DNA of 64,000 nucleotides. Source: Escherichia phage LF82-41. A model generated the notes under the pieces. It searched no databases and was not told where the DNA came from. It worked only from the letters and a program-made list of their open reading frames with translations. Positions 1 through 64,000 of the stretch are shown here, piece after piece. Position numbers and translations under genes: made by a program. The stretch lies in sequence record PV660463. One strand, written 5' to 3'. Position 1 is the first letter of the stretch; the number at the start of each line of letters is the position of its first letter.

Positions 1-383
1 TCAATATAAAAACGTGGTTTATTAGGGTCTGCAGTGATATTGAAATTGAATTCTACATCAAAAGCGCCGTCATATCCAGTGATATCTGTGATTAGAAAAT
101 CACAATCATAATAAGCAATTAATGAATCAACCACAAATTCATTTTCAGACCAAAAATATTTACGAGTATTATACGCGTTATCTTTATACCATAATGGAAC
201 AAACTTAAATTCTGGGAAAAGACGTTCGCATTCTTTAATATCAGATGCATTACGTGGATATGTAATCACATCACCCGGATTAGCACGGTGCAAATGAAGT
301 TGGAAGTTGCCATCCTTAAGGATAGCATACTGTCCAGTTTCATAAGACCGCATACTCAAGATAGGTACGCGGAAAATAGCCAT
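1..383 (-). CDS. hypothetical protein, truncated by window edge (N-terminal ~127 aa present)
   Basis: ATG at 383..381 overlaps gene 42 stop as TAATG; open minus-strand frame runs to position 1 (MAIFRVPILSMRSYETGQYAILKDG...). Sits where T4 has beta-gt but shows no resemblance to it. Confidence 0.6.
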   Translation of the reverse strand, partial: MAIFRVPILSMRSYETGQYAILKDGNFQLHLHRANPGDVITYPRNASDIKECERLFPEFKFVPLWYKDNAYNTRKYFWSENEFVVDSLIAYYDCDFLITDITGYDGAFDVEFNFNITADPNKPRFYI

Positions 384-1099
384 TAGTCAAGGAATCCTTT
401 AACATAATCAAAATCACGTTCAAACACATGGGCACTTACCATGGTATGAGTATAATCACCAACTTCTACACCACATTCGTTAGCGATATAATGAAGTAAT
501 TTTCCTTGGAGATAAAAATCCAACTGCATAACAACAGCACAGTTCTGGGAACGCATATGACAGTGGGTATAAAGCTTACCGTCACGAATATAATAAGTCA
601 CTGAGTCAGTACATGGATATTCAAGCGTTTCGTCCGAATCAAGCAAAGCCTGATCAGAACTTTCTAAAATTTGGAACACAACTCTTCGAGAGTTAGGCTT
701 CTCTTTAAGTTCTTTTAGAAGAGCCGGTAATTGGGCCGCAATGCGAGGACCATAGAAAGTGTTGAAGTTCGCCGGCAAAGCATCCGATTTTGGTTTAGAA
801 ATAAATTTAGCGACATTAGGATATGCCTTAAACGCTTCTTCTGCATCAGTACCACCAGAAATCATAAACTTCCAGAAGTCTTCAGCATATTCATAAGAGA
901 TGCGGTTAATACGTGGGTCGGTCATTTTGAATGATGATGGAGTGTCAACAACTACTGTCATAGACCCAATTTCATTACAACGTCCAATACGAGAATCAGT
1001 TACGAATTCTGGGTTTTCTAAAATTTCACGATTGACTGCTTTAAATGCGGATTGAAAATCTGCGGCTTTGATATATTTCATTGTGTTATGTTTTCCCAT
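383..1099 (-). CDS. 42: dCMP hydroxymethylase (thymidylate-synthase family)
   Basis: 238 aa ORF; motifs SRR, YYIRD, HMRSQN, HVFERDF align with T4 gp42; position next to gene 43 region. Confidence 0.8.
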   Translation of the reverse strand: MGKHNTMKYIKAADFQSAFKAVNREILENPEFVTDSRIGRCNEIGSMTVVVDTPSSFKMTDPRINRISYEYAEDFWKFMISGGTDAEEAFKAYPNVAKFISKPKSDALPANFNTFYGPRIAAQLPALLKELKEKPNSRRVVFQILESSDQALLDSDETLEYPCTDSVTYYIRDGKLYTHCHMRSQNCAVVMQLDFYLQGKLLHYIANECGVEVGDYTHTMVSAHVFERDFDYVKGFLD

Positions 1100-1141
1100 G
1101 TTTACCTCAATACAATTTATTATATACTCGATTCGTAAAGC

Positions 1142-1381
1142 TTATTTGAATTTCTTGGCAATGTTGGTATACCGTAAAGCTTCAGCATCGATACTTCCAA
1201 GAACACTGTGAAGAAATGCATCAGCGTAGTATTCCAATCGAACAGGTTCTTTAATCATTTTAGCCGCTTTGGTTTCAAACAGGCCCATAAGGGCCTTTTT
1301 AAGAATTTGTTCGCTGCTGTTAATTTTTATAGTCAAAATCTCTTCGTTAAGTTGGTGGTTAAAAGTTTTTCTAGAAATCAT
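1142..1381 (-). CDS. hypothetical protein (79 aa)
   Basis: ORF in same orientation, ATGA overlap with upstream gene; no recognisable motif. Confidence 0.55.
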   Translation of the reverse strand: MISRKTFNHQLNEEILTIKINSSEQILKKALMGLFETKAAKMIKEPVRLEYYADAFLHSVLGSIDAEALRYTNIAKKFK

Positions 1382-2538
1382 TCTGGGTACCTCAAAGCGT
1401 CATCAGAGTTAGTTATATCAATAATAGATATAGAGTTTTCTGCTAACCCGTTTTTAGATAACTGACGTTTATAATATCTTTCACAATATGTACACGTCGT
1501 CCCACAGATTTCATTAGCACAATCGAAATCTGGATGTCTGAACCACCTTTTTTCTAAAAAGCCATCTAACAAAGAGGTTTCAATATTTACTGTATGTGAA
1601 AACTCAGTTTCATTTTCAAGAGTGAAAATAGTCTCTAAAGGCTTCCACAGTTCTAACAAATTACCTTCAAACTTTTCAGAAGCGTATGCTTCAAGAACTT
1701 TCAAAATGTAGTCTGTGCTACCTGTACGTCCTGAAACTTTGAATTGAGTGATACCAATATCATTATAAAGTTTCAAATCTTGAGGACGAACAAAACGAGT
1801 TCTCAACCAGTTAAATGGGTCTGTATCACGAGCTTTAATACAGTGCTGCATAGGATACCCATTTAAGGATTTAGCATCATCAGCGGTAACATCAGTACTA
1901 TGGAAAATATAGCAAGAGTCACGATAACTACAATGTGTTGTATACCCTTTACCAGCATTAGAACAGAACTCATTTACAAGAACTTCAAATATTATATTGT
2001 TCTTATTGCAAAACTCTGCTGCACGCTTCAGGAAAGAAACTGAACGGTTCTTATGAATTCCGCAACAGACCTTTTTGATGTTATATTGGTCGTGCAAGTA
2101 TTTGATTTGAGTTACAGCATCGACATGTAGAATTGTTGAAACTTCAATCTCAATATCTTTATTGACTTCACGAACAATTTCCATAACAACAGGGTTAGCG
2201 ATAGTAATACGCCATACGCCTATTGACCAAAGATACTGAACATAATCCTGAATAGCTTTCTTCTTCCACTCAACTAGTTCTCTTTTTGAACCAGGATTTA
2301 TCGTGTTGAGTGTATAGTTAAAGCAAATACCTAATTCGTTACAACGTTTAACGTAGTCTTCTAACATCTTTTTGTCAACGTCAGGAAGCCTAAAATCAGG
2401 TCTGGCTGCTACAAAAGCCATTTCTCTTGTAGAGCCATATACTTCGTTTATCAAGCTATTAGGATAAGTTTTATTGAGCTCTACGATTTTATCAAGAAGA
2501 GCTAAATCAAAATTCGTTCCGATTTTAAAAGTATTCAT
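1378..2538 (-). CDS. Cys-rich enzyme of unknown function, possible peptidase-U32-family-like (Fe-S) fold
   Basis: 386 aa; segments NYTLNT, STILHVD, EVLVNEFCSNAGKGYTTHCSYRDSC, FKVSGR resemble U32-family blocks; C-terminal CxxxxCGTTCTYC cluster. Assignment by eye only. Confidence 0.85.
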   Translation of the reverse strand: MNTFKIGTNFDLALLDKIVELNKTYPNSLINEVYGSTREMAFVAARPDFRLPDVDKKMLEDYVKRCNELGICFNYTLNTINPGSKRELVEWKKKAIQDYVQYLWSIGVWRITIANPVVMEIVREVNKDIEIEVSTILHVDAVTQIKYLHDQYNIKKVCCGIHKNRSVSFLKRAAEFCNKNNIIFEVLVNEFCSNAGKGYTTHCSYRDSCYIFHSTDVTADDAKSLNGYPMQHCIKARDTDPFNWLRTRFVRPQDLKLYNDIGITQFKVSGRTGSTDYILKVLEAYASEKFEGNLLELWKPLETIFTLENETEFSHTVNIETSLLDGFLEKRWFRHPDFDCANEICGTTCTYCERYYKRQLSKNGLAENSISIIDITNSDDALRYPE

Positions 2539-2595
2539 TTTTTTTGCATCTCGCGTTAATTGATGCGATGGTTTTTGCAGGTCTTACTTAAATTA

Positions 2596-2982
2596 TTATA
2601 GATTCGGTTTATATGATTTAAATGTTTCGAATTCGCCTTTATTCATAAGAGCTTTGAATTCGTCAGGACGCATAGCTTTGTCGTCGATAATCCAATCATA
2701 TACTGGTTTATGTGTTAGCAAATTATGGTACTTCAAACCAATGTTTTCCAAGTTCTGAATCAGACTTGGGAGAATGTCAATTGCTATACGTCCAGGACCT
2801 ACTGACTTCATACCGCGAGCAGTGTAAAGCGTTATGGTATGCCCTGCATCATACAGGGCATTAATGGCGGTCACCATTTCGACGTCTGGTTTGAAGTTCA
2901 CGTAATCACGATTGTTATTCCACTCTGTTATACAATCATCGACATCAAAACAAAGATTAAGCATGTTTTCTACACGGTGCAT
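2596..2982 (-). CDS. HAD-superfamily phosphatase (small)
   Basis: Motif I FDVDDCIT near N-terminus, motif II ITLYTAR, motif IV WIIDD; start ATG at 2982 couples to upstream stop as TAATG. Confidence 0.75.
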   Translation of the reverse strand: MHRVENMLNLCFDVDDCITEWNNNRDYVNFKPDVEMVTAINALYDAGHTITLYTARGMKSVGPGRIAIDILPSLIQNLENIGLKYHNLLTHKPVYDWIIDDKAMRPDEFKALMNKGEFETFKSYKPNL

Positions 2983-4667
2983 TAGATTCGTTCCCATTGA
3001 TGAGTGATATCGCCACCGATTGGACGATAAGAAACACCAGTTTCTTTATCAGTTAGTACCCATTTACCAGGATTTTTTGTAATCAGAGTAGCCGTTACAG
3101 GTTCTGCTACGTCATAACTAATAGAGCCGTCTTGAAGTACACGGCCCATGTTATGTAATTGCTTAGTCAGAAGTTCCATACCTTTATAATATGCGGCTAC
3201 CGCTTTAAGTGGATTATTCTTGAAATAACCACCTAATGCAATCCAGATAATTGCTACAGCCAAATGATGATACTCGTTAAACGAACTCATCTTTCCATAT
3301 TTGTAAACTAATGGATTGATGTTAATAGTCACATTACAAGTTGTTTCATCAATAGTAAACTGTCCCCAGGTCGGATTAGCATTGAATTCATCATAACCTG
3401 AAACAGCATAAAGCACTTTAGCTTCATCATATAATTTTGGCCCGTAAATCTTGGTTTCACCAAAATATCCACGAGGGTCGATAAACTTGACTTCGCCGTT
3501 ATCAGTAATCATAGTATTACTGAAGTTTGGGTCGCCGTGAATAACAGAGTACTGTCCCTGAGAACGGTTATGATAACGAATAAGATGTTCTAAAGCTTGT
3601 TTCAACATTGGCTTCAGACGTCCAATCTTAGTGTAGTTCACGTGTGTGATTTTACCAAATGAATCAATCAATGGCTGAATGCTTTCACAACGATCAATAA
3701 CTTTCGTATAGAACTCTTTAGTGAAATCACGGCGAACAGTTTCAGGACTTACAAAATAAGTGTCTGTGCTGAATTTCAGTGCATCTAAAATTGCATCAAC
3801 AATTTGTGGACGAGCAAGACTTGATTTGGATTTAATATATTCAAATGCCGGCTTACCTTTAATACGTTCCATTTCAAAATTATTTTCATTTACCGAAACT
3901 AACTGTGGAACTGAATCTGATTTCACTTTCAAATACCACGAAATCTCATCTTTCTGAAGAGCCCGTCCCTGTTCGGTTAATGCGAATTTAGTTACAGTTT
4001 CTTCACCAATTTCAACTGCATTAAAACTACGATTAAGTTCACGAACTTCATGAGCTTTTTCAAGTTTAGGCATATCACCTAAATCAATTATATTCATAAG
4101 CTCTGATTTATTGAATGCGCCGCTGTAAAGGAATTCTACGAAATCACGTCCTTTGCAGTATTCATGAATTTCCTCATCAGTAGAACCCATATAGAATTCC
4201 CAGTCTTTGAACTGATAAATTCCTACAACATTACCACCTGTTGAACCTACGTTAGTGATATTTTCACCGTCGAAATTATATCGACATTCGTCACCCTTAA
4301 CATAGATTGCGTTAACATTCCAAGACCATGAACCAAAATCAGGAATAATATCGCACCAGTTAACAACTACGTTATGGCCGTCTAAATCTTTATGTAATTT
4401 AGCAAGAGCATAAGCAGAACCATACGCTTCATCAACTGTACGAATAGTCACATTGAACCCTTCTTGCTCACAATAAGCTCGAACGGTTTCAGCAAATTTT
4501 GAATGAACTACTACAATAATTTCATCTGCGCCAAGGTCAGAATAAATTGTATACAAATTGCTCAGAATAGTGTCTTGTTTATAGTTAACAAGCACCTTAG
4601 GAATATGGTGAGTAATTGGATATAAACGAGTTGCTAATCCAGCACCAAGAATAACAGCTTTTTTCAT
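2982..4667 (-). CDS. bifunctional sugar-1-phosphate nucleotidyltransferase (N-term) / APH-type anomeric sugar kinase (C-term)
   Basis: 561 aa; N-term AVILGAGLATRLYPIT (RmlA/MurU-type G-x-G-T-R-L loop); C-term VIHGDPNFSNTMITDNGEVKFIDPRG (kinase HGD..N and D motifs, AmgK/LicA-like). Confidence 0.85.
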   Translation of the reverse strand: MKKAVILGAGLATRLYPITHHIPKVLVNYKQDTILSNLYTIYSDLGADEIIVVVHSKFAETVRAYCEQEGFNVTIRTVDEAYGSAYALAKLHKDLDGHNVVVNWCDIIPDFGSWSWNVNAIYVKGDECRYNFDGENITNVGSTGGNVVGIYQFKDWEFYMGSTDEEIHEYCKGRDFVEFLYSGAFNKSELMNIIDLGDMPKLEKAHEVRELNRSFNAVEIGEETVTKFALTEQGRALQKDEISWYLKVKSDSVPQLVSVNENNFEMERIKGKPAFEYIKSKSSLARPQIVDAILDALKFSTDTYFVSPETVRRDFTKEFYTKVIDRCESIQPLIDSFGKITHVNYTKIGRLKPMLKQALEHLIRYHNRSQGQYSVIHGDPNFSNTMITDNGEVKFIDPRGYFGETKIYGPKLYDEAKVLYAVSGYDEFNANPTWGQFTIDETTCNVTININPLVYKYGKMSSFNEYHHLAVAIIWIALGGYFKNNPLKAVAAYYKGMELLTKQLHNMGRVLQDGSISYDVAEPVTATLITKNPGKWVLTDKETGVSYRPIGGDITHQWERI

Positions 4668-4708
4668 GTTGAAGTCCTCATCGGTAAGTAGGTGTATTGT
4701 ACACTATT

Positions 4709-4852
4709 CTAGTTAAAGCATTCATACTTTGCCTGTAGACCAATCATAATCCATCCAATTACAAGTGTTGGAATCATTACCGGAGCCGTTAAGCTCCAGT
4801 AGATAGTCATGACAAGCATCAATAGTAAAAGTCCTATTGTTATTGCTTTCAT
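4709..4852 (-). CDS. small hydrophobic membrane protein (47 aa), not in supplied ORF track
   Basis: ATG overlaps stop of isomerase gene (ATGA); translation MKAITIGLLLLMLVMTIYWSLTAPVMIPTLVIGWIMIGLQAKYECFN is predicted to span the membrane; fills otherwise empty 180 bp gap. Confidence 0.4.
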   Translation of the reverse strand: MKAITIGLLLLMLVMTIYWSLTAPVMIPTLVIGWIMIGLQAKYECFN

Positions 4853-5484
4853 TGCTCGCCTCGTAACATGGCACCTAGTGCACCGCCTGGATGGAACTTA
4901 AGGAAATCATTAGAGGTAAATCCACGTTCAGATGAAAGGTTGATAGCGAACGTATCGATAAGCGCTAACAACAATGTAGTAGACATCGTCGGAGCTAAAG
5001 AGTTCTCGTCAACTTCTACCGCGATACCGGTACAGAACGTATAATCAAAAAGAGCTTCGTATTCTTGTGGAATGTCAGGGTTACAATGTAACAGAATCTG
5101 TTTAACCTGAGGACGAATCATACGAAGATGTTTAGCAACACCTATCATTTCTTCAGTCTTACCGGAACGACTGATGTGAACTAATACATCATTAGGTGCA
5201 ATAAATCCTGCGTCACCATGAGAATAATGCCCAGTGTTCAAATACATGCTAGGAATACCTAGTGAAGCAAATGTCTCAGAAGCTTTAGTTGCAATATTAG
5301 CATTCTTACCAACACCTGTAATAATTACTCGGCTTTCATAATTACTCAGTCCAGGGCGTCGAAGAGTTTCTAGAATAGCATTATAACGAGCAGGGTTTTG
5401 ACTAATTACTTTGGCCATAGCGGCCAAAGAAGAAGCTTGTTTTATGATTGCGTCAATAGCGATAGTAATAGGAGTAGTTTTCAT
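4849..5484 (-). CDS. SIS-domain sugar-phosphate isomerase, KdsD/GutQ-like arabinose-5-phosphate isomerase (no CBS domains)
   Basis: 211 aa; VIITGVGKNANIATKASETFASLGIPSMYLNTGHYSHGDAGFI and C-terminal HPGGALG match KdsD SIS-domain blocks. Confidence 0.8.
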   Translation of the reverse strand: MKTTPITIAIDAIIKQASSLAAMAKVISQNPARYNAILETLRRPGLSNYESRVIITGVGKNANIATKASETFASLGIPSMYLNTGHYSHGDAGFIAPNDVLVHISRSGKTEEMIGVAKHLRMIRPQVKQILLHCNPDIPQEYEALFDYTFCTGIAVEVDENSLAPTMSTTLLLALIDTFAINLSSERGFTSNDFLKFHPGGALGAMLRGEQ

Positions 5485-5524
5485 ATTTCTCTCATTTAAT
5501 TAGTTTACCGTCCATGGCATTATA

Positions 5525-8236
5525 TCAAAAATCAAACATATCGAACAGAGATGCTTTCTTCTCGTAATCGAGTTTCGCTGCTGATGTGAATCCTTCAAGT
5601 GGTTTAATAAATGTCTTCTCAAGGAGAACAGTGTAGTCCATCCAATGAAGTACGTCGTCTTTAATTAAATCTGTGATTTCAGTACCAGAAGGCCATGCGA
5701 TACATTTATCACCGAACGGGTTTCCTTCACGTAAAGGCAGAACATATACTTTTTCACCTTCTACAACTTGTGGAGCATCAATATTACCTTTGATAGCTCG
5801 GTTATATGTCAGAATTCCACGAATATGGAACGGGCATTTGGGACCAGGGAATCCACCTACATCATATTTAGCAATGTTATTCGCAGAAGATACCGACGCG
5901 ATGCTAATATAATTCAATTGACGGAATTCTTTTTCAAACTCTTTAAAATATTCTTGTAATGATTCTTCACCTTCCTGAAGCATACGACGAATACATTCCT
6001 TAAGAGCTTTCTGTACTGCTTTAGGAGTCGAAGATTTCTGAGTCTCTAGACCCATGATTTTGAGTTTAGGCTCAGCGTAACGAGTACCTTCCATATCCCA
6101 CACGTTTAATGCATAACGTTTCTTACCAGTCCAGAATCCGCCAATACCTTTAGAACCAAGCGGAGGACCAGCGATAGCTTCTCGGTCCATGAACATTAAG
6201 TGTTGTTTATTGTTCATGTATTCACACATTTCACGGAAACCTTTATCAATAGCTGGTTCCATACGTTCACGTGCGAACTTATCTAAGAAGTCTACCCAAT
6301 GGTTGGTATCACGGAATTTAGATTCACCAACCTTATCGATAATTTTATCAGCAGATACGTAAATAGAGTCTGTATCACCATAAAGAACGAAAGCTTCACC
6401 TTCTGTACCACAAACTTCATTCAGATATTCATTAACTTTACGTTCAATCCACTGTAAAGCCATTTGACCAAATGTTGTGATTGCAGTAGCATTACGCAAA
6501 TCATAATAACGGAACCAAACGTTACCAAGTGCACCATAAAGCGAGTTGATGAGCAATTTACGGTTAATTTGTGCAGTCATACCTGCAACTTCAGTACGTT
6601 GAGCTCTAAACAACATTTCATTAAGAGATTTAGCAGACAACTTTTTAATCTTTTCTTTAATCTCATCGCTGAAGTCGAAACGATAATCAACATCTAATGG
6701 TTCGTCAACAGAAAGATTAGGATTATGCAATGCCTCTTTAATTATTTCACCATTACGTTGAGCTGCAAGCATGTAACCTTTATGTTCTTTACGTTGATTA
6801 AAGACCTTAGTGATTTCAGTTGGAACTACACCATCACGGTCTTTATAATACATCATGCCGTTAGGAGAGCAACTGTACACATCTGAAGGACGTTCAGCGA
6901 TTGCGTTAATATAATCATGCAGTGGAGCTACTTTAAACGTTCCTGCTATTGTTTCCGGGCTAATATTCACTTGGCGAATAATACTTGGATACAGGGATGT
7001 AAGGTCGAAACTCATTACATATTTGTATCGATTTGGAATAGGTTCCTTAACAAAAGCACCTGGATAAGGTTGAACCGGGTGAGAACGACCTTGTGGAATC
7101 ACCTTGCTCTGCTCTTTAAGGCTATTAAAAATAATAGCATCCCATGTTTTAATTGGGCTAAACACAGATTGAATCTGTATCTTAGCATAATAACCCATGT
7201 CCAAACTCAAGTTGATGAACTGACGCTTAGCATCAATTTGCAATACACGATACACGTCGATAATGTTATAAGAAATATACCGTTGGTGATTGCTTTCACG
7301 AAGCTTAGAAATAGGGCCGTCATATTTCAGTTTACCAACATTCAATTCAAATTCTGAAATGTAATCCAGAGAATACGACGGTTGATTGGTAAAAGAGAAT
7401 TTTTTGTAAAGGTCAATGTAATCAAGAACAGAGATACCGAACATTGTAATGATTTCACGAGAACCATACATGTTTTCGATAACTTTAACACGAGTTTTAC
7501 GATGTGGTGATAAACGTTTCGCAGTAGATTCGCCAAAAATATTCTTGATTCGGTTATACACATATGGAATATCAAATGACTCAACGTTCCATCCAGTCAA
7601 AATGACAGGAGTTTTCTGTTGCCAGAAGTTGAGATATTCCATCAACAATTCTTTTTCGTTATCGAACGGCATATAAATGATTTTATCGATAATTTCAGAT
7701 GGAACTTCATCACCGCCTTGTTCTTGAAGCTTAGCCGCAATTTCGATAGACCATTCTTCTACATTACCATACGGAGAATTCAATAGATCAAATACGTAGA
7801 ACCTGTCGTCAATTGAGTCATAATGGGTGATAGCATCAATCGGATGTTTTGCTTGTGACGGCTCAGGGAACCCATCCGGAGATGTTACTTCGATGTCGAA
7901 GTTAGCCACACGAATTTTTGTATGGTCGTATTTGATTTCATAGTTATAAGTGTCAGACAAATACGCCAATTTGAAATCGTCCATGCCAAGTGCTTCAAGT
8001 CCGATATCTTCCATGCGTTTAATCCATTGGGAGGCATCACGCATATTAGCGAACAACTTACGAGTACACGGTTTACCGTAGATATCGAAATATTTCGTAG
8101 CCTGACTTTCTGGACAATGAGCAAACAGTGATGGTTTATATTCTACTTCACGAGTACGTTCACGGCCATTAGAATCGATGTAACGTTCAAAAATTGAATC
8201 ACCAATCTGTTCAACCGTTAAGTAAAATTCTTTCAT
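5525..8236 (-). CDS. 43: DNA polymerase (family B)
   Basis: 903 aa; N-terminus MKEFYLTVEQIGDSIFERYID..., exonuclease and polymerase motifs (DIE, YGDTDS, KILINSLYG); synteny with regA/62/44/45. Confidence 0.97.
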   Translation of the reverse strand: MKEFYLTVEQIGDSIFERYIDSNGRERTREVEYKPSLFAHCPESQATKYFDIYGKPCTRKLFANMRDASQWIKRMEDIGLEALGMDDFKLAYLSDTYNYEIKYDHTKIRVANFDIEVTSPDGFPEPSQAKHPIDAITHYDSIDDRFYVFDLLNSPYGNVEEWSIEIAAKLQEQGGDEVPSEIIDKIIYMPFDNEKELLMEYLNFWQQKTPVILTGWNVESFDIPYVYNRIKNIFGESTAKRLSPHRKTRVKVIENMYGSREIITMFGISVLDYIDLYKKFSFTNQPSYSLDYISEFELNVGKLKYDGPISKLRESNHQRYISYNIIDVYRVLQIDAKRQFINLSLDMGYYAKIQIQSVFSPIKTWDAIIFNSLKEQSKVIPQGRSHPVQPYPGAFVKEPIPNRYKYVMSFDLTSLYPSIIRQVNISPETIAGTFKVAPLHDYINAIAERPSDVYSCSPNGMMYYKDRDGVVPTEITKVFNQRKEHKGYMLAAQRNGEIIKEALHNPNLSVDEPLDVDYRFDFSDEIKEKIKKLSAKSLNEMLFRAQRTEVAGMTAQINRKLLINSLYGALGNVWFRYYDLRNATAITTFGQMALQWIERKVNEYLNEVCGTEGEAFVLYGDTDSIYVSADKIIDKVGESKFRDTNHWVDFLDKFARERMEPAIDKGFREMCEYMNNKQHLMFMDREAIAGPPLGSKGIGGFWTGKKRYALNVWDMEGTRYAEPKLKIMGLETQKSSTPKAVQKALKECIRRMLQEGEESLQEYFKEFEKEFRQLNYISIASVSSANNIAKYDVGGFPGPKCPFHIRGILTYNRAIKGNIDAPQVVEGEKVYVLPLREGNPFGDKCIAWPSGTEITDLIKDDVLHWMDYTVLLEKTFIKPLEGFTSAAKLDYEKKASLFDMFDF

Positions 8237-8294
8237 TTAATTTCCTTTAGACGAGTTATTGTCTTTTGTTTGTTGATGAAATTATTATACTCCA

Positions 8295-8314
8295 AATGGG
8301 ACCGAAGTCCCATT
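8295..8314 (-). terminator. stable UUCG-tetraloop hairpin downstream of regA
   Basis: aatgggaCCGAAGtcccatt; third member of gggac-UUCG-guccc hairpin family. Confidence 0.45.
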
Positions 8315-8317
8315 GCT

Positions 8318-8686
8318 TTAATTACCAATTGTATATTTTGCTTTCAAAGTCCAGTCATCTTTCTGTTTAAAAGAGATAACACGGAAGTTATTAGTCAGGC
8401 CAAACAGATCTTCACGAGCAGAGTCTTCAATAACAATTAATCCCCAGTCTTCAAGCAACTGAGCAATCGAATCACGTCGCTGATAGTCTTCACCATCGAT
8501 ATCAACTTGTCGCCCGTCCATACGCAGCATTTCTTTAAAGTGGACGATGTAATATTTACCTTGCTTTTGGAGGATATGACAGGACTGATAAAGAACTTTA
8601 TCCTTGTTATTAGCGATGCCCATACGGGTCAAAGTCTCTTTGACTTTCAGAAAATCTTCAGGGTTCTTCAATTTAATTTCAATCAT
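8318..8686 (-). CDS. regA: translational repressor RegA
   Basis: MIEIKLKNPEDFLKVKETLTRMGIANNKDKVLYQSCHILQK... closely matches T4 RegA; start taken at internal Met of ORF 8318..8695. Confidence 0.9.
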   Translation of the reverse strand: MIEIKLKNPEDFLKVKETLTRMGIANNKDKVLYQSCHILQKQGKYYIVHFKEMLRMDGRQVDIDGEDYQRRDSIAQLLEDWGLIVIEDSAREDLFGLTNNFRVISFKQKDDWTLKAKYTIGN

Positions 8687-8688
8687 TT

Positions 8689-9252
8689 TTACCATTCCAA
8701 TGCTAATTTTTTAAATTGTTTTTGTTCTTTCACGTTTTTGGTAACTTCTTTGAGAAATTCATCAGTGACCATGGCCTTCAGTTCTTTAAGGACTATTGGC
8801 AACTTGTTATTTTTTTCAAGGAGCCGCTTATACTCGGTAGCATCGTTCATGTTGATTGTGTAATGTTTCATCAACAGTTTGATAACTAGTAACTCTGAAG
8901 TGTCTTCTACTAGTTTAGCCCATTTAGAGAATCGACGACCACGCGGAATTGCCGCCATCATATAGTTGAAGTGTGCTTCATCACTTAATTCAGAACCGAC
9001 TAAGTTCATCATGTAAACAGCTGGCATACATTCTGGGAACTGGGATAATGAGTTCTCAACCATAAATTTTGAGTAGTCGACCTGAGCAATTGACATCGAT
9101 TTCTTTTCATTAATAGCATTAATGATTTTAAAGAATTCATTCTCAGGTTTTTCTTTAAACATATCAGCACATTTTTGAATCGCATCAGCGTCATTAGACT
9201 TCCATGCAATTTGGTGCTCGTTAAGCTGGACGTCATCATCAAATAAGTTCAT
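8689..9252 (-). CDS. 62: clamp loader small subunit
   Basis: 187 aa, position between regA and 44 as in T4. Confidence 0.85.
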
Positions 9253-9253
9253 A

Positions 9254-10216
9254 TTATTTCCAAGTCAGTTCACAGGTCAGTTGAAGAAGCATATACATAA
9301 CATGTAATTCAATATTACTTGCTAATCCGTGAAACTTATTATTTTCGCCTGCAATTTCATAAAGCGAAATAATACTTTTACCAGGTGCAACTTGGTCATA
9401 ACATTCTGAAACTAATTTATCGATGAACCATGAATAATCTGCGGCATATTTTGGAGCTAATGCACGAAGCTGTTTTATATCTTTGTTCTTCATTGCTTCG
9501 ATAACATCAGAGACTGTGCCACGGTCATTAGTTACGATAGACAAAATACCAGCATCAAGAACACCTTTAGACGAGTACTGGTCTAATTGACCAATTGTAC
9601 GACGAAAGTCCGGGAAGTTCTTTTTAACCAGAGCTGCAACAACTTTCATATCAGCGATTTCGATATTTTCGTTCTTACAGATTTCAACCATACGATGAAT
9701 CATTTTCTTCATCATCGAGATTTTATCTTCTTCGGTTGGACGTCCGAATTCGATAACTCGACAACGGCTACGTAATGGTTCAATAATTCCATCAATATTG
9801 TTAGCAGTGATAATAATAGAGCAGTTACTAGAGAATTCTTCCATGAATGTACGAAGGTGACGTTGTGATTCGGCGAGACCACTACGGTCGAATTCATCAA
9901 TAACAATAACTTTAGGCTTGCCTTCCATTGAGACTGAACGAGCGAATGCAGTTAACGGACCACGCACAAAATCAATCTTACAATCAGAGCCGTTGACGAA
10001 CATCATTTCGGCATTGATATCATTACATAATGCTTTTGCTACGGTTGTTTTACCTGTACCAGGAGAAGGAGAGTGCAAAATAATATGAGGAAGTTTTCCT
10101 TTAGATACTAAAGACTTGAATGTTTCATGGTCATACGCAGGCAGAATACATTCGTCAATGGAAGAAGGACGATATTTCTGTTCTAGAATGTGTTCTTTGG
10201 AATTGATAGTAATCAT
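9254..10216 (-). CDS. 44: clamp loader ATPase subunit
   Basis: 320 aa; Walker [11 protein letters not shown], Walker B VIVIDEFD; synteny. Confidence 0.95.
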
Positions 10217-10291
10217 GTAATTTTCCTCATTATCATTAATCTGGAGGATTTCTCCTCCATAATCGTACTACATTAAACGTAAAGCTTTGAC

Positions 10292-10978
10292 TTAGAAGTC
10301 GTGAGTAGAATCGGCTTCCATTGCAATAACGTAACTTACTTGAGAGCTTTCAAACTTAGCTGCAACTTTATCACCAGCTCCCCACAACATTACTTTATAG
10401 TTACCTGGCTGGATTTTCATATTAGCCATATTGATTACGAAGTTAAAGTTATTAGAACCATCATAATCGGTAAGAGTCAAAGAATACTTAGGACGAGTCA
10501 AGCCAGAATCTTCAACTTTATTGTAACCATTGATAACAATTTTACCATCTTTATTTGTAATAGCAATTGTATCAATCTGGAGACCACGTGAAACTCGAAG
10601 CAATTGTTGAAGGTCTTCAGCTTTAATTTCAGTAATCACAGAAGCCACCGGGAATTGAATTGGCTTATTAGGAAAAACAATGGTGCTCTTGTCGGCAGCA
10701 GGCCAATAAACTGTGGAACGTGTATCTGCAATTTTAATATTGCCATCAGTGTGCATTGAAATTTCAGCATCGTCAGACACTAGACTCAAAATGCTTAAGA
10801 AGCTATTCAAATCATAAAGTGCTACGTCAAAATCAATTTCATCAGAGATATTTGCTTCCGCGTAAGTGGTGCCATTAACTGCACGGGTCATAATAAATTT
10901 ACCTTGACTCAGCAGAATACCGGAGTTAATAGAGGCAAAGTTTTTCAGAATAGCGATAGTATCTTTAGACAGTTTCAT
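10292..10978 (-). CDS. 45: sliding clamp
   Basis: 228 aa from MKLSKDTIAILKNF...; strong match to T4/RB69 gp45; start set at second Met of ORF. Confidence 0.95.
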   Translation of the reverse strand: MKLSKDTIAILKNFASINSGILLSQGKFIMTRAVNGTTYAEANISDEIDFDVALYDLNSFLSILSLVSDDAEISMHTDGNIKIADTRSTVYWPAADKSTIVFPNKPIQFPVASVITEIKAEDLQQLLRVSRGLQIDTIAITNKDGKIVINGYNKVEDSGLTRPKYSLTLTDYDGSNNFNFVINMANMKIQPGNYKVMLWGAGDKVAAKFESSQVSYVIAMEADSTHDF

Positions 10979-11020
10979 TTTATTTCCTTTCAAGACAATT
11001 CAAAGTTTATAACAAATTTA

Positions 11021-11437
11021 TTATGCAGCAACCATCTGCTTTTTAATAGCTTCAGGCAGTGATTCAATATATTCTGGAATTTTAGAAGCAACAATTTCGC
11101 CAGCTGCAATTAGTTGTTCGTCGGCATCAACACAATAGAAATCTTCCAGGCGCTCAGAACCATCTTTATCAAGAACGATTTTTCCACCAGCTTCAATAGA
11201 ATCTTTATAGTGCTTACGCATCAGATGAATCCACATATCAGATACATCATTATCAATAAAACCATAAATCATAAAACGAGTTTCTTGCGGCAAAGATTGA
11301 AGCTTTTTAGCACTTGCGTCATCACAATGCAGGACCCATGCTTTACGAACACGATTATGGTTATGTGGGTTAGCGTCAGTACGGATAGAAGTAACTTTCA
11401 GATCAGCAGCAGTGAAACCTTTAGCAGTAGTAAACAT
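11021..11437 (-). CDS. rpbA: RNA polymerase-binding protein RpbA (by position)
   Basis: 138 aa ORF immediately downstream of gene 45 as in T4. Confidence 0.6.
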   Translation of the reverse strand: MFTTAKGFTAADLKVTSIRTDANPHNHNRVRKAWVLHCDDASAKKLQSLPQETRFMIYGFIDNDVSDMWIHLMRKHYKDSIEAGGKIVLDKDGSERLEDFYCVDADEQLIAAGEIVASKIPEYIESLPEAIKKQMVAA

Positions 11438-11449
11438 ATTATTTCTCTC

Positions 11450-11650
11450 TTATTCGTAGAAGTCGGTAACTGTCCATGCGGAATTGCGATTAGACATTAT
11501 TTTATTATACTCATCTTTAAAAGCAGATTTGAGCATTTGTTCAGTAACAATATGTTCTTCACCTGAAAATGTATTGGTCAAAACATATTTTTTAATTTCA
11601 GGGACAACGAGAAGATGTTGTCCGGTTGAATACTCCATGTTGTTCTCCAT
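11450..11650 (-). CDS. hypothetical protein (45.2-like by position)
   Basis: 66 aa ORF between rpbA and 46. Confidence 0.5.
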   Translation of the reverse strand: MENNMEYSTGQHLLVVPEIKKYVLTNTFSGEEHIVTEQMLKSAFKDEYNKIMSNRNSAWTVTDFYE

Positions 11651-11692
11651 TTAATTTGATGTGGTCATTATAACCACATCGTGTTAAAGCGT

Positions 11693-13381
11693 TTATGAAA
11701 CAGTCATTACCGTAAATCGTCCAACTTTGCTCATCTGAAGATGTTGTCCATAAGCTTGTGGGTCATGGTCTCTGTGACTAATTATAAACACGTTTGCATC
11801 GGTTAGAGAGTTAAGAATTGTTGAAATAGCTTTAATACCTTCAGAATCAGTCGCGGAATCCATGACTTCGTCCATAATTAATGTATTGATTCTAACACCA
11901 GAGACCTTTTCAGCAATATCTCGCCATGTAAACAACAATGCGATATCGATACGTGCCTTTTCACCTTGACTAAATGAAGCATAACTAAAATCTTCACGAC
12001 CACGTGATTTTATAGATTCATTGAATTCTTCATCAATAGAAAACACGTAATCGGCTTCCATGATTTTAAGATAATGGTTAATCTGCTTGTTGAACAGAGG
12101 CACATATTTTTTAATGATAGCACCTTTAATACCAGAATCTTTTAACATATCTGTGATAATACCACGATGGTATTTTTCAAGAACGATATCTGATTTTGTT
12201 TTAATGATTTTATCAAGTTCTTTTTGAAGCAAAGCTATCTCATCGGCATGGTCGATAAATTCCGCCGAGGCTTGCTCTATTGCAGCTTTAACTTTCTTAG
12301 CTTTATCAATAGTGGCAATCATTGCTTGTTTCTTGGTACGGATATCGGATGCAAGGTCCTGTTTAGTCTTAACATTAGCTCGATATTCGTCCACTAGGAC
12401 ACTCAGATTATCTCTGTGGCAGGTAAGTTGCTCGAATGAGTGATTACATTCATGAAGCTTATCGGTAATCTTAGAGACAATAGGGTCACCCTGGTGCAAC
12501 TGTGATGCGCAAGTAGGACATGTACCGCCATCATGATACATCTTAATAACTTTGTTATATGAGTCAATTTTAGATTTAATCAAGAATGCCTCTTGTCCGA
12601 TCTTGTTGAATGCCTCAGTAGGGTCTTCGTCAAGAACGATATTAAGTAGACGCTCGTTAGCTTCTTCAATTTCTGCTTTTAATGAACGAGCTTCTTTGGC
12701 TAGGTCGTCATACATATTCTGTAGACGCGCTACATTATCGCCAGATAATTTCTTTTGACGTTCGATATTCTCGTTATAAATCTTAATTTGTTGGATAATA
12801 CCATCTTTCTTGGCATCGAGAACTTGTCCCTGGGAATTAAGTTCTCGAACTTGAGACTTATTGATTTTATCCATTTCAGCTAGTGTTCCAACTTCTAATA
12901 AGTCTTCAACAAGCTTTCTGCGAGCAGGGGTGCTAAGAGCCATGAAAGGGGTATACCCTGCCGTCCCAAGCACAACGATCTGTTTAAAAGACGCGTATGA
13001 CATTCCGATGCTACGTTCAAATTCTTCTTGGAAGTCACGACTGCTGGCAGATTCATCAAGACGAACACCGTCAACGGAGATTTCGAAAATATTGGGCTTT
13101 TGGCCTCGTTTAATGAAGTATTTTTTATCATCGAATTCCATCCAAAGCTCAACTAAGAGCTCTTTCTTGTTCGTGCTATTAATGATTTGTCCTTTCTTAA
13201 CATCACGAAATGGTTTACCGAAAAGTCCGAAAGTAATGGCTTCTAACATCGTAGATTTACCACCACCATTTTTACCAGTGATTAATGTCTTTTGGACTTT
13301 ATCTAATTGGATATCAATAGGATTCCCACCTACCGACATGATGTTTTGATAACGAACACGATTTAATTTAAATGATTTCAT
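11693..13381 (-). CDS. 46: recombination endonuclease subunit (SbcC/Rad50-like ATPase)
   Basis: 562 aa; Walker A GKNGGGKST, long coiled coil, C-terminal signature/Walker B region. Confidence 0.95.
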   Translation of the reverse strand: MKSFKLNRVRYQNIMSVGGNPIDIQLDKVQKTLITGKNGGGKSTMLEAITFGLFGKPFRDVKKGQIINSTNKKELLVELWMEFDDKKYFIKRGQKPNIFEISVDGVRLDESASSRDFQEEFERSIGMSYASFKQIVVLGTAGYTPFMALSTPARRKLVEDLLEVGTLAEMDKINKSQVRELNSQGQVLDAKKDGIIQQIKIYNENIERQKKLSGDNVARLQNMYDDLAKEARSLKAEIEEANERLLNIVLDEDPTEAFNKIGQEAFLIKSKIDSYNKVIKMYHDGGTCPTCASQLHQGDPIVSKITDKLHECNHSFEQLTCHRDNLSVLVDEYRANVKTKQDLASDIRTKKQAMIATIDKAKKVKAAIEQASAEFIDHADEIALLQKELDKIIKTKSDIVLEKYHRGIITDMLKDSGIKGAIIKKYVPLFNKQINHYLKIMEADYVFSIDEEFNESIKSRGREDFSYASFSQGEKARIDIALLFTWRDIAEKVSGVRINTLIMDEVMDSATDSEGIKAISTILNSLTDANVFIISHRDHDPQAYGQHLQMSKVGRFTVMTVS

Positions 13382-13632
13382 ATGTATTCTCTTCGAATGA
13401 AGTCCTCTACATATTTTAACATGTCATCCCTATCAGCAAAATATTCATCTAGTTCTGCATACATAACAACACCTGGTGCGTACTCACAGGTAACATACAT
13501 TGTTCCAAAGAAACGAGGAGTTGATTCCTCGTAATTCTCAGTCCATTCAACGATACCAATATAACCGTCACCAATACTAAATTCGTGACGATGGATTTCA
13601 TAGTCAGTCTTCGTCATTATACGCATCCTCAA
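13378..13632 (-). CDS. hypothetical protein (46.1-like)
   Basis: 84 aa ORF, ATGA-coupled, between 46 and 47. Confidence 0.6.
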   Translation of the reverse strand: MRMRIMTKTDYEIHRHEFSIGDGYIGIVEWTENYEESTPRFFGTMYVTCEYAPGVVMYAELDEYFADRDDMLKYVEDFIRREYI

Positions 13633-13861
13633 TACACGCTTCAGCCATTTTAAGAATAGAGCCAGGAGTATCGTTGTCCATTATATTAAAGCTAAATTCA
13701 ATAGCCCAGTCGGTACAGACATGAACGGCTTTAACTTCATTGCCTTCAACGCGTAATGGCTCAATCCAATACTTGATAGTGTTCTCGAATCCATCATCAT
13801 CTTTAACGTCTATTTCAACTTCAAGCCCAAGCCCAGCATTGTTAAATTCATCTAAAGTCAT
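13604..13861 (-). CDS. hypothetical protein (46.2-like)
   Basis: 85 aa acidic ORF between 46 and 47. Confidence 0.6.
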   Translation of the reverse strand: MTLDEFNNAGLGLEVEIDVKDDDGFENTIKYWIEPLRVEGNEVKAVHVCTDWAIEFSFNIMDNDTPGSILKMAEACIEDAYNDED

Positions 13862-14877
13862 TGTGTTGCCTCAATATAAAGTTCGTTGGAATATTTGACC
13901 AGCGCTTCTCTGTCTTCGTCTGAGATATCTGGAATCGCGTCAATATATTCTTTAATGATATCTTGAAGTGATTTAATCTCGATTTCCTGGTCGTCATCAG
14001 ATTCAACACTGTTATCAACTTTAGAAACCATACGAAGAGAGTGAACTACTTTTTCAAGTTCAGATTCAAACTTAGTCAACTCTGAATCAATTTCTGATAC
14101 TATAACACGTACGGCTAGATTAGTATAATCAGAATAATTGATTTTGCCTTTAAATGGATAAGTGATTCGTCGATGCCATGTCGTTTCATTAGGAATAAAT
14201 TCCATACGTTCAACATCAGTGTCAAATACCCAGAATCCACGTGGGTCGTTCTCGTCACCTGCAGTAAGGGTCCATGGTGTCCCAATATATTTGACGTTAG
14301 CAGCTTCAGAGATTGTGTGGAAGTGGCCGGACCAGACTTGTTTATAGGTCTTTAAGAAATCAGGTTCAAGCCCATGAGACTTCATTCCTTTATAGAAATA
14401 AAAGCCATTCAGTTCCCAGTGCCCAACACAATACGCAGCAGAAGAAGTCTTGATATGCTCTAAGATTTCACCTGTATTTTCTTCACACATCCATGGAACG
14501 ATATCAATCAGACATCCATCAAAATCTACAGTAGTTGGATGTTCGTAAATAGTAAAGTTTTCAAATTGAGTTAACAATTCAGAAACAGTGTTAGGTGTTA
14601 TTGTATTCTTAAACGCCATGTCATGGTTTCCTATCGTGACATGAACGTGAATGCCTGCTTTAGAAATCATATCAACGATTTCACGATTGAATTCCATTGT
14701 ACGATGTGTTATTGCTTTACGGACGTCGAACCAATCACCGTACTGAATCCAAGTTTTAATCCCGTGTTTCTTAGAGTATTCAATTGCTTGACGAATACCA
14801 TCACGTTGAATATCTTGAACCCATGGGTCATCTTGTTTGACTCCGATATGGAAGTCTCCTAAGTGCAAAATTTTCAT
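13858..14877 (-). CDS. 47: recombination endonuclease subunit (SbcD/Mre11-like phosphoesterase)
   Basis: 339 aa; MKILHLGDFHIG, GNHD, GHFH phosphoesterase motifs. Confidence 0.95.
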   Translation of the reverse strand: MKILHLGDFHIGVKQDDPWVQDIQRDGIRQAIEYSKKHGIKTWIQYGDWFDVRKAITHRTMEFNREIVDMISKAGIHVHVTIGNHDMAFKNTITPNTVSELLTQFENFTIYEHPTTVDFDGCLIDIVPWMCEENTGEILEHIKTSSAAYCVGHWELNGFYFYKGMKSHGLEPDFLKTYKQVWSGHFHTISEAANVKYIGTPWTLTAGDENDPRGFWVFDTDVERMEFIPNETTWHRRITYPFKGKINYSDYTNLAVRVIVSEIDSELTKFESELEKVVHSLRMVSKVDNSVESDDDQEIEIKSLQDIIKEYIDAIPDISDEDREALVKYSNELYIEATQ

Positions 14878-14921
14878 ATTATTTCCTCATTAGTTAATTC
14901 ATTCTATCATCCGTTTATAAA

Positions 14922-14948
14922 GCAAAAAAGGAACTCCGAAGAGTTCCT
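14922..14948 (-). terminator. intrinsic terminator candidate (UUCG-loop hairpin followed by U-run on minus strand)
   Basis: plus strand gcAAAAAAGGAACTCcgaaGAGTTCCt; on minus strand the hairpin precedes a U6 run; lies upstream of gene 47. Confidence 0.6.
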
Positions 14949-15159
14949 ATCCACATAGTACACCGTACAGAGGCTCATTTGGACTTTTAAATCGAATGGG
15001 CTTGTACGTAATAGTTCCTTCGGCTTTAGCTTTATCATAAGACTCTTTAAAACGTCTCATTCTTTCTGCTTTGCCTTTACGGATTTTATCGAAATTTTCA
15101 GAAGTCGGGATGTTCATCATGCATAAGCACCTCTCGGAAAATGCCTAAATCGATTTCTC

Positions 15160-15381
15160 TCATCGTTTCCACCATTTCTTAACTTGAAATGAATCAACCC
15201 ACACGAGTTGTTTTGGGTCTGCCTTTACAATAGGCGGACAAATTTCTGTAATAGAACCGTCGTGATATTCCTTTTCAGAAATTTTAACACAAAGAGGACC
15301 ACCCAATTTAACGGTGAACCCTGCGTTCAGCTTCAGACGTTTAAACTTTGTTTGAACTAGCGCCATTAATGATGTCCTCAA
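15160..15381 (-). CDS. hypothetical protein (73 aa)
   Basis: ORF in region where T4 carries alpha-gt/47.1; start uncertain. Confidence 0.4.
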   Translation of the reverse strand: MRTSLMALVQTKFKRLKLNAGFTVKLGGPLCVKISEKEYHDGSITEICPPIVKADPKQLVWVDSFQVKKWWKR

Positions 15382-15664
15382 TAGCCTGACGAGTAGTAAC
15401 CCACTGGATTTTAATTAACTTGTCATTATATGGTTGTCGTAGAATATCCCGAGATTTCTTAATAGCGTATTCGTAAGCTTCGAAGTTGTTTTGAATTGCT
15501 GCTTCTTGAGCATGAGCATAAAGACGGTTTAGTTCAAAACGATTCTTTTTAAGAATCTTTTCGGATTTTTTACGTGCTTCAGCTTCGTTTTTCTTTTGGA
15601 TTTCTTGTAGCATTTTAGCTACTGCATCTTCTGCTTCTTTATTTTCAATAATCTCGGTAGTCAT
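15341..15664 (-). CDS. hypothetical protein (107 aa), charged helical
   Basis: ORF; Lys/Glu-rich predicted helix. Confidence 0.5.
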   Translation of the reverse strand: MTTEIIENKEAEDAVAKMLQEIQKKNEAEARKKSEKILKKNRFELNRLYAHAQEAAIQNNFEAYEYAIKKSRDILRQPYNDKLIKIQWVTTRQAIEDIINGASSNKV

Positions 15665-15665
15665 A

Positions 15666-15880
15666 TTATCTCATTAAATTAAAATAAAAACGTCCGTCCT
15701 CTTCAATACAGAACTCGTACTCAACTGGAGTCCCATTTATCGAAAATGACACGTCATGTGGGTTCAAAGGGTCGATGTCAAAATTAATTTTAAATTCTCG
15801 GCCCAACAGTTTTACCAAATAAGGGATTGCTTCGTCAAAAGGTTCTTCTAAGTAGTTAGAGATATCAATTGTCATCCTCA
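15666..15880 (-). CDS. hypothetical protein (start uncertain)
   Basis: ORF 15666..15959 overlaps 3' end of gene 55; shorter version from internal Met proposed. Confidence 0.4.
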
Positions 15881-16440
15881 TATAAAAAATCCAAACTAGG
15901 CGAATCGCTAACAACTTCCTTCTTTTCAGCCCCAGGAGCTTTATAAGCGGATTCTTCATAATGCGTCATTTTATCGTAGATGTCTTGAATAAACGTTTCA
16001 TCTACCAACGCTACCATATCATCGTCATGACTGTCGTAGACGTTATGAACGAAGTAACTATATTTCTTTGCAACTTCCTTACGTTCTTTTTTGATACGTT
16101 GGACAAAAGCATTAAAACAAGCTCGAGTTATGTATGCATGTGGGTTATTGTACTTAGTTTCGTCGAAATTATGAAGTCCCTTAATAGAGGCTTCAATCCC
16201 ATCTGCAATCATCTCCTGCTTCCAAGACTGGGTATATCCTGAAAAGTTGAAACGTTTGGACAGGCCTTCGGCGATAAGCATAATTGCTAAACCGATGGTA
16301 TCATTCTGACGAATAATTTTGTTTGGGTCTTTATTATTTAAGAGCTCCTTTTTCCACTCGATTATAGCAGCGAGAAGCTCTTTATTATTCACATAGTTAT
16401 TTTTAGGTTTTTGTTCAGTCATAAGTACCTCTTGGCTCAA
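15865..16440 (-). CDS. 55: late-transcription sigma factor
   Basis: 191 aa; [23 protein letters not shown]...[45 protein letters not shown] nearly identical to T4 gp55. Confidence 0.92.
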
Positions 16441-16444
16441 TTCA

Positions 16445-16490
16445 TAGGTCTATTATATCATAATATTTAGAGACCTATCTTAAAGCACGA
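16445..16490 (-). promoter_or_regulatory. early-promoter-like element with palindromic spacer (PeSL-like)
   Basis: minus strand: CTTTAA - 17 nt (palindrome ataggtct..agacctat) - TATGAT; upstream of gene 55. Confidence 0.4.
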
Positions 16491-16494
16491 GATA

Positions 16495-16764
16495 CTATCG
16501 GAGCAAACAATACGCCTGGAATACTTTTTCCATTAAACGTTTGAACTCATGTATATCGATATAAAGCTCAGTAAGACCGACATTATAAAGAAAATCTAAA
16601 AAGTTCTCATGTGTTTCGTTATAGACGCCTTCGTTTAATTGAGATACATGAGTTTCCCAAAAACCGACACCTTTAACAAATGGAAAATACGTAACTTTCA
16701 TAAAGTTGTCGACGTAAAATTCGCCCAGCTTTTCTTCAGTTATACTGATTCGAGTTAATTTCAT
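16495..16764 (-). CDS. hypothetical protein (89 aa)
   Basis: ORF, co-oriented, tightly packed. Confidence 0.5.
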   Translation of the reverse strand: MKLTRISITEEKLGEFYVDNFMKVTYFPFVKGVGFWETHVSQLNEGVYNETHENFLDFLYNVGLTELYIDIHEFKRLMEKVFQAYCLLR

Positions 16765-16988
16765 TCTAGTTCCTTTGCTGCAAATAAGGCAGCATCCAAT
16801 GAATCAAATTGGTCAACGAAATCAATATTCAACGCATCGTCAACCGTAGCATATAACCACCATTGTTTGAATTCGTATTCTAGAATAAATCCAGGACCTT
16901 CAATCTGAGGAAGACCTAGACTATTTGTACCAACTTCGTAACCAGCTAGACGCAGGTCATTAATCAAAGTTTCTGTTAATACGCTCAT
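16761..16988 (-). CDS. hypothetical protein (75 aa)
   Basis: ORF with ATGA overlaps to neighbours. Confidence 0.5.
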   Translation of the reverse strand: MSVLTETLINDLRLAGYEVGTNSLGLPQIEGPGFILEYEFKQWWLYATVDDALNIDFVDQFDSLDAALFAAKELE

Positions 16989-17317
16989 TTTACCGCCTTA
17001 ACAATTTTAAGGTCAACGAATTTTTTCTTACGTTGATTTTTCATACGACGGATAGTCTTTTCAGAGATTTCATGTTTCTGATAAGCTTTAGATTCAACAC
17101 CAAATGCAGCAACGTCAAATTCAGAAAGAATATATTGTACTAGAATTTCACGAATAGAATTACGTCCAATTTTCTGGTCGTGTTTTTGCATGATTTCATA
17201 AAGACGGAATTCCCACGCGTCAAGAACTTGAGGAGTAACAATACCACCTTTTTCTAGAAGACTAACAACTTTATCGAAAGCGAAAGAGTTCACTACGTTT
17301 TTGATTTTAGTAGACAT
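16985..17317 (-). CDS. hypothetical protein (start at internal Met with GAGGA RBS)
   Basis: ORF 16985..17356; Met at 17317 preceded by GAGGAAAAT; promoter element just upstream. Confidence 0.5.
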   Translation of the reverse strand: MSTKIKNVVNSFAFDKVVSLLEKGGIVTPQVLDAWEFRLYEIMQKHDQKIGRNSIREILVQYILSEFDVAAFGVESKAYQKHEISEKTIRRMKNQRKKKFVDLKIVKAVK

Positions 17318-17340
17318 ATTATTTTCCTCTGTTATTTTAT

Positions 17341-17385
17341 TATCCAACGAGAGCATTATACTCTGCTCTCAAGAGTTTGTGCGTT
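17341..17385 (-). promoter_or_regulatory. early-promoter/stem-loop cassette (PeSL-like); near-identical copy at 47227..47272
   Basis: minus strand: -35 region, 17-nt spacer, perfect TATAAT embedded in palindrome GAGAGCA..TGCTCTC. Confidence 0.55.
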
Positions 17386-17623
17386 ATTTCGTGATAAGAT
17401 AATGTAAATAGTTTGCTTGACGAACACTGATATCAACACCCATATCAAAGATACCTTTATAGAACGGGTATTTGTTTTCAGTAGAATCTAGACTAAAAGC
17501 CTTTCCGCCACAACTAACGGTAATAGCATCAGTTAAAGTGTCATATACAAACTTAATAGTTGAGCCGTTCACTACAACTTCAAGACGTTTTTTCGATGTA
17601 ATAATGTCTAATTCTTGTTCCAT
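17384..17623 (-). CDS. hypothetical protein (79 aa)
   Basis: ORF. Confidence 0.5.
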   Translation of the reverse strand: MEQELDIITSKKRLEVVVNGSTIKFVYDTLTDAITVSCGGKAFSLDSTENKYPFYKGIFDMGVDISVRQANYLHYLITK

Positions 17624-17637
17624 GATATTCTCCTCAA

Positions 17638-17680
17638 ATTGGTAGGAAGAAGTGTTATCTTCCTACCATCATAAACTATT
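17638..17680 (-). repeat. stem-loop element (ggtaggaag..cttcctacc) in intergenic gap
   Basis: 9-bp inverted repeat between ORFs 17384..17623 and 17679..17891; possible promoter/terminator. Confidence 0.35.
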
Positions 17681-17891
17681 AACCGAACTTTTTAGCGCCT
17701 TTCCAGCCTTCGTACATAACTGCACAAGTCAATAGTACAGCATGTTGGCATTCTTTGTATTTGTAAATCCAGAACCAGCGTAAGAAGTCTTCATCCTCAA
17801 CGCCGTTGAGTTTCATATTGGCAAAGAATTCGGCACGTTCTTCACGAAGTTGCCATGACACAATATTTTCAGGATTCATTTTGTGTTCCAC
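17679..17891 (-). CDS. hypothetical protein (70 aa)
   Basis: ORF. Confidence 0.5.
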   Translation of the reverse strand: MEHKMNPENIVSWQLREERAEFFANMKLNGVEDEDFLRWFWIYKYKECQHAVLLTCAVMYEGWKGAKKFG

Positions 17892-18010
17892 GCCCCATTT
17901 TCATCGATGAACTTAATCCAGTCATTTACAGACCATTTAGTTGTATCACCCTTTGGATTAACATTTAAAGTATATAATCCCTGCTTAAAAAGCATTCGTT
18001 TGATATTCAT
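17876..18010 (-). CDS. hypothetical small protein (44 aa; from internal Met with GAGGA RBS)
   Basis: ORF 17876..18103 overlaps next gene; internal Met at 18010 has good RBS. Confidence 0.4.
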   Translation of the reverse strand: MNIKRMLFKQGLYTLNVNPKGDTTKWSVNDWIKFIDENGAWNTK

Positions 18011-18017
18011 AATTTCC

Positions 18018-18341
18018 TCAACTGTAACGATAACATTCGTTAGCTTTACGTTTGGCTTCAGTATGAGAAGTATTATAATCATACTCTTCTTTACTGTAAA
18101 CATCTTTTTTCAACTTACGAACTTCTTTGCGGAGTTGTCGATTCATTTCATTCTTGACTTCAGAATCAACTCCTTTCATACGTTTCCATTTATCTGAGCG
18201 GAAAATGTTTTCAACCATGTCTTTGTGGCTAACACCGTCAGGAGCTTTACGCTTACCAAAATAGTCATAATCGCGAACTTTCAAATCTTTACGACGATAT
18301 GTTTTACCCATAAGTACCTCAGAGGTTGATTGATACGACAC
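18018..18341 (-). CDS. hypothetical basic protein (107 aa)
   Basis: ORF; Lys/Arg-rich. Confidence 0.5.
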   Translation of the reverse strand: MSYQSTSEVLMGKTYRRKDLKVRDYDYFGKRKAPDGVSHKDMVENIFRSDKWKRMKGVDSEVKNEMNRQLRKEVRKLKKDVYSKEEYDYNTSHTEAKRKANECYRYS

Positions 18342-18567
18342 GTTTGATAAAATTCACTTCACTTACTGAAAGGTCTTTAAGACCGATTGATTCTAAACGC
18401 TGAGTAAGCGTCAACATCGGGATATAATCCCAATGAGTTTTATTTGCTTGATAAGTACGGACGCCATTAGCAATTTCAACATGTAAATCGGAAATGATAA
18501 TGAATACCAGTCGCTCGTCATTAACTTTAAGGGTTAGAACAACTTTCTTTGAGTCTAAACTAATCAT
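18319..18567 (-). CDS. hypothetical protein (82 aa)
   Basis: ORF. Confidence 0.5.
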   Translation of the reverse strand: MISLDSKKVVLTLKVNDERLVFIIISDLHVEIANGVRTYQANKTHWDYIPMLTLTQRLESIGLKDLSVSEVNFIKRVVSINL

Positions 18568-18746
18568 GGTTTAATTTCCTTTGCAATTGAACAGAAGATA
18601 CCACGGTCACAAAGCATTTCACCAATTTCCGGATATTTGATTGAACGGTACCAAACATCCAGGCTTGAAACTCTGGTTATCTGTACTGCATTACCGTTGA
18701 CAGAATAGTACTGGTCAACCTTAATTTCTTTATCTTCAATTGTCAT
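18564..18746 (-). CDS. hypothetical protein (about 60 aa from internal Met)
   Basis: ORF 18564..18866; Met MTIEDKEIK preceded by GAGGAAAAT. Confidence 0.45.
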   Translation of the reverse strand: MTIEDKEIKVDQYYSVNGNAVQITRVSSLDVWYRSIKYPEIGEMLCDRGIFCSIAKEIKP

Positions 18747-18757
18747 TTTATTTTCCT

Positions 18758-18805
18758 CTATAGTAGATGGTTTAATCTTAACACAACTATTGAGGATGTA
18801 AACTG
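18758..18805 (-). promoter_or_regulatory. early-promoter-like element (GTTTAC -35, 17-nt spacer)
   Basis: minus strand cagTTTACAtcctcaatagttgtgtTAAGAT; same family as other cassettes. Confidence 0.45.
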
Positions 18806-18911
18806 TTTTATGAAAATATTTTTGGTTTGAGAGGGGCACAAGGAGATAGTGAAGTGAAGATTCCAATAGATTATATTGGAAATGGGATAAAGAAGACCAG
18901 GCGGCACCTGG

Positions 18912-19245
18912 TCAATCTTCTATGATATCAGAGTCATATCCTAATGAAATCAAGGACTTTTTAAACTCTGCAATATTCTTTTGTTTCTTATCATTTAAAA
19001 ATATGACAGGATAACGAATATTAAGTGAAGTGAATCCTGCACGTTTAGCAAGAGATACGATTAAAGGACGGTCATATTCAATCTTACCATTATTAGTGAG
19101 GACTTTATAAAATGTATAAGGAGCATTGAGCTCCTTTAAAAGTTTTGTAACAGTATAACATCCTGGACAACGTCCAACTTCTTCAGGGATGCCATAAATT
19201 TCAATCTTGTTCTTTAAGTTCGAGTTTTGTTCCACGAGAAATAAT
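18912..19245 (-). CDS. nrdH: glutaredoxin-like NrdH redoxin (start codon uncertain, possibly non-ATG)
   Basis: KIEIYGIPEEVGRCPGCY redox motif; N-terminal part of ORF 18912..19364 overlaps another gene so true start lies near 19245. Confidence 0.6.
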
Positions 19246-19518
19246 TCCTTGGTAAGCCCAATAAGGAGGATTAACAGAATCCTCACCAGAGTTTTCTTCA
19301 GGAAAATAAACCTGGATAACGAAGCCGGATTCATCAAAGGTAAAATAAACCGTAGGCAGTTCACCTAACAAATCGGCACGAGCGTTGATTTCTTCGAGGT
19401 CTTGTTCACGTCCAGCCCAGAAGCTTGGGTTCAGACTACATTCATAGAAATAATAGTCATTACCGAACATATCAAAACCATTCCAACTCTCTACTACATA
19501 CCGCTCAAAACTAATCAT
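19201..19518 (-). CDS. hypothetical protein (105 aa)
   Basis: ORF. Confidence 0.5.
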   Translation of the reverse strand: MISFERYVVESWNGFDMFGNDYYFYECSLNPSFWAGREQDLEEINARADLLGELPTVYFTFDESGFVIQVYFPEENSGEDSVNPPYWAYQGIISRGTKLELKEQD

Positions 19519-19520
19519 AA

Positions 19521-19736
19521 TTAAGCCTTTTTATCAAGAACAGAATTCAGTTTATTAGTAATTTTGTCCAAACGTTCATTGAATTCGCTGGAGGATAAAC
19601 CCTTTTCTGGAGAAATTAAACTAATCACGAAAAATACACCAGTAAAAGGAATAAGAAAAATAGCTCCAACTGCCATAAACAAAAAGAACGTTACAGTTGT
19701 AAGAAAATCAGCTAAACCTTTACGAAATTTGTACAT
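19521..19736 (-). CDS. small membrane protein (71 aa)
   Basis: ORF with long hydrophobic segment FLFMAVGAIFLIPFTGVFFVISLI. Confidence 0.5.
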   Translation of the reverse strand: MYKFRKGLADFLTTVTFFLFMAVGAIFLIPFTGVFFVISLISPEKGLSSSEFNERLDKITNKLNSVLDKKA

Positions 19737-19846
19737 ATTTACCCTTAATTAACTAAGTATTGATAATCATTAAACTATATTGCGAATAAAATTCTGGACC
19801 AAAACGAAAAATCATATCATTTATAGTATCCATAATGTAATTCAAT

Positions 19847-20317
19847 TTAATCATGTTTCCACACCCCATCGGTATTTGACCAAAGCCGCTGATTATCTGA
19901 TCCTCGCCACAGCTTTTTAGTCGGAAGATTTTTCTCATACTTCCCATCAATAATAACATCAACATATTTAAGCATTTCTAGTTGTTTAATATCTTCAAAC
20001 TTATATCCTGTCCACAACCAAATGCTTTTATTGGGATAAAGATTTTTTACTGTTTGAGCAATGCAATGAATAACAACTCGGTTATCAGGATAGAGAGGGT
20101 CACCTCCGGTTATAGTTAATCCTTCTATATAATCATTATTCAAATATTCAATTAATTGTTCTAGTGTTTCACCAGTGAATGGAATACCATTTCTAGCATT
20201 CCATGTTGATTTATTATAACACCCTTCGCATTTATGCAAACAACCCGTAACGAAAAGAACGACCCTGCATCCCGGGCCATTCACAAAATCGCAAGGATAA
20301 AATCTATCATAATTCAT
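19847..20317 (-). CDS. nrdG: anaerobic ribonucleotide reductase activating protein (radical SAM)
   Basis: 156 aa; CxxxCxxC-type cluster (FVTGCLHKCEGCYN); directly downstream of nrdD. Confidence 0.9.
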   Translation of the reverse strand: MNYDRFYPCDFVNGPGCRVVLFVTGCLHKCEGCYNKSTWNARNGIPFTGETLEQLIEYLNNDYIEGLTITGGDPLYPDNRVVIHCIAQTVKNLYPNKSIWLWTGYKFEDIKQLEMLKYVDVIIDGKYEKNLPTKKLWRGSDNQRLWSNTDGVWKHD

Positions 20318-22131
20318 TGGTGTTTAACCCTATGCATGATTTCTTTATTTTTACCGAGATTAAATCCGCGTTCGTTCGGATTTCCTAAATAACCGCATGT
20401 TCTTCTTATGGTGTTCATCTTTTTAGGATCAGTTTCTCCGCAAACTGAACAAACAAATCCGTTTTCAGTAGGAGTCATTTCATGGGTACTTCCACATGTA
20501 AAACATTTATCCACTGGCATATTAACACCAAAATAATCTAAATGTTGTGCAGCATAATCCCAGACGGCCTCAAGTCCCTTTAAATTGTTTTTCATATCTG
20601 GAAGTTCAACATAAGAAATGTGACCACCTGTCGCAATGAAATGATATGGCGCTTCACGAGAAATCTTTTCAAACGGAGTAATATTTTCTTCTACTGAAAC
20701 GTGGAAACTGTTAGTGTACCAGCCTTTATCGGTAACATCTTTTACACTTCCATATTTTTCTGTATCGAGTTTACAGAAGCGATAACAAAGGTTTTCAGCA
20801 GGAGTAGAATACAAACTAAAAGCAAAACCAGTTCTTTCAGTCCACTGTTTAAGATGAGCATTCATTTTAGTTAAAATTTCTTGTCCAATATCACGACCAA
20901 CAAGAATATTCAATTCATGAATACCGATGTATCCTAAAGACACTGAACTTCTACCGTTTTTAAATAACTCAATTATATCGTCATCAGGTTTAAGACGAAC
21001 CCCGAATGCACCTTCTTGGTAAAGAATAGGAGCAACAGTCGCTTTAACTCCTTTTAAGGAACTAATTCTACATATCAAAGCTTCAAAACATAAATCCATT
21101 CGTTCATTGAATAATTCAACAAATTTCTGTTCATTGAACTGTGTTCCAATATAAGAATCTAATGCGATGCGAGGAAGATTCAGTGTTACAACACCGAGAT
21201 TATTACGTCCATCAAGAATTTCATTACCAGTCGAATCTTTCCATACGCTCAAGAAACTACGGCAGCCCATTGGAGAAACCGGAACTGAAGAACCAGTAAT
21301 AGCTTTATTATTCTTAACCGAAATAATGTCAGGATACATTCTTTTGCTTGCACATTCTAACGCAAGTTGTTTAATATCATAGTTCGGATCATCTTTATAA
21401 AGATTAACACCTTCTTCAACAAACATAACAAGTTTAGGAAAAATAGGAGTTATCCCATCACGACCAAGACCTTTAATGCGGTTTTTAAGAATTGCCTTCT
21501 GAATCATTCGTTCAGTCCAATCGGTTCCCGTACCAAATGTAATTGTTACAAAAGGCGTTTGTCCGTTTGAACTAAAGAGAGTATTTACTTCATATTCATA
21601 AGCTTGGAATGCATCGTATACGTCTTTTTCTGTTTTAGATTGAGCATAATTCAACGCATCAGCTATTTGCCATTTTTCTGCATCCTCAATATGTTTTGCA
21701 TAGGTGCGTTTAACATAAGGAGAAAGTACTTTATCTACATTAGCAAAAGTCGTTCCGCCGTATTGATGTGAAGCAACCTGTGCAGTAATTTGTGCCATAA
21801 TTGCAGTAGCAACACCAATCGATTTAGGCGTTTCAATTTGAGCATTGCCTAATTTAAATCCATTCTCAAGCATCCCCTTTAAATCGACTAAACAGCAATT
21901 AGTAAATGGAAGAGCAGGAGAATAATCAATATCATGCATATGAATGATTCCGCTTTCATGCGCATTCATAATAAAAGACGGGACCATATTTTTGGCAATG
22001 TGCTTAGACACAATACCAGCCATAAGGTCCCGTTGAGTTGGAAAAACACGAGAATCTTTATTAGCATTCTCGTTTAAAAGGTCTTTATTAGTTTTATGAA
22101 TTAATCCTTCAATTTCTTTTTCAATTTTCAT
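20314..22131 (-). CDS. nrdD: anaerobic ribonucleoside-triphosphate reductase, intron-less
   Basis: 605 aa; C-terminal CxxC...CxxC zinc site and glycyl-radical region; continuous ORF. Confidence 0.95.
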   Translation of the reverse strand: MKIEKEIEGLIHKTNKDLLNENANKDSRVFPTQRDLMAGIVSKHIAKNMVPSFIMNAHESGIIHMHDIDYSPALPFTNCCLVDLKGMLENGFKLGNAQIETPKSIGVATAIMAQITAQVASHQYGGTTFANVDKVLSPYVKRTYAKHIEDAEKWQIADALNYAQSKTEKDVYDAFQAYEYEVNTLFSSNGQTPFVTITFGTGTDWTERMIQKAILKNRIKGLGRDGITPIFPKLVMFVEEGVNLYKDDPNYDIKQLALECASKRMYPDIISVKNNKAITGSSVPVSPMGCRSFLSVWKDSTGNEILDGRNNLGVVTLNLPRIALDSYIGTQFNEQKFVELFNERMDLCFEALICRISSLKGVKATVAPILYQEGAFGVRLKPDDDIIELFKNGRSSVSLGYIGIHELNILVGRDIGQEILTKMNAHLKQWTERTGFAFSLYSTPAENLCYRFCKLDTEKYGSVKDVTDKGWYTNSFHVSVEENITPFEKISREAPYHFIATGGHISYVELPDMKNNLKGLEAVWDYAAQHLDYFGVNMPVDKCFTCGSTHEMTPTENGFVCSVCGETDPKKMNTIRRTCGYLGNPNERGFNLGKNKEIMHRVKHQ

Positions 22132-22601
22132 TTTAAACTCTTTCTAAGCTGCTTTTTGAATGAAGCTATTAATTGTGTTTTAGTATCAGATTCATTATAT
22201 TCAAATCCTCTTTGAAGCATCTCGGTCATCATTTCCTCTTTACCTAGTCTTGAGAACTCTTTAGTTTTGTCTGGAACAAAATTAGGATGGATATTATTAT
22301 CAGAATAATCTTGTTTCAAATAAGCAAGAAGAGCTTCAAGCCATTCGAGGTAATCAACGTTTTGACCTTTAAGACCAGAACGGTTGAACTTATGCTTCAT
22401 TTGACCTTCTGCTGCATTGCACAGGTTACATAGTAAACCACGAACCTTACCAGCTTTTGGCCCGTTTAATTCATGGTCGTGGTCAAGATGGTTACCTTGA
22501 ACATCAGGGTCTAATTCACGGTGGCAAATAGGACACTTACCGTTCTGTGCATCATAAAATTTTTGTTTTTCTTCTTTGTATAATTTGCCAGATAATAACA
22601 T
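22128..22601 (-). CDS. 49: endonuclease VII (Holliday junction resolvase)
   Basis: 157 aa, MLLSGKLYKEEKQKFYDAQNGKCPICHRELDPDVQGNHLDHDHELNGPKAGKVRGLLCNLCN matches T4 gp49. Confidence 0.95.
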   Translation of the reverse strand: MLLSGKLYKEEKQKFYDAQNGKCPICHRELDPDVQGNHLDHDHELNGPKAGKVRGLLCNLCNAAEGQMKHKFNRSGLKGQNVDYLEWLEALLAYLKQDYSDNNIHPNFVPDKTKEFSRLGKEEMMTEMLQRGFEYNESDTKTQLIASFKKQLRKSLK

Positions 22602-22631
22602 AATAAACCCTTACCTTAAATAGATAAGGGT

Positions 22632-22639
22632 ATTTATAA
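22632..22639 (-). promoter_or_regulatory. late promoter candidate (TATAAATA on minus strand) upstream of gene 49
   Basis: exact T4 late-promoter octamer about 30 nt upstream of gene 49 start. Confidence 0.5.
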
Positions 22640-22640
22640 T

Positions 22641-22820
22641 TTAGTAAACGTTATAAAAGCCTCGATGGAAACGCTTATACTGACGAATCATTCTTTTAGT
22701 AGGACGAGTTTCTGAAATAATTGAAGTCCTCATATTTGGATTGTTTGGGGCCCCAATCATAATAAATTTCCAAGATTTTTGCCCATTTTTTCTTTCACCA
22801 TAAAATAGTTCAGTTTTCAT
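22641..22820 (-). CDS. small basic protein (59 aa), paralog of 23245..23442; not in ORF track
   Basis: MKTELFYGERKNGQKSW...SETRPTKRMIRQYKRFHRGFYNVY; shares KNG..W..PN..RPTKR..R..KR.HR.FY..Y with the upstream paralog. Confidence 0.5.
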   Translation of the reverse strand: MKTELFYGERKNGQKSWKFIMIGAPNNPNMRTSIISETRPTKRMIRQYKRFHRGFYNVY

Positions 22821-22829
22821 AATAAACCT

Positions 22830-23243
22830 TTAACTTAAACGTCTTTCTAAGTATTCAATGTATTCCGCTGCGGCTTGCATCAGATTACCTTCATAACCGT
22901 CATTATTTTCTTGACCAGCTAATTTAGCTAAAGCATAAGAAATACGTTCACCTTCGAATTCGCCAAGTCCACCATCACAAACTACTTGGTCAATTTCTTC
23001 GAGTTCATCTATTGAATGGGATTCCCAGAAGCACCAAAGAGAAGTATCACGGTCATAGATGCAAAGTTTCTCACCTGTGTTCAACATCACTTCGATAATG
23101 CCATGGTCGCCATAACCATCTTCGGTAGTAGTACCAATTACCTTGAGGATTGTTCCTTTCTTTAATTCAGGAAACTTGACTTGTAGTTCTTCGTCTTCTT
23201 TAACAATCTTGAACCATTTACCGCGAGTTTCAGAAATATTCAT
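22830..23243 (-). CDS. hypothetical acidic protein (138 aa from internal Met)
   Basis: ORF 22830..23381; start set at MNISETRGKWF (ATG 23243) abutting stop of upstream gene. Confidence 0.55.
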   Translation of the reverse strand: MNISETRGKWFKIVKEDEELQVKFPELKKGTILKVIGTTTEDGYGDHGIIEVMLNTGEKLCIYDRDTSLWCFWESHSIDELEEIDQVVCDGGLGEFEGERISYALAKLAGQENNDGYEGNLMQAAAEYIEYLERRLS

Positions 23244-23244
23244 A

Positions 23245-23442
23245 TCAATATTCTCTATAAAAGTTACGATGAGAACGTTTAGCTTTGCGAAGCTGACGTT
23301 TAGTAGGACGAACTGTAAATGGTTGTCCAGAGAAAAAATTCGGATCGGTTTTAATAAGCAAATACCAATCATGCTTGCCATTTTTTAATAAACGGTACAA
23401 TAATTTAACTTGCATAATAATCTCTTCCCATTTCCATATCAA
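23245..23442 (-). CDS. small basic protein (65 aa), paralog of 22641..22820
   Basis: C-terminus FTVRPTKRQLRKAKRSHRNFYREY. Confidence 0.5.
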   Translation of the reverse strand: MIWKWEEIIMQVKLLYRLLKNGKHDWYLLIKTDPNFFSGQPFTVRPTKRQLRKAKRSHRNFYREY

Positions 23443-23543
23443 TTAATTCATTTATTGAAGGTTCATCATAACATGGTTCTTCGTCGTTGTAAACCGTTTC
23501 GACGTCTGGCTCGACAGTCTCCCATCGAGCAGAATACCACAGT

Positions 23544-23900
23544 TTAACCCCGGAGTTTATTGAGCTCTTCATAATCAATCCAGGATTCTAGCCCTGACGG
23601 CAGGTCACATTCAATGTTCCACAGAAGCTCTTCAATGGCTTGCAGGCGATTATATTCTTCAACAGTAATAGTAACCATTGGTGCAACCGGTTCTGCCTTT
23701 TTAACAATCATATCGTTCATCAGGATGTAAAGGTCATCACGAACGACAGTGTCGTTCCATCCCCATGATTTGGCTTCGTAAGCTAATGTTGAAGGTAGCA
23801 CATTTAAAACTTCAATAATAGTTGGAGCATCAGGACCAAGTTCATTGGCACAAACTTCGTATACATCCTGGAAATCTTTAAGATTTAATGAATATGTCAT
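23544..23900 (-). CDS. hypothetical protein (118 aa)
   Basis: ORF. Confidence 0.55.
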   Translation of the reverse strand: MTYSLNLKDFQDVYEVCANELGPDAPTIIEVLNVLPSTLAYEAKSWGWNDTVVRDDLYILMNDMIVKKAEPVAPMVTITVEEYNRLQAIEELLWNIECDLPSGLESWIDYEELNKLRG

Positions 23901-23918
23901 TTAAAATTTTCTCGCAGG

Positions 23919-24215
23919 TTATTGTTCTACCCATGAACAAGAGACTTCAAAATCAGGACCACCGTATTCCCAGTGATATTCACCAACAGGAATCCAGTCA
24001 CCGTGCTCGTTTTCTTCATAGTCCTCAGGCTCAAGGCCAACGAATCGCCATTGGACACCAATGATTCGATTACCCATCATTACTCGAAATTCGCCCCATG
24101 GATTATCGATAGCATACTGAATATCGTTCTTGGCACGAGAGCACATTTCTTGATATAATAAAGCTTCTAATTCACCCTGGTCATAAGGGCCAGGGAAAGT
24201 TAAATCAATACTCAT
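23919..24215 (-). CDS. hypothetical protein (98 aa)
   Basis: ORF. Confidence 0.55.
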   Translation of the reverse strand: MSIDLTFPGPYDQGELEALLYQEMCSRAKNDIQYAIDNPWGEFRVMMGNRIIGVQWRFVGLEPEDYEENEHGDWIPVGEYHWEYGGPDFEVSCSWVEQ

Positions 24216-24475
24216 TTAAAATATTCTCGTAGTTGGTCAAATCCACCAATGTGACTTCCGTCAGGAGCAAACACTTGAGGCATAGTCAATCCAACTTGTG
24301 ATTCACGTCCAAGCTTAACCAGAAGCTCAGCAATTTTCTCATCGTCGAACACACCTTTTTCCGGCATAACATTAATGAATTCGAATGGCTGTTTCTTAAC
24401 AGTCAGCAATCGTTTCGCATTATCACAATAAATGCATTTATGAATAGTAGAGTCATACCCGTACACTTTAAACAT
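24212..24475 (-). CDS. nrdC: glutaredoxin/thioredoxin
   Basis: MFKVYGYDSTIHKCIYCDNAKRLL... matches T4 NrdC; start at internal Met of ORF. Confidence 0.9.
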   Translation of the reverse strand: MFKVYGYDSTIHKCIYCDNAKRLLTVKKQPFEFINVMPEKGVFDDEKIAELLVKLGRESQVGLTMPQVFAPDGSHIGGFDQLREYFK

Positions 24476-24881
24476 TATTTTTCCTTTCATCGATTAAATA
24501 TGCAATGCCAAATACAATACATGTAATAAAACCTGTGATACAGATAGAAACCAACAACACTGTACCAAAGAACCAAATCAAGTTATCTTTAGTAGTTTGT
24601 TTGATATCCATCTCACGAATTTCTATAGCTATCGTATCACCTTTATTCAGAAGCGTATAAAACGATGGCGATACACGTCTGTCAAAAACTCGTCCTTGCT
24701 CATCTTTATAGACTGCAATAAATTCTAATTTAGAATATTTTCCTGTAGATTGGCCTGAGATTAATTCCACTACCTCCACAGGAATTACTTTAGTTTCCAT
24801 GTAAGTATTCTGGCTGTTCCAAATGAATGGAATAATAGCAAAAACTAAAGCTGTGATAAAACAACGAAGGCTATATCTCAT
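24468..24881 (-). CDS. membrane protein (2 predicted TM segments)
   Basis: 137 aa; hydrophobic N- and C-terminal segments. Confidence 0.55.
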   Translation of the reverse strand: MRYSLRCFITALVFAIIPFIWNSQNTYMETKVIPVEVVELISGQSTGKYSKLEFIAVYKDEQGRVFDRRVSPSFYTLLNKGDTIAIEIREMDIKQTTKDNLIWFFGTVLLVSICITGFITCIVFGIAYLIDERKNNV

Positions 24882-25186
24882 TATAATGTTCTCTCAAAAT
24901 TGTGGAAGCATTTACGGCATTTCAATTTCAAGTTATCAGTGGTCCAGTTAACCAGTTGGACTTGGATAGTTCCACATTCCGGACATGGGTGTTTTGCTGC
25001 CGATTTGGCAGCATTTTCACGTCGTTCAACCATTTTCATGATTTCGTTCCATGCCGGAGGAACGAACTCTTCTTCATCGTAGATATTATCTCGCTGAACA
25101 AATTCAATCTTTGAACTATCATCAATAAACTTAACTAAGCCATGATTAGTGCTCATATCAATATCCTCTAGAAGACGTAGTTTCAT
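24881..25186 (-). CDS. zinc-ribbon protein (CPECG...CRKC)
   Basis: 101 aa ORF; C-terminal four-Cys motif; exact start uncertain. Confidence 0.5.
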   Translation of the reverse strand: MKLRLLEDIDMSTNHGLVKFIDDSSKIEFVQRDNIYDEEEFVPPAWNEIMKMVERRENAAKSAAKHPCPECGTIQVQLVNWTTDNLKLKCRKCFHNFERTL

Positions 25187-26136
25187 TATAAAACCTCAAT
25201 GGCATTTCGTAAACCGTCCGCTTTCGCATTCAGAGCTTTTAACGATTTAGTTTGTTCTGCAATCTGGGCTTCGACTTCTTTCAGACGAGATTTGAGGTAC
25301 TCGCGTTCTTCAGCCATGATATCAACCTTTTCTGCTTTAGGTTCTTTAATAGTCTTAAGTTTATACTCGTTAGGGTTCTTCAGCTTAATTCGGGTGCGAG
25401 AACTGTATAACATTGAACCGTTATCTTCGGATTCGTCGAACGTTTCAACAACATCCATAGTCTCTAACAATGTAATAAGTTTATAAGACAATGAACGAAC
25501 GGTTTTGTTATGCTTATTAATTTCTTCAGCTTTCATGGTACCGAGATTACGTGAGTAGTAATAAGGAACCTGGATATCAATTGATAATGATGCGTTACCA
25601 TTACCAGTCGGTTTGAATACTGCAGTAACCCAATCTTTAACATGAACTTTATTTGTACGACCATCACCGCCCGTGAATAATTTACGAGAATGTTTAAAAA
25701 GCATATTCACTTGGTTATTGAATTCACAAGCAAATTTATCAGCAAATTTAGTTTCAGGAATGGTAGATAACCAATCAGCCAAATGAGTCTTTTTAACATC
25801 ATTAACAATAGTGAATTCAACCAAATCAGTTTTAGATGTCACAGATTTAATAAAGCTAGGCTTCATAAAGTTTTTAATGTTATCGCGAGCTACAGTAGAA
25901 GATAATAAACGAGAACGTTTGAACCATTGAAGCAGTGTCCCTAATGAATGAGAATACGCATTCTGAGTATCTTTACAAATATGATTTTCTTGGCCTGTGT
26001 ATGTACCAAAATCGCGAAGAATACCACTTACTACATCTCGGTGTGGAACATCAAATCCTAGTGCACCAACAGCGCGCTGGGCATGAACGTTAGCGATAAG
26101 ACCGGCAAAGTATTCAATGTAATGTGAACGTGTCAT
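25186..26136 (-). CDS. hypothetical protein with C-terminal coiled coil (316 aa)
   Basis: ORF preceded by repeated promoter cassette; no recognisable catalytic motif. Confidence 0.7.
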   Translation of the reverse strand: MTRSHYIEYFAGLIANVHAQRAVGALGFDVPHRDVVSGILRDFGTYTGQENHICKDTQNAYSHSLGTLLQWFKRSRLLSSTVARDNIKNFMKPSFIKSVTSKTDLVEFTIVNDVKKTHLADWLSTIPETKFADKFACEFNNQVNMLFKHSRKLFTGGDGRTNKVHVKDWVTAVFKPTGNGNASLSIDIQVPYYYSRNLGTMKAEEINKHNKTVRSLSYKLITLLETMDVVETFDESEDNGSMLYSSRTRIKLKNPNEYKLKTIKEPKAEKVDIMAEEREYLKSRLKEVEAQIAEQTKSLKALNAKADGLRNAIEVL

Positions 26137-26162
26137 AATATTTTCCTCTCGTTAAGATAGAT

Positions 26163-26195
26163 TCATTATACTCCAACCATCCTTGGTTGTAAACT
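26163..26195 (-). promoter_or_regulatory. early promoter cassette (TTTACA-17-TATAAT) with palindromic spacer; core repeated at 27182..27214
   Basis: minus strand cagTTTACAaccaaggatggttggagTATAATgaa; 27-nt core identical to next copy. Confidence 0.6.
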
Positions 26196-26198
26196 GAT

Positions 26199-27158
26199 TT
26201 ATGATTTTAATGCATTCATTGCGTTAAAAAGTTTAGAGTACTGCAACTGGAGATTCGTTACAACACTTTGAGCATCACGAAGCTTAGCTTGTGCTTTGTC
26301 AAGTTCAACGGACAGTTGGTCTACAGTAGCCTTGATTTGATTGTAATGGTAATCTTCGACCGGAAGAAGGTCATTAGAAACATTTAGTTTTACTGCAGAC
26401 AGTTTGCACACATTTGGCAAACCTTTAAACATTGATTTTCCCGAAGTAGAATATGAACCTAGAACTTCAGCATTACCAATCGGGGTTGCAGTAATTGACG
26501 CTTCAAATGTTGCATTTTCCTTTTTAAGATTTTGATAGTATTCAGAGTCTTTGTGCCACCACGGCGCAGGAACCTTTTTACCAATAGATACACGAGCCTG
26601 GATAGCGATATGGCCCTTATTCTTGATAGGGTAGATAATATTAAGCTCACGAGAATAAATTGCTTTAATCTGGTGGATATTATCACCTAAAACTTCCAAC
26701 GCTTGGTGGAATACACGAGCAACGTTATCATTCTTAGGTTTATACGTAAGAGTGAACTCGTTCTCACTGATAACCATGATTTCTAACTTATCGTAAGTAT
26801 ATTTCAAATGTTTCATGTTAATTGCTTGAGGACGAATACGAGAAGCAATGGCCATCAGATTGTTAAGGTTATTCCGGAACTGCTTAGCGAAATATTGACC
26901 TTCACCGCCAATACAAAAATTACGAAGTTTCTGTTTGGCCAATAAACGGCTGAACTCACCATTTTTAATGAACTCTTTAACGGGTGTGTTAGTAACGCAT
27001 TCAAATTGGGTAAACATACGAGAAGTAATCCCATAATATGAACAGATTTCCTCAATCTCTTCAGGAGTCTTTACAGGCATACGGATAGGATTAGGTCCTG
27101 GAGTGTATGCGTTCGAGGTAAATTCTTTGATAAGTTCTCTACGTGTAATAAAAGCCAT
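26199..27158 (-). CDS. hypothetical protein with C-terminal coiled coil (319 aa)
   Basis: ORF; same size and architecture as neighbours. Confidence 0.7.
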   Translation of the reverse strand: MAFITRRELIKEFTSNAYTPGPNPIRMPVKTPEEIEEICSYYGITSRMFTQFECVTNTPVKEFIKNGEFSRLLAKQKLRNFCIGGEGQYFAKQFRNNLNNLMAIASRIRPQAINMKHLKYTYDKLEIMVISENEFTLTYKPKNDNVARVFHQALEVLGDNIHQIKAIYSRELNIIYPIKNKGHIAIQARVSIGKKVPAPWWHKDSEYYQNLKKENATFEASITATPIGNAEVLGSYSTSGKSMFKGLPNVCKLSAVKLNVSNDLLPVEDYHYNQIKATVDQLSVELDKAQAKLRDAQSVVTNLQLQYSKLFNAMNALKS

Positions 27159-27181
27159 TTTATATTCCTCATGTTGAAAAA

Positions 27182-27214
27182 TTTATTATACTCCAACCAT
27201 CCTTGGTTGTACAT
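27182..27214 (-). promoter_or_regulatory. early promoter cassette (TGTACA-17-TATAAT), repeat of 26163..26195
   Basis: attatactccaaccatccttggttgta core identical. Confidence 0.6.
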
Positions 27215-28209
27215 CATTCCTTAAGAAGTTTTACTACTTGAATAAGATTAGCTCGTTCTGTTTTATTTTTACCGTTTAAGCCTGCTAATCGTGAGATTTC
27301 ATCGTCAGTCTGTTGAATAGTTACATTAAGTTCGTTAATCAAAGCTTCAAAGTATTTGATTTGCTCAGCATGTTTTGATTCAAATTTCTGAACAGGAATA
27401 ACATCTTGGTTCAGTTCATCAATAAGGTCTTTAAGAGCATCTTCTTGGTTGATATCATATTCAACTTCTTTTATTTCTTCAAAGAGCTCGTCTTTATATC
27501 TAACGTCTTTTAGTCCTGGAGCTGGTCCTGAAATCTCTTCTTTAAGAGTACAAACATACCCAATACGGTATCCAATGCAGTCTCGCTTGATATCAACTTC
27601 GTCGATAAATCCACAATGTTTAAGACCAGAGCCGATTATGTCAAAATATCCTTGACGTCGTCCTTCAAACGTTACACGAACTACTAAGACAGTTTTACCA
27701 CCAACCTTTTGAAGCTCACATTTATAAAAGTCTGTTGAACCTGAATAACGTGGATGAGTTTTAAAGTTCATCTGACGATCTAGGCCCATTTGTAAACGTG
27801 CTGTTACGGCCATAAAACGTGTTTGGTTCTCGTTAAGATGAGCAACAATCCATTTCAAAGGCATTTTACACTGTTCACGACCGAACAAATCAGTACGTCC
27901 TAGATTACGCAGGATGTTGTTAGAGTTAATCATCGACAGAACGTTAAGTTTATTCAGCGCGCTGAAGATTCCGTCAGCCATTGATTTCCCATAACCTTTA
28001 CACGCTTTAATAAGTGCTCGCGGCAGATTAGTATAGATTTCAGACGGCATATGAAAATCAAATTTACTAGTCAGTAATTGATGAACTTGGATAGCAATTT
28101 GCTCATAATTAAGTGCTCTGCGATCGTTATGGTCTTTAAACCACACTTTAATCTGTGAAGCACATAAACCGTTAATTTCATGTTTTACCGCATCAGATGT
28201 AATGCTCAT
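27214..28209 (-). CDS. hypothetical protein with C-terminal coiled coil (331 aa)
   Basis: ORF. Confidence 0.7.
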   Translation of the reverse strand: MSITSDAVKHEINGLCASQIKVWFKDHNDRRALNYEQIAIQVHQLLTSKFDFHMPSEIYTNLPRALIKACKGYGKSMADGIFSALNKLNVLSMINSNNILRNLGRTDLFGREQCKMPLKWIVAHLNENQTRFMAVTARLQMGLDRQMNFKTHPRYSGSTDFYKCELQKVGGKTVLVVRVTFEGRRQGYFDIIGSGLKHCGFIDEVDIKRDCIGYRIGYVCTLKEEISGPAPGLKDVRYKDELFEEIKEVEYDINQEDALKDLIDELNQDVIPVQKFESKHAEQIKYFEALINELNVTIQQTDDEISRLAGLNGKNKTERANLIQVVKLLKE

Positions 28210-28271
28210 AACTATTTCCTCAGATTGAATTGGAACTCAAAACCATTATAACCCGTCCTTGGGTAAAGCGT

Positions 28272-28799
28272 TTATGCGTGAACCGTCTTTAAACGTTCTT
28301 CAAATTTCCGAAGAGTACTAATACGTTCTGCTTTCTGTTTTGTATAGTTTGCAATACGTTCTGAAGTGAGAGCGTATCGTTCGTTTACTGTTTCTTTCAT
28401 GAAGTCAGGGATTTCACGAGAAGCTTTAATTTCATCAAACTTATCGAGTACTGCCTGGTCTTCAGCGATTAAATTTTCATACATCTCGATATCTTTCTTG
28501 ATAAACTCGATATCTTCCTGAGTTACTTTGGATAAACGAGATGCTTTATCCTTTTTGTACTGCTCGTTAGTTTCACGAGACCAGAATAATGTACGTTTTT
28601 TGTTAGTGTTTTTGTAGACTTCCACAATTCCAACTGAATCGATGATAACAATCCAATTCCAGCGAGATTTGAAAATCTGACCTCCATCCACAGTAATCTC
28701 GTTACCATAAGCAACGTCATTAAAGAACTTGCTCTGTGCTTCAGATTTAAATTTACCGTCGTTATAATTTACCAGGTTGAAAATATCTTTAGCGTTCAT
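28272..28799 (-). CDS. hypothetical protein (175 aa)
   Basis: ORF. Confidence 0.65.
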   Translation of the reverse strand: MNAKDIFNLVNYNDGKFKSEAQSKFFNDVAYGNEITVDGGQIFKSRWNWIVIIDSVGIVEVYKNTNKKRTLFWSRETNEQYKKDKASRLSKVTQEDIEFIKKDIEMYENLIAEDQAVLDKFDEIKASREIPDFMKETVNERYALTSERIANYTKQKAERISTLRKFEERLKTVHA

Positions 28800-28810
28800 G
28801 TTTTACCTCC

Positions 28811-28858
28811 AGTAGTTGATAGGTCTATAATAACATAACCATAGACCTTGTAAACAAC
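28811..28858 (-). promoter_or_regulatory. early-promoter/stem-loop cassette (PeSL-like)
   Basis: GTTTACA -35 on minus strand; palindrome aggtctat..atagacct. Confidence 0.5.
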
Positions 28859-29145
28859 TAAAAGAAACTTTTTTCGGTATTTTTTCCACTGAACCAAACA
28901 GACTTCGGGATTTTTTGTAATTTTTCAGATTTAAGTTTCTCTTCATGTTCTTTCTTATATACACTCTTGTCGTACTGGAGCATCTCTATGGCATTCTTTT
29001 GCAAATGATCTAAGGTAATTAAGGCTTTAGTTTTTCCTTTCAAGGAAGAGTCCTGGCGAACCTCCTCGCTATATTGCATTGTAGAACTAACCATACGATG
29101 TGCATAGAGTTCGACTGCGGCTTTAATTTTTTGCATAAAATCCAT
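28858..29145 (-). CDS. hypothetical protein (95 aa)
   Basis: ORF. Confidence 0.5.
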   Translation of the reverse strand: MDFMQKIKAAVELYAHRMVSSTMQYSEEVRQDSSLKGKTKALITLDHLQKNAIEMLQYDKSVYKKEHEEKLKSEKLQKIPKSVWFSGKNTEKSFF

Positions 29146-29283
29146 AACATATCCTCTTTGATTTGTACATCATTATTTTTAAATATTTCTATGCCCTCAG
29201 TAGGTTCCTGGTGTCCTTCTTTGAGGTAAGCCATATGATTATTCATCTTTATGGCTTTTGTTACCTCAGAACTTCCTATAAGC

Positions 29284-30285
29284 TTATTTCAGTAAAGTAA
29301 CTTCCGAGATTTCTTCCCAACCATCTTTATCAGTTGAAATAAAATCTGCTACATAAAGAGCCGTACGTAATGATACATTGCGAAGACGAGATACGTTAGC
29401 CTTCATCCAGGACAATGCTTTGTACGTTTCAGCATCAGTCAAGCCACGTTTCTGCATCATGTCAGTAGATAATATTACATCTTCAACTCGAACCATAATC
29501 TCTTCATTAGAGTGTACTCCAAGGTCGAGATACACTGAACGAGATACTAAAGCTTGAAGGTGCGGAGCAAGTTTCGAACCGCGTTCTAACTCTTTATCAA
29601 TATCAACGTTTGTAATGAAAACGATAGTACCTTCAAACTCAAATTCTTTATCGATACCCTTATCATCAAGATAAGATGACGCAGTGCTCCAACAAACTTT
29701 GCGTTTATCGCCGGTATCTAATGCGGCTTTAAGAAGGTTCAGGATGTCCATATCTGAGAATACGTCAACGTCATCGATTAAGAGAACGCTGTCTGCATCA
29801 CGGTTGAGCCAAAGTTGTTCGTAAAGGCCAATACCAGAGATTTTACCATTAATGCTTTTGTATTTGATGAAACCATTATCATTAGCATTACTAAGTGCTT
29901 TATCCAGAGAATACGTCTTACCAATACCAGCTGCACCTGAAATAATGAGTGAACGAATTTTGCCATCGATAATGCCATTCGTCATCATGTTCATTACTTT
30001 AAAGCGTTTGTTGATACGAGTTTTCATATCTTCAGTGCTTTCAACAACTGCAACTGGTGATGTCTCAACTCCTTCCATTACGATGTCTGATTTGAAGACC
30101 CATACTCCACGTTCAGAACCATCAATCATAACGAAAATTTTACCGTCACCTAAGTGGGAACATTCAGGATTAAGCTTTGCCGGGAACCATGTCTTTGTGG
30201 CAACATAAGAACCAGAGATTTCGTTATTACGATAAATACCTTTTTTGATTTGAACGTTGAACATTTTATTCTCCAATTTACTCAT
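29284..30285 (-). CDS. P-loop ATPase (AAA-like)
   Basis: 333 aa; Walker A GAAGIGKT, Walker B VLLIDDVD. Confidence 0.75.
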   Translation of the reverse strand: MSKLENKMFNVQIKKGIYRNNEISGSYVATKTWFPAKLNPECSHLGDGKIFVMIDGSERGVWVFKSDIVMEGVETSPVAVVESTEDMKTRINKRFKVMNMMTNGIIDGKIRSLIISGAAGIGKTYSLDKALSNANDNGFIKYKSINGKISGIGLYEQLWLNRDADSVLLIDDVDVFSDMDILNLLKAALDTGDKRKVCWSTASSYLDDKGIDKEFEFEGTIVFITNVDIDKELERGSKLAPHLQALVSRSVYLDLGVHSNEEIMVRVEDVILSTDMMQKRGLTDAETYKALSWMKANVSRLRNVSLRTALYVADFISTDKDGWEEISEVTLLK

Positions 30286-30288
30286 TTC

Positions 30289-30333
30289 GTTTCGATAGGT
30301 CTATAGTATCATATCCTAAAAGCATGTACACTA
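30289..30333 (-). promoter_or_regulatory. early-promoter/stem-loop cassette (PeSL-like)
   Basis: ttcgataggtctatagtatca...tgtacac; minus-strand TGTACA -35. Confidence 0.5.
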
Positions 30334-30362
30334 CTTTTTAAAAATATTTTAACCCCCTAAAG

Positions 30363-30378
30363 GGACCCGAAGGTCCCC
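30363..30378 (-). terminator. stable UUCG-tetraloop hairpin at 3' end of gene 30383..30649
   Basis: gggacCCGAAGgtccc; related hairpins at 8295 and 48150. Confidence 0.45.
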
Positions 30379-30382
30379 ACAT

Positions 30383-30649
30383 TTACTTATCGCACTTAGC
30401 AACATAATTAGGCATATCACAGAATACGGAGCGTGTAACTACTCGACCCTTTGACCATGCTTCAGTTGCTTGTCCTGCCGTGCTATTAATATAGCTTGAT
30501 TTAATGTTCTCAATACCCTGAGAATGTGATGCATTTACCGAACCATTTGAAGGCCCGGAAGACTGGCTACCACCAGCTCCTGCACCCGTGGTAGCACCAA
30601 CAGAGAACGCCATCATTACTGCGAATAAACCAATTACTAATTTTTTCAT
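30383..30649 (-). CDS. small secreted protein (signal peptide, Gly/Ser-rich, 2 Cys)
   Basis: 88 aa; MKKLVIGLFAVMMAFSVGA signal-like N-terminus. Confidence 0.6.
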   Translation of the reverse strand: MKKLVIGLFAVMMAFSVGATTGAGAGGSQSSGPSNGSVNASHSQGIENIKSSYINSTAGQATEAWSKGRVVTRSVFCDMPNYVAKCDK

Positions 30650-30680
30650 ATTTACCTCAAGTGAATGGTTATTTATCTAT

Positions 30681-31670
30681 TTATTTATAGTAAGAATTAT
30701 GATTTTCGAGATAGACTTGCTCAAGGAAATCATCCCAGAAACTCATATCTACTTTTTGTTGCATACCGTTCTTAGCGGCTTGTTCTGATGCTTGTTCAAC
30801 TTGGTCAACGATATCTTCTAGGAATTCTTGTACAGTTTTAAATGTATGTTTACCAAGCTTGACATCGAGAATAAATGGAGCATCCTGAAGCGGGTAAACC
30901 AGGTCGCCAGTTTTGTAAATTTCCAATAATTGAAGTCCACCACGACATGCATGACTCAATGCTTTCCAGTCAATACCTTCGTTAGCTTCTGCCTTACGAG
31001 CACGTTCACCATAGTTCTCTTCCAGTTTAACCAGGATGGCATTGAACTCTTTATTGGTTAACGTATCTTGGAATTTACGGTCCAACAGATTATAGAATGT
31101 TTGCTTACCTGTTTTCTCGTTTTCGGTTTCAACCCATGAAGCAAATTCACCTACAGGCAGAACATTCTTCATATGTGATAAACGAATTACTGCACCATTA
31201 TCAAAGTATTGTCCCCATTCATTAGAACGTTTAAGGGCTTGACGAAGAACAGCCAGTCGAGAACCCTTGACACCGTATTTAGAAGCTTGCTTACGGACAT
31301 ACCCTAAATAAGATTTCATGTTAGTGGTATAGAAACGAGACCTATTATCTTGAATATATTTCCATACATCAGGCAAATCAGATTTAACTACTAGACTTTG
31401 TGGAGTGTGAAGCATATCTAATGCGACGGTTTCACCATCCGCAGCTAGTTTAAAGAAATATTTGAGACTATACAACTCATGGTCTACGTCGTCTTTTGTG
31501 TTCTTAGAAGATGTGTTATTCGTGTTCTTGCTCATGTGTTCTTTAACGTTACCGGTCAAGATATCACGAGCATGAGGGACATAAATTTCTTTAAAATCGA
31601 CGTCAGATTCAGGAGTAGACGTTCCATAAAGGTGGCTACCAAAGTAGCTTTTCATAATTGTTTTCATCAT
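30681..31670 (-). CDS. nucleotidyltransferase-fold protein (Pol-beta-like NTase signature)
   Basis: 329 aa; GSHLYGTSTPESDVDF fits [GS]-x(9-13)-D-x-[DE] minimal NTase motif. Confidence 0.7.
   Translation of the reverse strand: MMKTIMKSYFGSHLYGTSTPESDVDFKEIYVPHARDILTGNVKEHMSKNTNNTSSKNTKDDVDHELYSLKYFFKLAADGETVALDMLHTPQSLVVKSDLPDVWKYIQDNRSRFYTTNMKSYLGYVRKQASKYGVKGSRLAVLRQALKRSNEWGQYFDNGAVIRLSHMKNVLPVGEFASWVETENEKTGKQTFYNLLDRKFQDTLTNKEFNAILVKLEENYGERARKAEANEGIDWKALSHACRGGLQLLEIYKTGDLVYPLQDAPFILDVKLGKHTFKTVQEFLEDIVDQVEQASEQAAKNGMQQKVDMSFWDDFLEQVYLENHNSYYK
30682..30689 (-). promoter_or_regulatory. late promoter candidate (TATAAATA on minus strand)
   Basis: octamer 33 nt upstream of start of secreted-protein gene. 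Confidence 0.4.
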
Positions 31671-32140
31671 TTAGCCTTATATTCAAGAGTAGGACAGACT
31701 TTTTCTTTACGAGCTTTAAGGTATTCACCTATTAATGATTTCTTACGTTCAATAGGCTCAAGTCCATTTTTAATTCGTTCTTGGTTTTGCGCAATGAGCT
31801 CAATTTCTTTATAATATTTTCTGTCGTTATATTTGTCTAACAACCAAGACGGACCAATTACCAACCCGGTAGCAATAAAAGCCATGACTGCTACAATTAA
31901 AATGCCTACACCAATTGAGGCTGGAACTAATGTCCATAGACTGCTAAAAACAAAGAATTTAGTTAAAATTTCGTGGCCAAAGATTGTGACTGCTGCTAAA
32001 ATCGCAAATCCAATAATTGAAACAGCCAATACCGGGATTAACGTTTTCCAAAAATAAGCACACAACGTTTTCGGACGATTCCATGTACTATTGAACGCGG
32101 CATAAATTTTAAAGTGCCAAGAGTTTTCATTGATAATCAT
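31667..32140 (-). CDS. membrane protein (157 aa, 3-4 predicted TM)
   Basis: ORF with multiple hydrophobic segments. Confidence 0.6.
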   Translation of the reverse strand: MIINENSWHFKIYAAFNSTWNRPKTLCAYFWKTLIPVLAVSIIGFAILAAVTIFGHEILTKFFVFSSLWTLVPASIGVGILIVAVMAFIATGLVIGPSWLLDKYNDRKYYKEIELIAQNQERIKNGLEPIERKKSLIGEYLKARKEKVCPTLEYKAK

Positions 32141-32149
32141 AATAATTCC

Positions 32150-32686
32150 TTATTTCAAAGTCGGGATAACAGAATCAAGATAAGCTTTAAGAGCAACAGC
32201 TTCGTCTTTGGTAAACGTAGTAATATGTGAACGTAAATCATCAATTTGACGAATAGTTACGACATCACCATCTTCATAAGAATTCCGTACATCCAACGTC
32301 GTGGTATAGTTTAGAGCTACCGGATTAATAATAAAAGCACCACGTCCTTTACCCCATTGAAGTTTAGCCTTTTCGGGTGTTTCAGGTGTTTCAGAATTCA
32401 AGAATTCTTTAACCTTATCAACGAATGTTTTCCAATTATCAATAGAAAGACACATATCTTCAGTTTCGATATTAGCACCACGTTCCCCGCGATAAAAATG
32501 AACTTGTAGCTCGTTGCCAATACTAGTTACGCTATTAAATCCTGAAGGAGCATAAGATAAAATCTCTTCCAGTTCCATAGGAAGAATAGTAATACTATCA
32601 TCTTCTTGAGTGAAAAGATAGGTATTACCGAGTTTTTCGATAGTCAAGTCACCGAACATTTCAGTTGTTTCAATTACAGTTTTCAT
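32150..32686 (-). CDS. hypothetical protein (about 178 aa)
   Basis: ORF 32150..32698; first ATG at 32686. Confidence 0.65.
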   Translation of the reverse strand: MKTVIETTEMFGDLTIEKLGNTYLFTQEDDSITILPMELEEILSYAPSGFNSVTSIGNELQVHFYRGERGANIETEDMCLSIDNWKTFVDKVKEFLNSETPETPEKAKLQWGKGRGAFIINPVALNYTTTLDVRNSYEDGDVVTIRQIDDLRSHITTFTKDEAVALKAYLDSVIPTLK

Positions 32687-32990
32687 ATTATTCACCAATT
32701 AAAGTTTCAACAAAATTCACCAAATCGTTCTGACGAGCATCAACTTGCTTTTCATAGAAGTCTCCGCTATCATTTACTGCGTGATAAGCTACATCATTTA
32801 AATCAGTATCGGCTTCACGTAAGTCACGGATAAGGTCCATCAATTTATTAGCTTGTTCACGGGTCATTTTACCATACTCGTTTCAATAAGATTCACTATG
32901 CCGTTTACCATGTTATAAGTAAACATCGGATAATTGTATTGTACTACAACATAAGCGATAAGCAAAAGTTTCATTTTGTTCTCCGTTTGT

Positions 32991-33035
32991 TTTGGTAGGA
33001 CTACTATAACATAGTCCTACCAAGATGTAAACTAC
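32991..33035 (-). promoter_or_regulatory. early-promoter/stem-loop cassette (PeSL-like)
   Basis: ggtaggactactataacatagtcctacc palindrome; minus-strand GTTTAC -35. Confidence 0.5.
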
Positions 33036-33238
33036 CGATTGTGTTTTAAATGTTGATAAAGTTCTTCAACTTGTTTTGGGTCTAAAACAATTAGATCATT
33101 TTCTTGGCGAAGATAAATCCATCCCTTATCCCCAGGACCATTTTTACAAAACATCGCCACCATATCATCATCTTCAGCGCTTTCAGGTAAAAGTTCAAGC
33201 ACACCGTCTTCAGATTTTCCAGTATAATCGTAAAGCAT
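33032..33238 (-). CDS. hypothetical acidic protein (68 aa from Met with GAGGAT RBS)
   Basis: ORF 33032..33265; internal Met has RBS. Confidence 0.5.
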   Translation of the reverse strand: MLYDYTGKSEDGVLELLPESAEDDDMVAMFCKNGPGDKGWIYLRQENDLIVLDPKQVEELYQHLKHNR

Positions 33239-33435
33239 AATATCCTCACATAATCTCGTTAACATACATTTGCAATTCGGTGTGAGCGTCGGCCATCTTT
33301 TTCATAGCTCTGTTAATGTCGATGTCTCCATCTTCGCACCCGTGAGCATTTTCCCAATCAGATACCGCATTAGCATACTCTTCAATCAAAAACATCAACT
33401 TAGAAATCTTTTCTTTACGTGTCATAGCGTTCTCC

Positions 33436-33483
33436 TATAGTAAGTAAGGACTACTATAACACAACCTGAGGAGAAGTAAACTG
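33436..33483 (-). promoter_or_regulatory. early-promoter cassette (GTTTAC-17-TATAGT)
   Basis: minus strand cagTTTACTtctcctcaggttgtgtTATAGT. Confidence 0.5.
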
Positions 33484-33492
33484 ATAGATGCC

Positions 33493-33520
33493 AAAAAGCC
33501 CCAACCATAAGGAAGGGGCT
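33493..33520 (-). terminator. intrinsic terminator (hairpin + U-run on minus strand) after rI
   Basis: agccccaaccataaggaaggggct preceded on plus strand by A-run; near-identical to 48842..48871. Confidence 0.6.
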
Positions 33521-33526
33521 AGTAAA

Positions 33527-33829
33527 TTAGATAGATGTAGGCTCTAATTTTATTTTCATGAACTCGGCAAATTGTCTGGCAGTTTTTATGCCTTGTTCAT
33601 GACATTCAAATGCATCATCACAGGGGCTATTTTTGTAATGCTTTGCCATATACTTATAGAATTTTTCAGAATTCTCAACATTTTGAATTTCAAACAAAGT
33701 ATATACGTTTTTAATCCCTGATTCCATAAAGTTATCAAAATATGGGTCAATATGTGCAGTACCAACGATAGGAGTTGTTGCTGCAAAAAACCCCAGCATC
33801 GCCATGACAGCTATCGCTCTTAAGGCCAT
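33527..33829 (-). CDS. rI: lysis-inhibition regulator RI (periplasmic antiholin)
   Basis: 100 aa; MALRAIAVMAMLGFFAA...DPYFDNFMESGIKNVYTLFE matches T4 RI. Confidence 0.85.
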   Translation of the reverse strand: MALRAIAVMAMLGFFAATTPIVGTAHIDPYFDNFMESGIKNVYTLFEIQNVENSEKFYKYMAKHYKNSPCDDAFECHEQGIKTARQFAEFMKIKLEPTSI

Positions 33830-33841
33830 ATAGGCCTCCTG

Positions 33842-34054
33842 TTAATTTTGGCCAGTATTTATTTTTCGCCTTTGGACGGCCTTAACATCTGTGAGGTATT
33901 TTTCCAGCTTGCGCTTGCGTGTATAATCAGCTTTAGAACCAGTTTGACGGATATCCTCGTTTAAATGAGAAATAGAATGTCCTAATTCTCTTCGGATTTC
34001 ATCTAATTGGGTTACAGTAAGATTACGAAGTTGTCTTTCGTTTAATTGCTGCAT
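33842..34054 (-). CDS. hypothetical protein (rI.1-like by position)
   Basis: 70 aa ORF between rI and tk. Confidence 0.5.
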
Positions 34055-34081
34055 ATATACCTCTTGGTTAGATATTAGTAT

Positions 34082-34663
34082 TTATAACAACCCTGTCAAA
34101 TCATTCCAATGCTTCCGGCATAATGACACATATCTATCGGTATCACCAATTTCAATTTGACTGCCATCTGTAATTGGAAGTCCGTCTTCCGTGACTCTAG
34201 CTACCATTGTGGCCTTTTTACCACAATGACAGACACCTTTAAGTTCAACAAGCTTATCGGCAATAGCCATTAATGCTTGAGAACCTTCAAATAGATTACC
34301 TTTAAAATCTGTTCGTAGTCCATATGCCATTACCGGCACATTGTATACGTCAACAATACGACTAAGTTGATACACCTTTTCAGTAGTTAAGAACTGAGCT
34401 TCGTCAACAAATACGCAGTGAATATCCTTTTGTGCTGCAGCCCATTTATAGAATTCAAAGATATCCATGTCTTTTGTAATTATATTGGCATCCTGACGAA
34501 TACCAATACGAGAGACTATTTCACCTTTTGAATCACGAGTATCAATAGCCGGTTTAAGAACTAATACACCCATGCCACGTTCTTTATAGTTATGTGCGGC
34601 AGTAAGTAATGAAGCAGACTTACCAGCGTTCATAGCGGCATAGGTAAAAATTAAACTAGCCAT
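34082..34663 (-). CDS. tk: thymidine kinase
   Basis: 193 aa; P-loop AAMNAGKS and CxxC zinc site characteristic of TK. Confidence 0.92.
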   Translation of the reverse strand: MASLIFTYAAMNAGKSASLLTAAHNYKERGMGVLVLKPAIDTRDSKGEIVSRIGIRQDANIITKDMDIFEFYKWAAAQKDIHCVFVDEAQFLTTEKVYQLSRIVDVYNVPVMAYGLRTDFKGNLFEGSQALMAIADKLVELKGVCHCGKKATMVARVTEDGLPITDGSQIEIGDTDRYVSLCRKHWNDLTGLL

Positions 34664-34672
34664 AAGAGTCCC

Positions 34673-34855
34673 TTATAGTGAATTCACGTAGTCAATGAGT
34701 TCTTGTTCTTTCCTGTCAAATGATTCCAACAATGCTTGATATTCTTCGTCCGTCAAAGGAGCATATTCATCATACGCATTGGTGGCTGCTTGCTCATCCA
34801 ATAGGTCATGGATAAGTTCAAACAGTTTAGTTTTCTCTTCTTTAGTCAATTTCAT
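34673..34855 (-). CDS. hypothetical acidic protein (60 aa)
   Basis: ORF. Confidence 0.45.
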   Translation of the reverse strand: MKLTKEEKTKLFELIHDLLDEQAATNAYDEYAPLTDEEYQALLESFDRKEQELIDYVNSL

Positions 34856-35079
34856 TTAGGTTCACCTTCTTTAACGAAATCTGGGTAAGGGTAAAATCCT
34901 GAGTAAAACCCTTCACCTTTATGATTGCTACAACCTTTGTTCGAACAGTAACACCAATAATCAAAATCACAAGCCATTTCGTCATTGCATAAAGCAAAAA
35001 CTACAGGCCATTCGCATTTTTCGCATTTAGCACCTGTAAGAATTTTTGTTTGACTCATAGCCATGTCACCTTTAAGCAA
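34852..35079 (-). CDS. Cys-rich small protein (75 aa)
   Basis: ORF with 9 Cys (CEKCEW...CNDEMACDFDYWCYCSNKGCSNH). Confidence 0.5.
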   Translation of the reverse strand: MLKGDMAMSQTKILTGAKCEKCEWPVVFALCNDEMACDFDYWCYCSNKGCSNHKGEGFYSGFYPYPDFVKEGEPK

Positions 35080-35282
35080 TATTCTTCTACATGTTGTTTA
35101 CGGCCTTTCTTATCAATAAAGGTATATTCAACGAATGTTCCGATGTAGTCTTTATCTACATCATGTGGACTATTAATTGGACATTTAGTACGACAAATGC
35201 GTTCCCATTGACGAATAATTACTGCCTTATTCTTTGGATCATATGGATGTGGATAATGTATATTCATAATAACGGTTCCCAA
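35055..35282 (-). CDS. hypothetical protein (75 aa)
   Basis: ORF. Confidence 0.5.
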   Translation of the reverse strand: MGTVIMNIHYPHPYDPKNKAVIIRQWERICRTKCPINSPHDVDKDYIGTFVEYTFIDKKGRKQHVEEYCLKVTWL

Positions 35283-35761
35283 TCAACAATCACAATTTCT
35301 AGTTTAGTGGAATACGTATCTAAAATCTCTTCGATGACATCCCAGTTTCCACCACCAATACCTGCACCAATTCTTGGCATATAAATTACAGGCTTTGTTA
35401 TCTTATTCTTTCCAAATTCATTTAATTCTATTATACAATTCATTAAAGCAGAGTACTCAAAATTAGGTCCCGGCTCAAACTGCGTATAAAGATTAAAGCA
35501 ATAAGCTTTATGGGTCTTAAAATATTTTTCATAAACCGAATAAGTCCCGAGTTTAGACTCGTCTCCGAATTCGGTTTGAAGTTTATCGGCTTCCAGAATT
35601 TTTGGATAAGCCTTTGCTAATTGTCCTGCCACACCGGCGCCCATTGTATGAAAACAATTACACCCATGAGCAATATTATTACCTTTAGAAAACAGGGCGA
35701 CAATATCGCCCTTGATATAGTTTTTAATCACTTGCTGCAAGTCCTCTAGTATAAGAGTCAA
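35264..35761 (-). CDS. macro-domain protein (ADP-ribose binding/processing)
   Basis: 165 aa; NNIAHGCNCFHTMGAGVAGQLAKAYP and RIGAGIGGGNW resemble macro-domain glycine-rich loops. Confidence 0.65.
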   Translation of the reverse strand: MTLILEDLQQVIKNYIKGDIVALFSKGNNIAHGCNCFHTMGAGVAGQLAKAYPKILEADKLQTEFGDESKLGTYSVYEKYFKTHKAYCFNLYTQFEPGPNFEYSALMNCIIELNEFGKNKITKPVIYMPRIGAGIGGGNWDVIEEILDTYSTKLEIVIVDWEPLL

Positions 35762-36071
35762 CTAGGCGGTCCACCATAGAATTGCATGCTGCCTTATCTT
35801 TAGGTTCCGCCACCGAGCATTCTAATATTTGCCATTTTTTATAGTATCTTTTAATTAAGGTAGACGCCTTGAACCTACTAGACGCCCCATCTTTTTCTCC
35901 GTCTTTATACGCATATAACAATTTTTGTGAAAAATCTACTTTACACTCTTGACTTTTACCACAATAATCAGACGCCGTTCTGTTTGTATACTCCGTTACA
36001 TCAGTATATGTAGTATTAGCAAGAGCGTTAAATGAAACCAAGCCAACTATTAAAGCTAACATTTTGGTCAT
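35724..36071 (-). CDS. secreted/periplasmic protein (signal peptide, 4 Cys)
   Basis: 115 aa; MTKMLALIVGLVSFNALA signal-like. Confidence 0.6.
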   Translation of the reverse strand: MTKMLALIVGLVSFNALANTTYTDVTEYTNRTASDYCGKSQECKVDFSQKLLYAYKDGEKDGASSRFKASTLIKRYYKKWQILECSVAEPKDKAACNSMVDRLVDSYTRGLAASD

Positions 36072-36610
36072 TCTTTTATTTCCAGTAGTTTATTTGATTT
36101 AAGGTAATTAGCCTTTTCTAGGACTTCAGAAGCATATTTACTTCCAGCACTTGTCTTCCATCCCGCATTATATGAGGATATAGCTTTTCTTATATCCCCG
36201 TTATGTATATTTAACCAATAAGAAAATTCGATATAAGCCCATCTTGCTGAATTAGACCGCTTAGATAGCATTTTCTTAATTTGGGCATCAGTCATATTAT
36301 AACCAAGCTGGTTAATTCTTGCCCTCATTGTTGGTAGATAATTTTGGAACATTCCATACGCATGGTGACCTTTCTTATCTTTAAGATTAATACCGGCAGA
36401 TGATTCCTGCCATAGTATTGCGGCCATTATGTATCCAAGTCCTTTCTTATGCATATTTTCATGCGTTTTAAATTTTCCATCCTTAGAAAACTGTTCCCCA
36501 AACTGATAAGCATAATTCAAGTTATCGAGTTGGACATTACTAAAAGTATGCTCGGAGCTATGTGCTGATAACGAAAGAGCAAATAGACCAGCGAGTAGTG
36601 CTTTTCTCAT
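36068..36610 (-). CDS. periplasmic lytic-transglycosylase-like (SLT-domain) protein
   Basis: 180 aa; signal peptide; WQESS..., YGMFQ, SYNAGW motifs typical of SLT domain. Confidence 0.65.
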   Translation of the reverse strand: MRKALLAGLFALSLSAHSSEHTFSNVQLDNLNYAYQFGEQFSKDGKFKTHENMHKKGLGYIMAAILWQESSAGINLKDKKGHHAYGMFQNYLPTMRARINQLGYNMTDAQIKKMLSKRSNSARWAYIEFSYWLNIHNGDIRKAISSYNAGWKTSAGSKYASEVLEKANYLKSNKLLEIKE

Positions 36611-36618
36611 GTTTACCT

Positions 36619-37077
36619 CTAGATTTTAATCACTGCTTTAGAAGCTTTTCCTGGTAGTCGTTTACTGTTAATAATAGCCATTCTGCATTGAAGAGTCTTC
36701 ATTTTGAATGCTGGATTTTCGCGACAGACTGTAAGTCCTAACCAAAGATTTCCGTCAGTTATTTCTAAACGGCCTGGGCGATATTCGACACCTTCGACAA
36801 AATCTTCATCAACATCTGGACGTGCCGGCATTGATAAAAATTCTGCAACTTCTTTAACATGATTTTTTACTTTATGAAATAATTCAAAAACGTAATTCTC
36901 ATCTATTTCTCTCTGGATGGCACGATCTAAGAGATGTTGAGAATACTTGATATGAAAGCCTGGTAGTCCAAGAGACTTTGCAGCATCTTTTATACCGGCA
37001 TTTATTTTGCGGAACTCCGTTTCAAAGATTCGACGGAGTTTATTACGGCGGATAAAAACTTCCGAATTGATAGTCAT
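36619..37077 (-). CDS. regB: endoribonuclease RegB
   Basis: MTINSEVFIRRNKLRR...LQCRMAIINSKRLPGKASKAVIK matches T4 RegB; start at internal Met. Confidence 0.9.
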   Translation of the reverse strand: MTINSEVFIRRNKLRRIFETEFRKINAGIKDAAKSLGLPGFHIKYSQHLLDRAIQREIDENYVFELFHKVKNHVKEVAEFLSMPARPDVDEDFVEGVEYRPGRLEITDGNLWLGLTVCRENPAFKMKTLQCRMAIINSKRLPGKASKAVIKI

Positions 37078-37085
37078 TTTGATTT

Positions 37086-37137
37086 CTCCTCTAGTTGACA
37101 AGTCTATAGTAACACAACTAGAGGAGAAGTAAACTAC
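37086..37137 (-). promoter_or_regulatory. early-promoter/stem-loop cassette with 12-bp inverted repeat
   Basis: ctcctctagttg...caactagaggag; minus-strand GTTTAC-17-TACTAT; upstream of regB. Confidence 0.55.
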
Positions 37138-37433
37138 TCTTTGAAAGGAATTAACTTTTTAACTGCTTTAGATACTTCGTCACGAACCTGATGGAAGTTC
37201 TTGAGCTGTTCAAGGCGTTGTTCGTAATACGCAATCTCATCTTCTTCAAGACAATCGTCAGCGTCTTCTTTCAGATATGCCTTGTACTCATTAAAGAGGG
37301 CCCATAGGCGGTTCTCAAAGTCATCAAGGCTTTGAATTTTCTTGTGCTTCGGAACAAGGCCAAAAGGATTGCTTTCAGTTATGCGTCTAGATGCTTCATA
37401 ATGAGTTCCAAAGCCTGATAGGATTTGAGCCAT
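37134..37433 (-). CDS. hypothetical protein (99 aa)
   Basis: ORF. Confidence 0.55.
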
Positions 37434-37699
37434 TAGTATTTTTCCTCAGGTCGAAATACTGCACGACAGGCCCACATGCTGGCTTCTTTTAGATGTTGCT
37501 TAGCATACTTAAGAGCCTGTACTGCATCCATATCTTCTTTGGTTTGTTGCTCTGTTTCATTTTCTTTCAAGATATATGCTTCTTCAATCAGAGCATCAAA
37601 CAACAATCCAAGACGGACTTCTGCATCTTTAATAGCGTTCACTTTACCGATTTTATCGTCGGTATGTGGCTTGTAGCCTTTAATATCTTCAATCGACAT
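37433..37699 (-). CDS. hypothetical protein (88 aa from internal Met)
   Basis: ORF 37433..37867 overlaps 37689..37913; internal start avoids overlap. Confidence 0.5.
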
Positions 37700-37913
37700 A
37701 AGGAATTTCCTCATCGGTGGCAAGGTCATATTCGACCAATTGGATAGGCTCATTAATACCATATCCACGTACAGTGATATCAGTTGCCGGATAGTTTCCA
37801 GTAATATCACCCATTCTAAATGCTTCAATGAATGATTGCTCGCCTGAGCAACTAAACCAGGCGGCAAAACATTTTAAAACATCTTCAGACCCTTCTATAA
37901 TCAATTTAGCCAT
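37689..37913 (-). CDS. hypothetical protein (74 aa)
   Basis: ORF. Confidence 0.5.
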   Translation of the reverse strand: MAKLIIEGSEDVLKCFAAWFSCSGEQSFIEAFRMGDITGNYPATDITVRGYGINEPIQLVEYDLATDEEIPYVD

Positions 37914-38275
37914 TATAGGCTCTCAGTAAAGGTACGAGCGATAACGTCACGCTGTTGTTCCGGCGTCAGAGAGTTAAAGCGAACTGCATAACCGGATACA
38001 CGGATGGTCAACTGCGGATATTTTTCTGGATGCTTAACTGCATCTTCCAGAGTTTCACGACGCAGAACATTAACGTTCAGGTGTTGACCACCTTCAATTT
38101 TAACTTTAGGTTGATGTTCAATTTCAATTTCACGGGCATTCAAACCGTAGAAAATTTCCGGGTCTACAATAGCGTCTTCTTTAAAAGTCTTAGAGACGAT
38201 AATCCGGGCTTGAGCACCGTCTTCAAAATAAATAGTGCCTTTATGTGCACCTTCAAGAATTTGATATGCTTTCAT
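37913..38275 (-). CDS. autonomous glycyl-radical cofactor (GrcA/YfiD-like)
   Basis: 120 aa; C-terminal ...[29 protein letters not shown] carries the glycyl-radical RVSGY motif. Confidence 0.8.
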
Positions 38276-38281
38276 ATAACC

Positions 38282-38590
38282 TCAATTAGAAAATAAATTT
38301 ATCCAAGTTTTTTCTTTAATCAAAAATGGGTCAGAATTAAACGCCATTAAACTTTGAGTGATTAATCCCTTAAATGGCCCATCAATAAATTCCATTTTGA
38401 AATGCGGAATACTAGTCATCAACCGTGCATTAGGAGCAGTACAAAGAACCTGCTGCCCTGCGAACGGACCTTTAGTCAAACGGTATCGTTTAGGTTTAAA
38501 ATGGTAAATCTCGTAATTTTCTACAAGAGCCCTTTTATTGCATACTGGGCTGTTATAACAATACTCAAAAACTTCAATAGTGGTCATCAT
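38282..38590 (-). CDS. hypothetical protein (102 aa)
   Basis: ORF. Confidence 0.55.
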   Translation of the reverse strand: MMTTIEVFEYCYNSPVCNKRALVENYEIYHFKPKRYRLTKGPFAGQQVLCTAPNARLMTSIPHFKMEFIDGPFKGLITQSLMAFNSDPFLIKEKTWINLFSN

Positions 38591-39126
38591 TGCATTCCAA
38601 TCACAAAAAATTGAGGACGAGCATTACCGCCGATGCAATATTTGCTTTTGCAACAGTGTTGGACTGTTTTAATATGTACATTGTAAATCTTATCCATATC
38701 AGGAGCTTTAATAGGCTCGTCAATTATATACAGAATACGAGAAAGCGTTAATCCACGGAATTTAGAACCTTCATTGCCAATAAAACTACGAACAGAATCA
38801 GTAAATAAACGGAATCGAATATCGTCGCTAGAATAACGAGAAAATTCTTTTTTAATGTTGCCAGCAGAAATTTTAGAATAAGCTGAAGTATTAGAAAGAA
38901 CAATAACTGTTCCACCATCATACAGCCAATTAACAGCAAAATTAGTTACTGCGGTCGATTTACCTGATTGTCGGCCGCCGTCTAAACGAAGTGTACAGTA
39001 CTGCTTGAGTACGTCTTCAAACGGTGGGATATAACCGTTCTTACAAATTTCTTCTACTCTAGCATCAGAATGGTGTGTAAAAGCATTCATCAGGGATAGA
39101 TAAGGTCCAGTTAAAAATGTTCTCAT
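38587..39126 (-). CDS. P-loop NTPase-like protein
   Basis: 179 aa; GGRQSGKST Walker-A-like motif. Confidence 0.6.
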   Translation of the reverse strand: MRTFLTGPYLSLMNAFTHHSDARVEEICKNGYIPPFEDVLKQYCTLRLDGGRQSGKSTAVTNFAVNWLYDGGTVIVLSNTSAYSKISAGNIKKEFSRYSSDDIRFRLFTDSVRSFIGNEGSKFRGLTLSRILYIIDEPIKAPDMDKIYNVHIKTVQHCCKSKYCIGGNARPQFFVIGMQ

Positions 39127-39298
39127 TTAGTTTCTCTTAAGGTTGGGGCCATTCCATGGCACATGTTAGGTCCTTCGACTCGCTATGTAAACCCATTACC
39201 GCATTGCGCTCGACCTTATTACAGGTTGGAAAAGGTACATCACTCAGAGGACTCGACGTTCATGAGGAGAGGTTGCGTTTCCCTTTATTAGGCAAGAA

Positions 39299-39628
39299 TT
39301 ATACTCTAGGCTTTTGAGCTTGTTTGGTATTGGATTCCCATGTGGCTTTGGTAATTTTGTTAGCGGCATAACCAAAGGCATTAGATAGAACACCTTTAGA
39401 GTTGAATACATCCAATCCAATAAGTACACCGGCTGTGTTAAATTTAGGAGCAAAGTACGCATTAGTTTTAGAAAGAGCTTTTTTCAATTCAGGGTCTTGA
39501 ACCAAGCCATCAAAAACGCCTTTACTATTTACTTTATATGTTACTTTGGGATTTTTACCTTCTTCGATAGCAGCTTTCTGTTCCGCAGATAATGTAACTT
39601 CAGTGATAAACTCCTGATATGTTTTCAT
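39299..39628 (-). CDS. internal-protein-like (capsid-targeting leader MKTYQEFITE)
   Basis: 109 aa; N-terminal leader shared with T4 internal proteins. Confidence 0.7.
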   Translation of the reverse strand: MKTYQEFITEVTLSAEQKAAIEEGKNPKVTYKVNSKGVFDGLVQDPELKKALSKTNAYFAPKFNTAGVLIGLDVFNSKGVLSNAFGYAANKITKATWESNTKQAQKPRV

Positions 39629-39636
39629 TTTGTTCC

Positions 39637-40050
39637 TTAGTAAATTGATTTACCATAGTATTTGTACCAAGTCGGACGTTGAGCAATTTTTTCATCTAAG
39701 CGTGCTTGACTTATCGCAATGGACGCTTCGGACGGGACATAATTATTACGAAATTCGGCAGGGATGTCGGAAATATCCTGGACTGTCGTGTCCTTGATTT
39801 TGAAACCACGTTTCAAACATTCAGCGATTAGCTCGATTTGACGTAAACGTAAAAATTCGAGTTTGTCGTAAAAGAACGTTACGTGGCCTGTGCCTAAGAT
39901 AAATGTTGGAGAGATTTTAAAATCCTTTACACGTTTACCGTTTTGAACATGTTTACGGACTGCACCAAATACGCGTGGTAATTCACGATACTCAGCCATA
40001 AGATGTTGGTCGGACAGTTCAGAAACAAGTGTTAAATTGATACGAGTCAT
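39637..40050 (-). CDS. denV: endonuclease V (pyrimidine-dimer DNA glycosylase)
   Basis: [34 protein letters not shown]... matches T4 DenV. Confidence 0.93.
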
Positions 40051-40054
40051 AATT

Positions 40055-40109
40055 TCCTCCAAGTAGTTGATGAATGTATAGTATCAAATCCCTTGGAGGA
40101 AGTAAACAC
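40055..40109 (-). promoter_or_regulatory. early-promoter/stem-loop cassette (PeSL-like) upstream of denV
   Basis: tcctccaag...cttggagga inverted repeat; minus-strand GTTTAC -35. Confidence 0.5.
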
Positions 40110-40390
40110 TATTTTTCTGAAGCGCCTGAAATATATTTTTCAAGACGTTGTTTCATCAGCGAGCCGTTCTTAGCGATTTCTTCTGGTTTATCGCACATAC
40201 GCAACAAGGCTTCAAGCTTAGCGATATCGCTGGTACGTTCAAATTTGCGAGTATCTATCTTACTAGCAAGTTCAGAAATACGTGCTAATAGACTTTCAGC
40301 TTCAACCAAAGCTGCACCTAGCTTAGTTGCAAATGTGTCAGTAGCTTCGTTAAGAATAGATTCTGATAAAAATTCACTATATGTTTTCAT
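40109..40390 (-). CDS. internal-protein-like (leader [10 protein letters not shown])
   Basis: 93 aa from internal Met of ORF 40109..40405. Confidence 0.65.
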
Positions 40391-40875
40391 ATATACGCTT
40401 TCCAAGTTCCTGTTTTAAATGTTGAGATTACGCGTTTCGCGCGATTAGGTGTCTGACGATACCATTTAGATTGAGCTAGATTTACTGCCGCTTCATCCCA
40501 ACGTTTCTGTTTAAGCATACGAAGAGAATTAGTAAAACCAGCGACGCCTGCTACACCCATTTGGAAGACCATATTGACCAATGCACACCGACGAACTGCA
40601 TCTAAAGAATCATATACCGGTTTAAGTTTAGCATTACCCAAGATTCCGCGGACGGCTTTATCAACGTCTTCATTAAATAGCTTTTCAGCCTCATCAAGGG
40701 TAATTGTACCGTTGCATTTACGACCGATCATTCTGTCAAGTTCAGCTTTAGCTACGGCTAAAGACGGGTTCTTTGTTACTAAATGGCCTATGCCAATCGT
40801 CCAAAAGCCTTCAGTGTCTTTGTATAAAGTCAGTCTAAGACCTTCGTCATTACGAAGCATTTCAAATATATTCAT
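40387..40875 (-). CDS. e: lysozyme (endolysin)
   Basis: [32 protein letters not shown]... matches T4 lysozyme. Confidence 0.95.
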
Positions 40876-40903
40876 AATACCTCCCACGTTTATAGGAGGT
40901 ATT
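40876..40903 (-). promoter_or_regulatory. RBS-sequestering hairpin with embedded late-promoter-like TATAAA upstream of e
   Basis: aatacctcc cacgtttata ggaggtatt: SD GGAGGT of e pairs with upstream ACCTCC, as in T4. Confidence 0.55.
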
Positions 40904-40909
40904 TATTAC

Positions 40910-41368
40910 TTATAGGAGGGTAGTGAGCACCTTATATAATGATTTGCCCATTACATATTCCCATTGAGAAGGTTTAATTAAAGCGAATGCATCAAATTCA
41001 GGAATCTGTCGTCCGTTTGGGAATGTATGATAGGAATTGCAAACACTGTTTCTGAATTGCTCGTGCTCTACAGGGATGGTATATAGGAACAGATGAATAT
41101 TCTTATTGTCTGAGTAATTATGTTCACCTAGGTCTTTCAGGAAGGCAGGGTCATATTGTGTAAACCCAGTTTCTTCTTCGCATTCACGAATAGCGGCTTC
41201 AATAGGAGATTCACCAGGTTCGACACGGCCTTTAGGAATATCCCACCGATGAGCTAATGCACCTTTAGGACGAGAACCAGTTACACGACCCATGAATAAT
41301 TCTTTATCTTTTGTCATGAAGATAATACCGGCTGATAGTTCTTTCACTTTATTTTTCTTACTCATCAT
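40910..41368 (-). CDS. nudE: Nudix hydrolase
   Basis: Nudix box GRVEPGESPIEAAIRECEEETG. Confidence 0.85.
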   Translation of the reverse strand: MMSKKNKVKELSAGIIFMTKDKELFMGRVTGSRPKGALAHRWDIPKGRVEPGESPIEAAIRECEEETGFTQYDPAFLKDLGEHNYSDNKNIHLFLYTIPVEHEQFRNSVCNSYHTFPNGRQIPEFDAFALIKPSQWEYVMGKSLYKVLTTLL

Positions 41369-41609
41369 CTCGGTCCCATGATTTGGCCATCAATTCGGAC
41401 ATAAATTCTTCAATGCGCGTTTCTTTAGATGGACTTTCACTATTAGAGACCGCAAGTTTGTAATCTGCAATAGGACAGAACATATCAAGGCCCGTATTAA
41501 GATCGTCTTTGATTTTTTCTTCTGACACATCTTTATCATATGTGTACAGATAACTATCACATGATTCTGATTTAATGTAAATTGCTATACTCATCTCAAA
41601 TTCCTGCAT
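41358..41609 (-). CDS. hypothetical protein (83 aa)
   Basis: ORF. Confidence 0.5.
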   Translation of the reverse strand: MQEFEMSIAIYIKSESCDSYLYTYDKDVSEEKIKDDLNTGLDMFCPIADYKLAVSNSESPSKETRIEEFMSELMAKSWDRDDE

Positions 41610-42082
41610 TCGGTAATAAAACGTTCAACTTCATTATTCTTGGCCTTTATCTTGTCTTTACGTTCCTGTAAACTACTTTTAACAAGATTAATAATTATGC
41701 CTATAGTACCTCCACCAATAATACCACCAATAATACTTACGATAGTAGATGCTAATAATATAGCGATAATATCTGGTATGGCAAAGGCACTTACTTTAGT
41801 ACTAAAAAACCATACCGACGGTACAAATATAATCCATCCTGTTATCCATTGGCACTTATTGAAAAACTTTTCAAGCTCAACTTGAGTTGTTCGTATTACT
41901 TCATCGATAGGTTGATATCCATTAATGTATCTGTTCACGATAATACCTGCTGGCTGGTCGATTTTAAATTCTTGGCAAATACGTTTCACTAAGTAGGATG
42001 GACATCCTGTCCAATCCACTGAATAGTACGAAATACCTTCATTACCGTCGTCAATATTAGACCAATATGTTTTGTTAATCAT
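41591..42082 (-). CDS. membrane protein (163 aa)
   Basis: ORF with two hydrophobic segments including Gly/Ile-rich stretch. Confidence 0.6.
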   Translation of the reverse strand: MINKTYWSNIDDGNEGISYYSVDWTGCPSYLVKRICQEFKIDQPAGIIVNRYINGYQPIDEVIRTTQVELEKFFNKCQWITGWIIFVPSVWFFSTKVSAFAIPDIIAILLASTIVSIIGGIIGGGTIGIIINLVKSSLQERKDKIKAKNNEVERFITECRNLR

Positions 42083-42768
42083 TACCAGCCTTCCATAGGG
42101 AATTCCAGATAAACTTGGGCATTGACACGAATTTCATTGGTAATCTTTTTAACTCGGTCTGTATTACGAGATACACGTCCGAACCAACGCCATCCATTAC
42201 TAATTGCACGAGAACCAGTGTGCCATGTTTGCCAATCGAACTGAAGAAGAGTACGGTCTGGAGCTTCCCATTTCTCTAGTTCACCTTTTTCAATTTTTTC
42301 GAGGACTTCTTTGTGCCACTGGCGATAGATAAGTTCGCCATCAGGAATCTGACTGAACTCTGCAGTTCCTGTTGCAAAATGAGTAGGACACACATCAGCG
42401 TTAACAAGACCAAGAATATGTTCAGACAAATAGCGAGGATTGTCATAGTCAGGTTGTCCTGCAGTAATAAAATGTTGACCAACCGGAATATCCGGGCGTG
42501 GTACGTCATCATGGTGATAACCAGGAATAGCAGGGTACCAGCCAGGCATCAGCATGTGGACTCGTGAATCAAATACAACCTGGTCGGTGTTCCAATCATC
42601 CGGCAAGTTCATGATGAAGCTGCGAGTAATAGGACCGCCGTTATTATAAGCAAATTCTAAACTACAGTTGAAGAACATAGGCTCGTTCTTGATTTTATCA
42701 TTAGAAATACCGCCGGCAAAACCACCTACTGCACGAGCTTGACTATTAAACACTTTAGAACTATTCAT
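42082..42768 (-). CDS. hypothetical protein (228 aa)
   Basis: ORF. Confidence 0.65.
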   Translation of the reverse strand: MNSSKVFNSQARAVGGFAGGISNDKIKNEPMFFNCSLEFAYNNGGPITRSFIMNLPDDWNTDQVVFDSRVHMLMPGWYPAIPGYHHDDVPRPDIPVGQHFITAGQPDYDNPRYLSEHILGLVNADVCPTHFATGTAEFSQIPDGELIYRQWHKEVLEKIEKGELEKWEAPDRTLLQFDWQTWHTGSRAISNGWRWFGRVSRNTDRVKKITNEIRVNAQVYLEFPMEGW

Positions 42769-42769
42769 A

Positions 42770-43075
42770 TTATTTTCCTCGACATTCTTTAATGAAATTT
42801 TCTAGATTGGTAGATTCAATAGCTTTTTTACGAGCTTCTGCGTGTTCTTCTTCGGACAATTTACGTTTATAATTGACCCAGACATTATGGTCGAAACCAG
42901 TCGTGGCATATAATATCAAAGCTCCGACGAATAATAAAAACGGTGATAAAAATATACAACCAGGAACACCATCCATATCGTAAGCCTTTTGTAATACTGC
43001 AACAGAAAGAGCTGCGTAAAAAAGTGATACAAATATTGTTAAAAGACCAATTCGGTTGGTTTCTGTTAATTTCAT
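42770..43075 (-). CDS. small membrane protein (101 aa)
   Basis: ORF with two TM-like segments. Confidence 0.55.
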   Translation of the reverse strand: MKLTETNRIGLLTIFVSLFYAALSVAVLQKAYDMDGVPGCIFLSPFLLFVGALILYATTGFDHNVWVNYKRKLSEEEHAEARKKAIESTNLENFIKECRGK

Positions 43076-43091
43076 AATATTCTCCTCATGT

Positions 43092-43134
43092 TTTAATAGG
43101 ACTACTATAACATAGTCCTATCAGTTTGTACACT
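43092..43134 (-). promoter_or_regulatory. early-promoter/stem-loop cassette (PeSL-like)
   Basis: gataggactactataacatagtcctatc palindrome. Confidence 0.5.
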
Positions 43135-43352
43135 TATTTTGACATTTCTTCGATGTCACGACGATACCCATCACGAACTTCACGAAGAGCTTCAAGGCCA
43201 CACATAGGCTCGATACCAGTAATGTGAACTTGATTAATCTGATACTCTACATCTTCTAACTGAGCGAAAACATAACGACGTTCTGCTGCACAACCAGGTT
43301 TAGCTTTACCGAAACGTTTATTCAAAGTAGTCATTTTTATATCTCCATTCAC
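43134..43352 (-). CDS. hypothetical protein (72 aa)
   Basis: ORF. Confidence 0.5.
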   Translation of the reverse strand: MNGDIKMTTLNKRFGKAKPGCAAERRYVFAQLEDVEYQINQVHITGIEPMCGLEALREVRDGYRRDIEEMSK

Positions 43353-43359
43353 TCATTTG

Positions 43360-43403
43360 TTTTGATAGGTCTATAGTATCAACAACTACAGACCTTGTAA
43401 ACT
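43360..43403 (-). promoter_or_regulatory. early-promoter/stem-loop cassette (PeSL-like)
   Basis: ttgataggtctatagtatcaacaactacagaccttgtaaactg. Confidence 0.5.
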
Positions 43404-43414
43404 GTTTTGTGAAA

Positions 43415-44371
43415 TTATTTGAAAGGTTTTACCATATGAAAGTTTTGTTTAAAACGTTTTACATAATCGTCATGTCCTAAGCTTTGGTACATACTTACAA
43501 CTTTGCTGTAGTTTTCCCAAGCGTATTCACGGAACCAGCCTGACGTGATTGAAGTACAGACCTTTTCAAGAGCCATCATAAAACTATCACGTGGATGGAT
43601 TTCAAAGTTATTAGGAATCTGAGAACGTTCTAACGCTAGTACACATGATTCTTCGTATACGCCAGCCAATTTGACCATTTCCGGTAATGATTCGAACTTC
43701 TCGCGTGAGGTCATGACTTCAGAACCATCTTTCATATAAAATGTATACGCTGGACGGTCCGTTAGTGCAATGGCTTCGTGAATAGTATCATGGTCATACG
43801 TATAGATGTCATCTTTAAAGAATGCGCTTTTAGAAGTGTCAAGAACTGGGTGAGCATAGTTCAAGGTTTCTTTCTGGCGTTTCAGCATAATTTCATTAAG
43901 TTCATCGTTCAGTGTAACACCTTTACCACGAAGATACTGAATATGGTTCATAGTCTTTAAAAAGAATGGATTATTTTTCTTGAAACGATGGGACATCTTA
44001 ATTGCAAGGCACATCTCAGGAGTTGCCCAGTAAAACCCGTTCAAACGGTCTTTAGTCAAATTTTTCTTGGCGTATTTTAAAAGGTCATAAGAAGACGTGA
44101 AATCTTCAGGAGTGAGTTCACCGACTAATTCACGGACATTAGTGATTGCCGGAACAATATATGCTTCAAAATGAGTTTCGCGCCCATTATGGAAGCATTT
44201 GAAAACTTGGACATCAGGGTTATCTTGGTGAACATATACACCCATCATTTGATTTTTGAATGCATTCCAAGAACCTTGGTCCGCAATAAAGTCCCAATCA
44301 CTATTTTTAATAGCGCTAGAATCAATAAGACCGTGATAGTGAAGTGCACGAGAACCAATAACTAACATCAT
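43415..44371 (-). CDS. hypothetical protein (318 aa)
   Basis: ORF; weak NTase-like GS...DxD spacing at N-terminus. Confidence 0.7.
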   Translation of the reverse strand: MMLVIGSRALHYHGLIDSSAIKNSDWDFIADQGSWNAFKNQMMGVYVHQDNPDVQVFKCFHNGRETHFEAYIVPAITNVRELVGELTPEDFTSSYDLLKYAKKNLTKDRLNGFYWATPEMCLAIKMSHRFKKNNPFFLKTMNHIQYLRGKGVTLNDELNEIMLKRQKETLNYAHPVLDTSKSAFFKDDIYTYDHDTIHEAIALTDRPAYTFYMKDGSEVMTSREKFESLPEMVKLAGVYEESCVLALERSQIPNNFEIHPRDSFMMALEKVCTSITSGWFREYAWENYSKVVSMYQSLGHDDYVKRFKQNFHMVKPFK

Positions 44372-44399
44372 AATATTTTCCTCGGATTAATTCATTAAC

Positions 44400-44651
44400 T
44401 TAAATTTCACGACATGCGATATTATATTCATCCCAGAGGTCATCATGTGAAGCCTCTACCAATGGAACGATTGTACCGTTTATGTCTTCATTATAAGGGC
44501 AAATTGTACAGTGCGCATCTTCGAATCGGATGCCTTTGTGTTCAGATTTTTTATAACGCATATCGAATATCTTTGCAAACTTTTCACGAGTAATGGTTTT
44601 ACCAACCACTTTGGTTCCGATACTTTCGTAATAAATCATTGTGGACTCCAT
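44400..44651 (-). CDS. hypothetical protein (83 aa)
   Basis: ORF. Confidence 0.5.
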   Translation of the reverse strand: MESTMIYYESIGTKVVGKTITREKFAKIFDMRYKKSEHKGIRFEDAHCTICPYNEDINGTIVPLVEASHDDLWDEYNIACREI

Positions 44652-44654
44652 TTG

Positions 44655-44699
44655 TTTTGATAGGACTACTATAACATAGCCCTATCTTGTTGTAAACTG
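44655..44699 (-). promoter_or_regulatory. early-promoter/stem-loop cassette (PeSL-like)
   Basis: ttgataggactactataacatagccctatc...tgtaaactg. Confidence 0.5.
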
Positions 44700-44701
44700 T
44701 T

Positions 44702-44899
44702 TTAGCAAGAATAACTAGATGATACCCAGCCTTGAACAGTGATACTATTGTGGGATAATGAGATCGCGTCCTGGAGATTCAGACCTGCGTTATCTTCAAT
44801 CCATAATGTAACTTCTTCGCGTTCTTCTGTTGCAATTTGGAACAGGTTTTCTAGAGCAGCTACTGCGGTACGTACAGCACAATCTAATTCACGAGACAT
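44702..44899 (-). CDS. small protein, member of tandem family with C-terminal GWVSSSxxC
   Basis: 65 aa ending QGWVSSSYSC. Confidence 0.55.
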   Translation of the reverse strand: MSRELDCAVRTAVAALENLFQIATEEREEVTLWIEDNAGLNLQDAISLSHNSITVQGWVSSSYSC

Positions 44900-44908
44900 A
44901 TTGTTTCC

Positions 44909-45181
44909 TTAGCAAGTGTGAGAAGATGCGACCCAACCACCAGTTTCGAGGCTCAGGTTGTAGTCGTATTGGTAAACGTCAGCCCATTCGGCATAACCGT
45001 TTTTTGTACAACGTTCAAGATCGGCTTTAAGATGTCCGGGTGAATGATAGGTTCCACCCATACCATAAGCTGGGTACAAGTTGAATGTTGTGTTTTGTTT
45101 ATCAGCAATTTCTTTGGCAGCCTCAATAGCGGCATAGATTTTTGCTACAGCTTCAGCCAGTTCGGTTTGTTCTTTAGACAT
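44909..45181 (-). CDS. small protein, member of tandem family with C-terminal GWVASSxxC
   Basis: 90 aa ending GGWVASSHTC. Confidence 0.55.
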   Translation of the reverse strand: MSKEQTELAEAVAKIYAAIEAAKEIADKQNTTFNLYPAYGMGGTYHSPGHLKADLERCTKNGYAEWADVYQYDYNLSLETGGWVASSHTC

Positions 45182-45190
45182 AATGATTCC

Positions 45191-45496
45191 TTAGCACAAC
45201 GCAGAAGACGAAACCCAAGCACCTTCAGTAATAACGTATCCATTACCTTCACGCTTAACATCGCCGCCATTATTTTCAATTTCATCTTTCATCCACTGGG
45301 ATACGATTTCACCCTTAGGATAATAAGTACGACCGCTACCATAATCACCTACAGAAAATGATACGGCATATTGGTCTGCGATCTTTGTTGCTTCTTCTTC
45401 GATACGTTCAGCTTGATTTAGAAGTTTATAAATTGCATCTGAAGCGGATTTGGCATCATTAAATTCTGGTACTTTAATTTCAATAATCTTACTCAT
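45191..45496 (-). CDS. small protein, member of tandem family with C-terminal AWVSSSxxC
   Basis: 101 aa ending GAWVSSSALC. Confidence 0.55.
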   Translation of the reverse strand: MSKIIEIKVPEFNDAKSASDAIYKLLNQAERIEEEATKIADQYAVSFSVGDYGSGRTYYPKGEIVSQWMKDEIENNGGDVKREGNGYVITEGAWVSSSALC

Positions 45497-45594
45497 TTTC
45501 TACATTCCTTAATAAAGTTTTCGATTGTTTCATTTTCACGTCTAGCTAGGAGTTCATTATAACTAATCATTTGAGAAGCGTAAACAGCATAAAT

Positions 45595-46017
45595 TCAGTT
45601 CAGGCTTTTGCATCTTATTTCCTTAACGAATTCCATAGCTTCTTCATATTCATACTTTTTAACAGCTTCATCATACTGAGCTTGGGCTTTTGCGCACTGA
45701 ACTTTCCATTCTCTTAATCTGGCTCTGTGATGACGGCCTTGGTGCCAATATCCCACCCAATTAATAGGCATTAATAAAAACGGTACAATAAGTGGTGCGA
45801 CGAACATTAATGAAAATGCTGCATCAGACGATATAACTTCACTAGAATCTAAAACAGCTCCTATAATCATAAAGATTAAAAATGCTAAAGCTAAAATAGG
45901 GCCAAATAGTACTTCATTTGGGATTAATTTACGCTTGTATTCATACGCCCAGGGCTTACTTGGCATGTATAGGGTTGGCTTTGACATATTCTCTACATTC
46001 CATAATAAATTGCTCAA
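45595..46017 (-). CDS. membrane protein (start uncertain)
   Basis: 140 aa ORF with two hydrophobic segments; overlaps upstream ORF so true start probably internal. Confidence 0.5.
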   Translation of the reverse strand: MSNLLWNVENMSKPTLYMPSKPWAYEYKRKLIPNEVLFGPILALAFLIFMIIGAVLDSSEVISSDAAFSLMFVAPLIVPFLLMPINWVGYWHQGRHHRARLREWKVQCAKAQAQYDEAVKKYEYEEAMEFVKEIRCKSLN

Positions 46018-46558
46018 GGATTAAATTGTTAGTGAAATTAGGACTAACAACCATAGTTTCATAAAGCGCATCAATAGCACTTAAAGCATCAACTCTTTTA
46101 AGCAAAGGCTTGCCTTCATACATAGTTTCAGAATCGATGATTAACGTAAAGTAATATTTTTTATTATCGACTAGAACTTCTGTATCGATATAAAACATAT
46201 TAGACCTCAGAAGCTTATCTCTAAAACCATAATAATCTTCAGAGCGTTCGCTGATATATTCCCATTCAGTGTTTAAACAACAAACAGACCACGTAGGAGC
46301 AACGAAATCAGTGAATCTAATATCATGGTCTGCAACTAGTTTAGCAATAGCTCCGATATCATGAATCATAATACCTGGGGCTAATAAAGATTTTCTGCTA
46401 TGGCTAGCCGTTTTCTCGGTGGTCTCATAAGAAGACGACCAGTACCATTTACGTCCGGTTGCAACATATCGTAATGAATCAACTAAGGACGTAGGTGGAT
46501 TTACCTTATCTCGGAACTCTTCGAACATTGAGTCAATATCATTATTTTGGTTTCGCAT
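45956..46558 (-). CDS. hypothetical protein (about 200 aa)
   Basis: ORF 45956..46579. Confidence 0.6.
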   Translation of the reverse strand: MRNQNNDIDSMFEEFRDKVNPPTSLVDSLRYVATGRKWYWSSSYETTEKTASHSRKSLLAPGIMIHDIGAIAKLVADHDIRFTDFVAPTWSVCCLNTEWEYISERSEDYYGFRDKLLRSNMFYIDTEVLVDNKKYYFTLIIDSETMYEGKPLLKRVDALSAIDALYETMVVSPNFTNNLILEQFIMECREYVKANPIHAK

Positions 46559-46607
46559 GTTAACTCCTTTATTATCCAAAAGGAGGACCGGAGTCCTCCG
46601 TATTATT

Positions 46608-47201
46608 TTATTTCAAAGAGTTAATATATTCTTGTACATCAGCAGAAGTGGTTTCGACACCAGCTGGAGTGCCATTGAACGTTTCAACACGAGTCAGAGT
46701 GTCTTCGATATCAACCTTAGTCAGTGCAGCGATTTCAATTACATCGTCAGCGGTAGAGATACCAAGGGCATTGGCTGCTCGAGTTTCACGAATGTATTCG
46801 AGTTTGATTGCCAGGTTCTGACGAGCATCGTCAAGTTCAACCACCTTACGAGCAATTTCAATTCGCATAGCGGCATACCCGTCAGCTTTTGTATTAAGTT
46901 GTTCGGCAGTTCGACGATACAGAAGACCAAGCTTAGCATGCATGGTAACATCTTGTCCTTCAGCCAGGAGCTTACGAATTTCACGTTCCTTAGAAGCGGC
47001 TTGTTTGTTCTTTTCATTAACAAGTTCGCGAATACGTTTTTCTTCATTAATAGATTTAACAGAAGCCGTTTTTAGTTCTTTGATTTGGGTAATCAACTTA
47101 TCTGCAGCTGCGTTATACTGTTCTTCGACAGTCAGATTTTTAGCCATAGCAGTACCCAGTTTAGTGCGGATAAATTCAACAAGTTTCTTCAGTGTGTTCA
47201 T
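46608..47201 (-). CDS. coiled-coil protein (about 197 aa)
   Basis: ORF 46608..47216; highly helical Lys/Glu/Ala-rich. Confidence 0.6.
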
Positions 47202-47226
47202 ATTATTACCTTTCAATTGGTGGTTT

Positions 47227-47272
47227 ATTATCCAATGAGAGCATTATACTCTGCTCTCAAGAGTTTGTAAAT
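47227..47272 (-). promoter_or_regulatory. early-promoter/stem-loop cassette; near-identical copy of 17341..17385
   Basis: ccaatgagagcattatactctgctctcaagagtttgtaa; minus strand TTTACA-17-TATAAT. Confidence 0.55.
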
Positions 47273-47499
47273 TATTTTTTAATCAAATTGACATAAAACT
47301 TGGCGTCTTCGGGGTGCATGCCTTCGCAGTATTCTTCAACCATGAAATTCTTAACAGCTTCATAAGGACCACTCAGATTAAGCTCAGTTGTCCAAAACTT
47401 GGAATCTTGGACTGAATCGATACGAACTTCAGGATGACGATTGCGAATAACTTCTTCGGTGTATTCATAATCAACGACATCAATACTAACTTTAGCCAT
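47272..47499 (-). CDS. hypothetical protein (75 aa)
   Basis: ORF. Confidence 0.5.
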   Translation of the reverse strand: MAKVSIDVVDYEYTEEVIRNRHPEVRIDSVQDSKFWTTELNLSGPYEAVKNFMVEEYCEGMHPEDAKFYVNLIKK

Positions 47500-47514
47500 T
47501 TTGTTTCTCCTCTT

Positions 47515-47558
47515 GATTTGATAGGTCTATAGTAACACCTTCCTTGGTGTTTGTACAT
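47515..47558 (-). promoter_or_regulatory. early-promoter/stem-loop cassette (PeSL-like)
   Basis: ttgataggtctatagtaacacc...gtttgtacatc. Confidence 0.5.
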
Positions 47559-48061
47559 CATTTATTTTTAATTTTGCAAATTTTTCCAGCTTCGATACAT
47601 GCAGCATAGATGATGCTCTGGGCAATTTTATTGCTAGTAGACCTTGCAATCACACTAAGAACAATTTCTTTTTCTTCACCACCACAACCCCAGGACCTTT
47701 GCCCATGAGTACCTTTAACTACGGCTGAAACTTCAACAGAACGTCCGCCATCAGAAGTTTTAACATCTACAACCCAATCACCATCTTTCTCTTCAATCTG
47801 TGGTTTATCCCAATAGATATTAATAAACGATGTCTCACCAATAGAAGTCGGCGGTTTTTTCTCTACAGTAAGACCTTCGCTTTCTAACCACTCAATGACT
47901 TTTGTAGATAAAGCTAAAGAAACATGTAATGGACAACGACAGTATTTTTCACCTTTAGCTGAAGACTCGTACATCTTTTCTAAAATACGCTTTTGCACGT
48001 TTTTAAAAATAGTTTCAGCAGATTCTTCAGATTTTTTATTCAGTTCAGTATAAAGACTCAT
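47558..48061 (-). CDS. hypothetical protein (167 aa)
   Basis: ORF. Confidence 0.6.
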   Translation of the reverse strand: MSLYTELNKKSEESAETIFKNVQKRILEKMYESSAKGEKYCRCPLHVSLALSTKVIEWLESEGLTVEKKPPTSIGETSFINIYWDKPQIEEKDGDWVVDVKTSDGGRSVEVSAVVKGTHGQRSWGCGGEEKEIVLSVIARSTSNKIAQSIIYAACIEAGKICKIKNK

Positions 48062-48074
48062 AGCATTTTCCTCT

Positions 48075-48120
48075 GTAGTTGATAGGTCTATACTAACACA
48101 TCTAGGGAAGAAGTAAACAA
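48075..48120 (-). promoter_or_regulatory. early-promoter/stem-loop cassette (PeSL-like)
   Basis: gtagttgataggtctatactaacac...gaagtaaacaac. Confidence 0.5.
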
Positions 48121-48149
48121 CTTTTTCAGTAAGTTATAGACCCCCTAAA

Positions 48150-48165
48150 GGGGACCGAAGTCCCC
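48150..48165 (-). terminator. stable UUCG-tetraloop hairpin at 3' end of gene 48171..48797
   Basis: ggggacCGAAgtcccc. Confidence 0.45.
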
Positions 48166-48170
48166 ATTCT

Positions 48171-48797
48171 TTACTTACGAGTTTTTGCATACTGAGCAGC
48201 GTCAGCAGCCAAACGACCTGCCTGACGAAGTTTTTCTTTAATCGCATCGTGAAGTGGTTGAGTATACTTCAAACCTTCGATAGTCAAATAAAGACGATAA
48301 AGGTCTGGGGTATCAAGGTTGTTGATATGTTGGCCATTACGAAGACTGTTGAATTCACGAACGAGTGAAGATGTATCAGATTCAATATCACGAACAAGCG
48401 AAGATAGTTGTTTATATTTTTTTTCCAGGCTAGAAGTATCAAACTTAAGAGCAGGAGCTTTAGGAGTTGCTTTTACTTCCGGCTTAGGCTCAGGTTTTGC
48501 TATTGCTTTAGGGGTCGCAGGTTTAGGAACGGTAGGAGCAGGTTTTACTTTAGGCGAGCCCGATTTAGCAGAAACACCACCACTAACAATATCTTTGAAT
48601 GCTTTAGAAGCTCTGTAATATTCTTTTTGGCTGGAAGTGTCGATACCGTACATGGCTTGAACGTTTTTGAAAAACTCTGTACTAGTTTTTGTACCAGAAA
48701 TAGCATCGTAAGCAGCTTGCCATTTCTCTTTTGTCATACGTACACCGGCTTCGGTGATTACTTCCGTTTCGGCTAAAAATTCATTAAAAGTATACAT
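48171..48797 (-). CDS. internal-protein-like with leader MYTFNEFLAETE and Lys/Pro/Ala-rich low-complexity linker
   Basis: 208 aa; N-terminal leader resembles capsid-targeting sequence; PKVKPAPTVPKPATPKAIAKPEPKPEVKATPKAP repeat region. Confidence 0.6.
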   Translation of the reverse strand: MYTFNEFLAETEVITEAGVRMTKEKWQAAYDAISGTKTSTEFFKNVQAMYGIDTSSQKEYYRASKAFKDIVSGGVSAKSGSPKVKPAPTVPKPATPKAIAKPEPKPEVKATPKAPALKFDTSSLEKKYKQLSSLVRDIESDTSSLVREFNSLRNGQHINNLDTPDLYRLYLTIEGLKYTQPLHDAIKEKLRQAGRLAADAAQYAKTRK

Positions 48798-48841
48798 TGA
48801 TGGTCCTTAGAAAGTAGGTTTATTGTTTACTATATTTATAC

Positions 48842-48871
48842 AAAAAAAGCCCCAACCTTTCGGAAGGGGCT
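48842..48871 (-). terminator. intrinsic terminator (hairpin + U-run on minus strand), repeat of 33493..33520
   Basis: A7 run then agccccaacctttcggaaggggct on plus strand. Confidence 0.55.
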
Positions 48872-48904
48872 ATATACCTTGTCGGGGTTTCCACCTACTA
48901 GGTA

Positions 48905-49000
48905 AGTGTTTGTACGAAACGCCGGGATTCGAACCCGGTTATTAAGCAGTTGACGCTACTCAATATTTTTAAAAGGCCGTATCTCTACCATATCCGAACG
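48905..49000 (-). other. tRNA-like remnant / possible small stable RNA (canonical T-arm, no clean cloverleaf)
   Basis: minus strand ccgggTTCGAATcccgg T-arm at 48921..48939 with 3' acceptor-like strand; anticodon/D arms could not be folded by eye. Confidence 0.3.
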
Positions 49001-49173
49001 TCCCGTCAAAAACGCTACTCGGCTTACGGCAAAGATATTTCCTCGAATCGATAATTCTGTGCGCCGTTTCTGCTGTGATGTAAGGGGATATTAACAAATC
49101 ATAAAGATTTATTAAGACCAATCCTTACTCAGGGAACATCAGTCCGACGTCTTGCCGGTAGCGACCCGGCTTC

Positions 49174-49518
49174 TTATTTTGGCATATCATCAATTTGCTC
49201 TCGACGCCGACGCCATAGATTAATCGCTTCATAGGCACATTCTGCGTTTGGTATATGACGGCAATAATATAATGATTCGCGTTTCTGGAACCGATGTTGT
49301 AATGGAATTTCGTTTAAAAGGTCTTTACGGTCAAAGTATTCAAAACTAGTTAACCCAGAACGGTTTTTAATGAACTTCCAATGATCAAATTCATTTTGAG
49401 CATAGATGTAATCGGCATGCTGATACAGCGAATTAATCAATCGATGAGAAATAACTGTATCATATTCGTTAAAATAAAACGTTAAATCATGAACTACCAG
49501 ATAAATATTGCCTTTCAT
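49174..49518 (-). CDS. hypothetical protein (114 aa from internal Met)
   Basis: ORF 49174..49566 overlaps tRNA-Arg; start moved to MKGNIYLVV at 49518. Confidence 0.5.
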   Translation of the reverse strand: MKGNIYLVVHDLTFYFNEYDTVISHRLINSLYQHADYIYAQNEFDHWKFIKNRSGLTSFEYFDRKDLLNEIPLQHRFQKRESLYYCRHIPNAECAYEAINLWRRRREQIDDMPK

Positions 49519-49536
49519 ATTTTCCTCACTTGAAGT

Positions 49537-49613
<77 letters not shown>

Positions 49614-49616
49614 AAT

Positions 49617-49691
49617 TGGTGACCCTGGCTGGTTTCGATCCAGCTACCTATCAGTTATGAGCTGACAGCTCTCCCATTGAGCTACAGGGCC
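49617..49691 (-). tRNA. tRNA-Met or tRNA-Ile2 (anticodon CAT), CCA encoded
   Basis: Manual cloverleaf: acceptor ggccctg/cagggtc, D-stem gctc/gagc, anticodon loop ctCATaa, T-arm gctgg-atcgaaa-ccagc. Confidence 0.8.
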
Positions 49692-49770
49692 TTAATAACT
49701 TTCTATTATGAAAGGCACTTTAGAGCACCTTTGGTAATAGAGGGTATGAATTAATAATAACACATAATTC

Positions 49771-50286
49771 TTAAAGCAAATCAATCATTTTAACAGTTGG
49801 CAAAACAATTTCTTCTTCAATATAAGCAAATTCGACACGTTCAACTACACGCAAGAAATCGTAATCATAGTATTCAGAAGCATAGCCAAGAATATCAATA
49901 AGTCCTTGAGATATCTCATCGCCTTTCACAAAGAACAGGTCGAATACGCGGGCTTCGTCTTCTTCAGATTTATCACCAAGGTCTACTTCGATGCCAAAGA
50001 CCTTTTTAATAAATTCTGGTCGGAGTTGGTCTGAGAACAGCCCTTCAACCAGATATTCGTAGATAATAAGCGAGCAGTCACTGAATGGTGTATTACCACA
50101 GTAACGTTCAGCTTTAGTGCTGGAATGACGACTCTTAAATTTCTTCAAGAGATATTTAAACTGTTGGAGCTCATGCTCTTCCACTTCAAACAATGTTTTG
50201 GTTTTATAGTTGTCCCCGTCATTTTCATAGGTAGTGACATCAATTACATAACCCTTAGGAATTGTACTGCCTAAACAAATATTCAT
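49771..50286 (-). CDS. hypothetical acidic protein (171 aa)
   Basis: ORF. Confidence 0.6.
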   Translation of the reverse strand: MNICLGSTIPKGYVIDVTTYENDGDNYKTKTLFEVEEHELQQFKYLLKKFKSRHSSTKAERYCGNTPFSDCSLIIYEYLVEGLFSDQLRPEFIKKVFGIEVDLGDKSEEDEARVFDLFFVKGDEISQGLIDILGYASEYYDYDFLRVVERVEFAYIEEEIVLPTVKMIDLL

Positions 50287-50290
50287 TTAC

Positions 50291-50581
50291 TCACCGTACC
50301 ATATTAATGTAATTATACTCAATACATTCAAGATTTAAAGGATTCTTGAAAATATCATATTCAAGAGGACCTTTTTCTGTTTCAATAAAGAAATCAAAGT
50401 TCACACTACTAAATTTGCGGTCTTCCCAAAGTAATTTAACCTGTGAAGATGAACGGTCGACGTAAACCTTTTCAACTTCAAAGTGGGTCAAAATACCATA
50501 GTAATCGACTAGTGCTTTAGCTGCACGTTGATCGCTTTCATATCCATTCTCAACGGATTTTACCTTAGCATAAAGAATCAT
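50291..50581 (-). CDS. hypothetical protein (96 aa)
   Basis: ORF. Confidence 0.55.
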   Translation of the reverse strand: MILYAKVKSVENGYESDQRAAKALVDYYGILTHFEVEKVYVDRSSSQVKLLWEDRKFSSVNFDFFIETEKGPLEYDIFKNPLNLECIEYNYINMVR

Positions 50582-50940
50582 GAATGTTCCACCACTTCAA
50601 AGGTATGAGCATCAACAATATGATACCAGTCAAAATTTTCTTCTGCGTTTTTATAAATTTCGCGAAGAGCTTCAACAGTTTTTCCTGTAGCAACAAGGTC
50701 GTCAATACCACCAAGAGGATAACAGTCATAACCAGCAAACAGAAGGAAATTAATAGTTTCTGTAGGTTCTGGATGCAAAACACCATTATCATCTACCACT
50801 TCAAAGAAAGTGTAAGAAGGAGTACAAGTTTTAATCCAGGCCCATGCTTGAGCTGCTGAATCAAACGGATTACGGAATAAACGACAATCCGGGTCTTTAG
50901 AAGGATTTGCTTCAAAATCCGCATATACGTGATATTTCAT
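50578..50940 (-). CDS. hypothetical protein (about 120 aa)
   Basis: ORF 50578..50973; start probably MKYHVYADF. Confidence 0.55.
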   Translation of the reverse strand: MKYHVYADFEANPSKDPDCRLFRNPFDSAAQAWAWIKTCTPSYTFFEVVDDNGVLHPEPTETINFLLFAGYDCYPLGGIDDLVATGKTVEALREIYKNAEENFDWYHIVDAHTFEVVEHS

Positions 50941-50941
50941 T

Positions 50942-51127
50942 TTACTCACCTTTTGCAATTTTATCCATAACAATAGCGATTAAACCGATTAGAAATGCTA
51001 CTACCAATGAGATAGAATTTTCAGTTGTTGTCAGTAGTCCACAAATGAATCCTACAAACATCGAAAAACTAAAAGCCATTGAAGCAATTACTACAGCAAC
51101 ATTACGAATCAGTTCAGCGCGTTTCAT
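50942..51127 (-). CDS. small membrane protein (61 aa)
   Basis: ORF with two hydrophobic helices. Confidence 0.5.
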   Translation of the reverse strand: MKRAELIRNVAVVIASMAFSFSMFVGFICGLLTTTENSISLVVAFLIGLIAIVMDKIAKGE

Positions 51128-51140
51128 TTTATTCTCCTCA

Positions 51141-51187
51141 GTAGTTGATAGGGTAATAGTATCACTACCCTATCTAAAAGTAAACGG
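51141..51187 (-). promoter_or_regulatory. early-promoter/stem-loop cassette (PeSL-like)
   Basis: gatagggtaatagtatcactaccctatc palindrome; minus-strand GTTTAC -35. Confidence 0.5.
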
Positions 51188-51196
51188 TTTTATAAA

Positions 51197-51505
51197 CTAT
51201 TTTATTCCGCGTGATGCAATCGTATTCTGCCGTTTAACGCCGGTTTGTTTAAAGTCATGACTGTCGATTTGATCGGTACGAGCAACTCCGAATGATGATT
51301 TAATCTTAGCTTTAGATCCTTTAACTATAGAAATAAACATCTCGGAAGACCCTTTCTTAAAGTCTGATGCAGATACTTCAACGCCGTTCTTAGCAAGTGA
51401 CCTCAGAATTGCATCCGCGTACTCATCATCAAGACTCGCTTGAGTATTAATAACGAATGTCTTTGGTGCAGCCGCTTCATTGATAAATTCTTTGAAAGTT
51501 TTCAT
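51197..51505 (-). CDS. internal-protein-like (leader MKTFKEFINEA)
   Basis: 102 aa basic protein with capsid-targeting-type N-terminus. Confidence 0.7.
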   Translation of the reverse strand: MKTFKEFINEAAAPKTFVINTQASLDDEYADAILRSLAKNGVEVSASDFKKGSSEMFISIVKGSKAKIKSSFGVARTDQIDSHDFKQTGVKRQNTIASRGIK

Positions 51506-51521
51506 TTTATTTTCCTAATTA

Positions 51522-51567
51522 ATTTTGATAGGACTACTATACCATAATCCTATCAGCATGTAAACTA
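51522..51567 (-). promoter_or_regulatory. early-promoter/stem-loop cassette (PeSL-like)
   Basis: minus strand GTTTAC-18-TATAGT; palindrome gataggact..agtcctatc. Confidence 0.5.
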
Positions 51568-51568
51568 C

Positions 51569-51856
51569 TTACAGAAGGGTTTTTGCAATAATTTTAAGCT
51601 GAGCTACAGAAATATGCTTAGCTTTAAACAGTGCAGTCTCTTCAGCCGGAGAGATAACAATAGTAGCGCCATCTTTCTTAGCAGACCATCCATCCCCTAA
51701 GTAAACAGTACCTTTTACTTCTTCGCCGTCAACCAGACTAATCATTGGTTTACCCTCACGTCCTTTATTTGCTTTAATAACTTCGGAAGTAAGGGTCGCT
51801 TCGGTCAGAGTAGAAACGTTAGCATCAGGTGATATAAATTCTTTATAGGTTTTCAT
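51569..51856 (-). CDS. ipI: internal protein I-like (leader MKTYKEFIS)
   Basis: 95 aa, same length and position (upstream of 57B) as T4 ipI. Confidence 0.7.
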   Translation of the reverse strand: MKTYKEFISPDANVSTLTEATLTSEVIKANKGREGKPMISLVDGEEVKGTVYLGDGWSAKKDGATIVISPAEETALFKAKHISVAQLKIIAKTLL

Positions 51857-51878
51857 TTTATTTCCTTGAGGTCGTTTA

Positions 51879-51922
51879 TTTGATAGGATGATAGTAACAC
51901 GCCATCATCCTTATGTAAACTG
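51879..51922 (-). promoter_or_regulatory. early-promoter/stem-loop cassette (PeSL-like)
   Basis: aggatgatag...catcatcct palindrome; minus-strand GTTTAC -35. Confidence 0.5.
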
Positions 51923-51932
51923 TTTTGTAAAA

Positions 51933-52618
<686 letters not shown>

Positions 52619-52622
52619 TTTA

Positions 52623-53357
52623 TTACCTTAAGATTGTTTCAATTTTAGAATAAAGCTCTTCTAAAGAGCCGTCGTTTGTAATAACTAAATCACCTTCTTC
52701 AATAGGCAACCCAGCTTCTGTAATATGTTTATCGGTGGATTCCGTACCAGAGCGAACCACATGAATAACTGTGGCACCCATCGCTCTAGCGGTTTCCATT
52801 TCATGGACTTGGCGTGTATCGGTTACGACATAGTAATCGAAATCACTTCCAATATAATCCATATAGTTTAATGCAAAAAGCTTAACCCAATACATACGGT
52901 CAAATAAATTAACGACAACATCCGTACCGAGGGCTTGCATAAGACGGCGGATTGACCATGTGTCGTTGATATTATTTATAGCTTCACGCAGGGCTTCATA
53001 TGGTTTAATATCTAGATATGAATATCCACCTTCTAATGATGATAATACTTTAACATTATTAATTGGTAAATATTGACTTTGTAAATAAATTATCGCTTCT
53101 TCCAATAATTCAATAACATCCAACTTATTGAGATTTAATGGTGTTTCACGGTCGTATCCAATGCCTTCAAAGTATTCGTATTTCAACTCGGTGAATACGT
53201 CGGGGTTTTCAGCATGTTTACGCTCCCAGGCTATTGCTAGAGCGTCTTTAATTGGATATGCTAATTGGTATTTTACGGATTTAAAGTTTGAATTGATGTA
53301 ATCAGCAGTAGTGTCTTTACCACTACGTTTGATGCCACTTAAAAAGATTAGCTCCAT
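52623..53357 (-). CDS. 1: deoxynucleoside monophosphate kinase
   Basis: 244 aa; P-loop GIKRSGKDT; synteny. Confidence 0.88.
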   Translation of the reverse strand: MELIFLSGIKRSGKDTTADYINSNFKSVKYQLAYPIKDALAIAWERKHAENPDVFTELKYEYFEGIGYDRETPLNLNKLDVIELLEEAIIYLQSQYLPINNVKVLSSLEGGYSYLDIKPYEALREAINNINDTWSIRRLMQALGTDVVVNLFDRMYWVKLFALNYMDYIGSDFDYYVVTDTRQVHEMETARAMGATVIHVVRSGTESTDKHITEAGLPIEEGDLVITNDGSLEELYSKIETILR

Positions 53358-53410
53358 AGGTTTTCCTCATATAATTTATAAGTGATTATAACATACGGAG
53401 CTAGAAGCGA

Positions 53411-54001
53411 TTAACGCAAGGAAGGGTGTCTAGAAATGGATTTAGATTCGGCTGCTTGACGAGGCTGTTGAGATACAATGACTTCACCGTCTTTTTCTAT
53501 CGTCATATACGCGTAGTGAATAGTTGCTACGCACGTAACGGCAGGATCAGAATCTTCAGTGTAACTAAATTCAATTTCGCTCAAATCAGAAATCCATGGT
53601 TTATAGAAATTCGCAGTCAAAACTACTTCGGTCTTATTGTTGTTTAAAATGTGCAAAGTAACAAACTCAGGACCATCGGCATGTGCCGTATTATGTCCGG
53701 TTATATAGTTATTAGTGCTGAGCATCCATTTATACATGTTCATCCAGGACGTCATGTCTTCATCAACTATAAATCGTACAATAAAAGGGTCATATTCAAA
53801 TGTGGTGCCTGCACGCATTGCACGACCTAGCCCCATTGTGCCTGTCACAGTTTCAACAACAGGAATTCTCACACCTGGCAGTGGAGCCGTTTGGGCATTG
53901 AGCACAAAACCTGAAGTTCGTGTACTATCCGGGATATCCACAACAAAGTTTGTTATATTTGTTTGGTTAAAAATCTGTCTCGTTGGACGAGTCATAAGCA
54001 C
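53411..54001 (-). CDS. 3: tail completion / sheath stabiliser protein (by synteny)
   Basis: 196 aa ORF between genes 1 and 2. Confidence 0.65.
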   Translation of the reverse strand: MLMTRPTRQIFNQTNITNFVVDIPDSTRTSGFVLNAQTAPLPGVRIPVVETVTGTMGLGRAMRAGTTFEYDPFIVRFIVDEDMTSWMNMYKWMLSTNNYITGHNTAHADGPEFVTLHILNNNKTEVVLTANFYKPWISDLSEIEFSYTEDSDPAVTCVATIHYAYMTIEKDGEVIVSQQPRQAAESKSISRHPSLR

Positions 54002-54097
54002 CTCAAAAACGCTTTAATAAAAATGCAGTATAATGGTTTTAGGTCTCTTCCATTAATCTGGTTCAACAGAATATCAGAAGAACGGAAGAGAATAGAA

Positions 54098-54919
54098 TTA
54101 AGATTTCCAAACAGTATTCGCAGAGAAACGTTTTCCTTTTGACATAAACTGCTGAGTAGGTAACATGATTATGTTAGCCCAGTCTTTAGGAGCGATTTCT
54201 GTTATTGTTCCTCTAATGTGGCCTGGCAGGTATGCTTTAATCATTTTGTCAGCACCTTGAAATCCTTTCACCTTGCTCCAGTCTATCTTCAACTTTGTGT
54301 TATTAGTAATAGTAGTTGTGCTAGCATATTGCTTCAGCAATTCTTCAAGAAACTGTTGTCGTGCTTTAGGTGGGATATAGTGCAAGTTTAACCCGTACAT
54401 CAAATTATGTTTACCTAATCCTAAATAAATAATCAAAGGATATCGGTCCCAGTATGGCAGAGTATCTTTATGTTTAGCATCATACACGTAAGTATAAATT
54501 TTGCCTGGCGTAGGCTTGACTACTTTATGACCTTTTACACTTTTCTTAATTGTTTCAACAAACCACTTAGATGATTTGTTGTTTACTGCTGCACCTTCAT
54601 TTCTAATCTTTTCTCGTATTGAACTGCGAAACGAGTTTATCATCAGAAGTTGACGTTCTTGCTTATTGAGTTTATTTTTAGGTTTAGATTCAAGCGTTTC
54701 AATTTTCTGTGCAGTCTTAATAGATGATGCATATCTAGACATTGCAGATGTAAACGACGAGTATTTTATTCCTTTTGATTCTGCAAATGCTTTTGCAGTG
54801 ATTCCTTTCTCTTTAGCTTTCTTGTATTCTAATCCTATCTCAATCCATTTTCTTTCATTCATAGACTGGGCAATCTTAGGGGCTTGTACGCCTTCAGATA
54901 TAATTTGGAATATGCTCAT
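54098..54919 (-). CDS. 2: DNA end-protector protein
   Basis: 273 aa basic protein; synteny with genes 3 and 4. Confidence 0.8.
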
Positions 54920-54921
54920 AA

Positions 54922-55371
54922 TTACCCCTTGTATCCGAGTTTTCTAAGACCATCTTCGGTTAGAACTCGAAATTTTATATTTCTCTTTTCAGCAACAGCT
55001 GAGGCAGCTTTCCATTTGTCACAGTTCACAGACCATGTGTAGATTTCATTCATATAACGTTTCTTAGCCGCAGTTGTAAGATTCACCGGTTTAATAGGTG
55101 GCTGAGTTTCTTTCTTTGGTTTTATTTCTACAAAGAACTCTTGACCTGATGCATCTTTCATCCATATGTCCATATAGTATCGACGTTTCTTACCTTCAGC
55201 ATTACAAAAATATGGAATTACTGCTGTTTCACTACCCCATGCAATAATTTCTGGATTTTTATCCAACCATTCGAAAAAGAATTTTTCCCAGTTTGAACGA
55301 TACGTTATTTTGGTATGGTCTCCACGGTATTTTTTTAAATTTTTTGGGACCCATTTACCAGAGTAGGCCAT
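54922..55371 (-). CDS. 4: head completion protein
   Basis: [70 protein letters not shown] matches T4 gp4; AGGAGG RBS before ATG 55371. Confidence 0.9.
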
Positions 55372-55382
55372 GTTGTCCTCCT

Positions 55383-55390
55383 TATAAATA
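55383..55390 (+). promoter_or_regulatory. late promoter (TATAAATA) for gene 53
   Basis: exact octamer 43 nt upstream of gene 53 ATG. Confidence 0.55.
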
Positions 55391-55397
55391 GTATTAT

Positions 55398-55405
55398 TAT
55401 TTATA
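55398..55405 (-). promoter_or_regulatory. late promoter (TATAAATA on minus strand) for gene 4
   Basis: exact octamer on minus strand; divergent partner of 55383..55390. Confidence 0.5.
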
Positions 55406-55432
55406 CCAATTTCATATTGGAAGGAGACTATT

Positions 55433-56008
55433 TTGTTATTTACATTCTTCGACCCAATAGGATATAGTGCTAAAACAGTTGATAAGAATGCACCTACTAT
55501 TCCTATGACAGACATATTTCGTAACTATAAAGAGTACTTTAAGCGTGTGGCTGCCAATTATAGATTACGTTCTTATTACATTAAAGGCTCTCCACGTCCT
55601 GAAGAACTAGCAAACATAATTTATGGCAACCCTCAATTATACTGGGTCCTTTTGATGTGTAATGATAACTATGACCCATATTATGGTTGGATTACATCTC
55701 AGGAAGCAGCGTATCAAGCGTCTATTCAGAAATATGCAAATGCTGGTGGAGACCAAATTCTTTACCATATTAACGAGAACCGTGAGAAATTTTACAATTT
55801 AGTTTCATATCCAGACGAGCCTTTAGTGTGGTACGACAAAGGTGACGAAGCTCGTAAGTATCCGCAATATAAAGGGCCTTTAGCTGCAGTAGATACTTAT
55901 GAAGCGGCAGTATTAGATAATGAAAAACTTCGTAAAATAAAAATTGTTGCAAAAGAAGATATAAACTCGTTTATTACTGATTTGATTCGTGAGATGGAGA
56001 TTGCATAA
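55433..56008 (+). CDS. 53: baseplate wedge protein
   Basis: 191 aa; immediately precedes gene 5. Confidence 0.85.
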   Translation: MLFTFFDPIGYSAKTVDKNAPTIPMTDIFRNYKEYFKRVAANYRLRSYYIKGSPRPEELANIIYGNPQLYWVLLMCNDNYDPYYGWITSQEAAYQASIQKYANAGGDQILYHINENREKFYNLVSYPDEPLVWYDKGDEARKYPQYKGPLAAVDTYEAAVLDNEKLRKIKIVAKEDINSFITDLIREMEIA

Positions 56009-57741
56009 TGGAAATGATTAGCAGTAGCCTTAATTGGTTCGTGGGTGTTGTCGAGGACAGAATGGACCCATTAAAACAAGGGCGAGTTCGAGTTCGAGTC
56101 GTTGGTCTTCATCCAGCACAGAGAGCACAAGGTGATGTACAAGGTATTCCTACAGAAAAACTTCCATGGATGACTGTTATTCAACCTATTACGTCTGCGT
56201 CAATGTCAGGTATTGGTGGTTCTGTTACAGGTCCTGTTGAAGGAACTCGAGTATATGGTCATTTCTTAGACAAATGGAAAACAAACGGGATTGTACTTGG
56301 TACATACGGTGGAATCGTACGTGAAAAGCCTAATAGACTTGAAGGTTTTTCAGACCCGACAGGCCAGTATCCGCGACGTTTAGGTAATGATACGAACGTA
56401 TTAAACCAAGGTGGTGAAGCTGGTTATTATTCGAACTCTAACGTAATTCAAGATAACAACTTGGATTATGGTATAAACCCAGACGATACAGATTTAGCAA
56501 ATATTCCAGAAGATGATGACCCTAATTTTACAATAACAGAAATGTTGCGACGTGACGAAGGTCTTCGTGATAAAGTGTATTGGGACCATCTCGGGTATCC
56601 TACAGTAGGTATTGGACACCTTATCGTAATGGAAAAGACCCGAGATATGTCTCGAATTAATAAATTGTTATCTGATCAAGTAGGGCGTGAAGTAACAGGA
56701 AATCCGGGAACTATTACATTAGAAGAAGCAACAGCGTTATTTGAGAAGGACCTTGCTAAGATGCAGAAAGATATTCGTTCTAATTCTAAAGTAGGTCCTG
56801 TTTATGCTAAAATGAACAGGTCTCGTCAAATGGCATTAGAAAACATGTGCTTCCAAATGGGCGTTGGTGGTGTAGCAAAATTCAATACTATGCTTAAAGC
56901 AATGGCCGAAGGTGATTGGAAAACTGCATACAAATCTGGGCGCGATTCATTATGGTTCCAACAGACTAAAGGACGTGCTTCACGCGTAACAACAATTATT
57001 TTAACTGGTAACATGGAATCGTATGGTGTTCCTGTTAAAACACCACCTTCACCAGGAGTTGGTGCCGATTTAGTTACTAGAAATACCGATTCAGAAGACC
57101 CGGCTGGTCCTCCTGTTCCATTAGATTCACGCATCCTTTTTAAAGAACCGGAATCAAGTTATCGTGGTGAGTATCCATATGTTCATGCTATGGAAACAGA
57201 AAGTGGTCATATCCAAGAATTTGATGACACTCCAGGTAATGAACGTTATCGCTTAGTTCATCCAACAGGGTCATATGAGGAAGTTTCTCCATCCGGTCGT
57301 CGTACTCGTAAAACTGTAGAAGACCTTTTTGACATCACTAATGGTGATGGGAACTTCTTGATTTCTGGTGATAAACTTGTTAACGTTGGTGCTAATGAAA
57401 TATATTATAACATGGCAGACCGCCTCCATCAAATAGACGGTAATGACACAATCTTTATTCGTGGTAACCAATCTAAAACTGTTGAAGGTGACGGAACTCT
57501 TTACGTTAAGGGCAATATCAAAATAGTTGTTGACGGAAATGCAGATATTCTTGTTAAAGGTGATGCTAAAACTCAGGTTGAAGGGAATCACGATTACACC
57601 GTCAACGGAAACGTTAAATGGACTGTTAATGGTAATGTTGATATGACTGTTGCCGGGGATTGGGCAGAAACAATGTCCACAATGAGCTCAGTAGCTTCAG
57701 GACAATACACTGTTGACGGATCTCGTATTGATATTGGGTAA
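56008..57741 (+). CDS. 5: baseplate hub / cell-puncturing protein with lysozyme domain
   Basis: 577 aa; OB-fold N-terminus, lysozyme block DEGLRDKVYWDHLGYPTVGIGHL, C-terminal beta-helix VxGxxxxx repeats. Confidence 0.95.
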   Translation: MEMISSSLNWFVGVVEDRMDPLKQGRVRVRVVGLHPAQRAQGDVQGIPTEKLPWMTVIQPITSASMSGIGGSVTGPVEGTRVYGHFLDKWKTNGIVLGTYGGIVREKPNRLEGFSDPTGQYPRRLGNDTNVLNQGGEAGYYSNSNVIQDNNLDYGINPDDTDLANIPEDDDPNFTITEMLRRDEGLRDKVYWDHLGYPTVGIGHLIVMEKTRDMSRINKLLSDQVGREVTGNPGTITLEEATALFEKDLAKMQKDIRSNSKVGPVYAKMNRSRQMALENMCFQMGVGGVAKFNTMLKAMAEGDWKTAYKSGRDSLWFQQTKGRASRVTTIILTGNMESYGVPVKTPPSPGVGADLVTRNTDSEDPAGPPVPLDSRILFKEPESSYRGEYPYVHAMETESGHIQEFDDTPGNERYRLVHPTGSYEEVSPSGRRTRKTVEDLFDITNGDGNFLISGDKLVNVGANEIYYNMADRLHQIDGNDTIFIRGNQSKTVEGDGTLYVKGNIKIVVDGNADILVKGDAKTQVEGNHDYTVNGNVKWTVNGNVDMTVAGDWAETMSTMSSVASGQYTVDGSRIDIG

Positions 57742-57744
57742 TAT

Positions 57745-58260
57745 ATGGCACAAATACTTCCTTTAAATACCGACTTAGGAGAAGACATGGAAGGGGCGTC
57801 TATTGACGTCCTTTTTACTCCACAGTTAGAAACGTCCGAAACTTTAGTGTCAATAAATATAATAGATTATGAACCAACACAAGGCATTACGGTAGATGGT
57901 AATCGTTTATATGGGACATATGAAAGTGTGTTTAGCTTTTCTTCAGATGCATTGAAATATCGATTAAATGATGATTTTAAAACTGCATCTTCATGGGATG
58001 ATTTACCAAAAGATGAGTCCACACAGTTATATTTGTGGAGAGCTCCTCAGAATCTTCGTAAAGTGTTTAGTTATACGGTTGAAATGATTTATAACTACCA
58101 AGAAGAAAGTTCATCAGGCGGTTCTAGAAGTGACTCTGGTACAGAACCTCCACCAGCTCCAGTACAAAAAACTCTTACTAAGGTTTATACAAAAACTATA
58201 GTAGGAAATTGGAGCAAATGGGCTCATCAATTACGAAACTATGTTTATGTGAGGCCGTGA
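57745..58260 (+). CDS. 5.1: hypothetical protein 5.1-like
   Basis: 171 aa ORF between genes 5 and 5.4. Confidence 0.7.
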
Positions 58261-58262
58261 AA

Positions 58263-58556
58263 ATGTCTGGCTTAAGTTACGACAAGTGCGTTACAACAGG
58301 TCATGAAGCATGGCCTCCTACTGTAATAAATGCTTCCCAATCTAAAGTGTTCACCGGCGGTATTCCTGTTCTTGTGGCGGGAGACCAAATAACACCTCAT
58401 ACAGAAATTAAAAAACCATACGAGACTCATGGAGGTGTTACTGAACCTCGTACATCTAAAGTATACGTCACCGGTAAAAAGGCCGTTCAAATGGCTGACC
58501 CAATTTCATGCGGGGATACTGTTTCTCAGGCCTCGTCAAAAGTCTTTATAAAATAG
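58263..58556 (+). CDS. 5.4: PAAR-repeat spike-tip protein
   Basis: [48 protein letters not shown] matches T4 gp5.4. Confidence 0.88.
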
Positions 58557-58564
58557 GAATTAAA

Positions 58565-60538
58565 ATGGCAAACACTCCTGTAAATTATCAATTAACACGA
58601 ACAGCGAATGCTATTCCCGAGATTTTTATCGGGGGCACATTTGCCGAAATCAAACAGAACATTATCGAATGGCTCAATGGACAGAATGAATTTCTTGATT
58701 ATGATTTTGAAGGTTCACGCTTAAACGTATTGTGCGACCTTTTAGCATATAACACTCTTTACATCCAACAGTTCAGTAATAGTGCAGTGTATGAAAGTTT
58801 TATGCGTACTGCAAACTTGCGTAGTTCTGTTGTACAAGCGGCTCAAGATAACGGATATCTGCCTTCATCTAAATCAGCAGCACAAACAGAAATTATGCTC
58901 ACATGTACAGATGCATTAAATAGAAACTATATCACCATTCCACGTGGCACTCGTTTCTTAGCATACGCTAAAGATACTTCTGTTAACCCGTATAACTTTG
59001 TTTCTACTGAAGATGTCATTGTAGTTAAAGACAAAAATAACCAATATTTCCCACGTCTTCGATTAGCTCAGGGTCGTATTGTTCGCACTGAATTAACATT
59101 TGATAAATTAAAACCTATCATTATTCGTGATAAGAACATTGACCGTAATTTGGTTAAGTTGTACGTTGATGGAGCAGAATGGATTAACTGGACTCGTAAG
59201 TCGATGGTTCACGCTGGTTCTACGTCAACAATCTATTATATGCGTGAAACAGTTGATGGGAACACCGAATTTTATTTTGGTGAAGGCGAAATCTCTATTA
59301 ACACATCAGAAGGCGCGTTAACATCCAACTATATTGGTGGCCTTAAACCTGTTCAGGGTTCTAAAATCGTAATTGAGTATATTTCTACTAATGGCGCAGA
59401 TGCTAACGGTGCTGTAGGATTTTCTTATGCAGATACATTAGCTAATATCACGGTAATCGATATTAACGAGAACCCTAGCAATAACCCAGACTTTGTCGGG
59501 GCTGATGGTGGCGGTGACCCTGAAGATATTGAACGTATTAGAGAATTAGGCACAATTAAACGCGAAACTCAACAACGTTGTGTAACCGCTTCCGACTATG
59601 ACACATTCGTCTCTGAGCGGTTTGGTTCTATTATTCAAGCGGTTCAAACATTCACAGATTCATCTAAACCAGGGTACGCATATATTGCCGCTAAGCCTAA
59701 ATCTGGATTGTATTTGACTTCTGTCCAACGTGATGATATCAAAAATTATTTGAATGATTATAACTTAGGGACTATTACACCTGTTGTTATTTCGCCTGAT
59801 TATTTGTTTATCAAAATGAATATCAAAGTTACGTACGCGTTGAATAAACTCCAAGAATCAGAACAATATCTTGAAGGGCAAATTATTAATAAAATTGACC
59901 GATATTATATTGAAGATGTAGAAATTTTTAACTCATCGTTTGCAAAATCTAAAATGCTAACTTATGTCGATGATGCAGATATTTCTATTATTGGTTCTTC
60001 AGCTACTATTCAAATGGTTCGCGAAGTACAAAACTTCTATAAAACGCCTGAGGCCGGTATTAAATACAATAATCAGATTAAAGATAGATCGATGGAATCT
60101 AATATATTCTCGTTTGATTCGCACAGACCTAATCCAGAAAATGCAAACGAAACTATTAAATACGGTGTTCGCATAGTATCTTCTGACCGTAATGACCGTG
60201 GCATAGGTCAAGTTATTATTGGTCCATTTGCAGACGGTGATGTTGTTGAAAACGAAAATATACAACCTTATACAGGTAATGATTTTAATAAACTTACTGT
60301 TACTGACGGACGAAACAAATACTATTCAATTGGTGAAGTGAATTATCCTGCCGATTCGATTTATTGGAATATTGCTAAAATTGACCTCACTTCAGACCGT
60401 TTTGAAGTTCAAACAATTGAACTTTATTCCGACCCTGCAGATGATATTATTTTTACAAAGGATGGTTCTTTAATCGTATTCGAAAATGACTTACGTCCTC
60501 AGTACTTAACTATAGATTTGGAGCCTATTTCACAATGA
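58565..60538 (+). CDS. 6: baseplate wedge protein
   Basis: MANTPVNYQLTRTANAIPEIFIGGTFAEIKQNIIEWLNGQ... matches T4 gp6; start at internal Met of ORF 58508..60538. Confidence 0.95.
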   Translation: MANTPVNYQLTRTANAIPEIFIGGTFAEIKQNIIEWLNGQNEFLDYDFEGSRLNVLCDLLAYNTLYIQQFSNSAVYESFMRTANLRSSVVQAAQDNGYLPSSKSAAQTEIMLTCTDALNRNYITIPRGTRFLAYAKDTSVNPYNFVSTEDVIVVKDKNNQYFPRLRLAQGRIVRTELTFDKLKPIIIRDKNIDRNLVKLYVDGAEWINWTRKSMVHAGSTSTIYYMRETVDGNTEFYFGEGEISINTSEGALTSNYIGGLKPVQGSKIVIEYISTNGADANGAVGFSYADTLANITVIDINENPSNNPDFVGADGGGDPEDIERIRELGTIKRETQQRCVTASDYDTFVSERFGSIIQAVQTFTDSSKPGYAYIAAKPKSGLYLTSVQRDDIKNYLNDYNLGTITPVVISPDYLFIKMNIKVTYALNKLQESEQYLEGQIINKIDRYYIEDVEIFNSSFAKSKMLTYVDDADISIIGSSATIQMVREVQNFYKTPEAGIKYNNQIKDRSMESNIFSFDSHRPNPENANETIKYGVRIVSSDRNDRGIGQVIIGPFADGDVVENENIQPYTGNDFNKLTVTDGRNKYYSIGEVNYPADSIYWNIAKIDLTSDRFEVQTIELYSDPADDIIFTKDGSLIVFENDLRPQYLTIDLEPISQ

Positions 60539-63500
60539 CAGTAAAAGCGCCAGCAGTCACAAGTCTCAGAATATCCAAGTTGTCCGCTAACCAAGTTCAA
60601 ATACGCTGGGATGACGTTGGTGCTAATTTCTACTATTTCGTAGAAATCGCTGAGACTAAAACGGCAGACGGGGAAATAATTCCTCCTGCCAGCTACAGAT
60701 GGATAAATTTAGGATATACTCCTAATAGCAACTGGTTCGAAAGTAGCTTAGACCCATTAACTTCTTATATTATTCGTGTATCAACTGCCGCTGAAGGCTT
60801 CGAGAGATCCGATTGGGTATATACCGAAATATTTGAATCATTTCAGACTAACGCGTATACATTTCAACATATGATTGAAATGCAATTGGCTAACACTTTT
60901 ATTAGAGAAAAATTTACAAATAACAACATGGCTTATGTCGATTTTAATAACGACACTATAATGGCAGCTCTAATGAATGAATCGTTCCAATTTAGCCCTG
61001 CTTATGCGGATATTTCATCTATTAAAAATTTCATTATTGGCGAAAATGAGTATCATGAAATTCAAGGTTCGATTCAACAGGTGTGTCATGATATAAACCG
61101 TGTTTATTTGATGGAATCTGAAGGAATTCTTTATTTGTTTGAACGGTATCAGCCTGTGGTTAAAGTCTCTAATGATAAGGGACAAACCTGGAAATCGGTT
61201 AAATTGTTTAATGACCGTGTAGGGTACCCTGTATCAAGAACAGTGTATTACCAGACAGGTTATACCACGTATGTTCTTGGGTATGATAAATTATTTTACG
61301 GCCGTAAATCAACTGACGTTCGTTGGTCTGCTGATGATGTGAGATTTAGTTCTCAAGATATAACATTTGCTAAAATTGGTGACCAGTTAAATTTAGGATT
61401 TGATGTAGAAATATTTGGTAACTACGCATCATTACCTGCTAACGTATCACGTATTGCAGAAGCTATCGTTTGCAACGACGATTATGTATACGTTGCTGCT
61501 CGAGATAAAGTTCGTTTTATTAAAACTAGTAATGCCCCTATTGATTCAGACCCGTTATCTCCGACATATTCCGAACGTTTGTTTGAACAAGAAACATTTA
61601 ACATCACAGGTAACCCTAAAGCAGTTTGCTATAAAATGGATTCTGTCGGTGGTAAAATATTTGCACTGATTATCGGTGAAGTTGTTAATCTTAATGACGA
61701 CCCGAGGACCACTCCTATTGTTGATTCCGCTGATAAGGGTGTTTACGTTCTAGACCATGATGCTGGCACATTTAAACGTGTGTTTGGTAATACTGAAGAA
61801 GAACGCCGTCGTATTGAACCTGGGTACACCAGTATGTCTACTGATGGTGTTGAGTTATCTATTTCATCTAGTAATTTTAAATTTTTAGAATCAGATATTG
61901 TTGATGACCCAAAAACACAAGTCAAGTACGGTTTAATCGGTGCTGTTAAATATGAGTATCCTCGTGAATGGCTGGCTGATAAACATTATCATATGATGGC
62001 ATTTATTTCAACTGAAGACTCTCAATGGGAATCGTTCACTCCCCAACCGATGGAATACTACGCTGAGCCATTCTTTAGTTATTCTAGAAAGTCTGGTACT
62101 CGTTGTTGGATTAATAACTCAGACAAGGCCGTTGTAATTTATTCTGATTTACTTTACACTAAGGTTATTGAGAATCATCCACTTAGTTCTTCAGACCGTG
62201 AAGTTCATGAATATTGGAAGGACGGTGACTGTACAATAGTGATGCCTAACGTAGATTTCACCGGATTTAAAAAATATGCGTCCGGCATGATTTTCTATAA
62301 ATCATCAGGTGAGATTATTTCTTATTATGATTTTAGTTATCGTGTTAGAGATAATGTTTCTATAATTTGGAAGCCTACTAATATATTCTTAACAGCATCA
62401 TTACAAAACCAAGAAAAAGATACCACATGGACTCCTGTAGAAGAGAACGGTATTGCAGACCCAGATTTACGACCCTTGCTCACTACAATGATGCCAGAGT
62501 CTTATCTTTTAGATAATACAAACTTCGAAGCATTCTGCGAGGCTTATATTCAGTATCTTTCTGACGGTTATGGGACTCATTATAACAACCTTTTAAATCT
62601 TATTAAAAATCAATATCCACGCGAAGAACATGCGTGGGAATATTTATGGTCTGAGATTTATAAACGAAACATTTACTTAAACGCCGAAAAACGCGATTTA
62701 GTGTCTCGTTTCTTTGAATCAAGAAGTTATGACTTCTATTCAACTAAAGGAACTGAAGCATCATATAAATTCTTGTTTAAAGTGCTTTATAACGAAGATG
62801 TTGAAATTGAAATTGAATCTAGTTCCGGGACCGAATATGATATCATCATTGAATCTGATTCGTTGACAGAAGATTTGGTCGGACAAACCATATACACCGC
62901 TACAGGACGTTGTAATGTGACGTATATCGAGAGAAGTTACTCTAAAGGTAAATTACAATGGACTGTAACAATTCACAACCTCTTAGGTCGTTTAATCCAA
63001 GGACAGGAAGTTAAAGCTGAAAGACTCCCTGGTTTTGAAGGTGAAATTGTTCGTGGTATTAAAGGTAAAGAGCTTTCTCAGAACAACATCGATTACATAA
63101 ATCGTGGTAGAGCATACTACGTAATGAAGATTAAATCTAAACTTCCATCGTCTCGTTGGAAATCAGACGTATTACGTTTTGTTCATCCGGTTGGATTTGG
63201 ATTTATCGCAATTACCCTTCTCACAATGTTTATTAACACCGGATTAACACTTAAACATGTTGAAACCATTATTAATAAATACAAAAACTATAAGTGGGAT
63301 TCTGGATTACCGACTAAATATGCAGACCGAGTGGCTAAATTAGACCCACAAGGAAATGTTGAGTTTGACCCTATTACAGGTAAAGCGATATATGAAATAG
63401 GCCCTATGGCTGGTCAAGATTATCCATTGCCTGAAGATTATAACGCTGAAAACAATAACTCTATATTTCAAGGTCAACTTCCATCGGAACGTCGTAAACT

Positions 63501-63633
63501 GATGAGCCCATTATTTGATGCGTCCGGAACAACATTCTCTAGATTTAGAGATTTGGTTGAACAGCGGTTAATCGATAATGTAGGAAATCCAAGAGACCCC
63601 GTGAATCCACCACAGGTTAAATTAGATGAATGA
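60535..63633 (+). CDS. 7: baseplate wedge protein
   Basis: 1032 aa, ATGA-coupled to gene 6. Confidence 0.92.
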   Translation: MTVKAPAVTSLRISKLSANQVQIRWDDVGANFYYFVEIAETKTADGEIIPPASYRWINLGYTPNSNWFESSLDPLTSYIIRVSTAAEGFERSDWVYTEIFESFQTNAYTFQHMIEMQLANTFIREKFTNNNMAYVDFNNDTIMAALMNESFQFSPAYADISSIKNFIIGENEYHEIQGSIQQVCHDINRVYLMESEGILYLFERYQPVVKVSNDKGQTWKSVKLFNDRVGYPVSRTVYYQTGYTTYVLGYDKLFYGRKSTDVRWSADDVRFSSQDITFAKIGDQLNLGFDVEIFGNYASLPANVSRIAEAIVCNDDYVYVAARDKVRFIKTSNAPIDSDPLSPTYSERLFEQETFNITGNPKAVCYKMDSVGGKIFALIIGEVVNLNDDPRTTPIVDSADKGVYVLDHDAGTFKRVFGNTEEERRRIEPGYTSMSTDGVELSISSSNFKFLESDIVDDPKTQVKYGLIGAVKYEYPREWLADKHYHMMAFISTEDSQWESFTPQPMEYYAEPFFSYSRKSGTRCWINNSDKAVVIYSDLLYTKVIENHPLSSSDREVHEYWKDGDCTIVMPNVDFTGFKKYASGMIFYKSSGEIISYYDFSYRVRDNVSIIWKPTNIFLTASLQNQEKDTTWTPVEENGIADPDLRPLLTTMMPESYLLDNTNFEAFCEAYIQYLSDGYGTHYNNLLNLIKNQYPREEHAWEYLWSEIYKRNIYLNAEKRDLVSRFFESRSYDFYSTKGTEASYKFLFKVLYNEDVEIEIESSSGTEYDIIIESDSLTEDLVGQTIYTATGRCNVTYIERSYSKGKLQWTVTIHNLLGRLIQGQEVKAERLPGFEGEIVRGIKGKELSQNNIDYINRGRAYYVMKIKSKLPSSRWKSDVLRFVHPVGFGFIAITLLTMFINTGLTLKHVETIINKYKNYKWDSGLPTKYADRVAKLDPQGNVEFDPITGKAIYEIGPMAGQDYPLPEDYNAENNNSIFQGQLPSERRKLMSPLFDASGTTFSRFRDLVEQRLIDNVGNPRDPVNPPQVKLDE

Positions 63634-64000
63634 TTCAAGTGTTATCTATCGTGCAATAGTTACATCAAAATTTAGAACAGAGAAAATGCTGAATTTTTAT
63701 AATTCAGTTGGGGATGGAGATGATAAGAACTCCATTTATATTACGTTTGGACGTTCAGAGCCTTGGGCGTCAAATGAAAATGAGGTGGGCTTCGCCCCAC
63801 CTTATCCTACAGATTCTGTTCTTGGTGTTACTGATATGTGGACCCATATGATGGGTACCGTTAAAGTTTTACCTTCAATGTTAGATTCTGTTATTCCTAG
63901 ACGTGATTGGGGAGATGTGCGATATCCAGACCCTTACACGTTTAGAATTAACGATATAGTCGCATGTAATACTGCTCCGTACAACGCGACAGAAGTTGGA
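63626..64000 (+). CDS. 8: baseplate wedge protein, truncated by window edge
   Basis: MNDSSVIYRAIVTSKFRTEKMLNFYNSVGDGDDKNSIYITFGRSEPWASNENEVGFAPPYPTDSVLGV... matches T4 gp8 N-terminus; open to window end. Confidence 0.9.
   Translation, partial: MNDSSVIYRAIVTSKFRTEKMLNFYNSVGDGDDKNSIYITFGRSEPWASNENEVGFAPPYPTDSVLGVTDMWTHMMGTVKVLPSMLDSVIPRRDWGDVRYPDPYTFRINDIVACNTAPYNATEVG

What the first reader, a model, noticed from the sequence alone, without database searches (positions are those of the whole stretch)
4709..4852. Unannotated 47-codon membrane ORF coupled to the isomerase gene
The 180-bp gap between the isomerase and the NT/kinase gene contains an ATGA-coupled ORF encoding a very hydrophobic 47-aa peptide. 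T4 carries the membrane immunity protein Imm in this interval, so this may be a superinfection-exclusion or membrane-anchoring factor missed by the 60-aa cutoff.
Basis: seen in the sequence. Interest (0 to 1): 0.4.

Follow-up and report, generated by a model that had tools for sequence, protein, structure and literature searches.

The report
Known T-even small membrane protein gene
The 47-codon ORF is a real, strongly conserved gene for a tiny membrane protein of T4-like phages (the T4 "Y02C"/gp42.1 family); the family is already catalogued, its function is unknown, and it is not the Imm immunity protein.

Summary
Window 4709..4852 (-) is an intact 47-codon ORF. Its ATG overlaps the TGA stop of the arabinose-5-phosphate isomerase gene (ATGA), a GAGG lies 6 nt upstream, and the product is very hydrophobic.

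It is not new and, in most public records, not unannotated. It matches PHROG 3610 over its full length (E 7e-27). Its relatives carry Pfam PF26865 "Phage_T4_Y02C". The identical protein occurs on 137 public contigs, and RB69ORF054c is in the same cluster.

Homologues of 45-50 aa occur in at least eight T-even lineages. In every locus examined the start makes the same ATGA overlap with the upstream gene, which is either imm (T4, RB33, VR7, SP18, Bp7) or the isomerase. Synonymous sites are saturated while dN/dS is about 0.1-0.3, and only this frame stays open.

It has no homology to Imm (hhalign probability 1%). Mosigviruses keep imm about 10.7 kb away, and Yersinia phage TG1 has Y02C but no Imm.

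The last codons (C-F-N-stop) also form a MotA-box middle promoter (TGCTTTA-N12-TACAAT) for the downstream nucleotidyltransferase/kinase gene.

The function is untested. An autonomous small inner-membrane modulator is my best guess. The finding is ordinary and already known.

The parts
4709..4852 (-). Gene for a 47-aa small membrane protein, orthologue of T4 Y02C / gp42.1 (PHROG 3610, Pfam PF26865 Phage_T4_Y02C, RB69ORF054c). The stop codon TAG is 4711..4709.
   Evidence: ORF and translation. PHROG 3610 full-length match, E 6.8e-27. PF26865 on relatives. Identical protein on 137 contigs. Purifying selection and frame conservation.
4849..4852 (-). ATGA junction: the start codon of the small gene overlaps the TGA stop of the isomerase gene, a termination-reinitiation coupling site.
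   Evidence: Sequence. The same ATGA overlap with the upstream gene occurs in all 15 loci checked, whichever gene is upstream.
4859..4862 (-). Shine-Dalgarno-like GAGG, 6 nt upstream of the ATG and inside the end of the isomerase gene.
   Evidence: Several other lineages have a weak or no SD here (Bp7, MY742, PEi26). This suggests that coupling, not the SD, is the conserved feature.
4849..5484 (-). Upstream gene: SIS-domain D-arabinose-5-phosphate isomerase (RB69 gp55 type).
   Evidence: PHROG 5670 E 2.6e-116. Pfam SIS. Role in the pathway: PMC13326640.
4696..4720 (-). MotA-type middle promoter. The MotA box TGCTTTA (4720..4714) lies in the codons for C-F-N, followed by a 12-bp spacer and the -10 TACAAT (4701..4696). 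It points at the NT/kinase gene.
   Evidence: Pattern match. Consensus and 12+/-1 spacing: PMC2988021. Conserved in the window/Mosig group, MY742, PEi26, TG1 and X20, but degenerate in phiR1-RT and replaced in L021. Absent in imm-type loci, which use TGT for Cys with one exception. Predicted in RB69 as Pm:29842 by Nolan et al. 2006.
4675..4679 (-). Shine-Dalgarno GAGGA of the downstream NT/kinase gene.
   Evidence: Sequence.
2982..4667 (-). Downstream gene: bifunctional nucleotidyltransferase/kinase (RB69 gp52:53 type) of the NDP-arabinose pathway.
   Evidence: PHROG 4098 E 1.8e-294. Pfam NTP_transferase plus a weak kinase-like match. PMC6024577 and PMC13326640.

Best explanation
This is the Mosigvirus (RB69-group) orthologue of the T4 'Y02C'/gp42.1 gene, a conserved accessory gene of T-even phages that infect Enterobacterales. 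It encodes a 47-aa inner-membrane protein.

Shown by sequence and comparison:
- It is a real protein-coding gene under purifying selection.
- Its start always overlaps the stop of whichever gene lies upstream (ATGA). That gene is imm in some lineages and the arabinose-5-phosphate isomerase in others.

Inferred (about 0.8):
- It is translated by termination-reinitiation coupling on the early/middle transcript that comes from the gene 43 region.
- It inserts into the inner membrane through a strong N-terminal helix (residues 3-21).
- A proline-kinked second hydrophobic segment (P24-x-M-I-P-T ... G-W, residues 25-39) and the conserved tail Q-x-K/R-Y/F-E/N/Q-C-F/I-N form the recognition surface.
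- The topology is most likely a hairpin with both ends in the cytoplasm (K2 and K42). A single-pass N-in/C-out topology is not excluded.

Mechanism I commit to (about 0.3):
- It acts on its own as a small-protein modulator that binds a conserved inner-membrane target, either a host protein or a phage envelope-directed protein.
- This would place it in the early envelope-directed gene set imm.1 lipoprotein / imm / Y02C.
- It acts independently of Imm and of the type of DNA modification.
For: - Identity: full-length match to PHROG 3610. Relatives at 94-96% identity and more distant ones carry PF26865 Phage_T4_Y02C. The T4 49-aa ORF is named 'Uncharacterized 5.6 kDa protein in Gp42-imm intergenic region', and RB69ORF054c is in the window protein's 90% cluster.
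- Real gene: 20 loci have an intact ORF of 45-50 aa with invariant M1, I17, Y18, P24, M26, W34, Q40, C45 and N47. pS is 0.64-0.91 against pN 0.12-0.41. Only this frame is open in every locus.
- Coupling: the ATGA overlap is present in all 15 loci checked, despite two unrelated upstream genes and SDs that are often weak.
- Membrane: GRAVY is 1.36, and dG for residues 3-21 is about -2 to -4 kcal/mol on the Hessa scale (values recalled). The second segment is marginal. AlphaFold2 gives one long helix over residues 2-42, pLDDT 92.
- Independence from Imm: mosigviruses keep imm.1-imm next to sp, about 10.7 kb away. The whole TG1 genome has Y02C but no Imm by tblastn, a custom HMM or Pfam, with positive controls that hit. 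Imm alone suffices for exclusion.
- Independence from modification type: present in glucosyl-hmC phages (T4), arabinosyl phages (this window, PEi26, TG1, X20) and Gapriverviruses, which lack known base-modification enzymes.
- Envelope gene neighbourhood: a lipoprotein of the Imm.1-like family flanks the gene in three different orders.
- Promoter.
Against: - There is no experimental evidence of translation or function. The T4 omics study used an annotation that lacks the gene, and no paper mentioning it was found.
- The second hydrophobic segment is short, so the topology is unresolved. AlphaFold2 gives one straight helix rather than a hairpin.
- Part of the C-terminal conservation in isomerase-type phages could be DNA-level constraint from the MotA box. 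However, T4, VR7 and Bp7 keep the Y-E/N-C-F/I-N tail without the box.
- The 'autonomous modulator' mechanism rests on analogy and on excluding alternatives, not on a positive test.
- The persistent ATGA coupling to imm in four lineages, and the locus L022 where both imm and the isomerase are present and Y02C follows imm, still fit a functional link with Imm.
Confidence: 0.7

Rival explanations
1. It is an accessory or second component of superinfection immunity. It would work with Imm (stabilising, positioning or tuning it in the inner membrane) or in parallel with it, to block DNA entry by secondary phages.
For: In T4, RB33, VR7, SP18, Bp7 and the metagenomic phage L022 the gene is ATGA-coupled directly to imm. 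In L022, which has both imm and the isomerase in the interval, it follows imm rather than the isomerase. An Imm.1-like lipoprotein is always nearby. It is a small inner-membrane protein, as many exclusion proteins are. Classical insertions in imm would be polar on it (inference).
Against: There is no sequence relationship to Imm. Imm expressed alone excludes T4 and binds the tape-measure protein. In mosigviruses the two genes are about 10.7 kb apart. TG1 keeps Y02C with no Imm in the genome. Imm-like genes occur in Klebsiella and Acinetobacter phage records, two host groups that do not appear among the most frequent hosts of Y02C tblastn matches.
Confidence: 0.2
2. It is a membrane tether or regulator for the DNA-modification pathway. 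It would anchor or tune the arabinose-5-phosphate isomerase, the NT/kinase or the gp42-type enzyme at the membrane.
For: It always lies between gene 43 and the base or sugar modification genes. In seven of the loci examined it is co-translated with the isomerase and sits directly upstream of the NT/kinase.
Against: It is equally conserved in T4 (glucosyl-hmC, no arabinose genes) and in Gapriverviruses, which have no known modification enzymes and no gene 42 next to it. Acinetobacter phage DLP3 has the same pathway as contiguous genes gp81-83, with no such gene mentioned. The published pathway needs no membrane step and omits gp54.
Confidence: 0.07
3. The peptide has no function. The open frame would be kept only as a translational bridge or spacer, and as the carrier of the middle promoter.
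For: The last codons overlap a MotA box in isomerase-type phages, and the Cys codon is TGC there against TGT in all but one imm-type locus. There is no experimental evidence for the protein.
Against: The amino-acid sequence is under purifying selection along its whole length (dN/dS about 0.1-0.3 with saturated dS). Invariant residues lie far from the promoter (I17, Y18, P24, M26, W34). Lineages without the promoter keep the same C-terminal tail. Length and start are conserved across at least 8 lineages.
Confidence: 0.03

Closest known systems
T4 Y02C / gp42.1. UniRef name: 'Uncharacterized 5.6 kDa protein in Gp42-imm intergenic region'. Pfam PF26865 Phage_T4_Y02C, PHROG 3610. Annotated as '42.1' in RB33 and VR7, and as RB69ORF054c in RB69.
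   Same: Orthologous. It aligns end to end at 53-60% identity with the same motifs (IY, TxPxMIPT, GW, QxKYEC[FI]N), has the same size and the same ATGA start overlap, and holds the same position between gene 43 and the gene-42-type gene.
   Different: The upstream partner here is the arabinose-5-phosphate isomerase, not imm. The downstream neighbour is the NT/kinase, separated by a 41-nt spacer that carries a middle promoter, instead of gene 42 eight nt away. The protein is 47 aa rather than 49 aa. Note that in the 1988 T4 record M37159 'ORF 42.1' meant imm itself.
T4 Imm, the superinfection immunity protein (Pfam PF14373)
   Same: Both are small early inner-membrane proteins encoded in the same genomic interval in T4. 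The two genes are translationally coupled in T4-, VR7- and Bp7-type phages.
   Different: There is no homology (hhalign probability 1%; no PF14373 hit although Imm controls hit). The protein is about half the size and lacks the LPW..AL.RG core. Imm's mechanism, binding the tape-measure protein, was shown with Imm alone. Nothing comparable is known for this protein.
Bacterial small inner-membrane regulator proteins such as AcrZ, MgrB, MgtS and KdpF. This is a functional analogy from my own knowledge and was not tested.
   Same: Size below 50 aa, one strong transmembrane helix, and a short conserved tail. They are thought to act by binding a larger membrane protein.
   Different: No sequence relationship was found. 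The protein is phage-encoded and its target is unknown.
T4-type MotA/AsiA-dependent middle promoters, e.g. PuvsX (applies to the promoter part only)
   Same: TGCTTTA box, 12-bp spacer and TAcaaT -10, as in the consensus (a/t)(a/t)(a/t)TGCTTtA-N12+/-1-TAtaaT. RB69 has MotA and AsiA orthologues, and this site was predicted as Pm:29842.
   Different: The MotA box lies inside the last codons of a protein-coding gene. Activity has not been measured.

Membership tests
Phage_T4_Y02C (Pfam PF26865) / PHROG 3610 / gp42.1 | Significant full-length match to the family profile | tested here: met
   PHROG 3610 E 6.8e-27, residues 1-47 on profile positions 1-47 of 47. The precomputed PF26865 label is on cluster relatives at 94-96% identity and on distant members. 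My own hmmscan against the session's Pfam copy returned nothing, presumably because that copy lacks this recent model.
Phage_T4_Y02C (Pfam PF26865) / PHROG 3610 / gp42.1 | Length of 45-50 aa with the conserved motifs IY...P.M.PT..GW...Q.[KR][YF].C[FI][NW] | tested here: met
   Alignments A1 and A2 and the 20-locus alignment.
Phage_T4_Y02C (Pfam PF26865) / PHROG 3610 / gp42.1 | Syntenic position downstream of DNA polymerase gene 43, with the start overlapping the upstream stop (ATGA) | tested here: met
Phage_T4_Y02C (Pfam PF26865) / PHROG 3610 / gp42.1 | The product is made and is located in the inner membrane | not testable with these tools
   Only hydropathy and AlphaFold2 predictions are available. 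The T4 omics data do not include the gene.
Imm superinfection immunity protein (Pfam PF14373) | Sequence or profile similarity to Imm | tested here: not met
   hhalign probability 1.0% over 8 columns. No PF14373 hit at E<=1, while T4 and JS09 Imm hit at about 1e-15.
Imm superinfection immunity protein (Pfam PF14373) | Protein of about 80 aa with the conserved LPW-AL-RG core between hydrophobic helices | tested here: not met
   The protein is 47 aa and has no such motif.
Imm superinfection immunity protein (Pfam PF14373) | Blocks DNA entry of superinfecting phage | not testable with these tools
   This needs a plasmid-expression EOP or exclusion assay.
MotA-dependent middle promoter (3' end of the ORF) | MotA box (a/t)3TGCTTtA placed 12+/-1 bp upstream of a good -10 TAtaaT | tested here: met
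   gaaTGCTTTA-N12-TACAAT at 4696..4720 (-). Consensus from PMC2988021. The window has 12 such matches against 3.8 expected. The motif is conserved in five isomerase-type lineages. It was predicted for RB69 as Pm:29842.
MotA-dependent middle promoter (3' end of the ORF) | MotA/AsiA-dependent transcription start about 7 nt downstream of the -10 | not testable with these tools
   This needs primer extension, 5'-RACE or cappable-seq in motA+ and motA- infections.

The most novel reading that the evidence does not exclude
Y02C is an Imm-independent inner-membrane exclusion or DNA-entry-control factor of T-even phages. It would be a third superinfection-exclusion gene beside imm and sp, and the only inner-membrane one in Imm-less Tegunaviruses. 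It would have been overlooked because it is missing from the T4 reference annotation and yields almost no usable tryptic peptides.
Probability: 0.12. Interest if true: 0.55.

Novelty: already known. Interest (0 to 1): 0.2.

Why it matters
As a finding it mainly corrects the record. The ORF is a real gene that is already catalogued, and it is not Imm.

It has modest residual value. It belongs to the set of small T-even genes that are conserved and always translationally coupled, yet have no known function. It is absent from RefSeq T4 and JS09, is truncated to 36 aa in RB69, and is overwritten by a mis-called NT gene start in MY742. Omics and knockout studies built on those annotations cannot see it.

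Anyone engineering the arabinose-modification cluster or imm should know two things. First, edits upstream are likely to be polar on this gene. Second, its last codons carry the predicted middle promoter for the NT/kinase gene.

Tried and rejected
- **Imm or Imm.1 in the window:** tblastn found neither in the 64-kb window. Imm was later located about 10.7 kb downstream in mosigviruses, outside the window.
- **Family libraries:** Pfam, NCBIfam and PADLOC scans of the peptide gave nothing.
- **Distant relatives:** an exhaustive profile search of 1.84 billion representatives gave only three true clusters plus one spurious repeat protein, P0018. There are no cellular relatives and no fusions.
- **IMG/VR scan:** it returned only 7 loci, all from the same genera.
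- **AlphaFold2:** it gives one featureless helix, so a fold search was judged meaningless and was not run.
- **Literature:** searches for gp54, Y02C, PF26865 and for T4 Ribo-seq or small-protein evidence found nothing on this gene.
- **RNA hairpin after the stop codon:** it is not significant in the window (z = 0.23), although it is stronger in other genera.
- **Wasted or failed calls:** one tblastn with too strict an E-value, two malformed literature queries, and one request for an over-long region.
- **Holin or lysis role:** considered and dropped, given the early/middle transcriptional context and the small size. It was not tested.

Full report
**What the window is.** The region encodes the 903-aa RB69-type DNA polymerase (5525..8236, minus strand). 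Downstream on the same strand lie:
- a SIS-domain arabinose-5-phosphate isomerase (4849..5484);
- the 47-codon ORF (4709..4852);
- a 561-aa nucleotidyltransferase/kinase (2982..4667);
- a HAD-like phosphatase;
- a U32-like protein;
- a 79-aa ORF;
- a thymidylate-synthase-like gene.

Megablast finds 153 phage records at 90-99% identity, essentially all Mosigvirus. The best is Shigella phage SHSML-52-1. This is the gene cluster published for arabinosylated cytosine in RB69: gp55 isomerase, gp52:53 NT/kinase, gp51 phosphatase and gp48 synthase (PMC6024577, PMC13326640). Those papers never mention gp54, which is the small ORF.

**Checking the observation.**
- The ORF reads ATG...TAG at 4852..4709 on the minus strand and encodes MKAITIGLLLLMLVMTIYWSLTAPVMIPTLVIGWIMIGLQAKYECFN.
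- The ATG overlaps the isomerase TGA (ATGA), and a GAGG lies 6 nt upstream.
- GRAVY is +1.36.

It is not a chance ORF. I extracted the homologous region from 20 loci:
- four Mosigvirus;
- six Tequatrovirus, including T4 and RB33;
- four Gaprivervirus, including VR7 and SP18;
- Dhakavirus Bp7;
- Tegunavirus TG1 and phiR1-RT;
- Kanagawavirus PEi26;
- Winklervirus X20;
- Enterobacter phage MY742.

Two more loci from other assemblies were added later. All have an intact frame of 45-50 codons that starts MK and ends Q-x-K/R-Y/F-E/N/Q-C-F/I-N/W. Between genera the synonymous differences are saturated (pS 0.64-0.91) while pN is 0.12-0.41, so dN/dS is roughly 0.06-0.3. The other five frames carry stops, apart from one alternative frame that happens to be stop-free in MY742.

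**What it is.** The peptide matches PHROG 3610 over its whole length (E 6.8e-27). A profile search of 5.8 billion proteins returned only 16 clusters. All are from T4-like phages and all carry the precomputed Pfam label PF26865. Gene tables of related contigs give that family the name Phage_T4_Y02C.

T4 itself has a 49-codon homologue at NC_000866 26227..26376. It is ATGA-coupled to imm and ends 8 nt before gene 42. RefSeq does not annotate it, but UniRef names it 'Uncharacterized 5.6 kDa protein in Gp42-imm intergenic region'. RB33 and VR7 annotate the homologue as '42.1'.

The window's exact protein is on 137 public contigs. Its 90% cluster contains RB69ORF054c, which is a 36-aa short call. 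An exhaustive HMMER scan of 1.84 billion representatives found only three true 50%-identity clusters and no cellular relatives. So the gene is real but already known as an uncharacterised family. 'Unannotated' applies only to some records: T4 RefSeq, JS09 RefSeq, and MY742, where the NT gene start is mis-called across it.

**Relation to Imm.**
- In T4, RB33, VR7, SP18, Bp7 and the metagenomic phage L022, the gene immediately upstream, overlapping by ATGA, is imm.
- In Mosigvirus, MY742, PEi26, TG1, phiR1-RT, X20 and L021 the upstream gene is the isomerase, with the same ATGA overlap.
- L022 has both imm and the isomerase in the interval, and there the small gene follows imm.

The peptide is not an Imm relative. 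Profile-profile probability is 1% and there is no PF14373 hit, while T4 and JS09 Imm controls hit at about 1e-15. Nor does it depend on Imm:
- Mosigviruses have imm.1-imm relocated next to sp, about 10.7 kb downstream and outside this window.
- I assembled the complete TG1 genome from five fetched pieces and found no Imm by tblastn, by a T-even Imm HMM run without filters, or by Pfam on all two-segment hydrophobic ORFs. TG1 nevertheless keeps the small gene.
- A 2026 preprint shows that Imm alone excludes T4 and binds the tape-measure protein gp29.

The gene is also not tied to one DNA modification. It is present in glucosyl-hmC phages, in arabinosyl phages, and in Gapriverviruses, which lack known base-modification enzymes. 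A lipoprotein family weakly related to T4 Imm.1 accompanies it in three different gene orders:
- imm.1-imm-Y02C in T4;
- imm-Y02C-lipoprotein in VR7, Bp7 and L022;
- lipoprotein-isomerase-Y02C in PEi26, MY742, X20 and L021.

**Anatomy and likely mode of action.**
- Residues 3-21 form a strong transmembrane helix, about -2 to -4 kcal/mol on the Hessa scale (scale values recalled from memory).
- Residues 25-39 are a shorter, proline-containing hydrophobic stretch of marginal insertion energy.
- The only charges are K2, K/R42 and sometimes E44. By the positive-inside rule this favours a hairpin with both ends in the cytoplasm. A single-pass N-in/C-out arrangement with a periplasmic Cys45 is not excluded.
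- AlphaFold2 gives a single confident helix over residues 2-42 (pLDDT 92), which does not settle the topology.
- The invariant positions (I17, Y18, P24, M26, W34, Q40, C45, N47) point to a specific binding surface rather than a generic anchor.
- The universal ATGA overlap, with SDs that range from good (GAGG here) to absent (Bp7), argues for expression by termination-reinitiation coupling.

My best mechanistic guess, at about 0.3, is an autonomous small-protein modulator of an inner-membrane target. It would belong to the early envelope-directed gene set. The identity and gene-level statements I hold at about 0.85-0.95.

**A second layer in the same bases.** The last codons and the 41-nt spacer contain gaaTGCTTTA-N12-TACAAT (4720..4696, minus strand). 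This is a canonical MotA-box middle promoter by the published consensus and its 12+/-1 spacing. It points at the NT/kinase gene.
- The window has 12 such matches against 3.8 expected.
- The motif is conserved in the window's Mosigvirus group, MY742, PEi26, TG1 and X20. It is degenerate in phiR1-RT and is replaced by a TGaTATAAT element in L021.
- It is absent where the next gene starts 8-12 nt after the stop (T4, VR7, SP18, Bp7, L022).
- The Cys codon is TGC in the promoter-bearing loci and TGT in all but one of the others.
- RB69 has MotA and AsiA orthologues, and Nolan et al. 2006 predicted this very site as Pm:29842.
- The C-terminal peptide motif is kept in lineages without the promoter, so it is constrained at the protein level as well.

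**Verdict.** But it is not unannotated in general, it is not an Imm homologue, and it is demonstrably separable from Imm. It is an already-catalogued gene family of unknown function, so interest is low (0.2). The most novel reading still open is an Imm-independent exclusion or entry-control factor (probability about 0.12).

Noticed in passing
window 4696..4720 (-): A MotA-box middle promoter (TGCTTTA-N12-TACAAT) is embedded in the last three codons and stop of the small ORF and points at the NT/kinase gene. It is conserved in isomerase-type lineages. Cys is TGC there, against TGT in all but one of the imm-type loci. It was predicted in RB69 as Pm:29842.
   Followed up: yes
window 4692..4704 (-); L013, L014, L015, L017, L018 just after the small-gene stop: A palindrome is centred on the -10 element. 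It is GTGTAcaaTACAC in the window (RNA fold -2.9 kcal/mol, z 0.23, not significant). In MY742, PEi26, TG1 and X20 it is an 8-11 bp stem ATGGTACA...TGTACCAT (-6 to -12 kcal/mol, z down to -4.3). Its role is unknown; it could be an RNA hairpin on read-through mRNA or a protein-binding site.
   Followed up: partly
L004 4228..4377 (-) = NC_000866 26227..26376; L019 about 1297..1440; L013 4979..6871: Annotation gaps. RefSeq T4 and RefSeq JS09 do not annotate the small gene. RB69 calls a 36-aa version from an internal Met. MY742 extends the NT/kinase CDS upstream across it in another frame.
   Followed up: yes
L019 (JS09) 11571..12606: In mosigviruses imm.1-imm sit between 61.4 and sp (spackle), about 10.7 kb downstream of the small gene. 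The two classical exclusion genes imm and sp are therefore adjacent there, unlike in T4.
   Followed up: partly
L002 3153..3656, L016 5131..5631, L022 6151..6648, L014 3870..4379, L013 3861..4388, L017 3914..4333, L021 4852..5379: A family of 139-175-aa lipoproteins with a lipobox L(S/T/A)GC. They are mutually related (E 1e-13 to 1e-77) and weakly related to T4 Imm.1 at the N-terminus. They flank the small gene on either side, depending on the genus.
   Followed up: partly
KP202158.1 whole genome (L023, L015, L025, L027, L026): Yersinia phage TG1 has no detectable Imm homologue anywhere in its 162 kb, although it has MotA, AsiA, rI, rIII and the small Y02C gene.
   Followed up: yes
window 1142..1381 (-); L021 9684..9926: The 79-aa ORF lies between the U32-like gene and the thymidylate-synthase-like gene, the position that RB69ORF049c holds in the JS09 annotation. 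The gene in the corresponding position in L021 carries a Pfam CM_2 (chorismate-mutase type 2) label. Whether the window's ORF is related to it was not tested. Its role in the modification cluster is not described in the papers read.
   Followed up: no
window, whole: There are 12 matches to the MotA-type middle-promoter pattern against 3.8 expected from shuffles, mostly on the minus strand (e.g. 12207, 14901, 22194, 35425, 49754).
   Followed up: no
tool note (vs 26, 52, 53): The session's Pfam-A copy gave no hit for the peptide, yet precomputed annotations assign PF26865 (Phage_T4_Y02C) to its close relatives. The local copy apparently lacks this recent model.
   Followed up: partly
L020 (M37159.1) 2259..2510: In the 1988 T4 record 'ORF 42.1' denotes imm and 'ORF 42.2' denotes imm.1. 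The label '42.1' is therefore ambiguous between old and newer annotations.
   Followed up: yes

Follow-up and report, generated by a model that had tools for sequence, protein, structure and literature searches.

PeSLs, cassettes that join an early promoter to a stem-loop, have been defined in T4-type phages and studied with promoter and SLS reporter assays (PMC2839356; PMC4122927). In RB49 and phi1 (Arbiol et al. 2010, PMC2839356), the composite consists of an A/T-rich region, an early promoter, a stem-loop and SD/ATG; the stem lies mostly between -35 and -10 or over -10, and flanking cassettes recombine, deleting or inserting ORFs and leaving one chimeric cassette. The PeSLs of T4 and PST (Comeau, Arbiol & Krisch 2014, PMC4122927) have the promoter consensus TTTACW-N17-TAYWAT, the stem motif AGNA...TCNT and SD/ATG at their 3' end, and occur in variable early regions, beside indels and gene swaps. 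In RB69, 57 early promoters have been predicted, many of them ahead of novel ORFs (Nolan et al. 2006, PMC1524935).

The window analyzed here, a 64,000-nt stretch of Escherichia phage LF82-41 (PV660463), is an RB69-like (Mosigvirus) segment extending from gp43 through gp5. A motif scan (GTTTAC-N17/18-TAnnnT, at most three mismatches) gave 34 minus-strand and 10 plus-strand matches, compared to 11.3 ± 3.3 (maximum 21) in 100 dinucleotide shuffles, i.e., the motif is strand-specific and ~3-fold above the shuffles. The interval from 16.4 to 51.9 kb holds 18 solid cassettes in intergenic gaps ahead of minus-strand genes, a further copy that is doubtful (45585, which lies inside a gene remnant), two that are atypical and two matches to the consensus within genes. 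These numbers agree with a preceding sequence-only reading, which had counted about 20 PeSL-like cassettes and described a dense accessory region at 25-52 kb; 17 of the 19 copies are indeed located at 26-52 kb, within the variable early region. In an unsupervised repeat search of 15-53 kb, the cassette emerged as the largest direct-repeat family, with 10 copies of 48 nt and four overlapping families.

Each cassette is composed of an A/T-rich stretch (74% AT in the 25 nt upstream vs. 63%), GTTTAC(A/T), a 16-17 nt spacer, TA(T/C)(A/T)(A/G)T, often with TGn, and a leader of ~20 nt with SD and ATG. The distance from the -35 G to the ATG is stereotyped, mostly 56-58 nt in the 19 copies. The 17-nt spacer of the sequence-only reading applies when TTTAC(A/T) is taken as the -35 hexamer, but five copies have 16 nt. 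Its two sub-families were borne out: copies 26194 and 27214 have an identical 28-nt core, while 33481, 37134 and 18803 have GTTTAC..TC..CTC..AGTTGTGTTA in common. The 28-mer it quoted has no exact occurrence; matches with one or two mismatches lie at 43095, 44659, 32994 and 51527, against none expected. Judging from the consensus and from homology to T4 early promoters, the cassettes would be strong host-sigma70 early promoters.

The inverted repeat adopts two arrangements. In type A, the stem encloses the -10, the 3' half of the spacer pairing with bases from just past the -10 to ~+3; in type B, the spacer contributes its 5' half, which pairs with the Shine-Dalgarno sequence further downstream. 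When the region from -35 to ATG was folded, the 19 copies averaged z = -2.7 and 15 motif matches lying within genes averaged -0.2 (p = 5e-4, Mann-Whitney). An inverted repeat across the spacer, as described by the sequence-only reading, was found far more stable than shuffles (z < -2) in 14 of the 19 copies, but the other five have no significant hairpin by fold z-score. The features are given below with fold z and with homology breakpoints relative to RB69, SF, FL18 and Mizar; the upper coordinate of each of the 19 intergenic matches is its -35 G and serves as its name.

51857..51920, minus strand: cassette, type A hairpin AGGATGAT/ATCATCCT around TACTAT, preceding gene 51569-51856; z = -3.6; breakpoints 51834/51888
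51506..51565, minus strand: cassette, type A GATAGGAtTA/TAgTCCTATC with one U.G wobble, around TATAGT; z = -4.1; breakpoint 51512-51523
51128..51185, minus strand: cassette, type A GATAGGGTA/TACCCTATC, stem covarying with other copies; z = -3.3; breakpoints 51137/51187
~48150-48165: canonical GC-rich terminator GGGGAC-ttcg-GTCCCC with T-run, just upstream of cassette 48118
48062..48118, minus strand: cassette without embedded hairpin; z = +0.6; breakpoint 48067-48073
47500..47558, minus strand: cassette, variant -35 ATGTAC, small spacer-internal hairpin ACACC/GGTGT; z = -1.4; breakpoints 47522-47579
47202..47272, minus strand: cassette (ATTTAC), type A TGAGAGCA/TGCTCTCA around TATAAT; z = -4.1; 78 nt of it copied at 17323-17400
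45556..45585, minus strand: doubtful copy, perfect GTTTAC-N18-TATAAT in an e.3-like gene remnant, no hairpin; z = +0.1; ~250 bp missing from the window here
44652..44697, minus strand: cassette, type A GATAGGgCTA/TAGtCCTATC (G.U wobble); z = -3.8
43335..43402, minus strand: cassette, type A AGGTCTgTAG/CTAtAGACCT, upstream edge of an inserted gene cassette; z = -3.7
43134..43334, minus strand: 66-aa gene between two cassettes, missing from RB69, SF and FL18
43076..43133, minus strand: cassette (GTGTAC), type A ATAGGACTA/TAGTCCTAT, downstream edge of the inserted gene cassette; z = -4.6
40051..40107, minus strand: cassette, type B, spacer TTCCTCCAAG pairing with SD-containing CTTGGAGGAA; z = -3.0; breakpoint 40042
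37078..37134, minus strand: cassette, type B, 14 bp TTCTCCTCTAGTTG/CAACTAGAGGAGAA, SD within the 3' arm; z = -5.2; breakpoint 37138 in three relatives
33493-33521: canonical terminator just upstream of cassette 33481; FL18 insertion at 33493-33520
33426..33481, minus strand: cassette, weak type B TTCTCCT/AGGAGAA; z = -2.3
32975..33032, minus strand: cassette, type A, 12 bp TTGGTAGGACTA/TAGTCCTACCAA, preceding a small ORF; z = -6.2; its GGTAGG/CCTACC differs from GATAGG/CCTATC by a compensatory change
~30351-30377: canonical terminator just upstream of cassette 30331
30286..30331, minus strand: cassette (GTGTAC) without embedded hairpin; z = +1.4; breakpoint 30311-30324
28800..28855, minus strand: cassette, type A AGGTCTAT/ATAGACCT; z = -2.3
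27159..27214, minus strand: cassette (ATGTAC), spacer mini-hairpin AACCAA/TTGGTT, 28-nt core common with 26194
26137..26194, minus strand: cassette, core identical to that of 27214; gene between both copies missing in FL18
25214: intragenic consensus copy
18747..18803, minus strand: cassette, type B CCTCaATAGT/ACTATaGAGG (SD); z = -2.7
18072..18101, minus strand: intragenic perfect consensus GTTTAC-N18-TATAAT with -10-enclosing hairpin, in a 55.5-like ORF; z = -3.0
17624..17690, minus strand: atypical copy, hairpin GGTAGGAAG/CTTCCTACC, degenerate promoter hexamers; breakpoint 17686; likened by its stem only to a Mizar cassette with a full promoter and a related covarying stem, CGATAGGAAGA/TCTTCCTATCG
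16423..16480, minus strand: atypical copy ahead of gene 55, with TATAAT inside hairpin ATAGGTCT/AGACCTAT, no GTTTAC -35, TGCTTTA box upstream

Every defining feature of PeSLs (PMC2839356, PMC4122927) that can be tested on sequence was found: (i) intergenic position, (ii) an A/T-rich upstream stretch, (iii) a T4-type sigma70 promoter that fits the T4/PST consensus, (iv) a stem-loop that lies between -35 and -10 or overlaps the -10, (v) a 3' end with SD and ATG, (vi) concentration in the variable early region, and (vii) location at the junctions of indels and replacements. The PeSL identification made by the sequence-only reading therefore stands. PeSLs are already known from other T4-type phages and are described here in an RB69-like phage; a literature search found no paper linking them with RB69 or Mosigvirus. 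T4 and PST have the same promoter consensus and similar stems (AGGA/TCCT in the window). In our own scan of T4, both arrangements, type A and type B, recur at ipI, trna.4, e.7, denV and ipII. According to the 2014 legend, the stems of PST lie "just upstream of the promoter", whereas those of the window, like most in our T4 scan, lie mostly inside the promoter, around the -10. RB49 differs in its near-perfect TTGACA/TATAAT promoters and stems rich in G-runs and C-runs, while the window has a GTTTAC -35, A/T-rich stems and, at the start site, a conserved CCTATC. Experiments have demonstrated terminator activity and mini-circles for RB49 only. The RB69 promoters belong to the same phage group and have the same GTTTAC/-10 consensus, with C preferred at -3 to -1, as in the CCTATC box. 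That study (PMC1524935) considers them solely as promoters; it mentions neither hairpins nor stem-loops and draws no connection to indel junctions.

The reading that we favor, at a probability of roughly 0.8, is that these are PeSL-type regulatory cassettes uniting an early promoter, a hairpin of read-through RNA and recombining repeats. Promoter, short leader, SD and start codon are fused in every cassette, so each small early gene would carry its own expression signals. The inverted repeat would occupy promoter parts otherwise free of sequence constraint. Since the cassette's own transcript should begin inside or past the 3' arm, the hairpin would form only in RNA from upstream promoters, and early transcripts do run on into downstream genes (PMC2988021). 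There it may serve as an insulator between cassettes: type A would attenuate upstream transcripts or give them a protected 3' end, and type B would additionally hide the SD, whose GGAG is the target of RegB, an enzyme inhibited by RNA structure (PMC3014915), so that the gene would be translated from its own promoter only. As 50-60 nt repeats in one orientation, the cassettes would allow homologous exchange to delete, insert or swap the genes they flank.

The sequence-only reading had suggested comparing element positions with indel boundaries in related genomes. In the comparison with the four relatives, 15 of 60 homology breakpoints fell in cassette spans, which make up 4.3% of the region (p = 3e-8). 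Breakpoints occur at 12 of 17 cassette-bearing gene starts and at 20 of 63 others (p = 0.005). The cassettes thus sit where small genes were gained or lost between close relatives and coincide with about a quarter of the breakpoints. Repeated terminators and an insertion of a homing endonuclease beside tRNAs also carry breakpoints.

These other sites, and the 45 of 60 breakpoints away from cassettes, would suit an unlikely but not negligible alternative: that the cassettes are ordinary early promoters marking the edges of independently expressed genes, landmarks and not substrates, with indels arising by illegitimate recombination or homing endonucleases and survivors keeping a working promoter. 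However, when only gaps of at least 25 nt are considered, breakpoints are found in 12 of 17 cassette-bearing gaps and in 7 of 23 others (p = 0.014). In addition, the single cassette of RB69 and SF consists of the 5' half of 43402 and the 3' half of 43133, and FL18 carries a single cassette in which 27214 and 26194 are joined within their common core, and lacks the gene between them; FL18 also has one chimeric cassette where the window carries the 66-aa gene. At these two junctions, the crossover lies within the common core, with no extra or missing bases. Such clean chimeras inside sequence common to the flanking cassettes bear the signature of homologous exchange, which is the mechanism we infer, and mini-circles from such exchanges were detected for RB49 (PMC2839356). 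The earlier notion of a recombination hot spot is thus supported by the breakpoint enrichment and by both chimeric junctions, although about three quarters of the breakpoints lie elsewhere.

The stems were surveyed in 185 cassette families from viral contigs. An IR score of at least 8 was obtained for 36% of these families, which are related and give counts that are not fully independent, compared to 2.8% of shuffles. The dominant register, whose axis coincides with the first bases of the -10, is used by 30 of 155 families, any other register by 0-6. In this register, there are 877 Watson-Crick cells vs. 782 ± 17 with columns shuffled, and several pair types per column: the stems covary. Paired positions change about half as often as unpaired ones. 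Internal mismatches on the sense strand are G·T/T·G in 36 cases and A·C/C·A in 9 (shuffled null fraction 0.48, p = 1.5e-5). Of 162 promoters with no canonical terminator upstream, 65 contain an embedded hairpin, but only 2 of the 21 preceded by such a terminator do (p = 0.007, Fisher). Covariation, the G·T bias and the rarity of stems after terminators together suggest that the stems act at the RNA level in read-through transcripts, where the effect may be attenuation, 3'-end protection, processing or translation. As G·T is the least destabilizing mismatch in single-stranded DNA too, the non-template DNA strand could also be involved. Three of these features, namely stems that pair with the SD, the preference for G·T and the exclusion with terminators, come from the present analysis; no mention of them was found in the parts of PMC4122927 and PMC2839356 that were consulted.

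The fixed axis at the first -10 bases and the recurrent outer half-sites GATAGG/CCTATC might instead point to a double-stranded DNA signal, either a palindromic operator bound by a dimeric phage regulator or a cruciform driven by supercoiling and centered on the -10. In either form, the repeats would modulate or silence early promoters, whose rapid shut-off is, according to reviews, not fully understood and can proceed without AsiA. We consider this improbable. The stem sequences at one position diverge widely between copies while pairing is kept (GGACTA, GGTCT, GGGTA, GGATGAT, GGAAG, GAGAGCA, GGGCTCAT), which argues against a sequence-specific protein, and CCTATC is also found without its 5' partner (48118, 47558, 30331). 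The G·T asymmetry is not expected of a duplex palindrome or a two-armed cruciform, type B stems extend to the SD, far beyond the promoter, and stem depletion after terminators implicates upstream transcripts.

That the palindromes are plain intrinsic terminators near promoter-like hexamers by chance is highly improbable. Their intergenic position and near-exclusivity with canonical terminators would fit, as would one RB49 stem-loop that cut lacZ expression about as much as rrnB T1. However, type A stems are followed on the sense strand by A-rich tails with only 0-3 T in 8 nt, and a terminator scan flagged no embedded stem while flagging genuine GC-rich terminators of the same region; canonical intrinsic termination is therefore unlikely. 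The -35/-10 consensus, spacing and ATG distance are, moreover, conserved far beyond chance. Equally hard to credit is that the repeats are functionless and kept perfect by template-switch ("quasi-palindrome correction") mutation in replication, established in T4 at quasi-palindromes: the mere 3 strict double compensatory changes among close orthologues would agree with it, but it would leave unexplained that unrelated cassettes use one fixed register, that G·T mismatches prevail on the sense strand, that stems are depleted beside terminators and that they pair with the SD.

Under the favored PeSL reading, type B resembles a known form of T4 control by promoter choice, in which a hairpin hides the RBS in long transcripts of genes e, soc, 49 and I-TevI. 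By analogy, a type B promoter lies inside a hairpin with the SD as its 3' arm, and the SD would be free only in transcripts from the internal promoter. In the classical T4 cases, late or middle promoters turn translation on late, whereas type B has an early internal promoter within a repeated modular cassette.

The cassettes are named here by the coordinate of the G of their -35 hexamer, on the minus strand. The strict pattern GTTTACW-N15-19-TAKWMT matched the window four times, compared to 0.48 matches expected. With up to three mismatches, GTTTAC-N17/18-TAnnnT gave 34 matches on the minus strand and 10 on the plus strand, compared to 11.3 ± 3.3 (maximum 21) in dinucleotide shuffles. The 19 minus-strand matches lying outside a crude gene map are the copies analysed, and all contain the T-even-type early promoter consensus TTTACW-N17-TAYWAT, with sigma70-type hexamers spaced by ∼17 nt. 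A generic sigma70 consensus scan found 69 and 65 sites versus 69.3 and 60.8 in shuffles, and is uninformative in such an A/T-rich genome; enrichment is confined to the T4-type motif. In an unsupervised repeat search no direct-repeat family was larger than that of the cassette, with 10 copies of 48 nt and further families that overlap it.

Eighteen copies are located in intergenic gaps preceding minus-strand genes, oriented like the downstream gene and with a Shine-Dalgarno (SD) sequence and ATG at their 3' end. The distance from the -35 G to the mapped ATG is 46-71 nt, mostly 56-58 nt, in all of the 19 copies except 45585 and 33032, the latter showing the usual spacing to a short ORF missed by the gene map. 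This stereotyped distance indicates that the unit is a fixed-length cassette extending from the -35 through the start codon. AT content averages 74% in the 25 nt preceding the -35, compared to 63% across the window. Hairpins with atypical hexamers are present in two more gaps (∼16423-16480 and 17624-17690), and consensus copies occur within ORFs at 18101 and 25214. Copy 45585 was at first counted as intergenic, but related phages place it inside a truncated e.3-like gene. At 45556-45640 the window lacks ∼250 bp of this gene, which Mizar, SF, FL18 and RB69 retain, and a 16-codon stub remains; the deletion endpoint falls exactly at GTTTAC-N18-TATAAT, which is intragenic in the relatives. Since it lies within this stub, 45585 is doubtful as a cassette.

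According to the annotation of Mizar and RB69, the 15-53 kb part of the window is an early-gene stretch, nearly all on the minus strand, with the gene order 47, a-gt, 55, nrdH-G-D, 49, pin, nrdC.x, mobD, rI, tk, vs, regB, denV, e, nudE, e.x, tRNA, ipI, 57B, 57A, 1. RB69-like coliphages, among them FP43, Mizar, ATK47, CEV1, SF and O157 typing phages, match the segments 25-33 kb and 33-52.5 kb at 95-97% identity; related records are assigned to Straboviridae, Tevenvirinae, Mosigvirus. The sequence-only reading had placed a high density of cassettes in accessory DNA at 25-52 kb, and indeed 17 of the 19 copies map to 26-52 kb, in the hyperplastic region. No intergenic copies were found in 1-15 kb (replication genes) or 53-64 kb (late genes). 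Many indels distinguish the cassette region from relatives that are 93-98% identical.

When the segment from the -35 to the ATG was folded, z averaged -2.7 over the 19 copies and -0.2 over 15 intragenic motif matches (Mann-Whitney p = 5e-4). The z value was below -2 in 14 of the 19, and five copies had no significant stem, 48118, 30331 and 45585 among them. Type A stems join the 3' half of the spacer to the stretch that begins just past the -10 and ends at about +3, with the -10 in or beside the loop. Type B stems join the 5' half of the spacer to the SD downstream.

Cassettes of the window (coordinate of the -35 G, strand, stem)
51920, minus strand, type A
51565, minus strand, type A
51185, minus strand, type A
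48118, minus strand, no significant stem
47558, minus strand, small spacer-internal stem
47272, minus strand, type A
45585 (doubtful copy), minus strand, no significant stem
44697, minus strand, type A
43402, minus strand, type A
43133, minus strand, type A
40107, minus strand, type B, 10 bp
37134, minus strand, type B, 14 bp
33481, minus strand, type B
33032, minus strand, type A
30331, minus strand, no significant stem
28855, minus strand, type A
27214, minus strand, small spacer-internal stem
26194, minus strand, small spacer-internal stem
18803, minus strand, type B

The stem sequence varies between copies while pairing is retained (GGACTA/TAGTCC, GGTCT/AGACC, GGGTA/TACCC, GGATGAT/ATCATCC, GGAAG/CTTCC, GAGAGCA/TGCTCTC and, in relatives, GGGCTCAT/ATGAGCCC). 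Motif enrichment, the unsupervised repeat search and the folding z values thus confirm the repeated promoter/stem-loop cassettes that had been proposed from the sequence, and the two sub-families named at that stage are real. The 28-mer quoted as an example is absent in its exact form; four sites match it with 1-2 mismatches. A search of the whole window at Rfam gathering thresholds yielded only two tRNAs, so the cassettes are covered by no known RNA family.

A wider sample was obtained by a promoter-anchored scan of viral contigs (120 loci); all loci pooled comprised 299 unique cassettes in 185 families, structure not being a criterion. An ungapped inverted repeat with a score of at least 8 was present in 36% of the families, compared to 2.8% of shuffles keeping the hexamers. 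The dominant register, centred on the first bases of the -10, was found in 30 of the 155 families with an 18-nt spacer, and every other register in 0-6. Because stem registers differ between copies, pairs and controls were counted on the ungapped set, unselected for structure, and not from an alignment. The dominant register contained 877 Watson-Crick cells, with several pair types per column; column shuffles gave 782 ± 17 and at most 831, and sliding the partners gave 562-771. Close orthologues showed few strict double compensatory changes (three), and the covariation signal comes mainly from between-family comparisons. In T4, ipI, trna.4 and e.7 are preceded by type A stems, denV by a type B stem and ipII by a long stem. 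Promoter activity early in infection is predicted for the window cassettes from their consensus and from this arrangement shared with T4 genes such as ipI, ipII and denV.

Isolated mismatches within stems were counted on the sense strand with a detector that treats every mismatch alike. G·T/T·G mismatches numbered 36 and A·C/C·A mismatches 9 (shuffled null fraction 0.48, p = 1.5e-5). Since the reverse complement of G·T is A·C, this asymmetry means that pairing is selected on the single-stranded sense strand, most simply as RNA. Among close orthologues, variation is about half as frequent at paired as at unpaired positions, and Watson-Crick-to-G·T changes (20) outnumber Watson-Crick-to-A·C changes (10).

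Embedded stems and canonical terminators nearly exclude each other: a stem was present in 2 of 21 cases with a canonical GC-rich, U-tailed terminator at most 80 nt upstream and in 65 of 162 without one (Fisher p = 0.007). The same exclusion is seen in the window, where 48118 and 30331 have no stem and 33481 has only a weak SD-pairing stem. This suggests that the embedded stem may do part of a terminator's job and, like the sense-strand G·T bias, speaks for an action on upstream RNA. The stems are not themselves canonical intrinsic terminators: they are A/T-rich, the tails that follow them are A-rich with 0-3 T in 8 nt and no U-tract, and a terminator scan of the window flagged no embedded stem. 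A terminator acting on the opposite strand was considered, as the reverse complement of the stem then runs into TTGTTGTAAAC, and was dropped: the wobble bias points to the sense strand, and none of the stems was flagged by the scan. Genuine canonical terminators occur separately from the stems, at approximately the following positions.

Canonical terminators of the window
∼30351-30377, canonical terminator
33493-33521, canonical terminator
35694-35712, canonical terminator
46582-46599, canonical terminator
48150-48165, canonical terminator

The start site predicted for each cassette is ∼7 nt past the -10, inside or after the 3' arm, so the hairpin should be possible only in RNA reading through from upstream; the cassette's own mRNA would lack the 5' arm, and RNA arriving from upstream would fold. 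As the stems are not canonical terminators, type A folding might cause attenuation or protect the 3' end of the upstream RNA. Type B folding would occlude the SD; the SD doubles as the GGAG target of RegB, and RNA structure inhibits this nuclease (PMC3014915). A tentative further reading, to which we assign a probability of about 0.3, is that the embedded hairpins form a distinct class of RNA insulators lacking a U-tract and active only in read-through transcripts. Type A insulators would end or protect the upstream RNA, and type B insulators would keep the next gene from being translated and from being cleaved by RegB. Each early gene would then be self-contained, its expression set by its own promoter alone, which would explain the free shuffling of such genes.

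Homology breakpoints were determined by blastn of the window versus Mizar, SF, FL18 and RB69, which gave 60 clustered breakpoints within 15-53 kb. Fifteen of them fall within cassette spans, which represent 4.3% of the region (binomial p = 3e-8). A breakpoint is present at 12 of 17 cassette-bearing gene starts, compared to 20 of 63 other gene starts (Fisher p = 0.005) and 7 of 23 other gaps of at least 25 nt (p = 0.014). Two chimeric junctions were resolved to a single nucleotide. A 66-aa gene (43134-43334), located between cassettes 43402 and 43133, is missing from RB69 and SF, which carry one cassette at this position; its A/T-rich part and -35 match 43402, and its spacer, hairpin, -10 and SD match 43133. 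In FL18, gene 26199-27158 is missing, and the one cassette present consists of the upstream part of 27214 and the downstream part of 26194, joined inside an identical 28-nt core common to both. The breaks at 37138 and 30324 lie right at the -35. The comparison with indel boundaries supports the earlier view of the cassettes as sites of recombination.

Promoter-early stem-loops (PeSLs) were defined in RB49/phi1 by Arbiol et al. 2010 (PMC2839356); they combine an A/T-rich region with a sigma70-like early promoter, a stem-loop and SD/ATG. [quoted passage not shown] Comeau et al. 2014 (PMC4122927) extended PeSLs to nt-1/KVP40 and to T4/PST, the latter with the consensus TTTACW-N17-TAYWAT and stems AGNA...TCNT; the window cassettes share this T-even-type consensus and stem motif. 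Intergenic position, promoter, A/T-rich upstream part, stem, hyperplastic location and indel junctions all support the interpretation of the window cassettes as PeSLs, as the sequence-only reading had suggested. For RB69, Nolan et al. 2006 (PMC1524935) predicted 57 early promoters, with hairpins unmentioned, and in the literature searched no paper linked PeSLs with RB69 or Mosigvirus.

The PeSL picture would thereby be extended to the RB69 group, and the cassettes provide nucleotide-level cases of gene gain and loss through exchange between promoter cassettes. This helps to account for the exchange of small accessory genes among T4-type phages, including those for internal proteins and anti-defence functions, with neighbours undisturbed. 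Three observations open the function of the stems to testing: the wobble bias on the sense strand, the register fixed around the -10, and the near-exclusion with canonical terminators.

Several other repeats and loci were observed. A 78-nt repeat (17323-17400 and 47211-47288, 81% identical) represents a copy of the hairpin, leader and gene start of cassette 47272; the copy at 17323-17400 lies upstream of gene 16985-17356 and has no recognisable -35. Middle-promoter-like sites with a MotA-box-like CGCTTTA or TGCTTTA occur upstream of the genes starting at 11650, 28209 and 16422. TATAAT follows ∼12 nt past the box at 11650, where a small stem (TGTGGT/ACCACA) surrounds the -10, and at 28209; at 16422 it lies ∼23 nt downstream, too distant for a middle-promoter arrangement. 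On the minus strand, a 376-nt non-coding gap at 48790-49180, beside tRNA-Arg and tRNA-Met (49537-49691), matches the T4 small stable RNAs rnaC and rnaD with 91% identity over 277 nt; at this gap no Rfam family was above threshold. Compared to window 49540-49616, Mizar (locus L001, 35068-35733) has two additions between the tRNA genes that are missing from the window, a homing-endonuclease-like ORF and an extra tRNA-Asn; this indel is unrelated to the promoter cassettes.

Some canonical GC-rich terminators are themselves repeated (33493-33521/48844-48872 and 30335-30389/48123-48177) and coincide with homology breakpoints at 33493-33520 and 48844. Exchange may therefore also take place at terminator repeats. 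Finally, all cassettes share a conserved box, (A/T)(G/A)(T/A)CCTATCAA, after the -10 (∼-6 to +5), even where it has no pairing partner. This box may mark the start site, or act as an initial-transcript signal, in early promoters of the T-even and RB69 types; the 5' arm seems to evolve so as to fit it.

Follow-up and report, generated by a model that had tools for sequence, protein, structure and literature searches.

Results

The window, i.e. the whole 64,000-nucleotide stretch analysed here, belongs by its sequence to an RB69-like T-even phage (Mosigvirus), and its relatives are RB69-like, with 94-98% identity. Early genes of the window lie on the minus strand, and about 20 sister early promoters, each followed by an SD and an ATG, are spread over positions 18-52 kb; p000v has 42. 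The sister promoters of both fit the published T4/PST early promoter consensus, TTTACW-N17-TAYWAT (PMC4122927).

Two intergenic gaps of this DNA are occupied by copies of a 44-nt sequence, at 17337..17380 (site 1) and 47225..47268 (site 2), both on the plus strand and thus forming direct repeats. Their plus-strand reading is TTATTATCCAA(C/T)GAGAGCATTATACTCTGCTCTCAAGAGTTTGT, with C17348 versus T47236 as the sole mismatch, and the similarity of the two sites, when flanks are included, is 81% over 78 nt. A sequence-only reading had described near-identical 45-bp promoter cassettes at 17341..17385 and 47227..47272, with one or two substitutions; the dispersed pair is real and carries exactly one substitution, but it is 44 nt long and the coordinates were about 4 nt off. 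Chance expectation for such a pair is nil, as neither the 44-mer nor its 22-nt hairpin core recurred in any of 100 dinucleotide-preserving shuffles. Read on the minus strand, each copy leads from a stop codon through ACAAACTCTTGAGAGCAGAGTATAATGCTCTC(A/G)TTGGATAATAA to an SD and an ATG; the stop codon precedes the -35 position by 0-3 nt, and the ATG follows the -10 after 35-42 nt. The proteins encoded at the flanks are a DUF7570 protein, a Phage_FRD3 protein and two without family. The perfect TATAAT noticed earlier inside a GAGAGCA/TGCTCTC hairpin is indeed present at both copies, though on the minus strand, the one that codes here (17360→17355 at site 1, 47248→47243 at site 2). The inverted repeat has 7-8 bp, (T)GAGAGCA/TGCTCTC(A), and gives a stem of 8 bp with an 8-nt loop that contains the -10; folding energies of the minus-sense RNA are -13.5 kcal/mol for site 1 (z -1.9) and -13.8 kcal/mol for site 2 (z -3.8).

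Around site 2 (47199..47557, minus strand), the upstream gene is the FRD3-family ORF (47272..47499; PF05798 Phage_FRD3, E 5.7e-38), whose stop codon, together with the A-rich tract TTGATTAAAAAATAA, occupies 47272..47290, so placed that the tract lies just upstream of the -35, in the UP-element position. The predicted early promoter with its embedded stem-loop follows at 47225..47271 (TTTACA-17-TATAAT, 11/12 to consensus), and consists of the -35 TTTACA (47271→47266), the 5' arm TGAGAGCA (47259→47252), the -10, the 3' arm TGCTCTCA (47243→47236), a predicted +1 at A47236 and the shared 5'-UTR start TTGGATAATAA, which ends at 47225. The remaining 5'-UTR, the SD (GAAAGG) and the ATG (47201→47199) of a 197-aa ORF, whose product has no Pfam family, take up 47199..47224. 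Site 2 is thus predicted to be a complete sigma-70 early promoter driving the 197-aa ORF. A neighbouring early promoter at 47529..47557 on the same strand (TGTACA-17-TACTAT), with its stem-loop in the spacer, is a hybrid of two p000v promoters which flank an extra 54-aa ORF (gp260), and is therefore the mark of an indel running from promoter to promoter, 300 nt upstream of site 2.

The region around site 1 spans 17315..17678 (minus strand). The same cassette is found at 17337..17383, but its -35 is degraded: the position is taken by CGCACA (17383→17378), also present in p000v, the identity between the two sites ends inside it, and the promoter scan did not call this copy. The 5' arm (17371→17364), the -10 and the 3' arm (17355→17348, with a closing U.G instead of U-A) are followed by a predicted +1 at G17348, and then by the SD (AGAGGAAAA) and ATG (17317→17315) of a 110-aa DUF7570 ORF (PF24454, E 1.8e-39), at 17315..17336. 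With a -35 scoring 3/6, no TGn and no A-rich tract further upstream, site 1 may have little or no promoter activity left and retain just the hairpin and the -10. Hence, the designation of both repeats as promoter cassettes holds for a -10 inside a hairpin, and for a full promoter at site 2 only.

Between the site-1 cassette without its -35 and a separate -35 remnant lies ORF79, a 79-aa ORFan module (17384..17623, minus strand). Its upstream junction (17624..17678, minus strand) contains GTTTAT as the -35 remnant, a hairpin (GGTAGGAAG-ATAACACTT-CTTCCTACC), no usable -10, an SD and an ATG. p000v carries the 9-nt loop of this hairpin in exactly the inverse orientation, and in the phage collection both orientations were seen in several isolates; exact-match scans of IMG/VR for the two orientations gave no match. 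In putatively JS98- and VR5-like contigs ORF79 is absent, and the upstream homologue is followed directly by GTTTAC and the cassette. A ~75%-identical allele of ORF79 is present in phiE142 within much better conserved flanks. The ORF79 module probably recombined into the promoter, and site 1 would have lost its -35 in this way.

The cassette family comprised 30 loci in a scan of IMG/VR. Each Mosigvirus genome has 3-4 copies, those of p000v lying at 79440, 108505, 153450 (ndd) and 13290, and the family includes a promoter-like element upstream of T4 motB with the same core. Across genera there is no variation in the -35, the AAACTCTTG spacer, AGAG and TATAAT, and the copies stand at orthologous intergenic positions. 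These orthologous positions speak against a mobile element or MITE, and no terminal repeats or target duplications were evident on reading through the sequences inspected.

Pairing of the 8-bp stem around the -10 is complete, with 136/136 cells paired among 17 distinct variants and three pairs showing double changes; the 15 cells without a Watson-Crick pair are without exception G·U when read on the sense strand, although these wobble and covariation counts take in related sequences and the independent events are fewer (at least five wobble types or positions). Slid registers are 35-53% paired, and on the opposite strand, where the 15 G·U cells turn into A.C, pairing amounts to 89%. The phiE142 copy of site 1, GAGAGA/TCTCTC, adds a further compensatory change. 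Read on the sense strand, stems bracketing promoters throughout the p000v genome contain 146 Watson-Crick, 15 G.T and 2 A.C pairs. In the window 10/19 promoters have a bracketing stem, versus 3.2 on average and 9 at most among 1000 left-arm shuffles. The compensatory changes, and exceptions confined to G.U on the sense strand, indicate that the pairing is under selection. The bias to sense-strand G·U points to a single-stranded structure, most likely RNA, even though a hairpin in the non-template DNA strand fits it equally well. Rfam contained nothing relevant at site 1 or site 2.

Discussion

The sequence-only reading regarded the repeats as substrates for homologous recombination which could delete or invert the intervening segment, and proposed alignment with related phages in search of breakpoints. 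Such breakpoints exist at both sites: in relatives, small-ORF indels and allele replacements break exactly at the cassettes and at sister promoters. At site 1, ORF79 represents an insertion or an allele swap, and in L028 the -35 of the site-2 cassette is the insertion point of an extra ORF; relative to p000v, promoter-bounded indels are found at window positions 47493-47537, 43122-43395 and 26191-27181. Crossover between site 1 and site 2 is another matter. Inversion of the interval is excluded by the direct orientation of the repeats, and the junctions that a site-1 × site-2 event would leave in a deletion product or in a circle were both absent from the 50,697 phage records searched. The counterpart of the 30-kb interval in p000v is the collinear segment 79.4-108.5 kb, with lysozyme e, endonuclease VII, nrdD/G, tk and regB. 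A reciprocal crossover would delete or duplicate these 30 kb, essential genes included, and survival would not be expected; deletion should be lethal, since the interval holds essential genes. We also considered phiE142 (a 121-kb record) as a deletion variant, but the first 100 kb keep the early region collinear, with both sites and the 30-kb interval intact.

A different form of recombination could account for the likeness of the two copies. The orthologous DUF7570 and ndd promoters have GGACC and GGGTC stems in JS98-like contigs, and AGAGC at both places in Mosigviruses, and the leader of site 1, (G)TTGGATAATAAA, is common to site 2 but absent from the site-1 orthologue. The three Mosigvirus copies look homogenised, as by gene conversion, and from this pattern across a few lineages we infer that the near-identity of sites 1 and 2 would go back to ectopic conversion, over ~45 nt, of paralogous promoters within the Mosigvirus lineage. 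One could argue instead that strong selection on promoter strength fixed every position, with no recombination and with an inverted repeat that is incidental. Constraint certainly explains much of the identity, given the elements invariant across genera; yet sites 1 and 2 agree in the five variable stem positions and over the first 12 leader nucleotides, where both depart from the orthologous promoter of JS98-like contigs, pairing preserved through double changes is not what an incidental repeat would show, and site 1 is still identical despite its lost -35. We find this explanation unlikely.

What could be the role of the hairpin? On the minus strand, the layout runs from the stop codon of an upstream small ORF to the -35 TTTACA, a spacer with the left arm as its 3' half, the -10 in the loop, and a right arm at positions -7 to +1. 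The predicted +1 is the A/G by which the copies differ, and a short leader connects it to the SD and the ATG. Transcripts started at the predicted +1 would contain only the 3'-terminal base of the right arm, so the hairpin would form only in RNA reading through from upstream. There, it might act as an attenuator devoid of a U tract, or as a 3'-end stabiliser, and so keep the small-ORF cassettes insulated from one another. No T4 map of start and end sites showing 3' ends at such hairpins turned up in a literature search. Classical terminators just upstream accompany 2/9 of the hairpin-less promoters and 0/10 of those with an embedded stem, which weakly suggests that embedded hairpins and separate upstream terminators are distributed complementarily. 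An intrinsic (Rho-independent) terminator was considered for the cassettes themselves; the stem is followed by AUUGGAUAAUAAA or GUUGGAUAAUAAA, and classical termination seems unlikely, as a U tract is missing and nothing terminator-like was called at either copy. Elsewhere the window does contain true terminators, which have UUCG loops and U tracts.

Two further mechanisms, both acting in DNA, have to be weighed against a role in read-through RNA. In a sigma-70 open complex the bubble extends from -11 to +2, and duplex DNA links the -35 to the -10. If the non-template strand folded so that the -10 became single-stranded in the loop, the hairpin might help the sigma-70 RNA polymerase to open the promoter; the loop always holds the -10, the right arm spans the discriminator and ends at the predicted +1, and G.T wobbles restricted to the non-template (sense) strand would be tolerable in a DNA hairpin there. 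However, the stem reaches from about -28 to +1, far beyond the bubble, and its folding would break the duplex joining the -35 to the -10. Loops of 8-17 nt compare with 3 nt in phage N4, the stem-loop is wholly within the spacer in sister promoters 47557, 27213 and 26193, so its place relative to the -10 is variable, and site 1 retains the stem though its -35 is gone; in other T4-like phages the stem-loop even lies upstream of the promoter (PMC4122927). Such an action in DNA is, in our opinion, very unlikely, and we hold equally improbable its extension, in which the stems make sigma-70 'hairpin promoters' that are moreover toggled by flipping of the loop through template switching. With the -10 placed in the loop between inverted arms, a flip could turn the promoter off or on, and the inverted loop at 17624..17678, in a neighbouring element of the same build, offers a precedent.

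With the -10 at its centre, the inverted repeat would suit a palindromic operator at which a dimeric DNA-binding protein of the phage or host covers the -10 and shuts off this set of early promoters, and the mechanism of early-promoter shut-off in T4 is still unexplained (PMC2988021). A sequence-specific binding site in duplex DNA nevertheless predicts conserved arms and no strand bias. The arms vary freely while staying complementary (GGACC, GGGTC, GGAGC, AGAGC, GAGAGA), sister promoters have unrelated stems such as GATAGGACTA or AGGATGAT, and the G.T exceptions are strand-asymmetric. As the arms covary instead of being conserved, we rejected an operator as extremely improbable.

Hairpin promoters are known from phage N4, where an injected virion RNA polymerase of the phage's own recognizes stems of 5-7 bp with 3-nt loops. 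Key promoter bases in or beside a hairpin are a shared trait, but here the promoter is of the host sigma-70 type, the loops have 8-17 nt and the evidence favours RNA over extruded DNA. An N4-type promoter was dismissed in view of the 8-nt loop containing a sigma-70 -10; in the portion of the p000v annotation examined, a late sigma factor and modifiers of RNA polymerase are named, and no phage-encoded RNA polymerase.

A far closer counterpart is offered by the PeSL (promoter-early stem-loop) cassettes reported for RB49/phi1 (Arbiol et al. 2010, PMC2839356) and for T4/PST and KVP40/nt-1 (Comeau et al. 2014, PMC4122927). Like these, the elements described here are intergenic, with a stop codon in an AT-rich stretch, a sigma-70-type early promoter (full at site 2; -10 and spacer only at site 1), a stable stem-loop, and the SD and ATG of a small ORF. 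Overlap of the stem-loop with the -10 box is one of the two commonest arrangements in phi1. PeSLs are concentrated among ORFans, at indel and replacement breakpoints between close relatives, and our cassettes likewise cluster among small ORFs of unknown function in hyperplastic regions and coincide with breakpoints. 'Half' or degraded copies have been described as well; site 1 corresponds to the 'degraded PeSL' of PMC4122927, which the upstream junction of ORF79 matches too. The differences concern the lineage, which is here an RB69-like Mosigvirus, the stems, which are neither the G(n)...C(n) of RB49 nor the AGNA...TCNT found upstream of the promoter in T4/PST, and the fixed spacer (AAACTCTTG...AGAG) of this subfamily, which is conserved from one T-even genus to another. 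For the PeSL of RB49, terminator activity and mini-circles have been demonstrated; the sense-strand G.U bias and the homogenised dispersed copies are not reported in the published work on PeSLs.

T4 itself shares the architecture, its early promoters having GTTTAC at -35, TATAAT and an A-rich UP element. The promoter-like sequence of T4 motB (AF158101.6 7182-7214) is identical in 30/33 bases of the core, (G)TTTACAAACTCTTG-N5-AGAGTATAATG-N5', and stands in the same position before an early gene, but its stem is GGGACC/GGTCCC versus GAGAGC/GCTCTC here, i.e. two compensatory pair changes, and there is one blast-detectable copy versus 3-4 in Mosigviruses. We consider it highly probable that each copy is a member of a single T-even early-promoter subfamily, served by the host sigma-70 RNA polymerase and built as a PeSL-type cassette with the stem-loop around the -10.

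The repeats are a clear example of the known PeSL kind of cassette, at which these phages swap small genes, and they extend to RB69-like phages a scheme proposed for the relatives of RB49, T4 and KVP40. The example is a clean one, in that a single promoter subfamily can be traced across genera, its stem is kept by compensation and ORF modules are exchanged exactly there. It goes slightly past the published description in the stem constraint confined to the sense strand, which points to RNA, and in copies 30 kb apart that look homogenised. For phage engineering and annotation, such cassettes mark natural module boundaries and predicted strong early promoters.

A direct repeat pair in an RB69-like phage

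Judged by its sequence, the window belongs to an RB69-like T-even phage; its closest matches are Mosigvirus p000v, the LF82 series and JS09 (94-98% identity), and it is collinear, in reverse orientation, with p000v 61,579-125,879. The 44-mer TTATTATCCAA(C/T)GAGAGCATTATACTCTGCTCTCAAGAGTTTGT was found twice on the + strand, at 17337..17380 (site 1) and 47225..47268 (site 2), with C17348 versus T47236 as the sole mismatch, and in 100 shuffles neither the 44-mer nor its 22-nt hairpin core occurred. The near-identical repeat pair described in the sequence-only reading is thus present, at coordinates shifted by about 4 nt from those reported there. Since both copies lie on the same strand, the repeats are direct.

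Genes around both sites are carried by the minus strand. Site 1, with gp55 (15865..16440) in its vicinity, is preceded by the stop codon of ORF79, a 79-aa ORFan (17384..17623), and followed on its 3' side by the SD and ATG (17317) of a DUF7570 protein gene. Site 2 is preceded by the stop codon of a Phage_FRD3 protein gene (47272..47499) and followed by the SD and ATG (47201) of a gene for a 197-aa protein of no family; tRNA-Arg and tRNA-Met lie nearby, at 49.5 kb on the same strand. When window 49537..49623 and 54919..54945 were compared with p000v 76250-76952 and 70633-71306, p000v was seen to have, in place of tRNA-Arg, a segment of ~700 nt carrying gp263, a homing endonuclease gene; another homing endonuclease of p000v, gp090, is missing from the window. 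A MotA-box-like TTTGCTTGA is located inside ORF79 on the + strand (17411..17436), with TATCAA 10 nt further on; a T4 middle promoter would need a longer spacing, and there is no + strand gene downstream, so this match is probably due to chance.

The repeats as early promoter and stem-loop cassettes

Sites 1 and 2 are cassettes of the PeSL (promoter-early stem-loop) type, a known class in which an early promoter is combined with a stem-loop (PMC2839356, PMC4122927). The minus-strand sequence of site 2 is AAAAAATAA-TTTACA-AACTCT-TGAGAGCA-GAG-TATAAT-GCTCTCA-TTGGATAATAAA, and appeared in the consensus scan as TTTACA-17-TATAAT (11/12). The same scan did not call site 1 as a promoter; its -35 is CGCACA, and its identity with site 2 ends inside this element. 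The loop of the 8-bp stem TGAGAGCA/TGCTCTCA holds the -10, and the right arm finishes at the predicted +1, which is the one position where the copies differ: with A, site 2 closes its stem by a U-A pair, and site 1, with G, by U.G. Neither terminator-like sites nor Rfam families were found at either cassette.

Both sites belong to a subfamily of the form (G)T(T/G)TAC-AAACTCTTG-N5-AGAGTATAATG-N5', whose core also occurs upstream of motB in T4 and in 30 IMG/VR loci, where it precedes ndd, motB-like, DUF7570 and other early genes. Four copies are present in p000v, at 79440 (site 2), 108505 (site 1), 153450 (ndd) and 13290 (with a different stem), and BLAST revealed at most four cassette places per Mosigvirus genome. 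About 20 minus-strand promoters of the window, each with SD and ATG downstream, and 42 promoters of p000v have the form T(T/G)TAC-N17-TAYWRT, in agreement with the already published T4/PST early-promoter consensus (PMC4122927); in RB69, 57 early promoters were predicted earlier (PMC1524935). The pattern search yielded 19 promoters in the window, and in 10 of them a stem of at least 7 bp surrounds the -10; when the left arm was shuffled 1000 times, the mean number was 3.2 and the highest 9. Other early promoters have a stem-loop within the spacer.

At the minus-strand early promoters 37106..37133, 33453..33480 and 40078..40106, the sequence following the -35 (e.g. TTCTCCTCTAGTTG) complements the downstream SD region CAACTAGAGGAGAA. 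By this complementarity, the ribosome site would be sequestered only in read-through transcripts and not in promoter-started ones, which resembles the translational control of T4 e and soc. Two UUCG-loop hairpins of the GGGGACCTTCGGGTCCC type (30335..30389 and 48123..48177), a third similar stem with the loop CGAA in + strand orientation (8270..8324), and a classical stem with a U tract (~33490..33530, minus strand) immediately precede early promoters, of which the two checked, 30330 and 33480, have no embedded stem.

Recombination at the cassettes

It had been proposed that the repeats could serve to delete or invert the 30 kb between them, or to import genes. Inversion is impossible, as the repeats are direct. 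No phage record out of 50,697 contained the junction expected from the deletion, or that of the reciprocal circle. In p000v the counterpart of the interval is 79.4-108.5 kb, where lysozyme e, endonuclease VII, nrdD/G, tk, regB, denV and other genes are located; T4 genetics established that e and 49 are required for growth, so the 30-kb deletion should not survive.

For small modules at the cassettes the idea of recombination does hold, though not for the 30-kb interval. In L028, a metagenomic relative, an extra ORF of ~77 aa with its own promoter is placed between the FRD3 gene and the cassette of site 2, and both of its junctions fall within T(G/T)(C/T)ACAAAC, that is, the -35. A single hybrid promoter of the window, 300 nt upstream of site 2, is matched in p000v by two promoters with an additional 54-aa ORF between them. 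In contigs taken as JS98-/VR5-like, GTTTAC, the cassette and the DUF7570 gene come directly after the homologous upstream gene. In Mosigviruses, the ORF79 module is bounded on one side by a hairpin-bearing -35 remnant (17678..17624) and on the other by the cassette without its -35. ORF79 of the relative phiE142 is ~75% identical, with much better conserved flanks on both sides, and the switch in similarity falls at the two elements bounding it, the remnant hairpin and the cassette. Three of the 10 gaps between the window and p000v (window 47493-47537, 43122-43395 and 26191-27181) have an early promoter on both sides, and two more on one side. Indels and replacements breaking at cassettes are the behaviour described for PeSLs.

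Within minus-strand 43104..43401, two stem-loop early promoters flank a 64-aa ORF (43334->43143), while p000v has no such ORF and just one promoter at this place; a promoter-to-promoter indel like this one fits the descriptions of PeSLs. At 26165..27213 (minus strand), two near-identical promoters, (T/G)TACAACCAAGGATGGTTGGAGTATAAT, are 1020 nt apart, and the segment between them is missing from p000v, which has one such promoter. Of neighbouring ~320-aa ORFs, p000v has two here and phiE142 three, and these numbers suggest that a small gene family underwent unequal crossover.

The hairpin upstream of ORF79, GGTAGGAAG-ATAACACTT-CTTCCTACC (17624..17678, minus strand), has its 9-nt loop exactly reverse-complemented in p000v (AAGTGTTAT; sequence L004, ~8205-8245), between nearly identical flanks. 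A TTTATG-17-TATCTT promoter is readable in the p000v orientation, and the window orientation is without a -10. The window orientation was assigned to 15 phage records at ≥99% identity. Four records show an identity within the band that a flip should give, the three listed being both p000v entries and NicPhage; the flipped loop itself was read in p000v only, the others being placed by that band. The flip looks like a quasi-palindrome template-switch event.

Sites 1 and 2 share identical variable stem bases and the first 12 leader nucleotides. In JS98-like phages the DUF7570 promoter, an orthologue, differs from them in both respects; the ndd copy has the same stem as the two sites. This excess of similarity probably arose by gene conversion between dispersed promoters.

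Selection on the stem and its likely role

Among 17 distinct variants, the stems are GGACC/GGTCC, GGGTC/GACCC, GGAGC/GCTCC and AGAGC/GCTCT, together with wobble versions; the site-1 copy of phiE142, which is outside this set, has a further stem, GAGAGA/TCTCTC. Pairing is retained in 136 of 136 cells, compared with 35-53% in slid registers, and double (compensatory) changes affect three stem pairs. The non-Watson-Crick cells number 15, each of them G.U when read on the sense strand; read on the opposite one, they turn into A.C, and only 89% of the cells pair. Throughout p000v, sense-strand stems around the -10 comprise 146 Watson-Crick, 15 G.T and 2 A.C pairs; the wobble and pair counts take in related sequences, but independent wobble positions or types still number at least five, all on one strand. 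The sense fold of p000v promoters is usually more stable than the antisense one, by 5-8 kcal/mol in several cases. These substitution patterns show selection on the stem, acting on a single strand.

Wobbles confined to one strand speak against both a symmetric cruciform and a palindrome bound by a protein as duplex DNA, and the comparison favours a single-stranded structure on the sense strand. An alternative to a structure in RNA, though an unlikely one, would be a hairpin in non-template-strand DNA. As for a transcript hairpin, it would be present only in read-through transcripts from upstream, since the right arm extends no further than the predicted +1. Such a hairpin would attenuate upstream messages, or mark and stabilise their 3' end, a function already suggested for the stem-loops of PeSLs and, in RB49, shown for one of them (PMC2839356).
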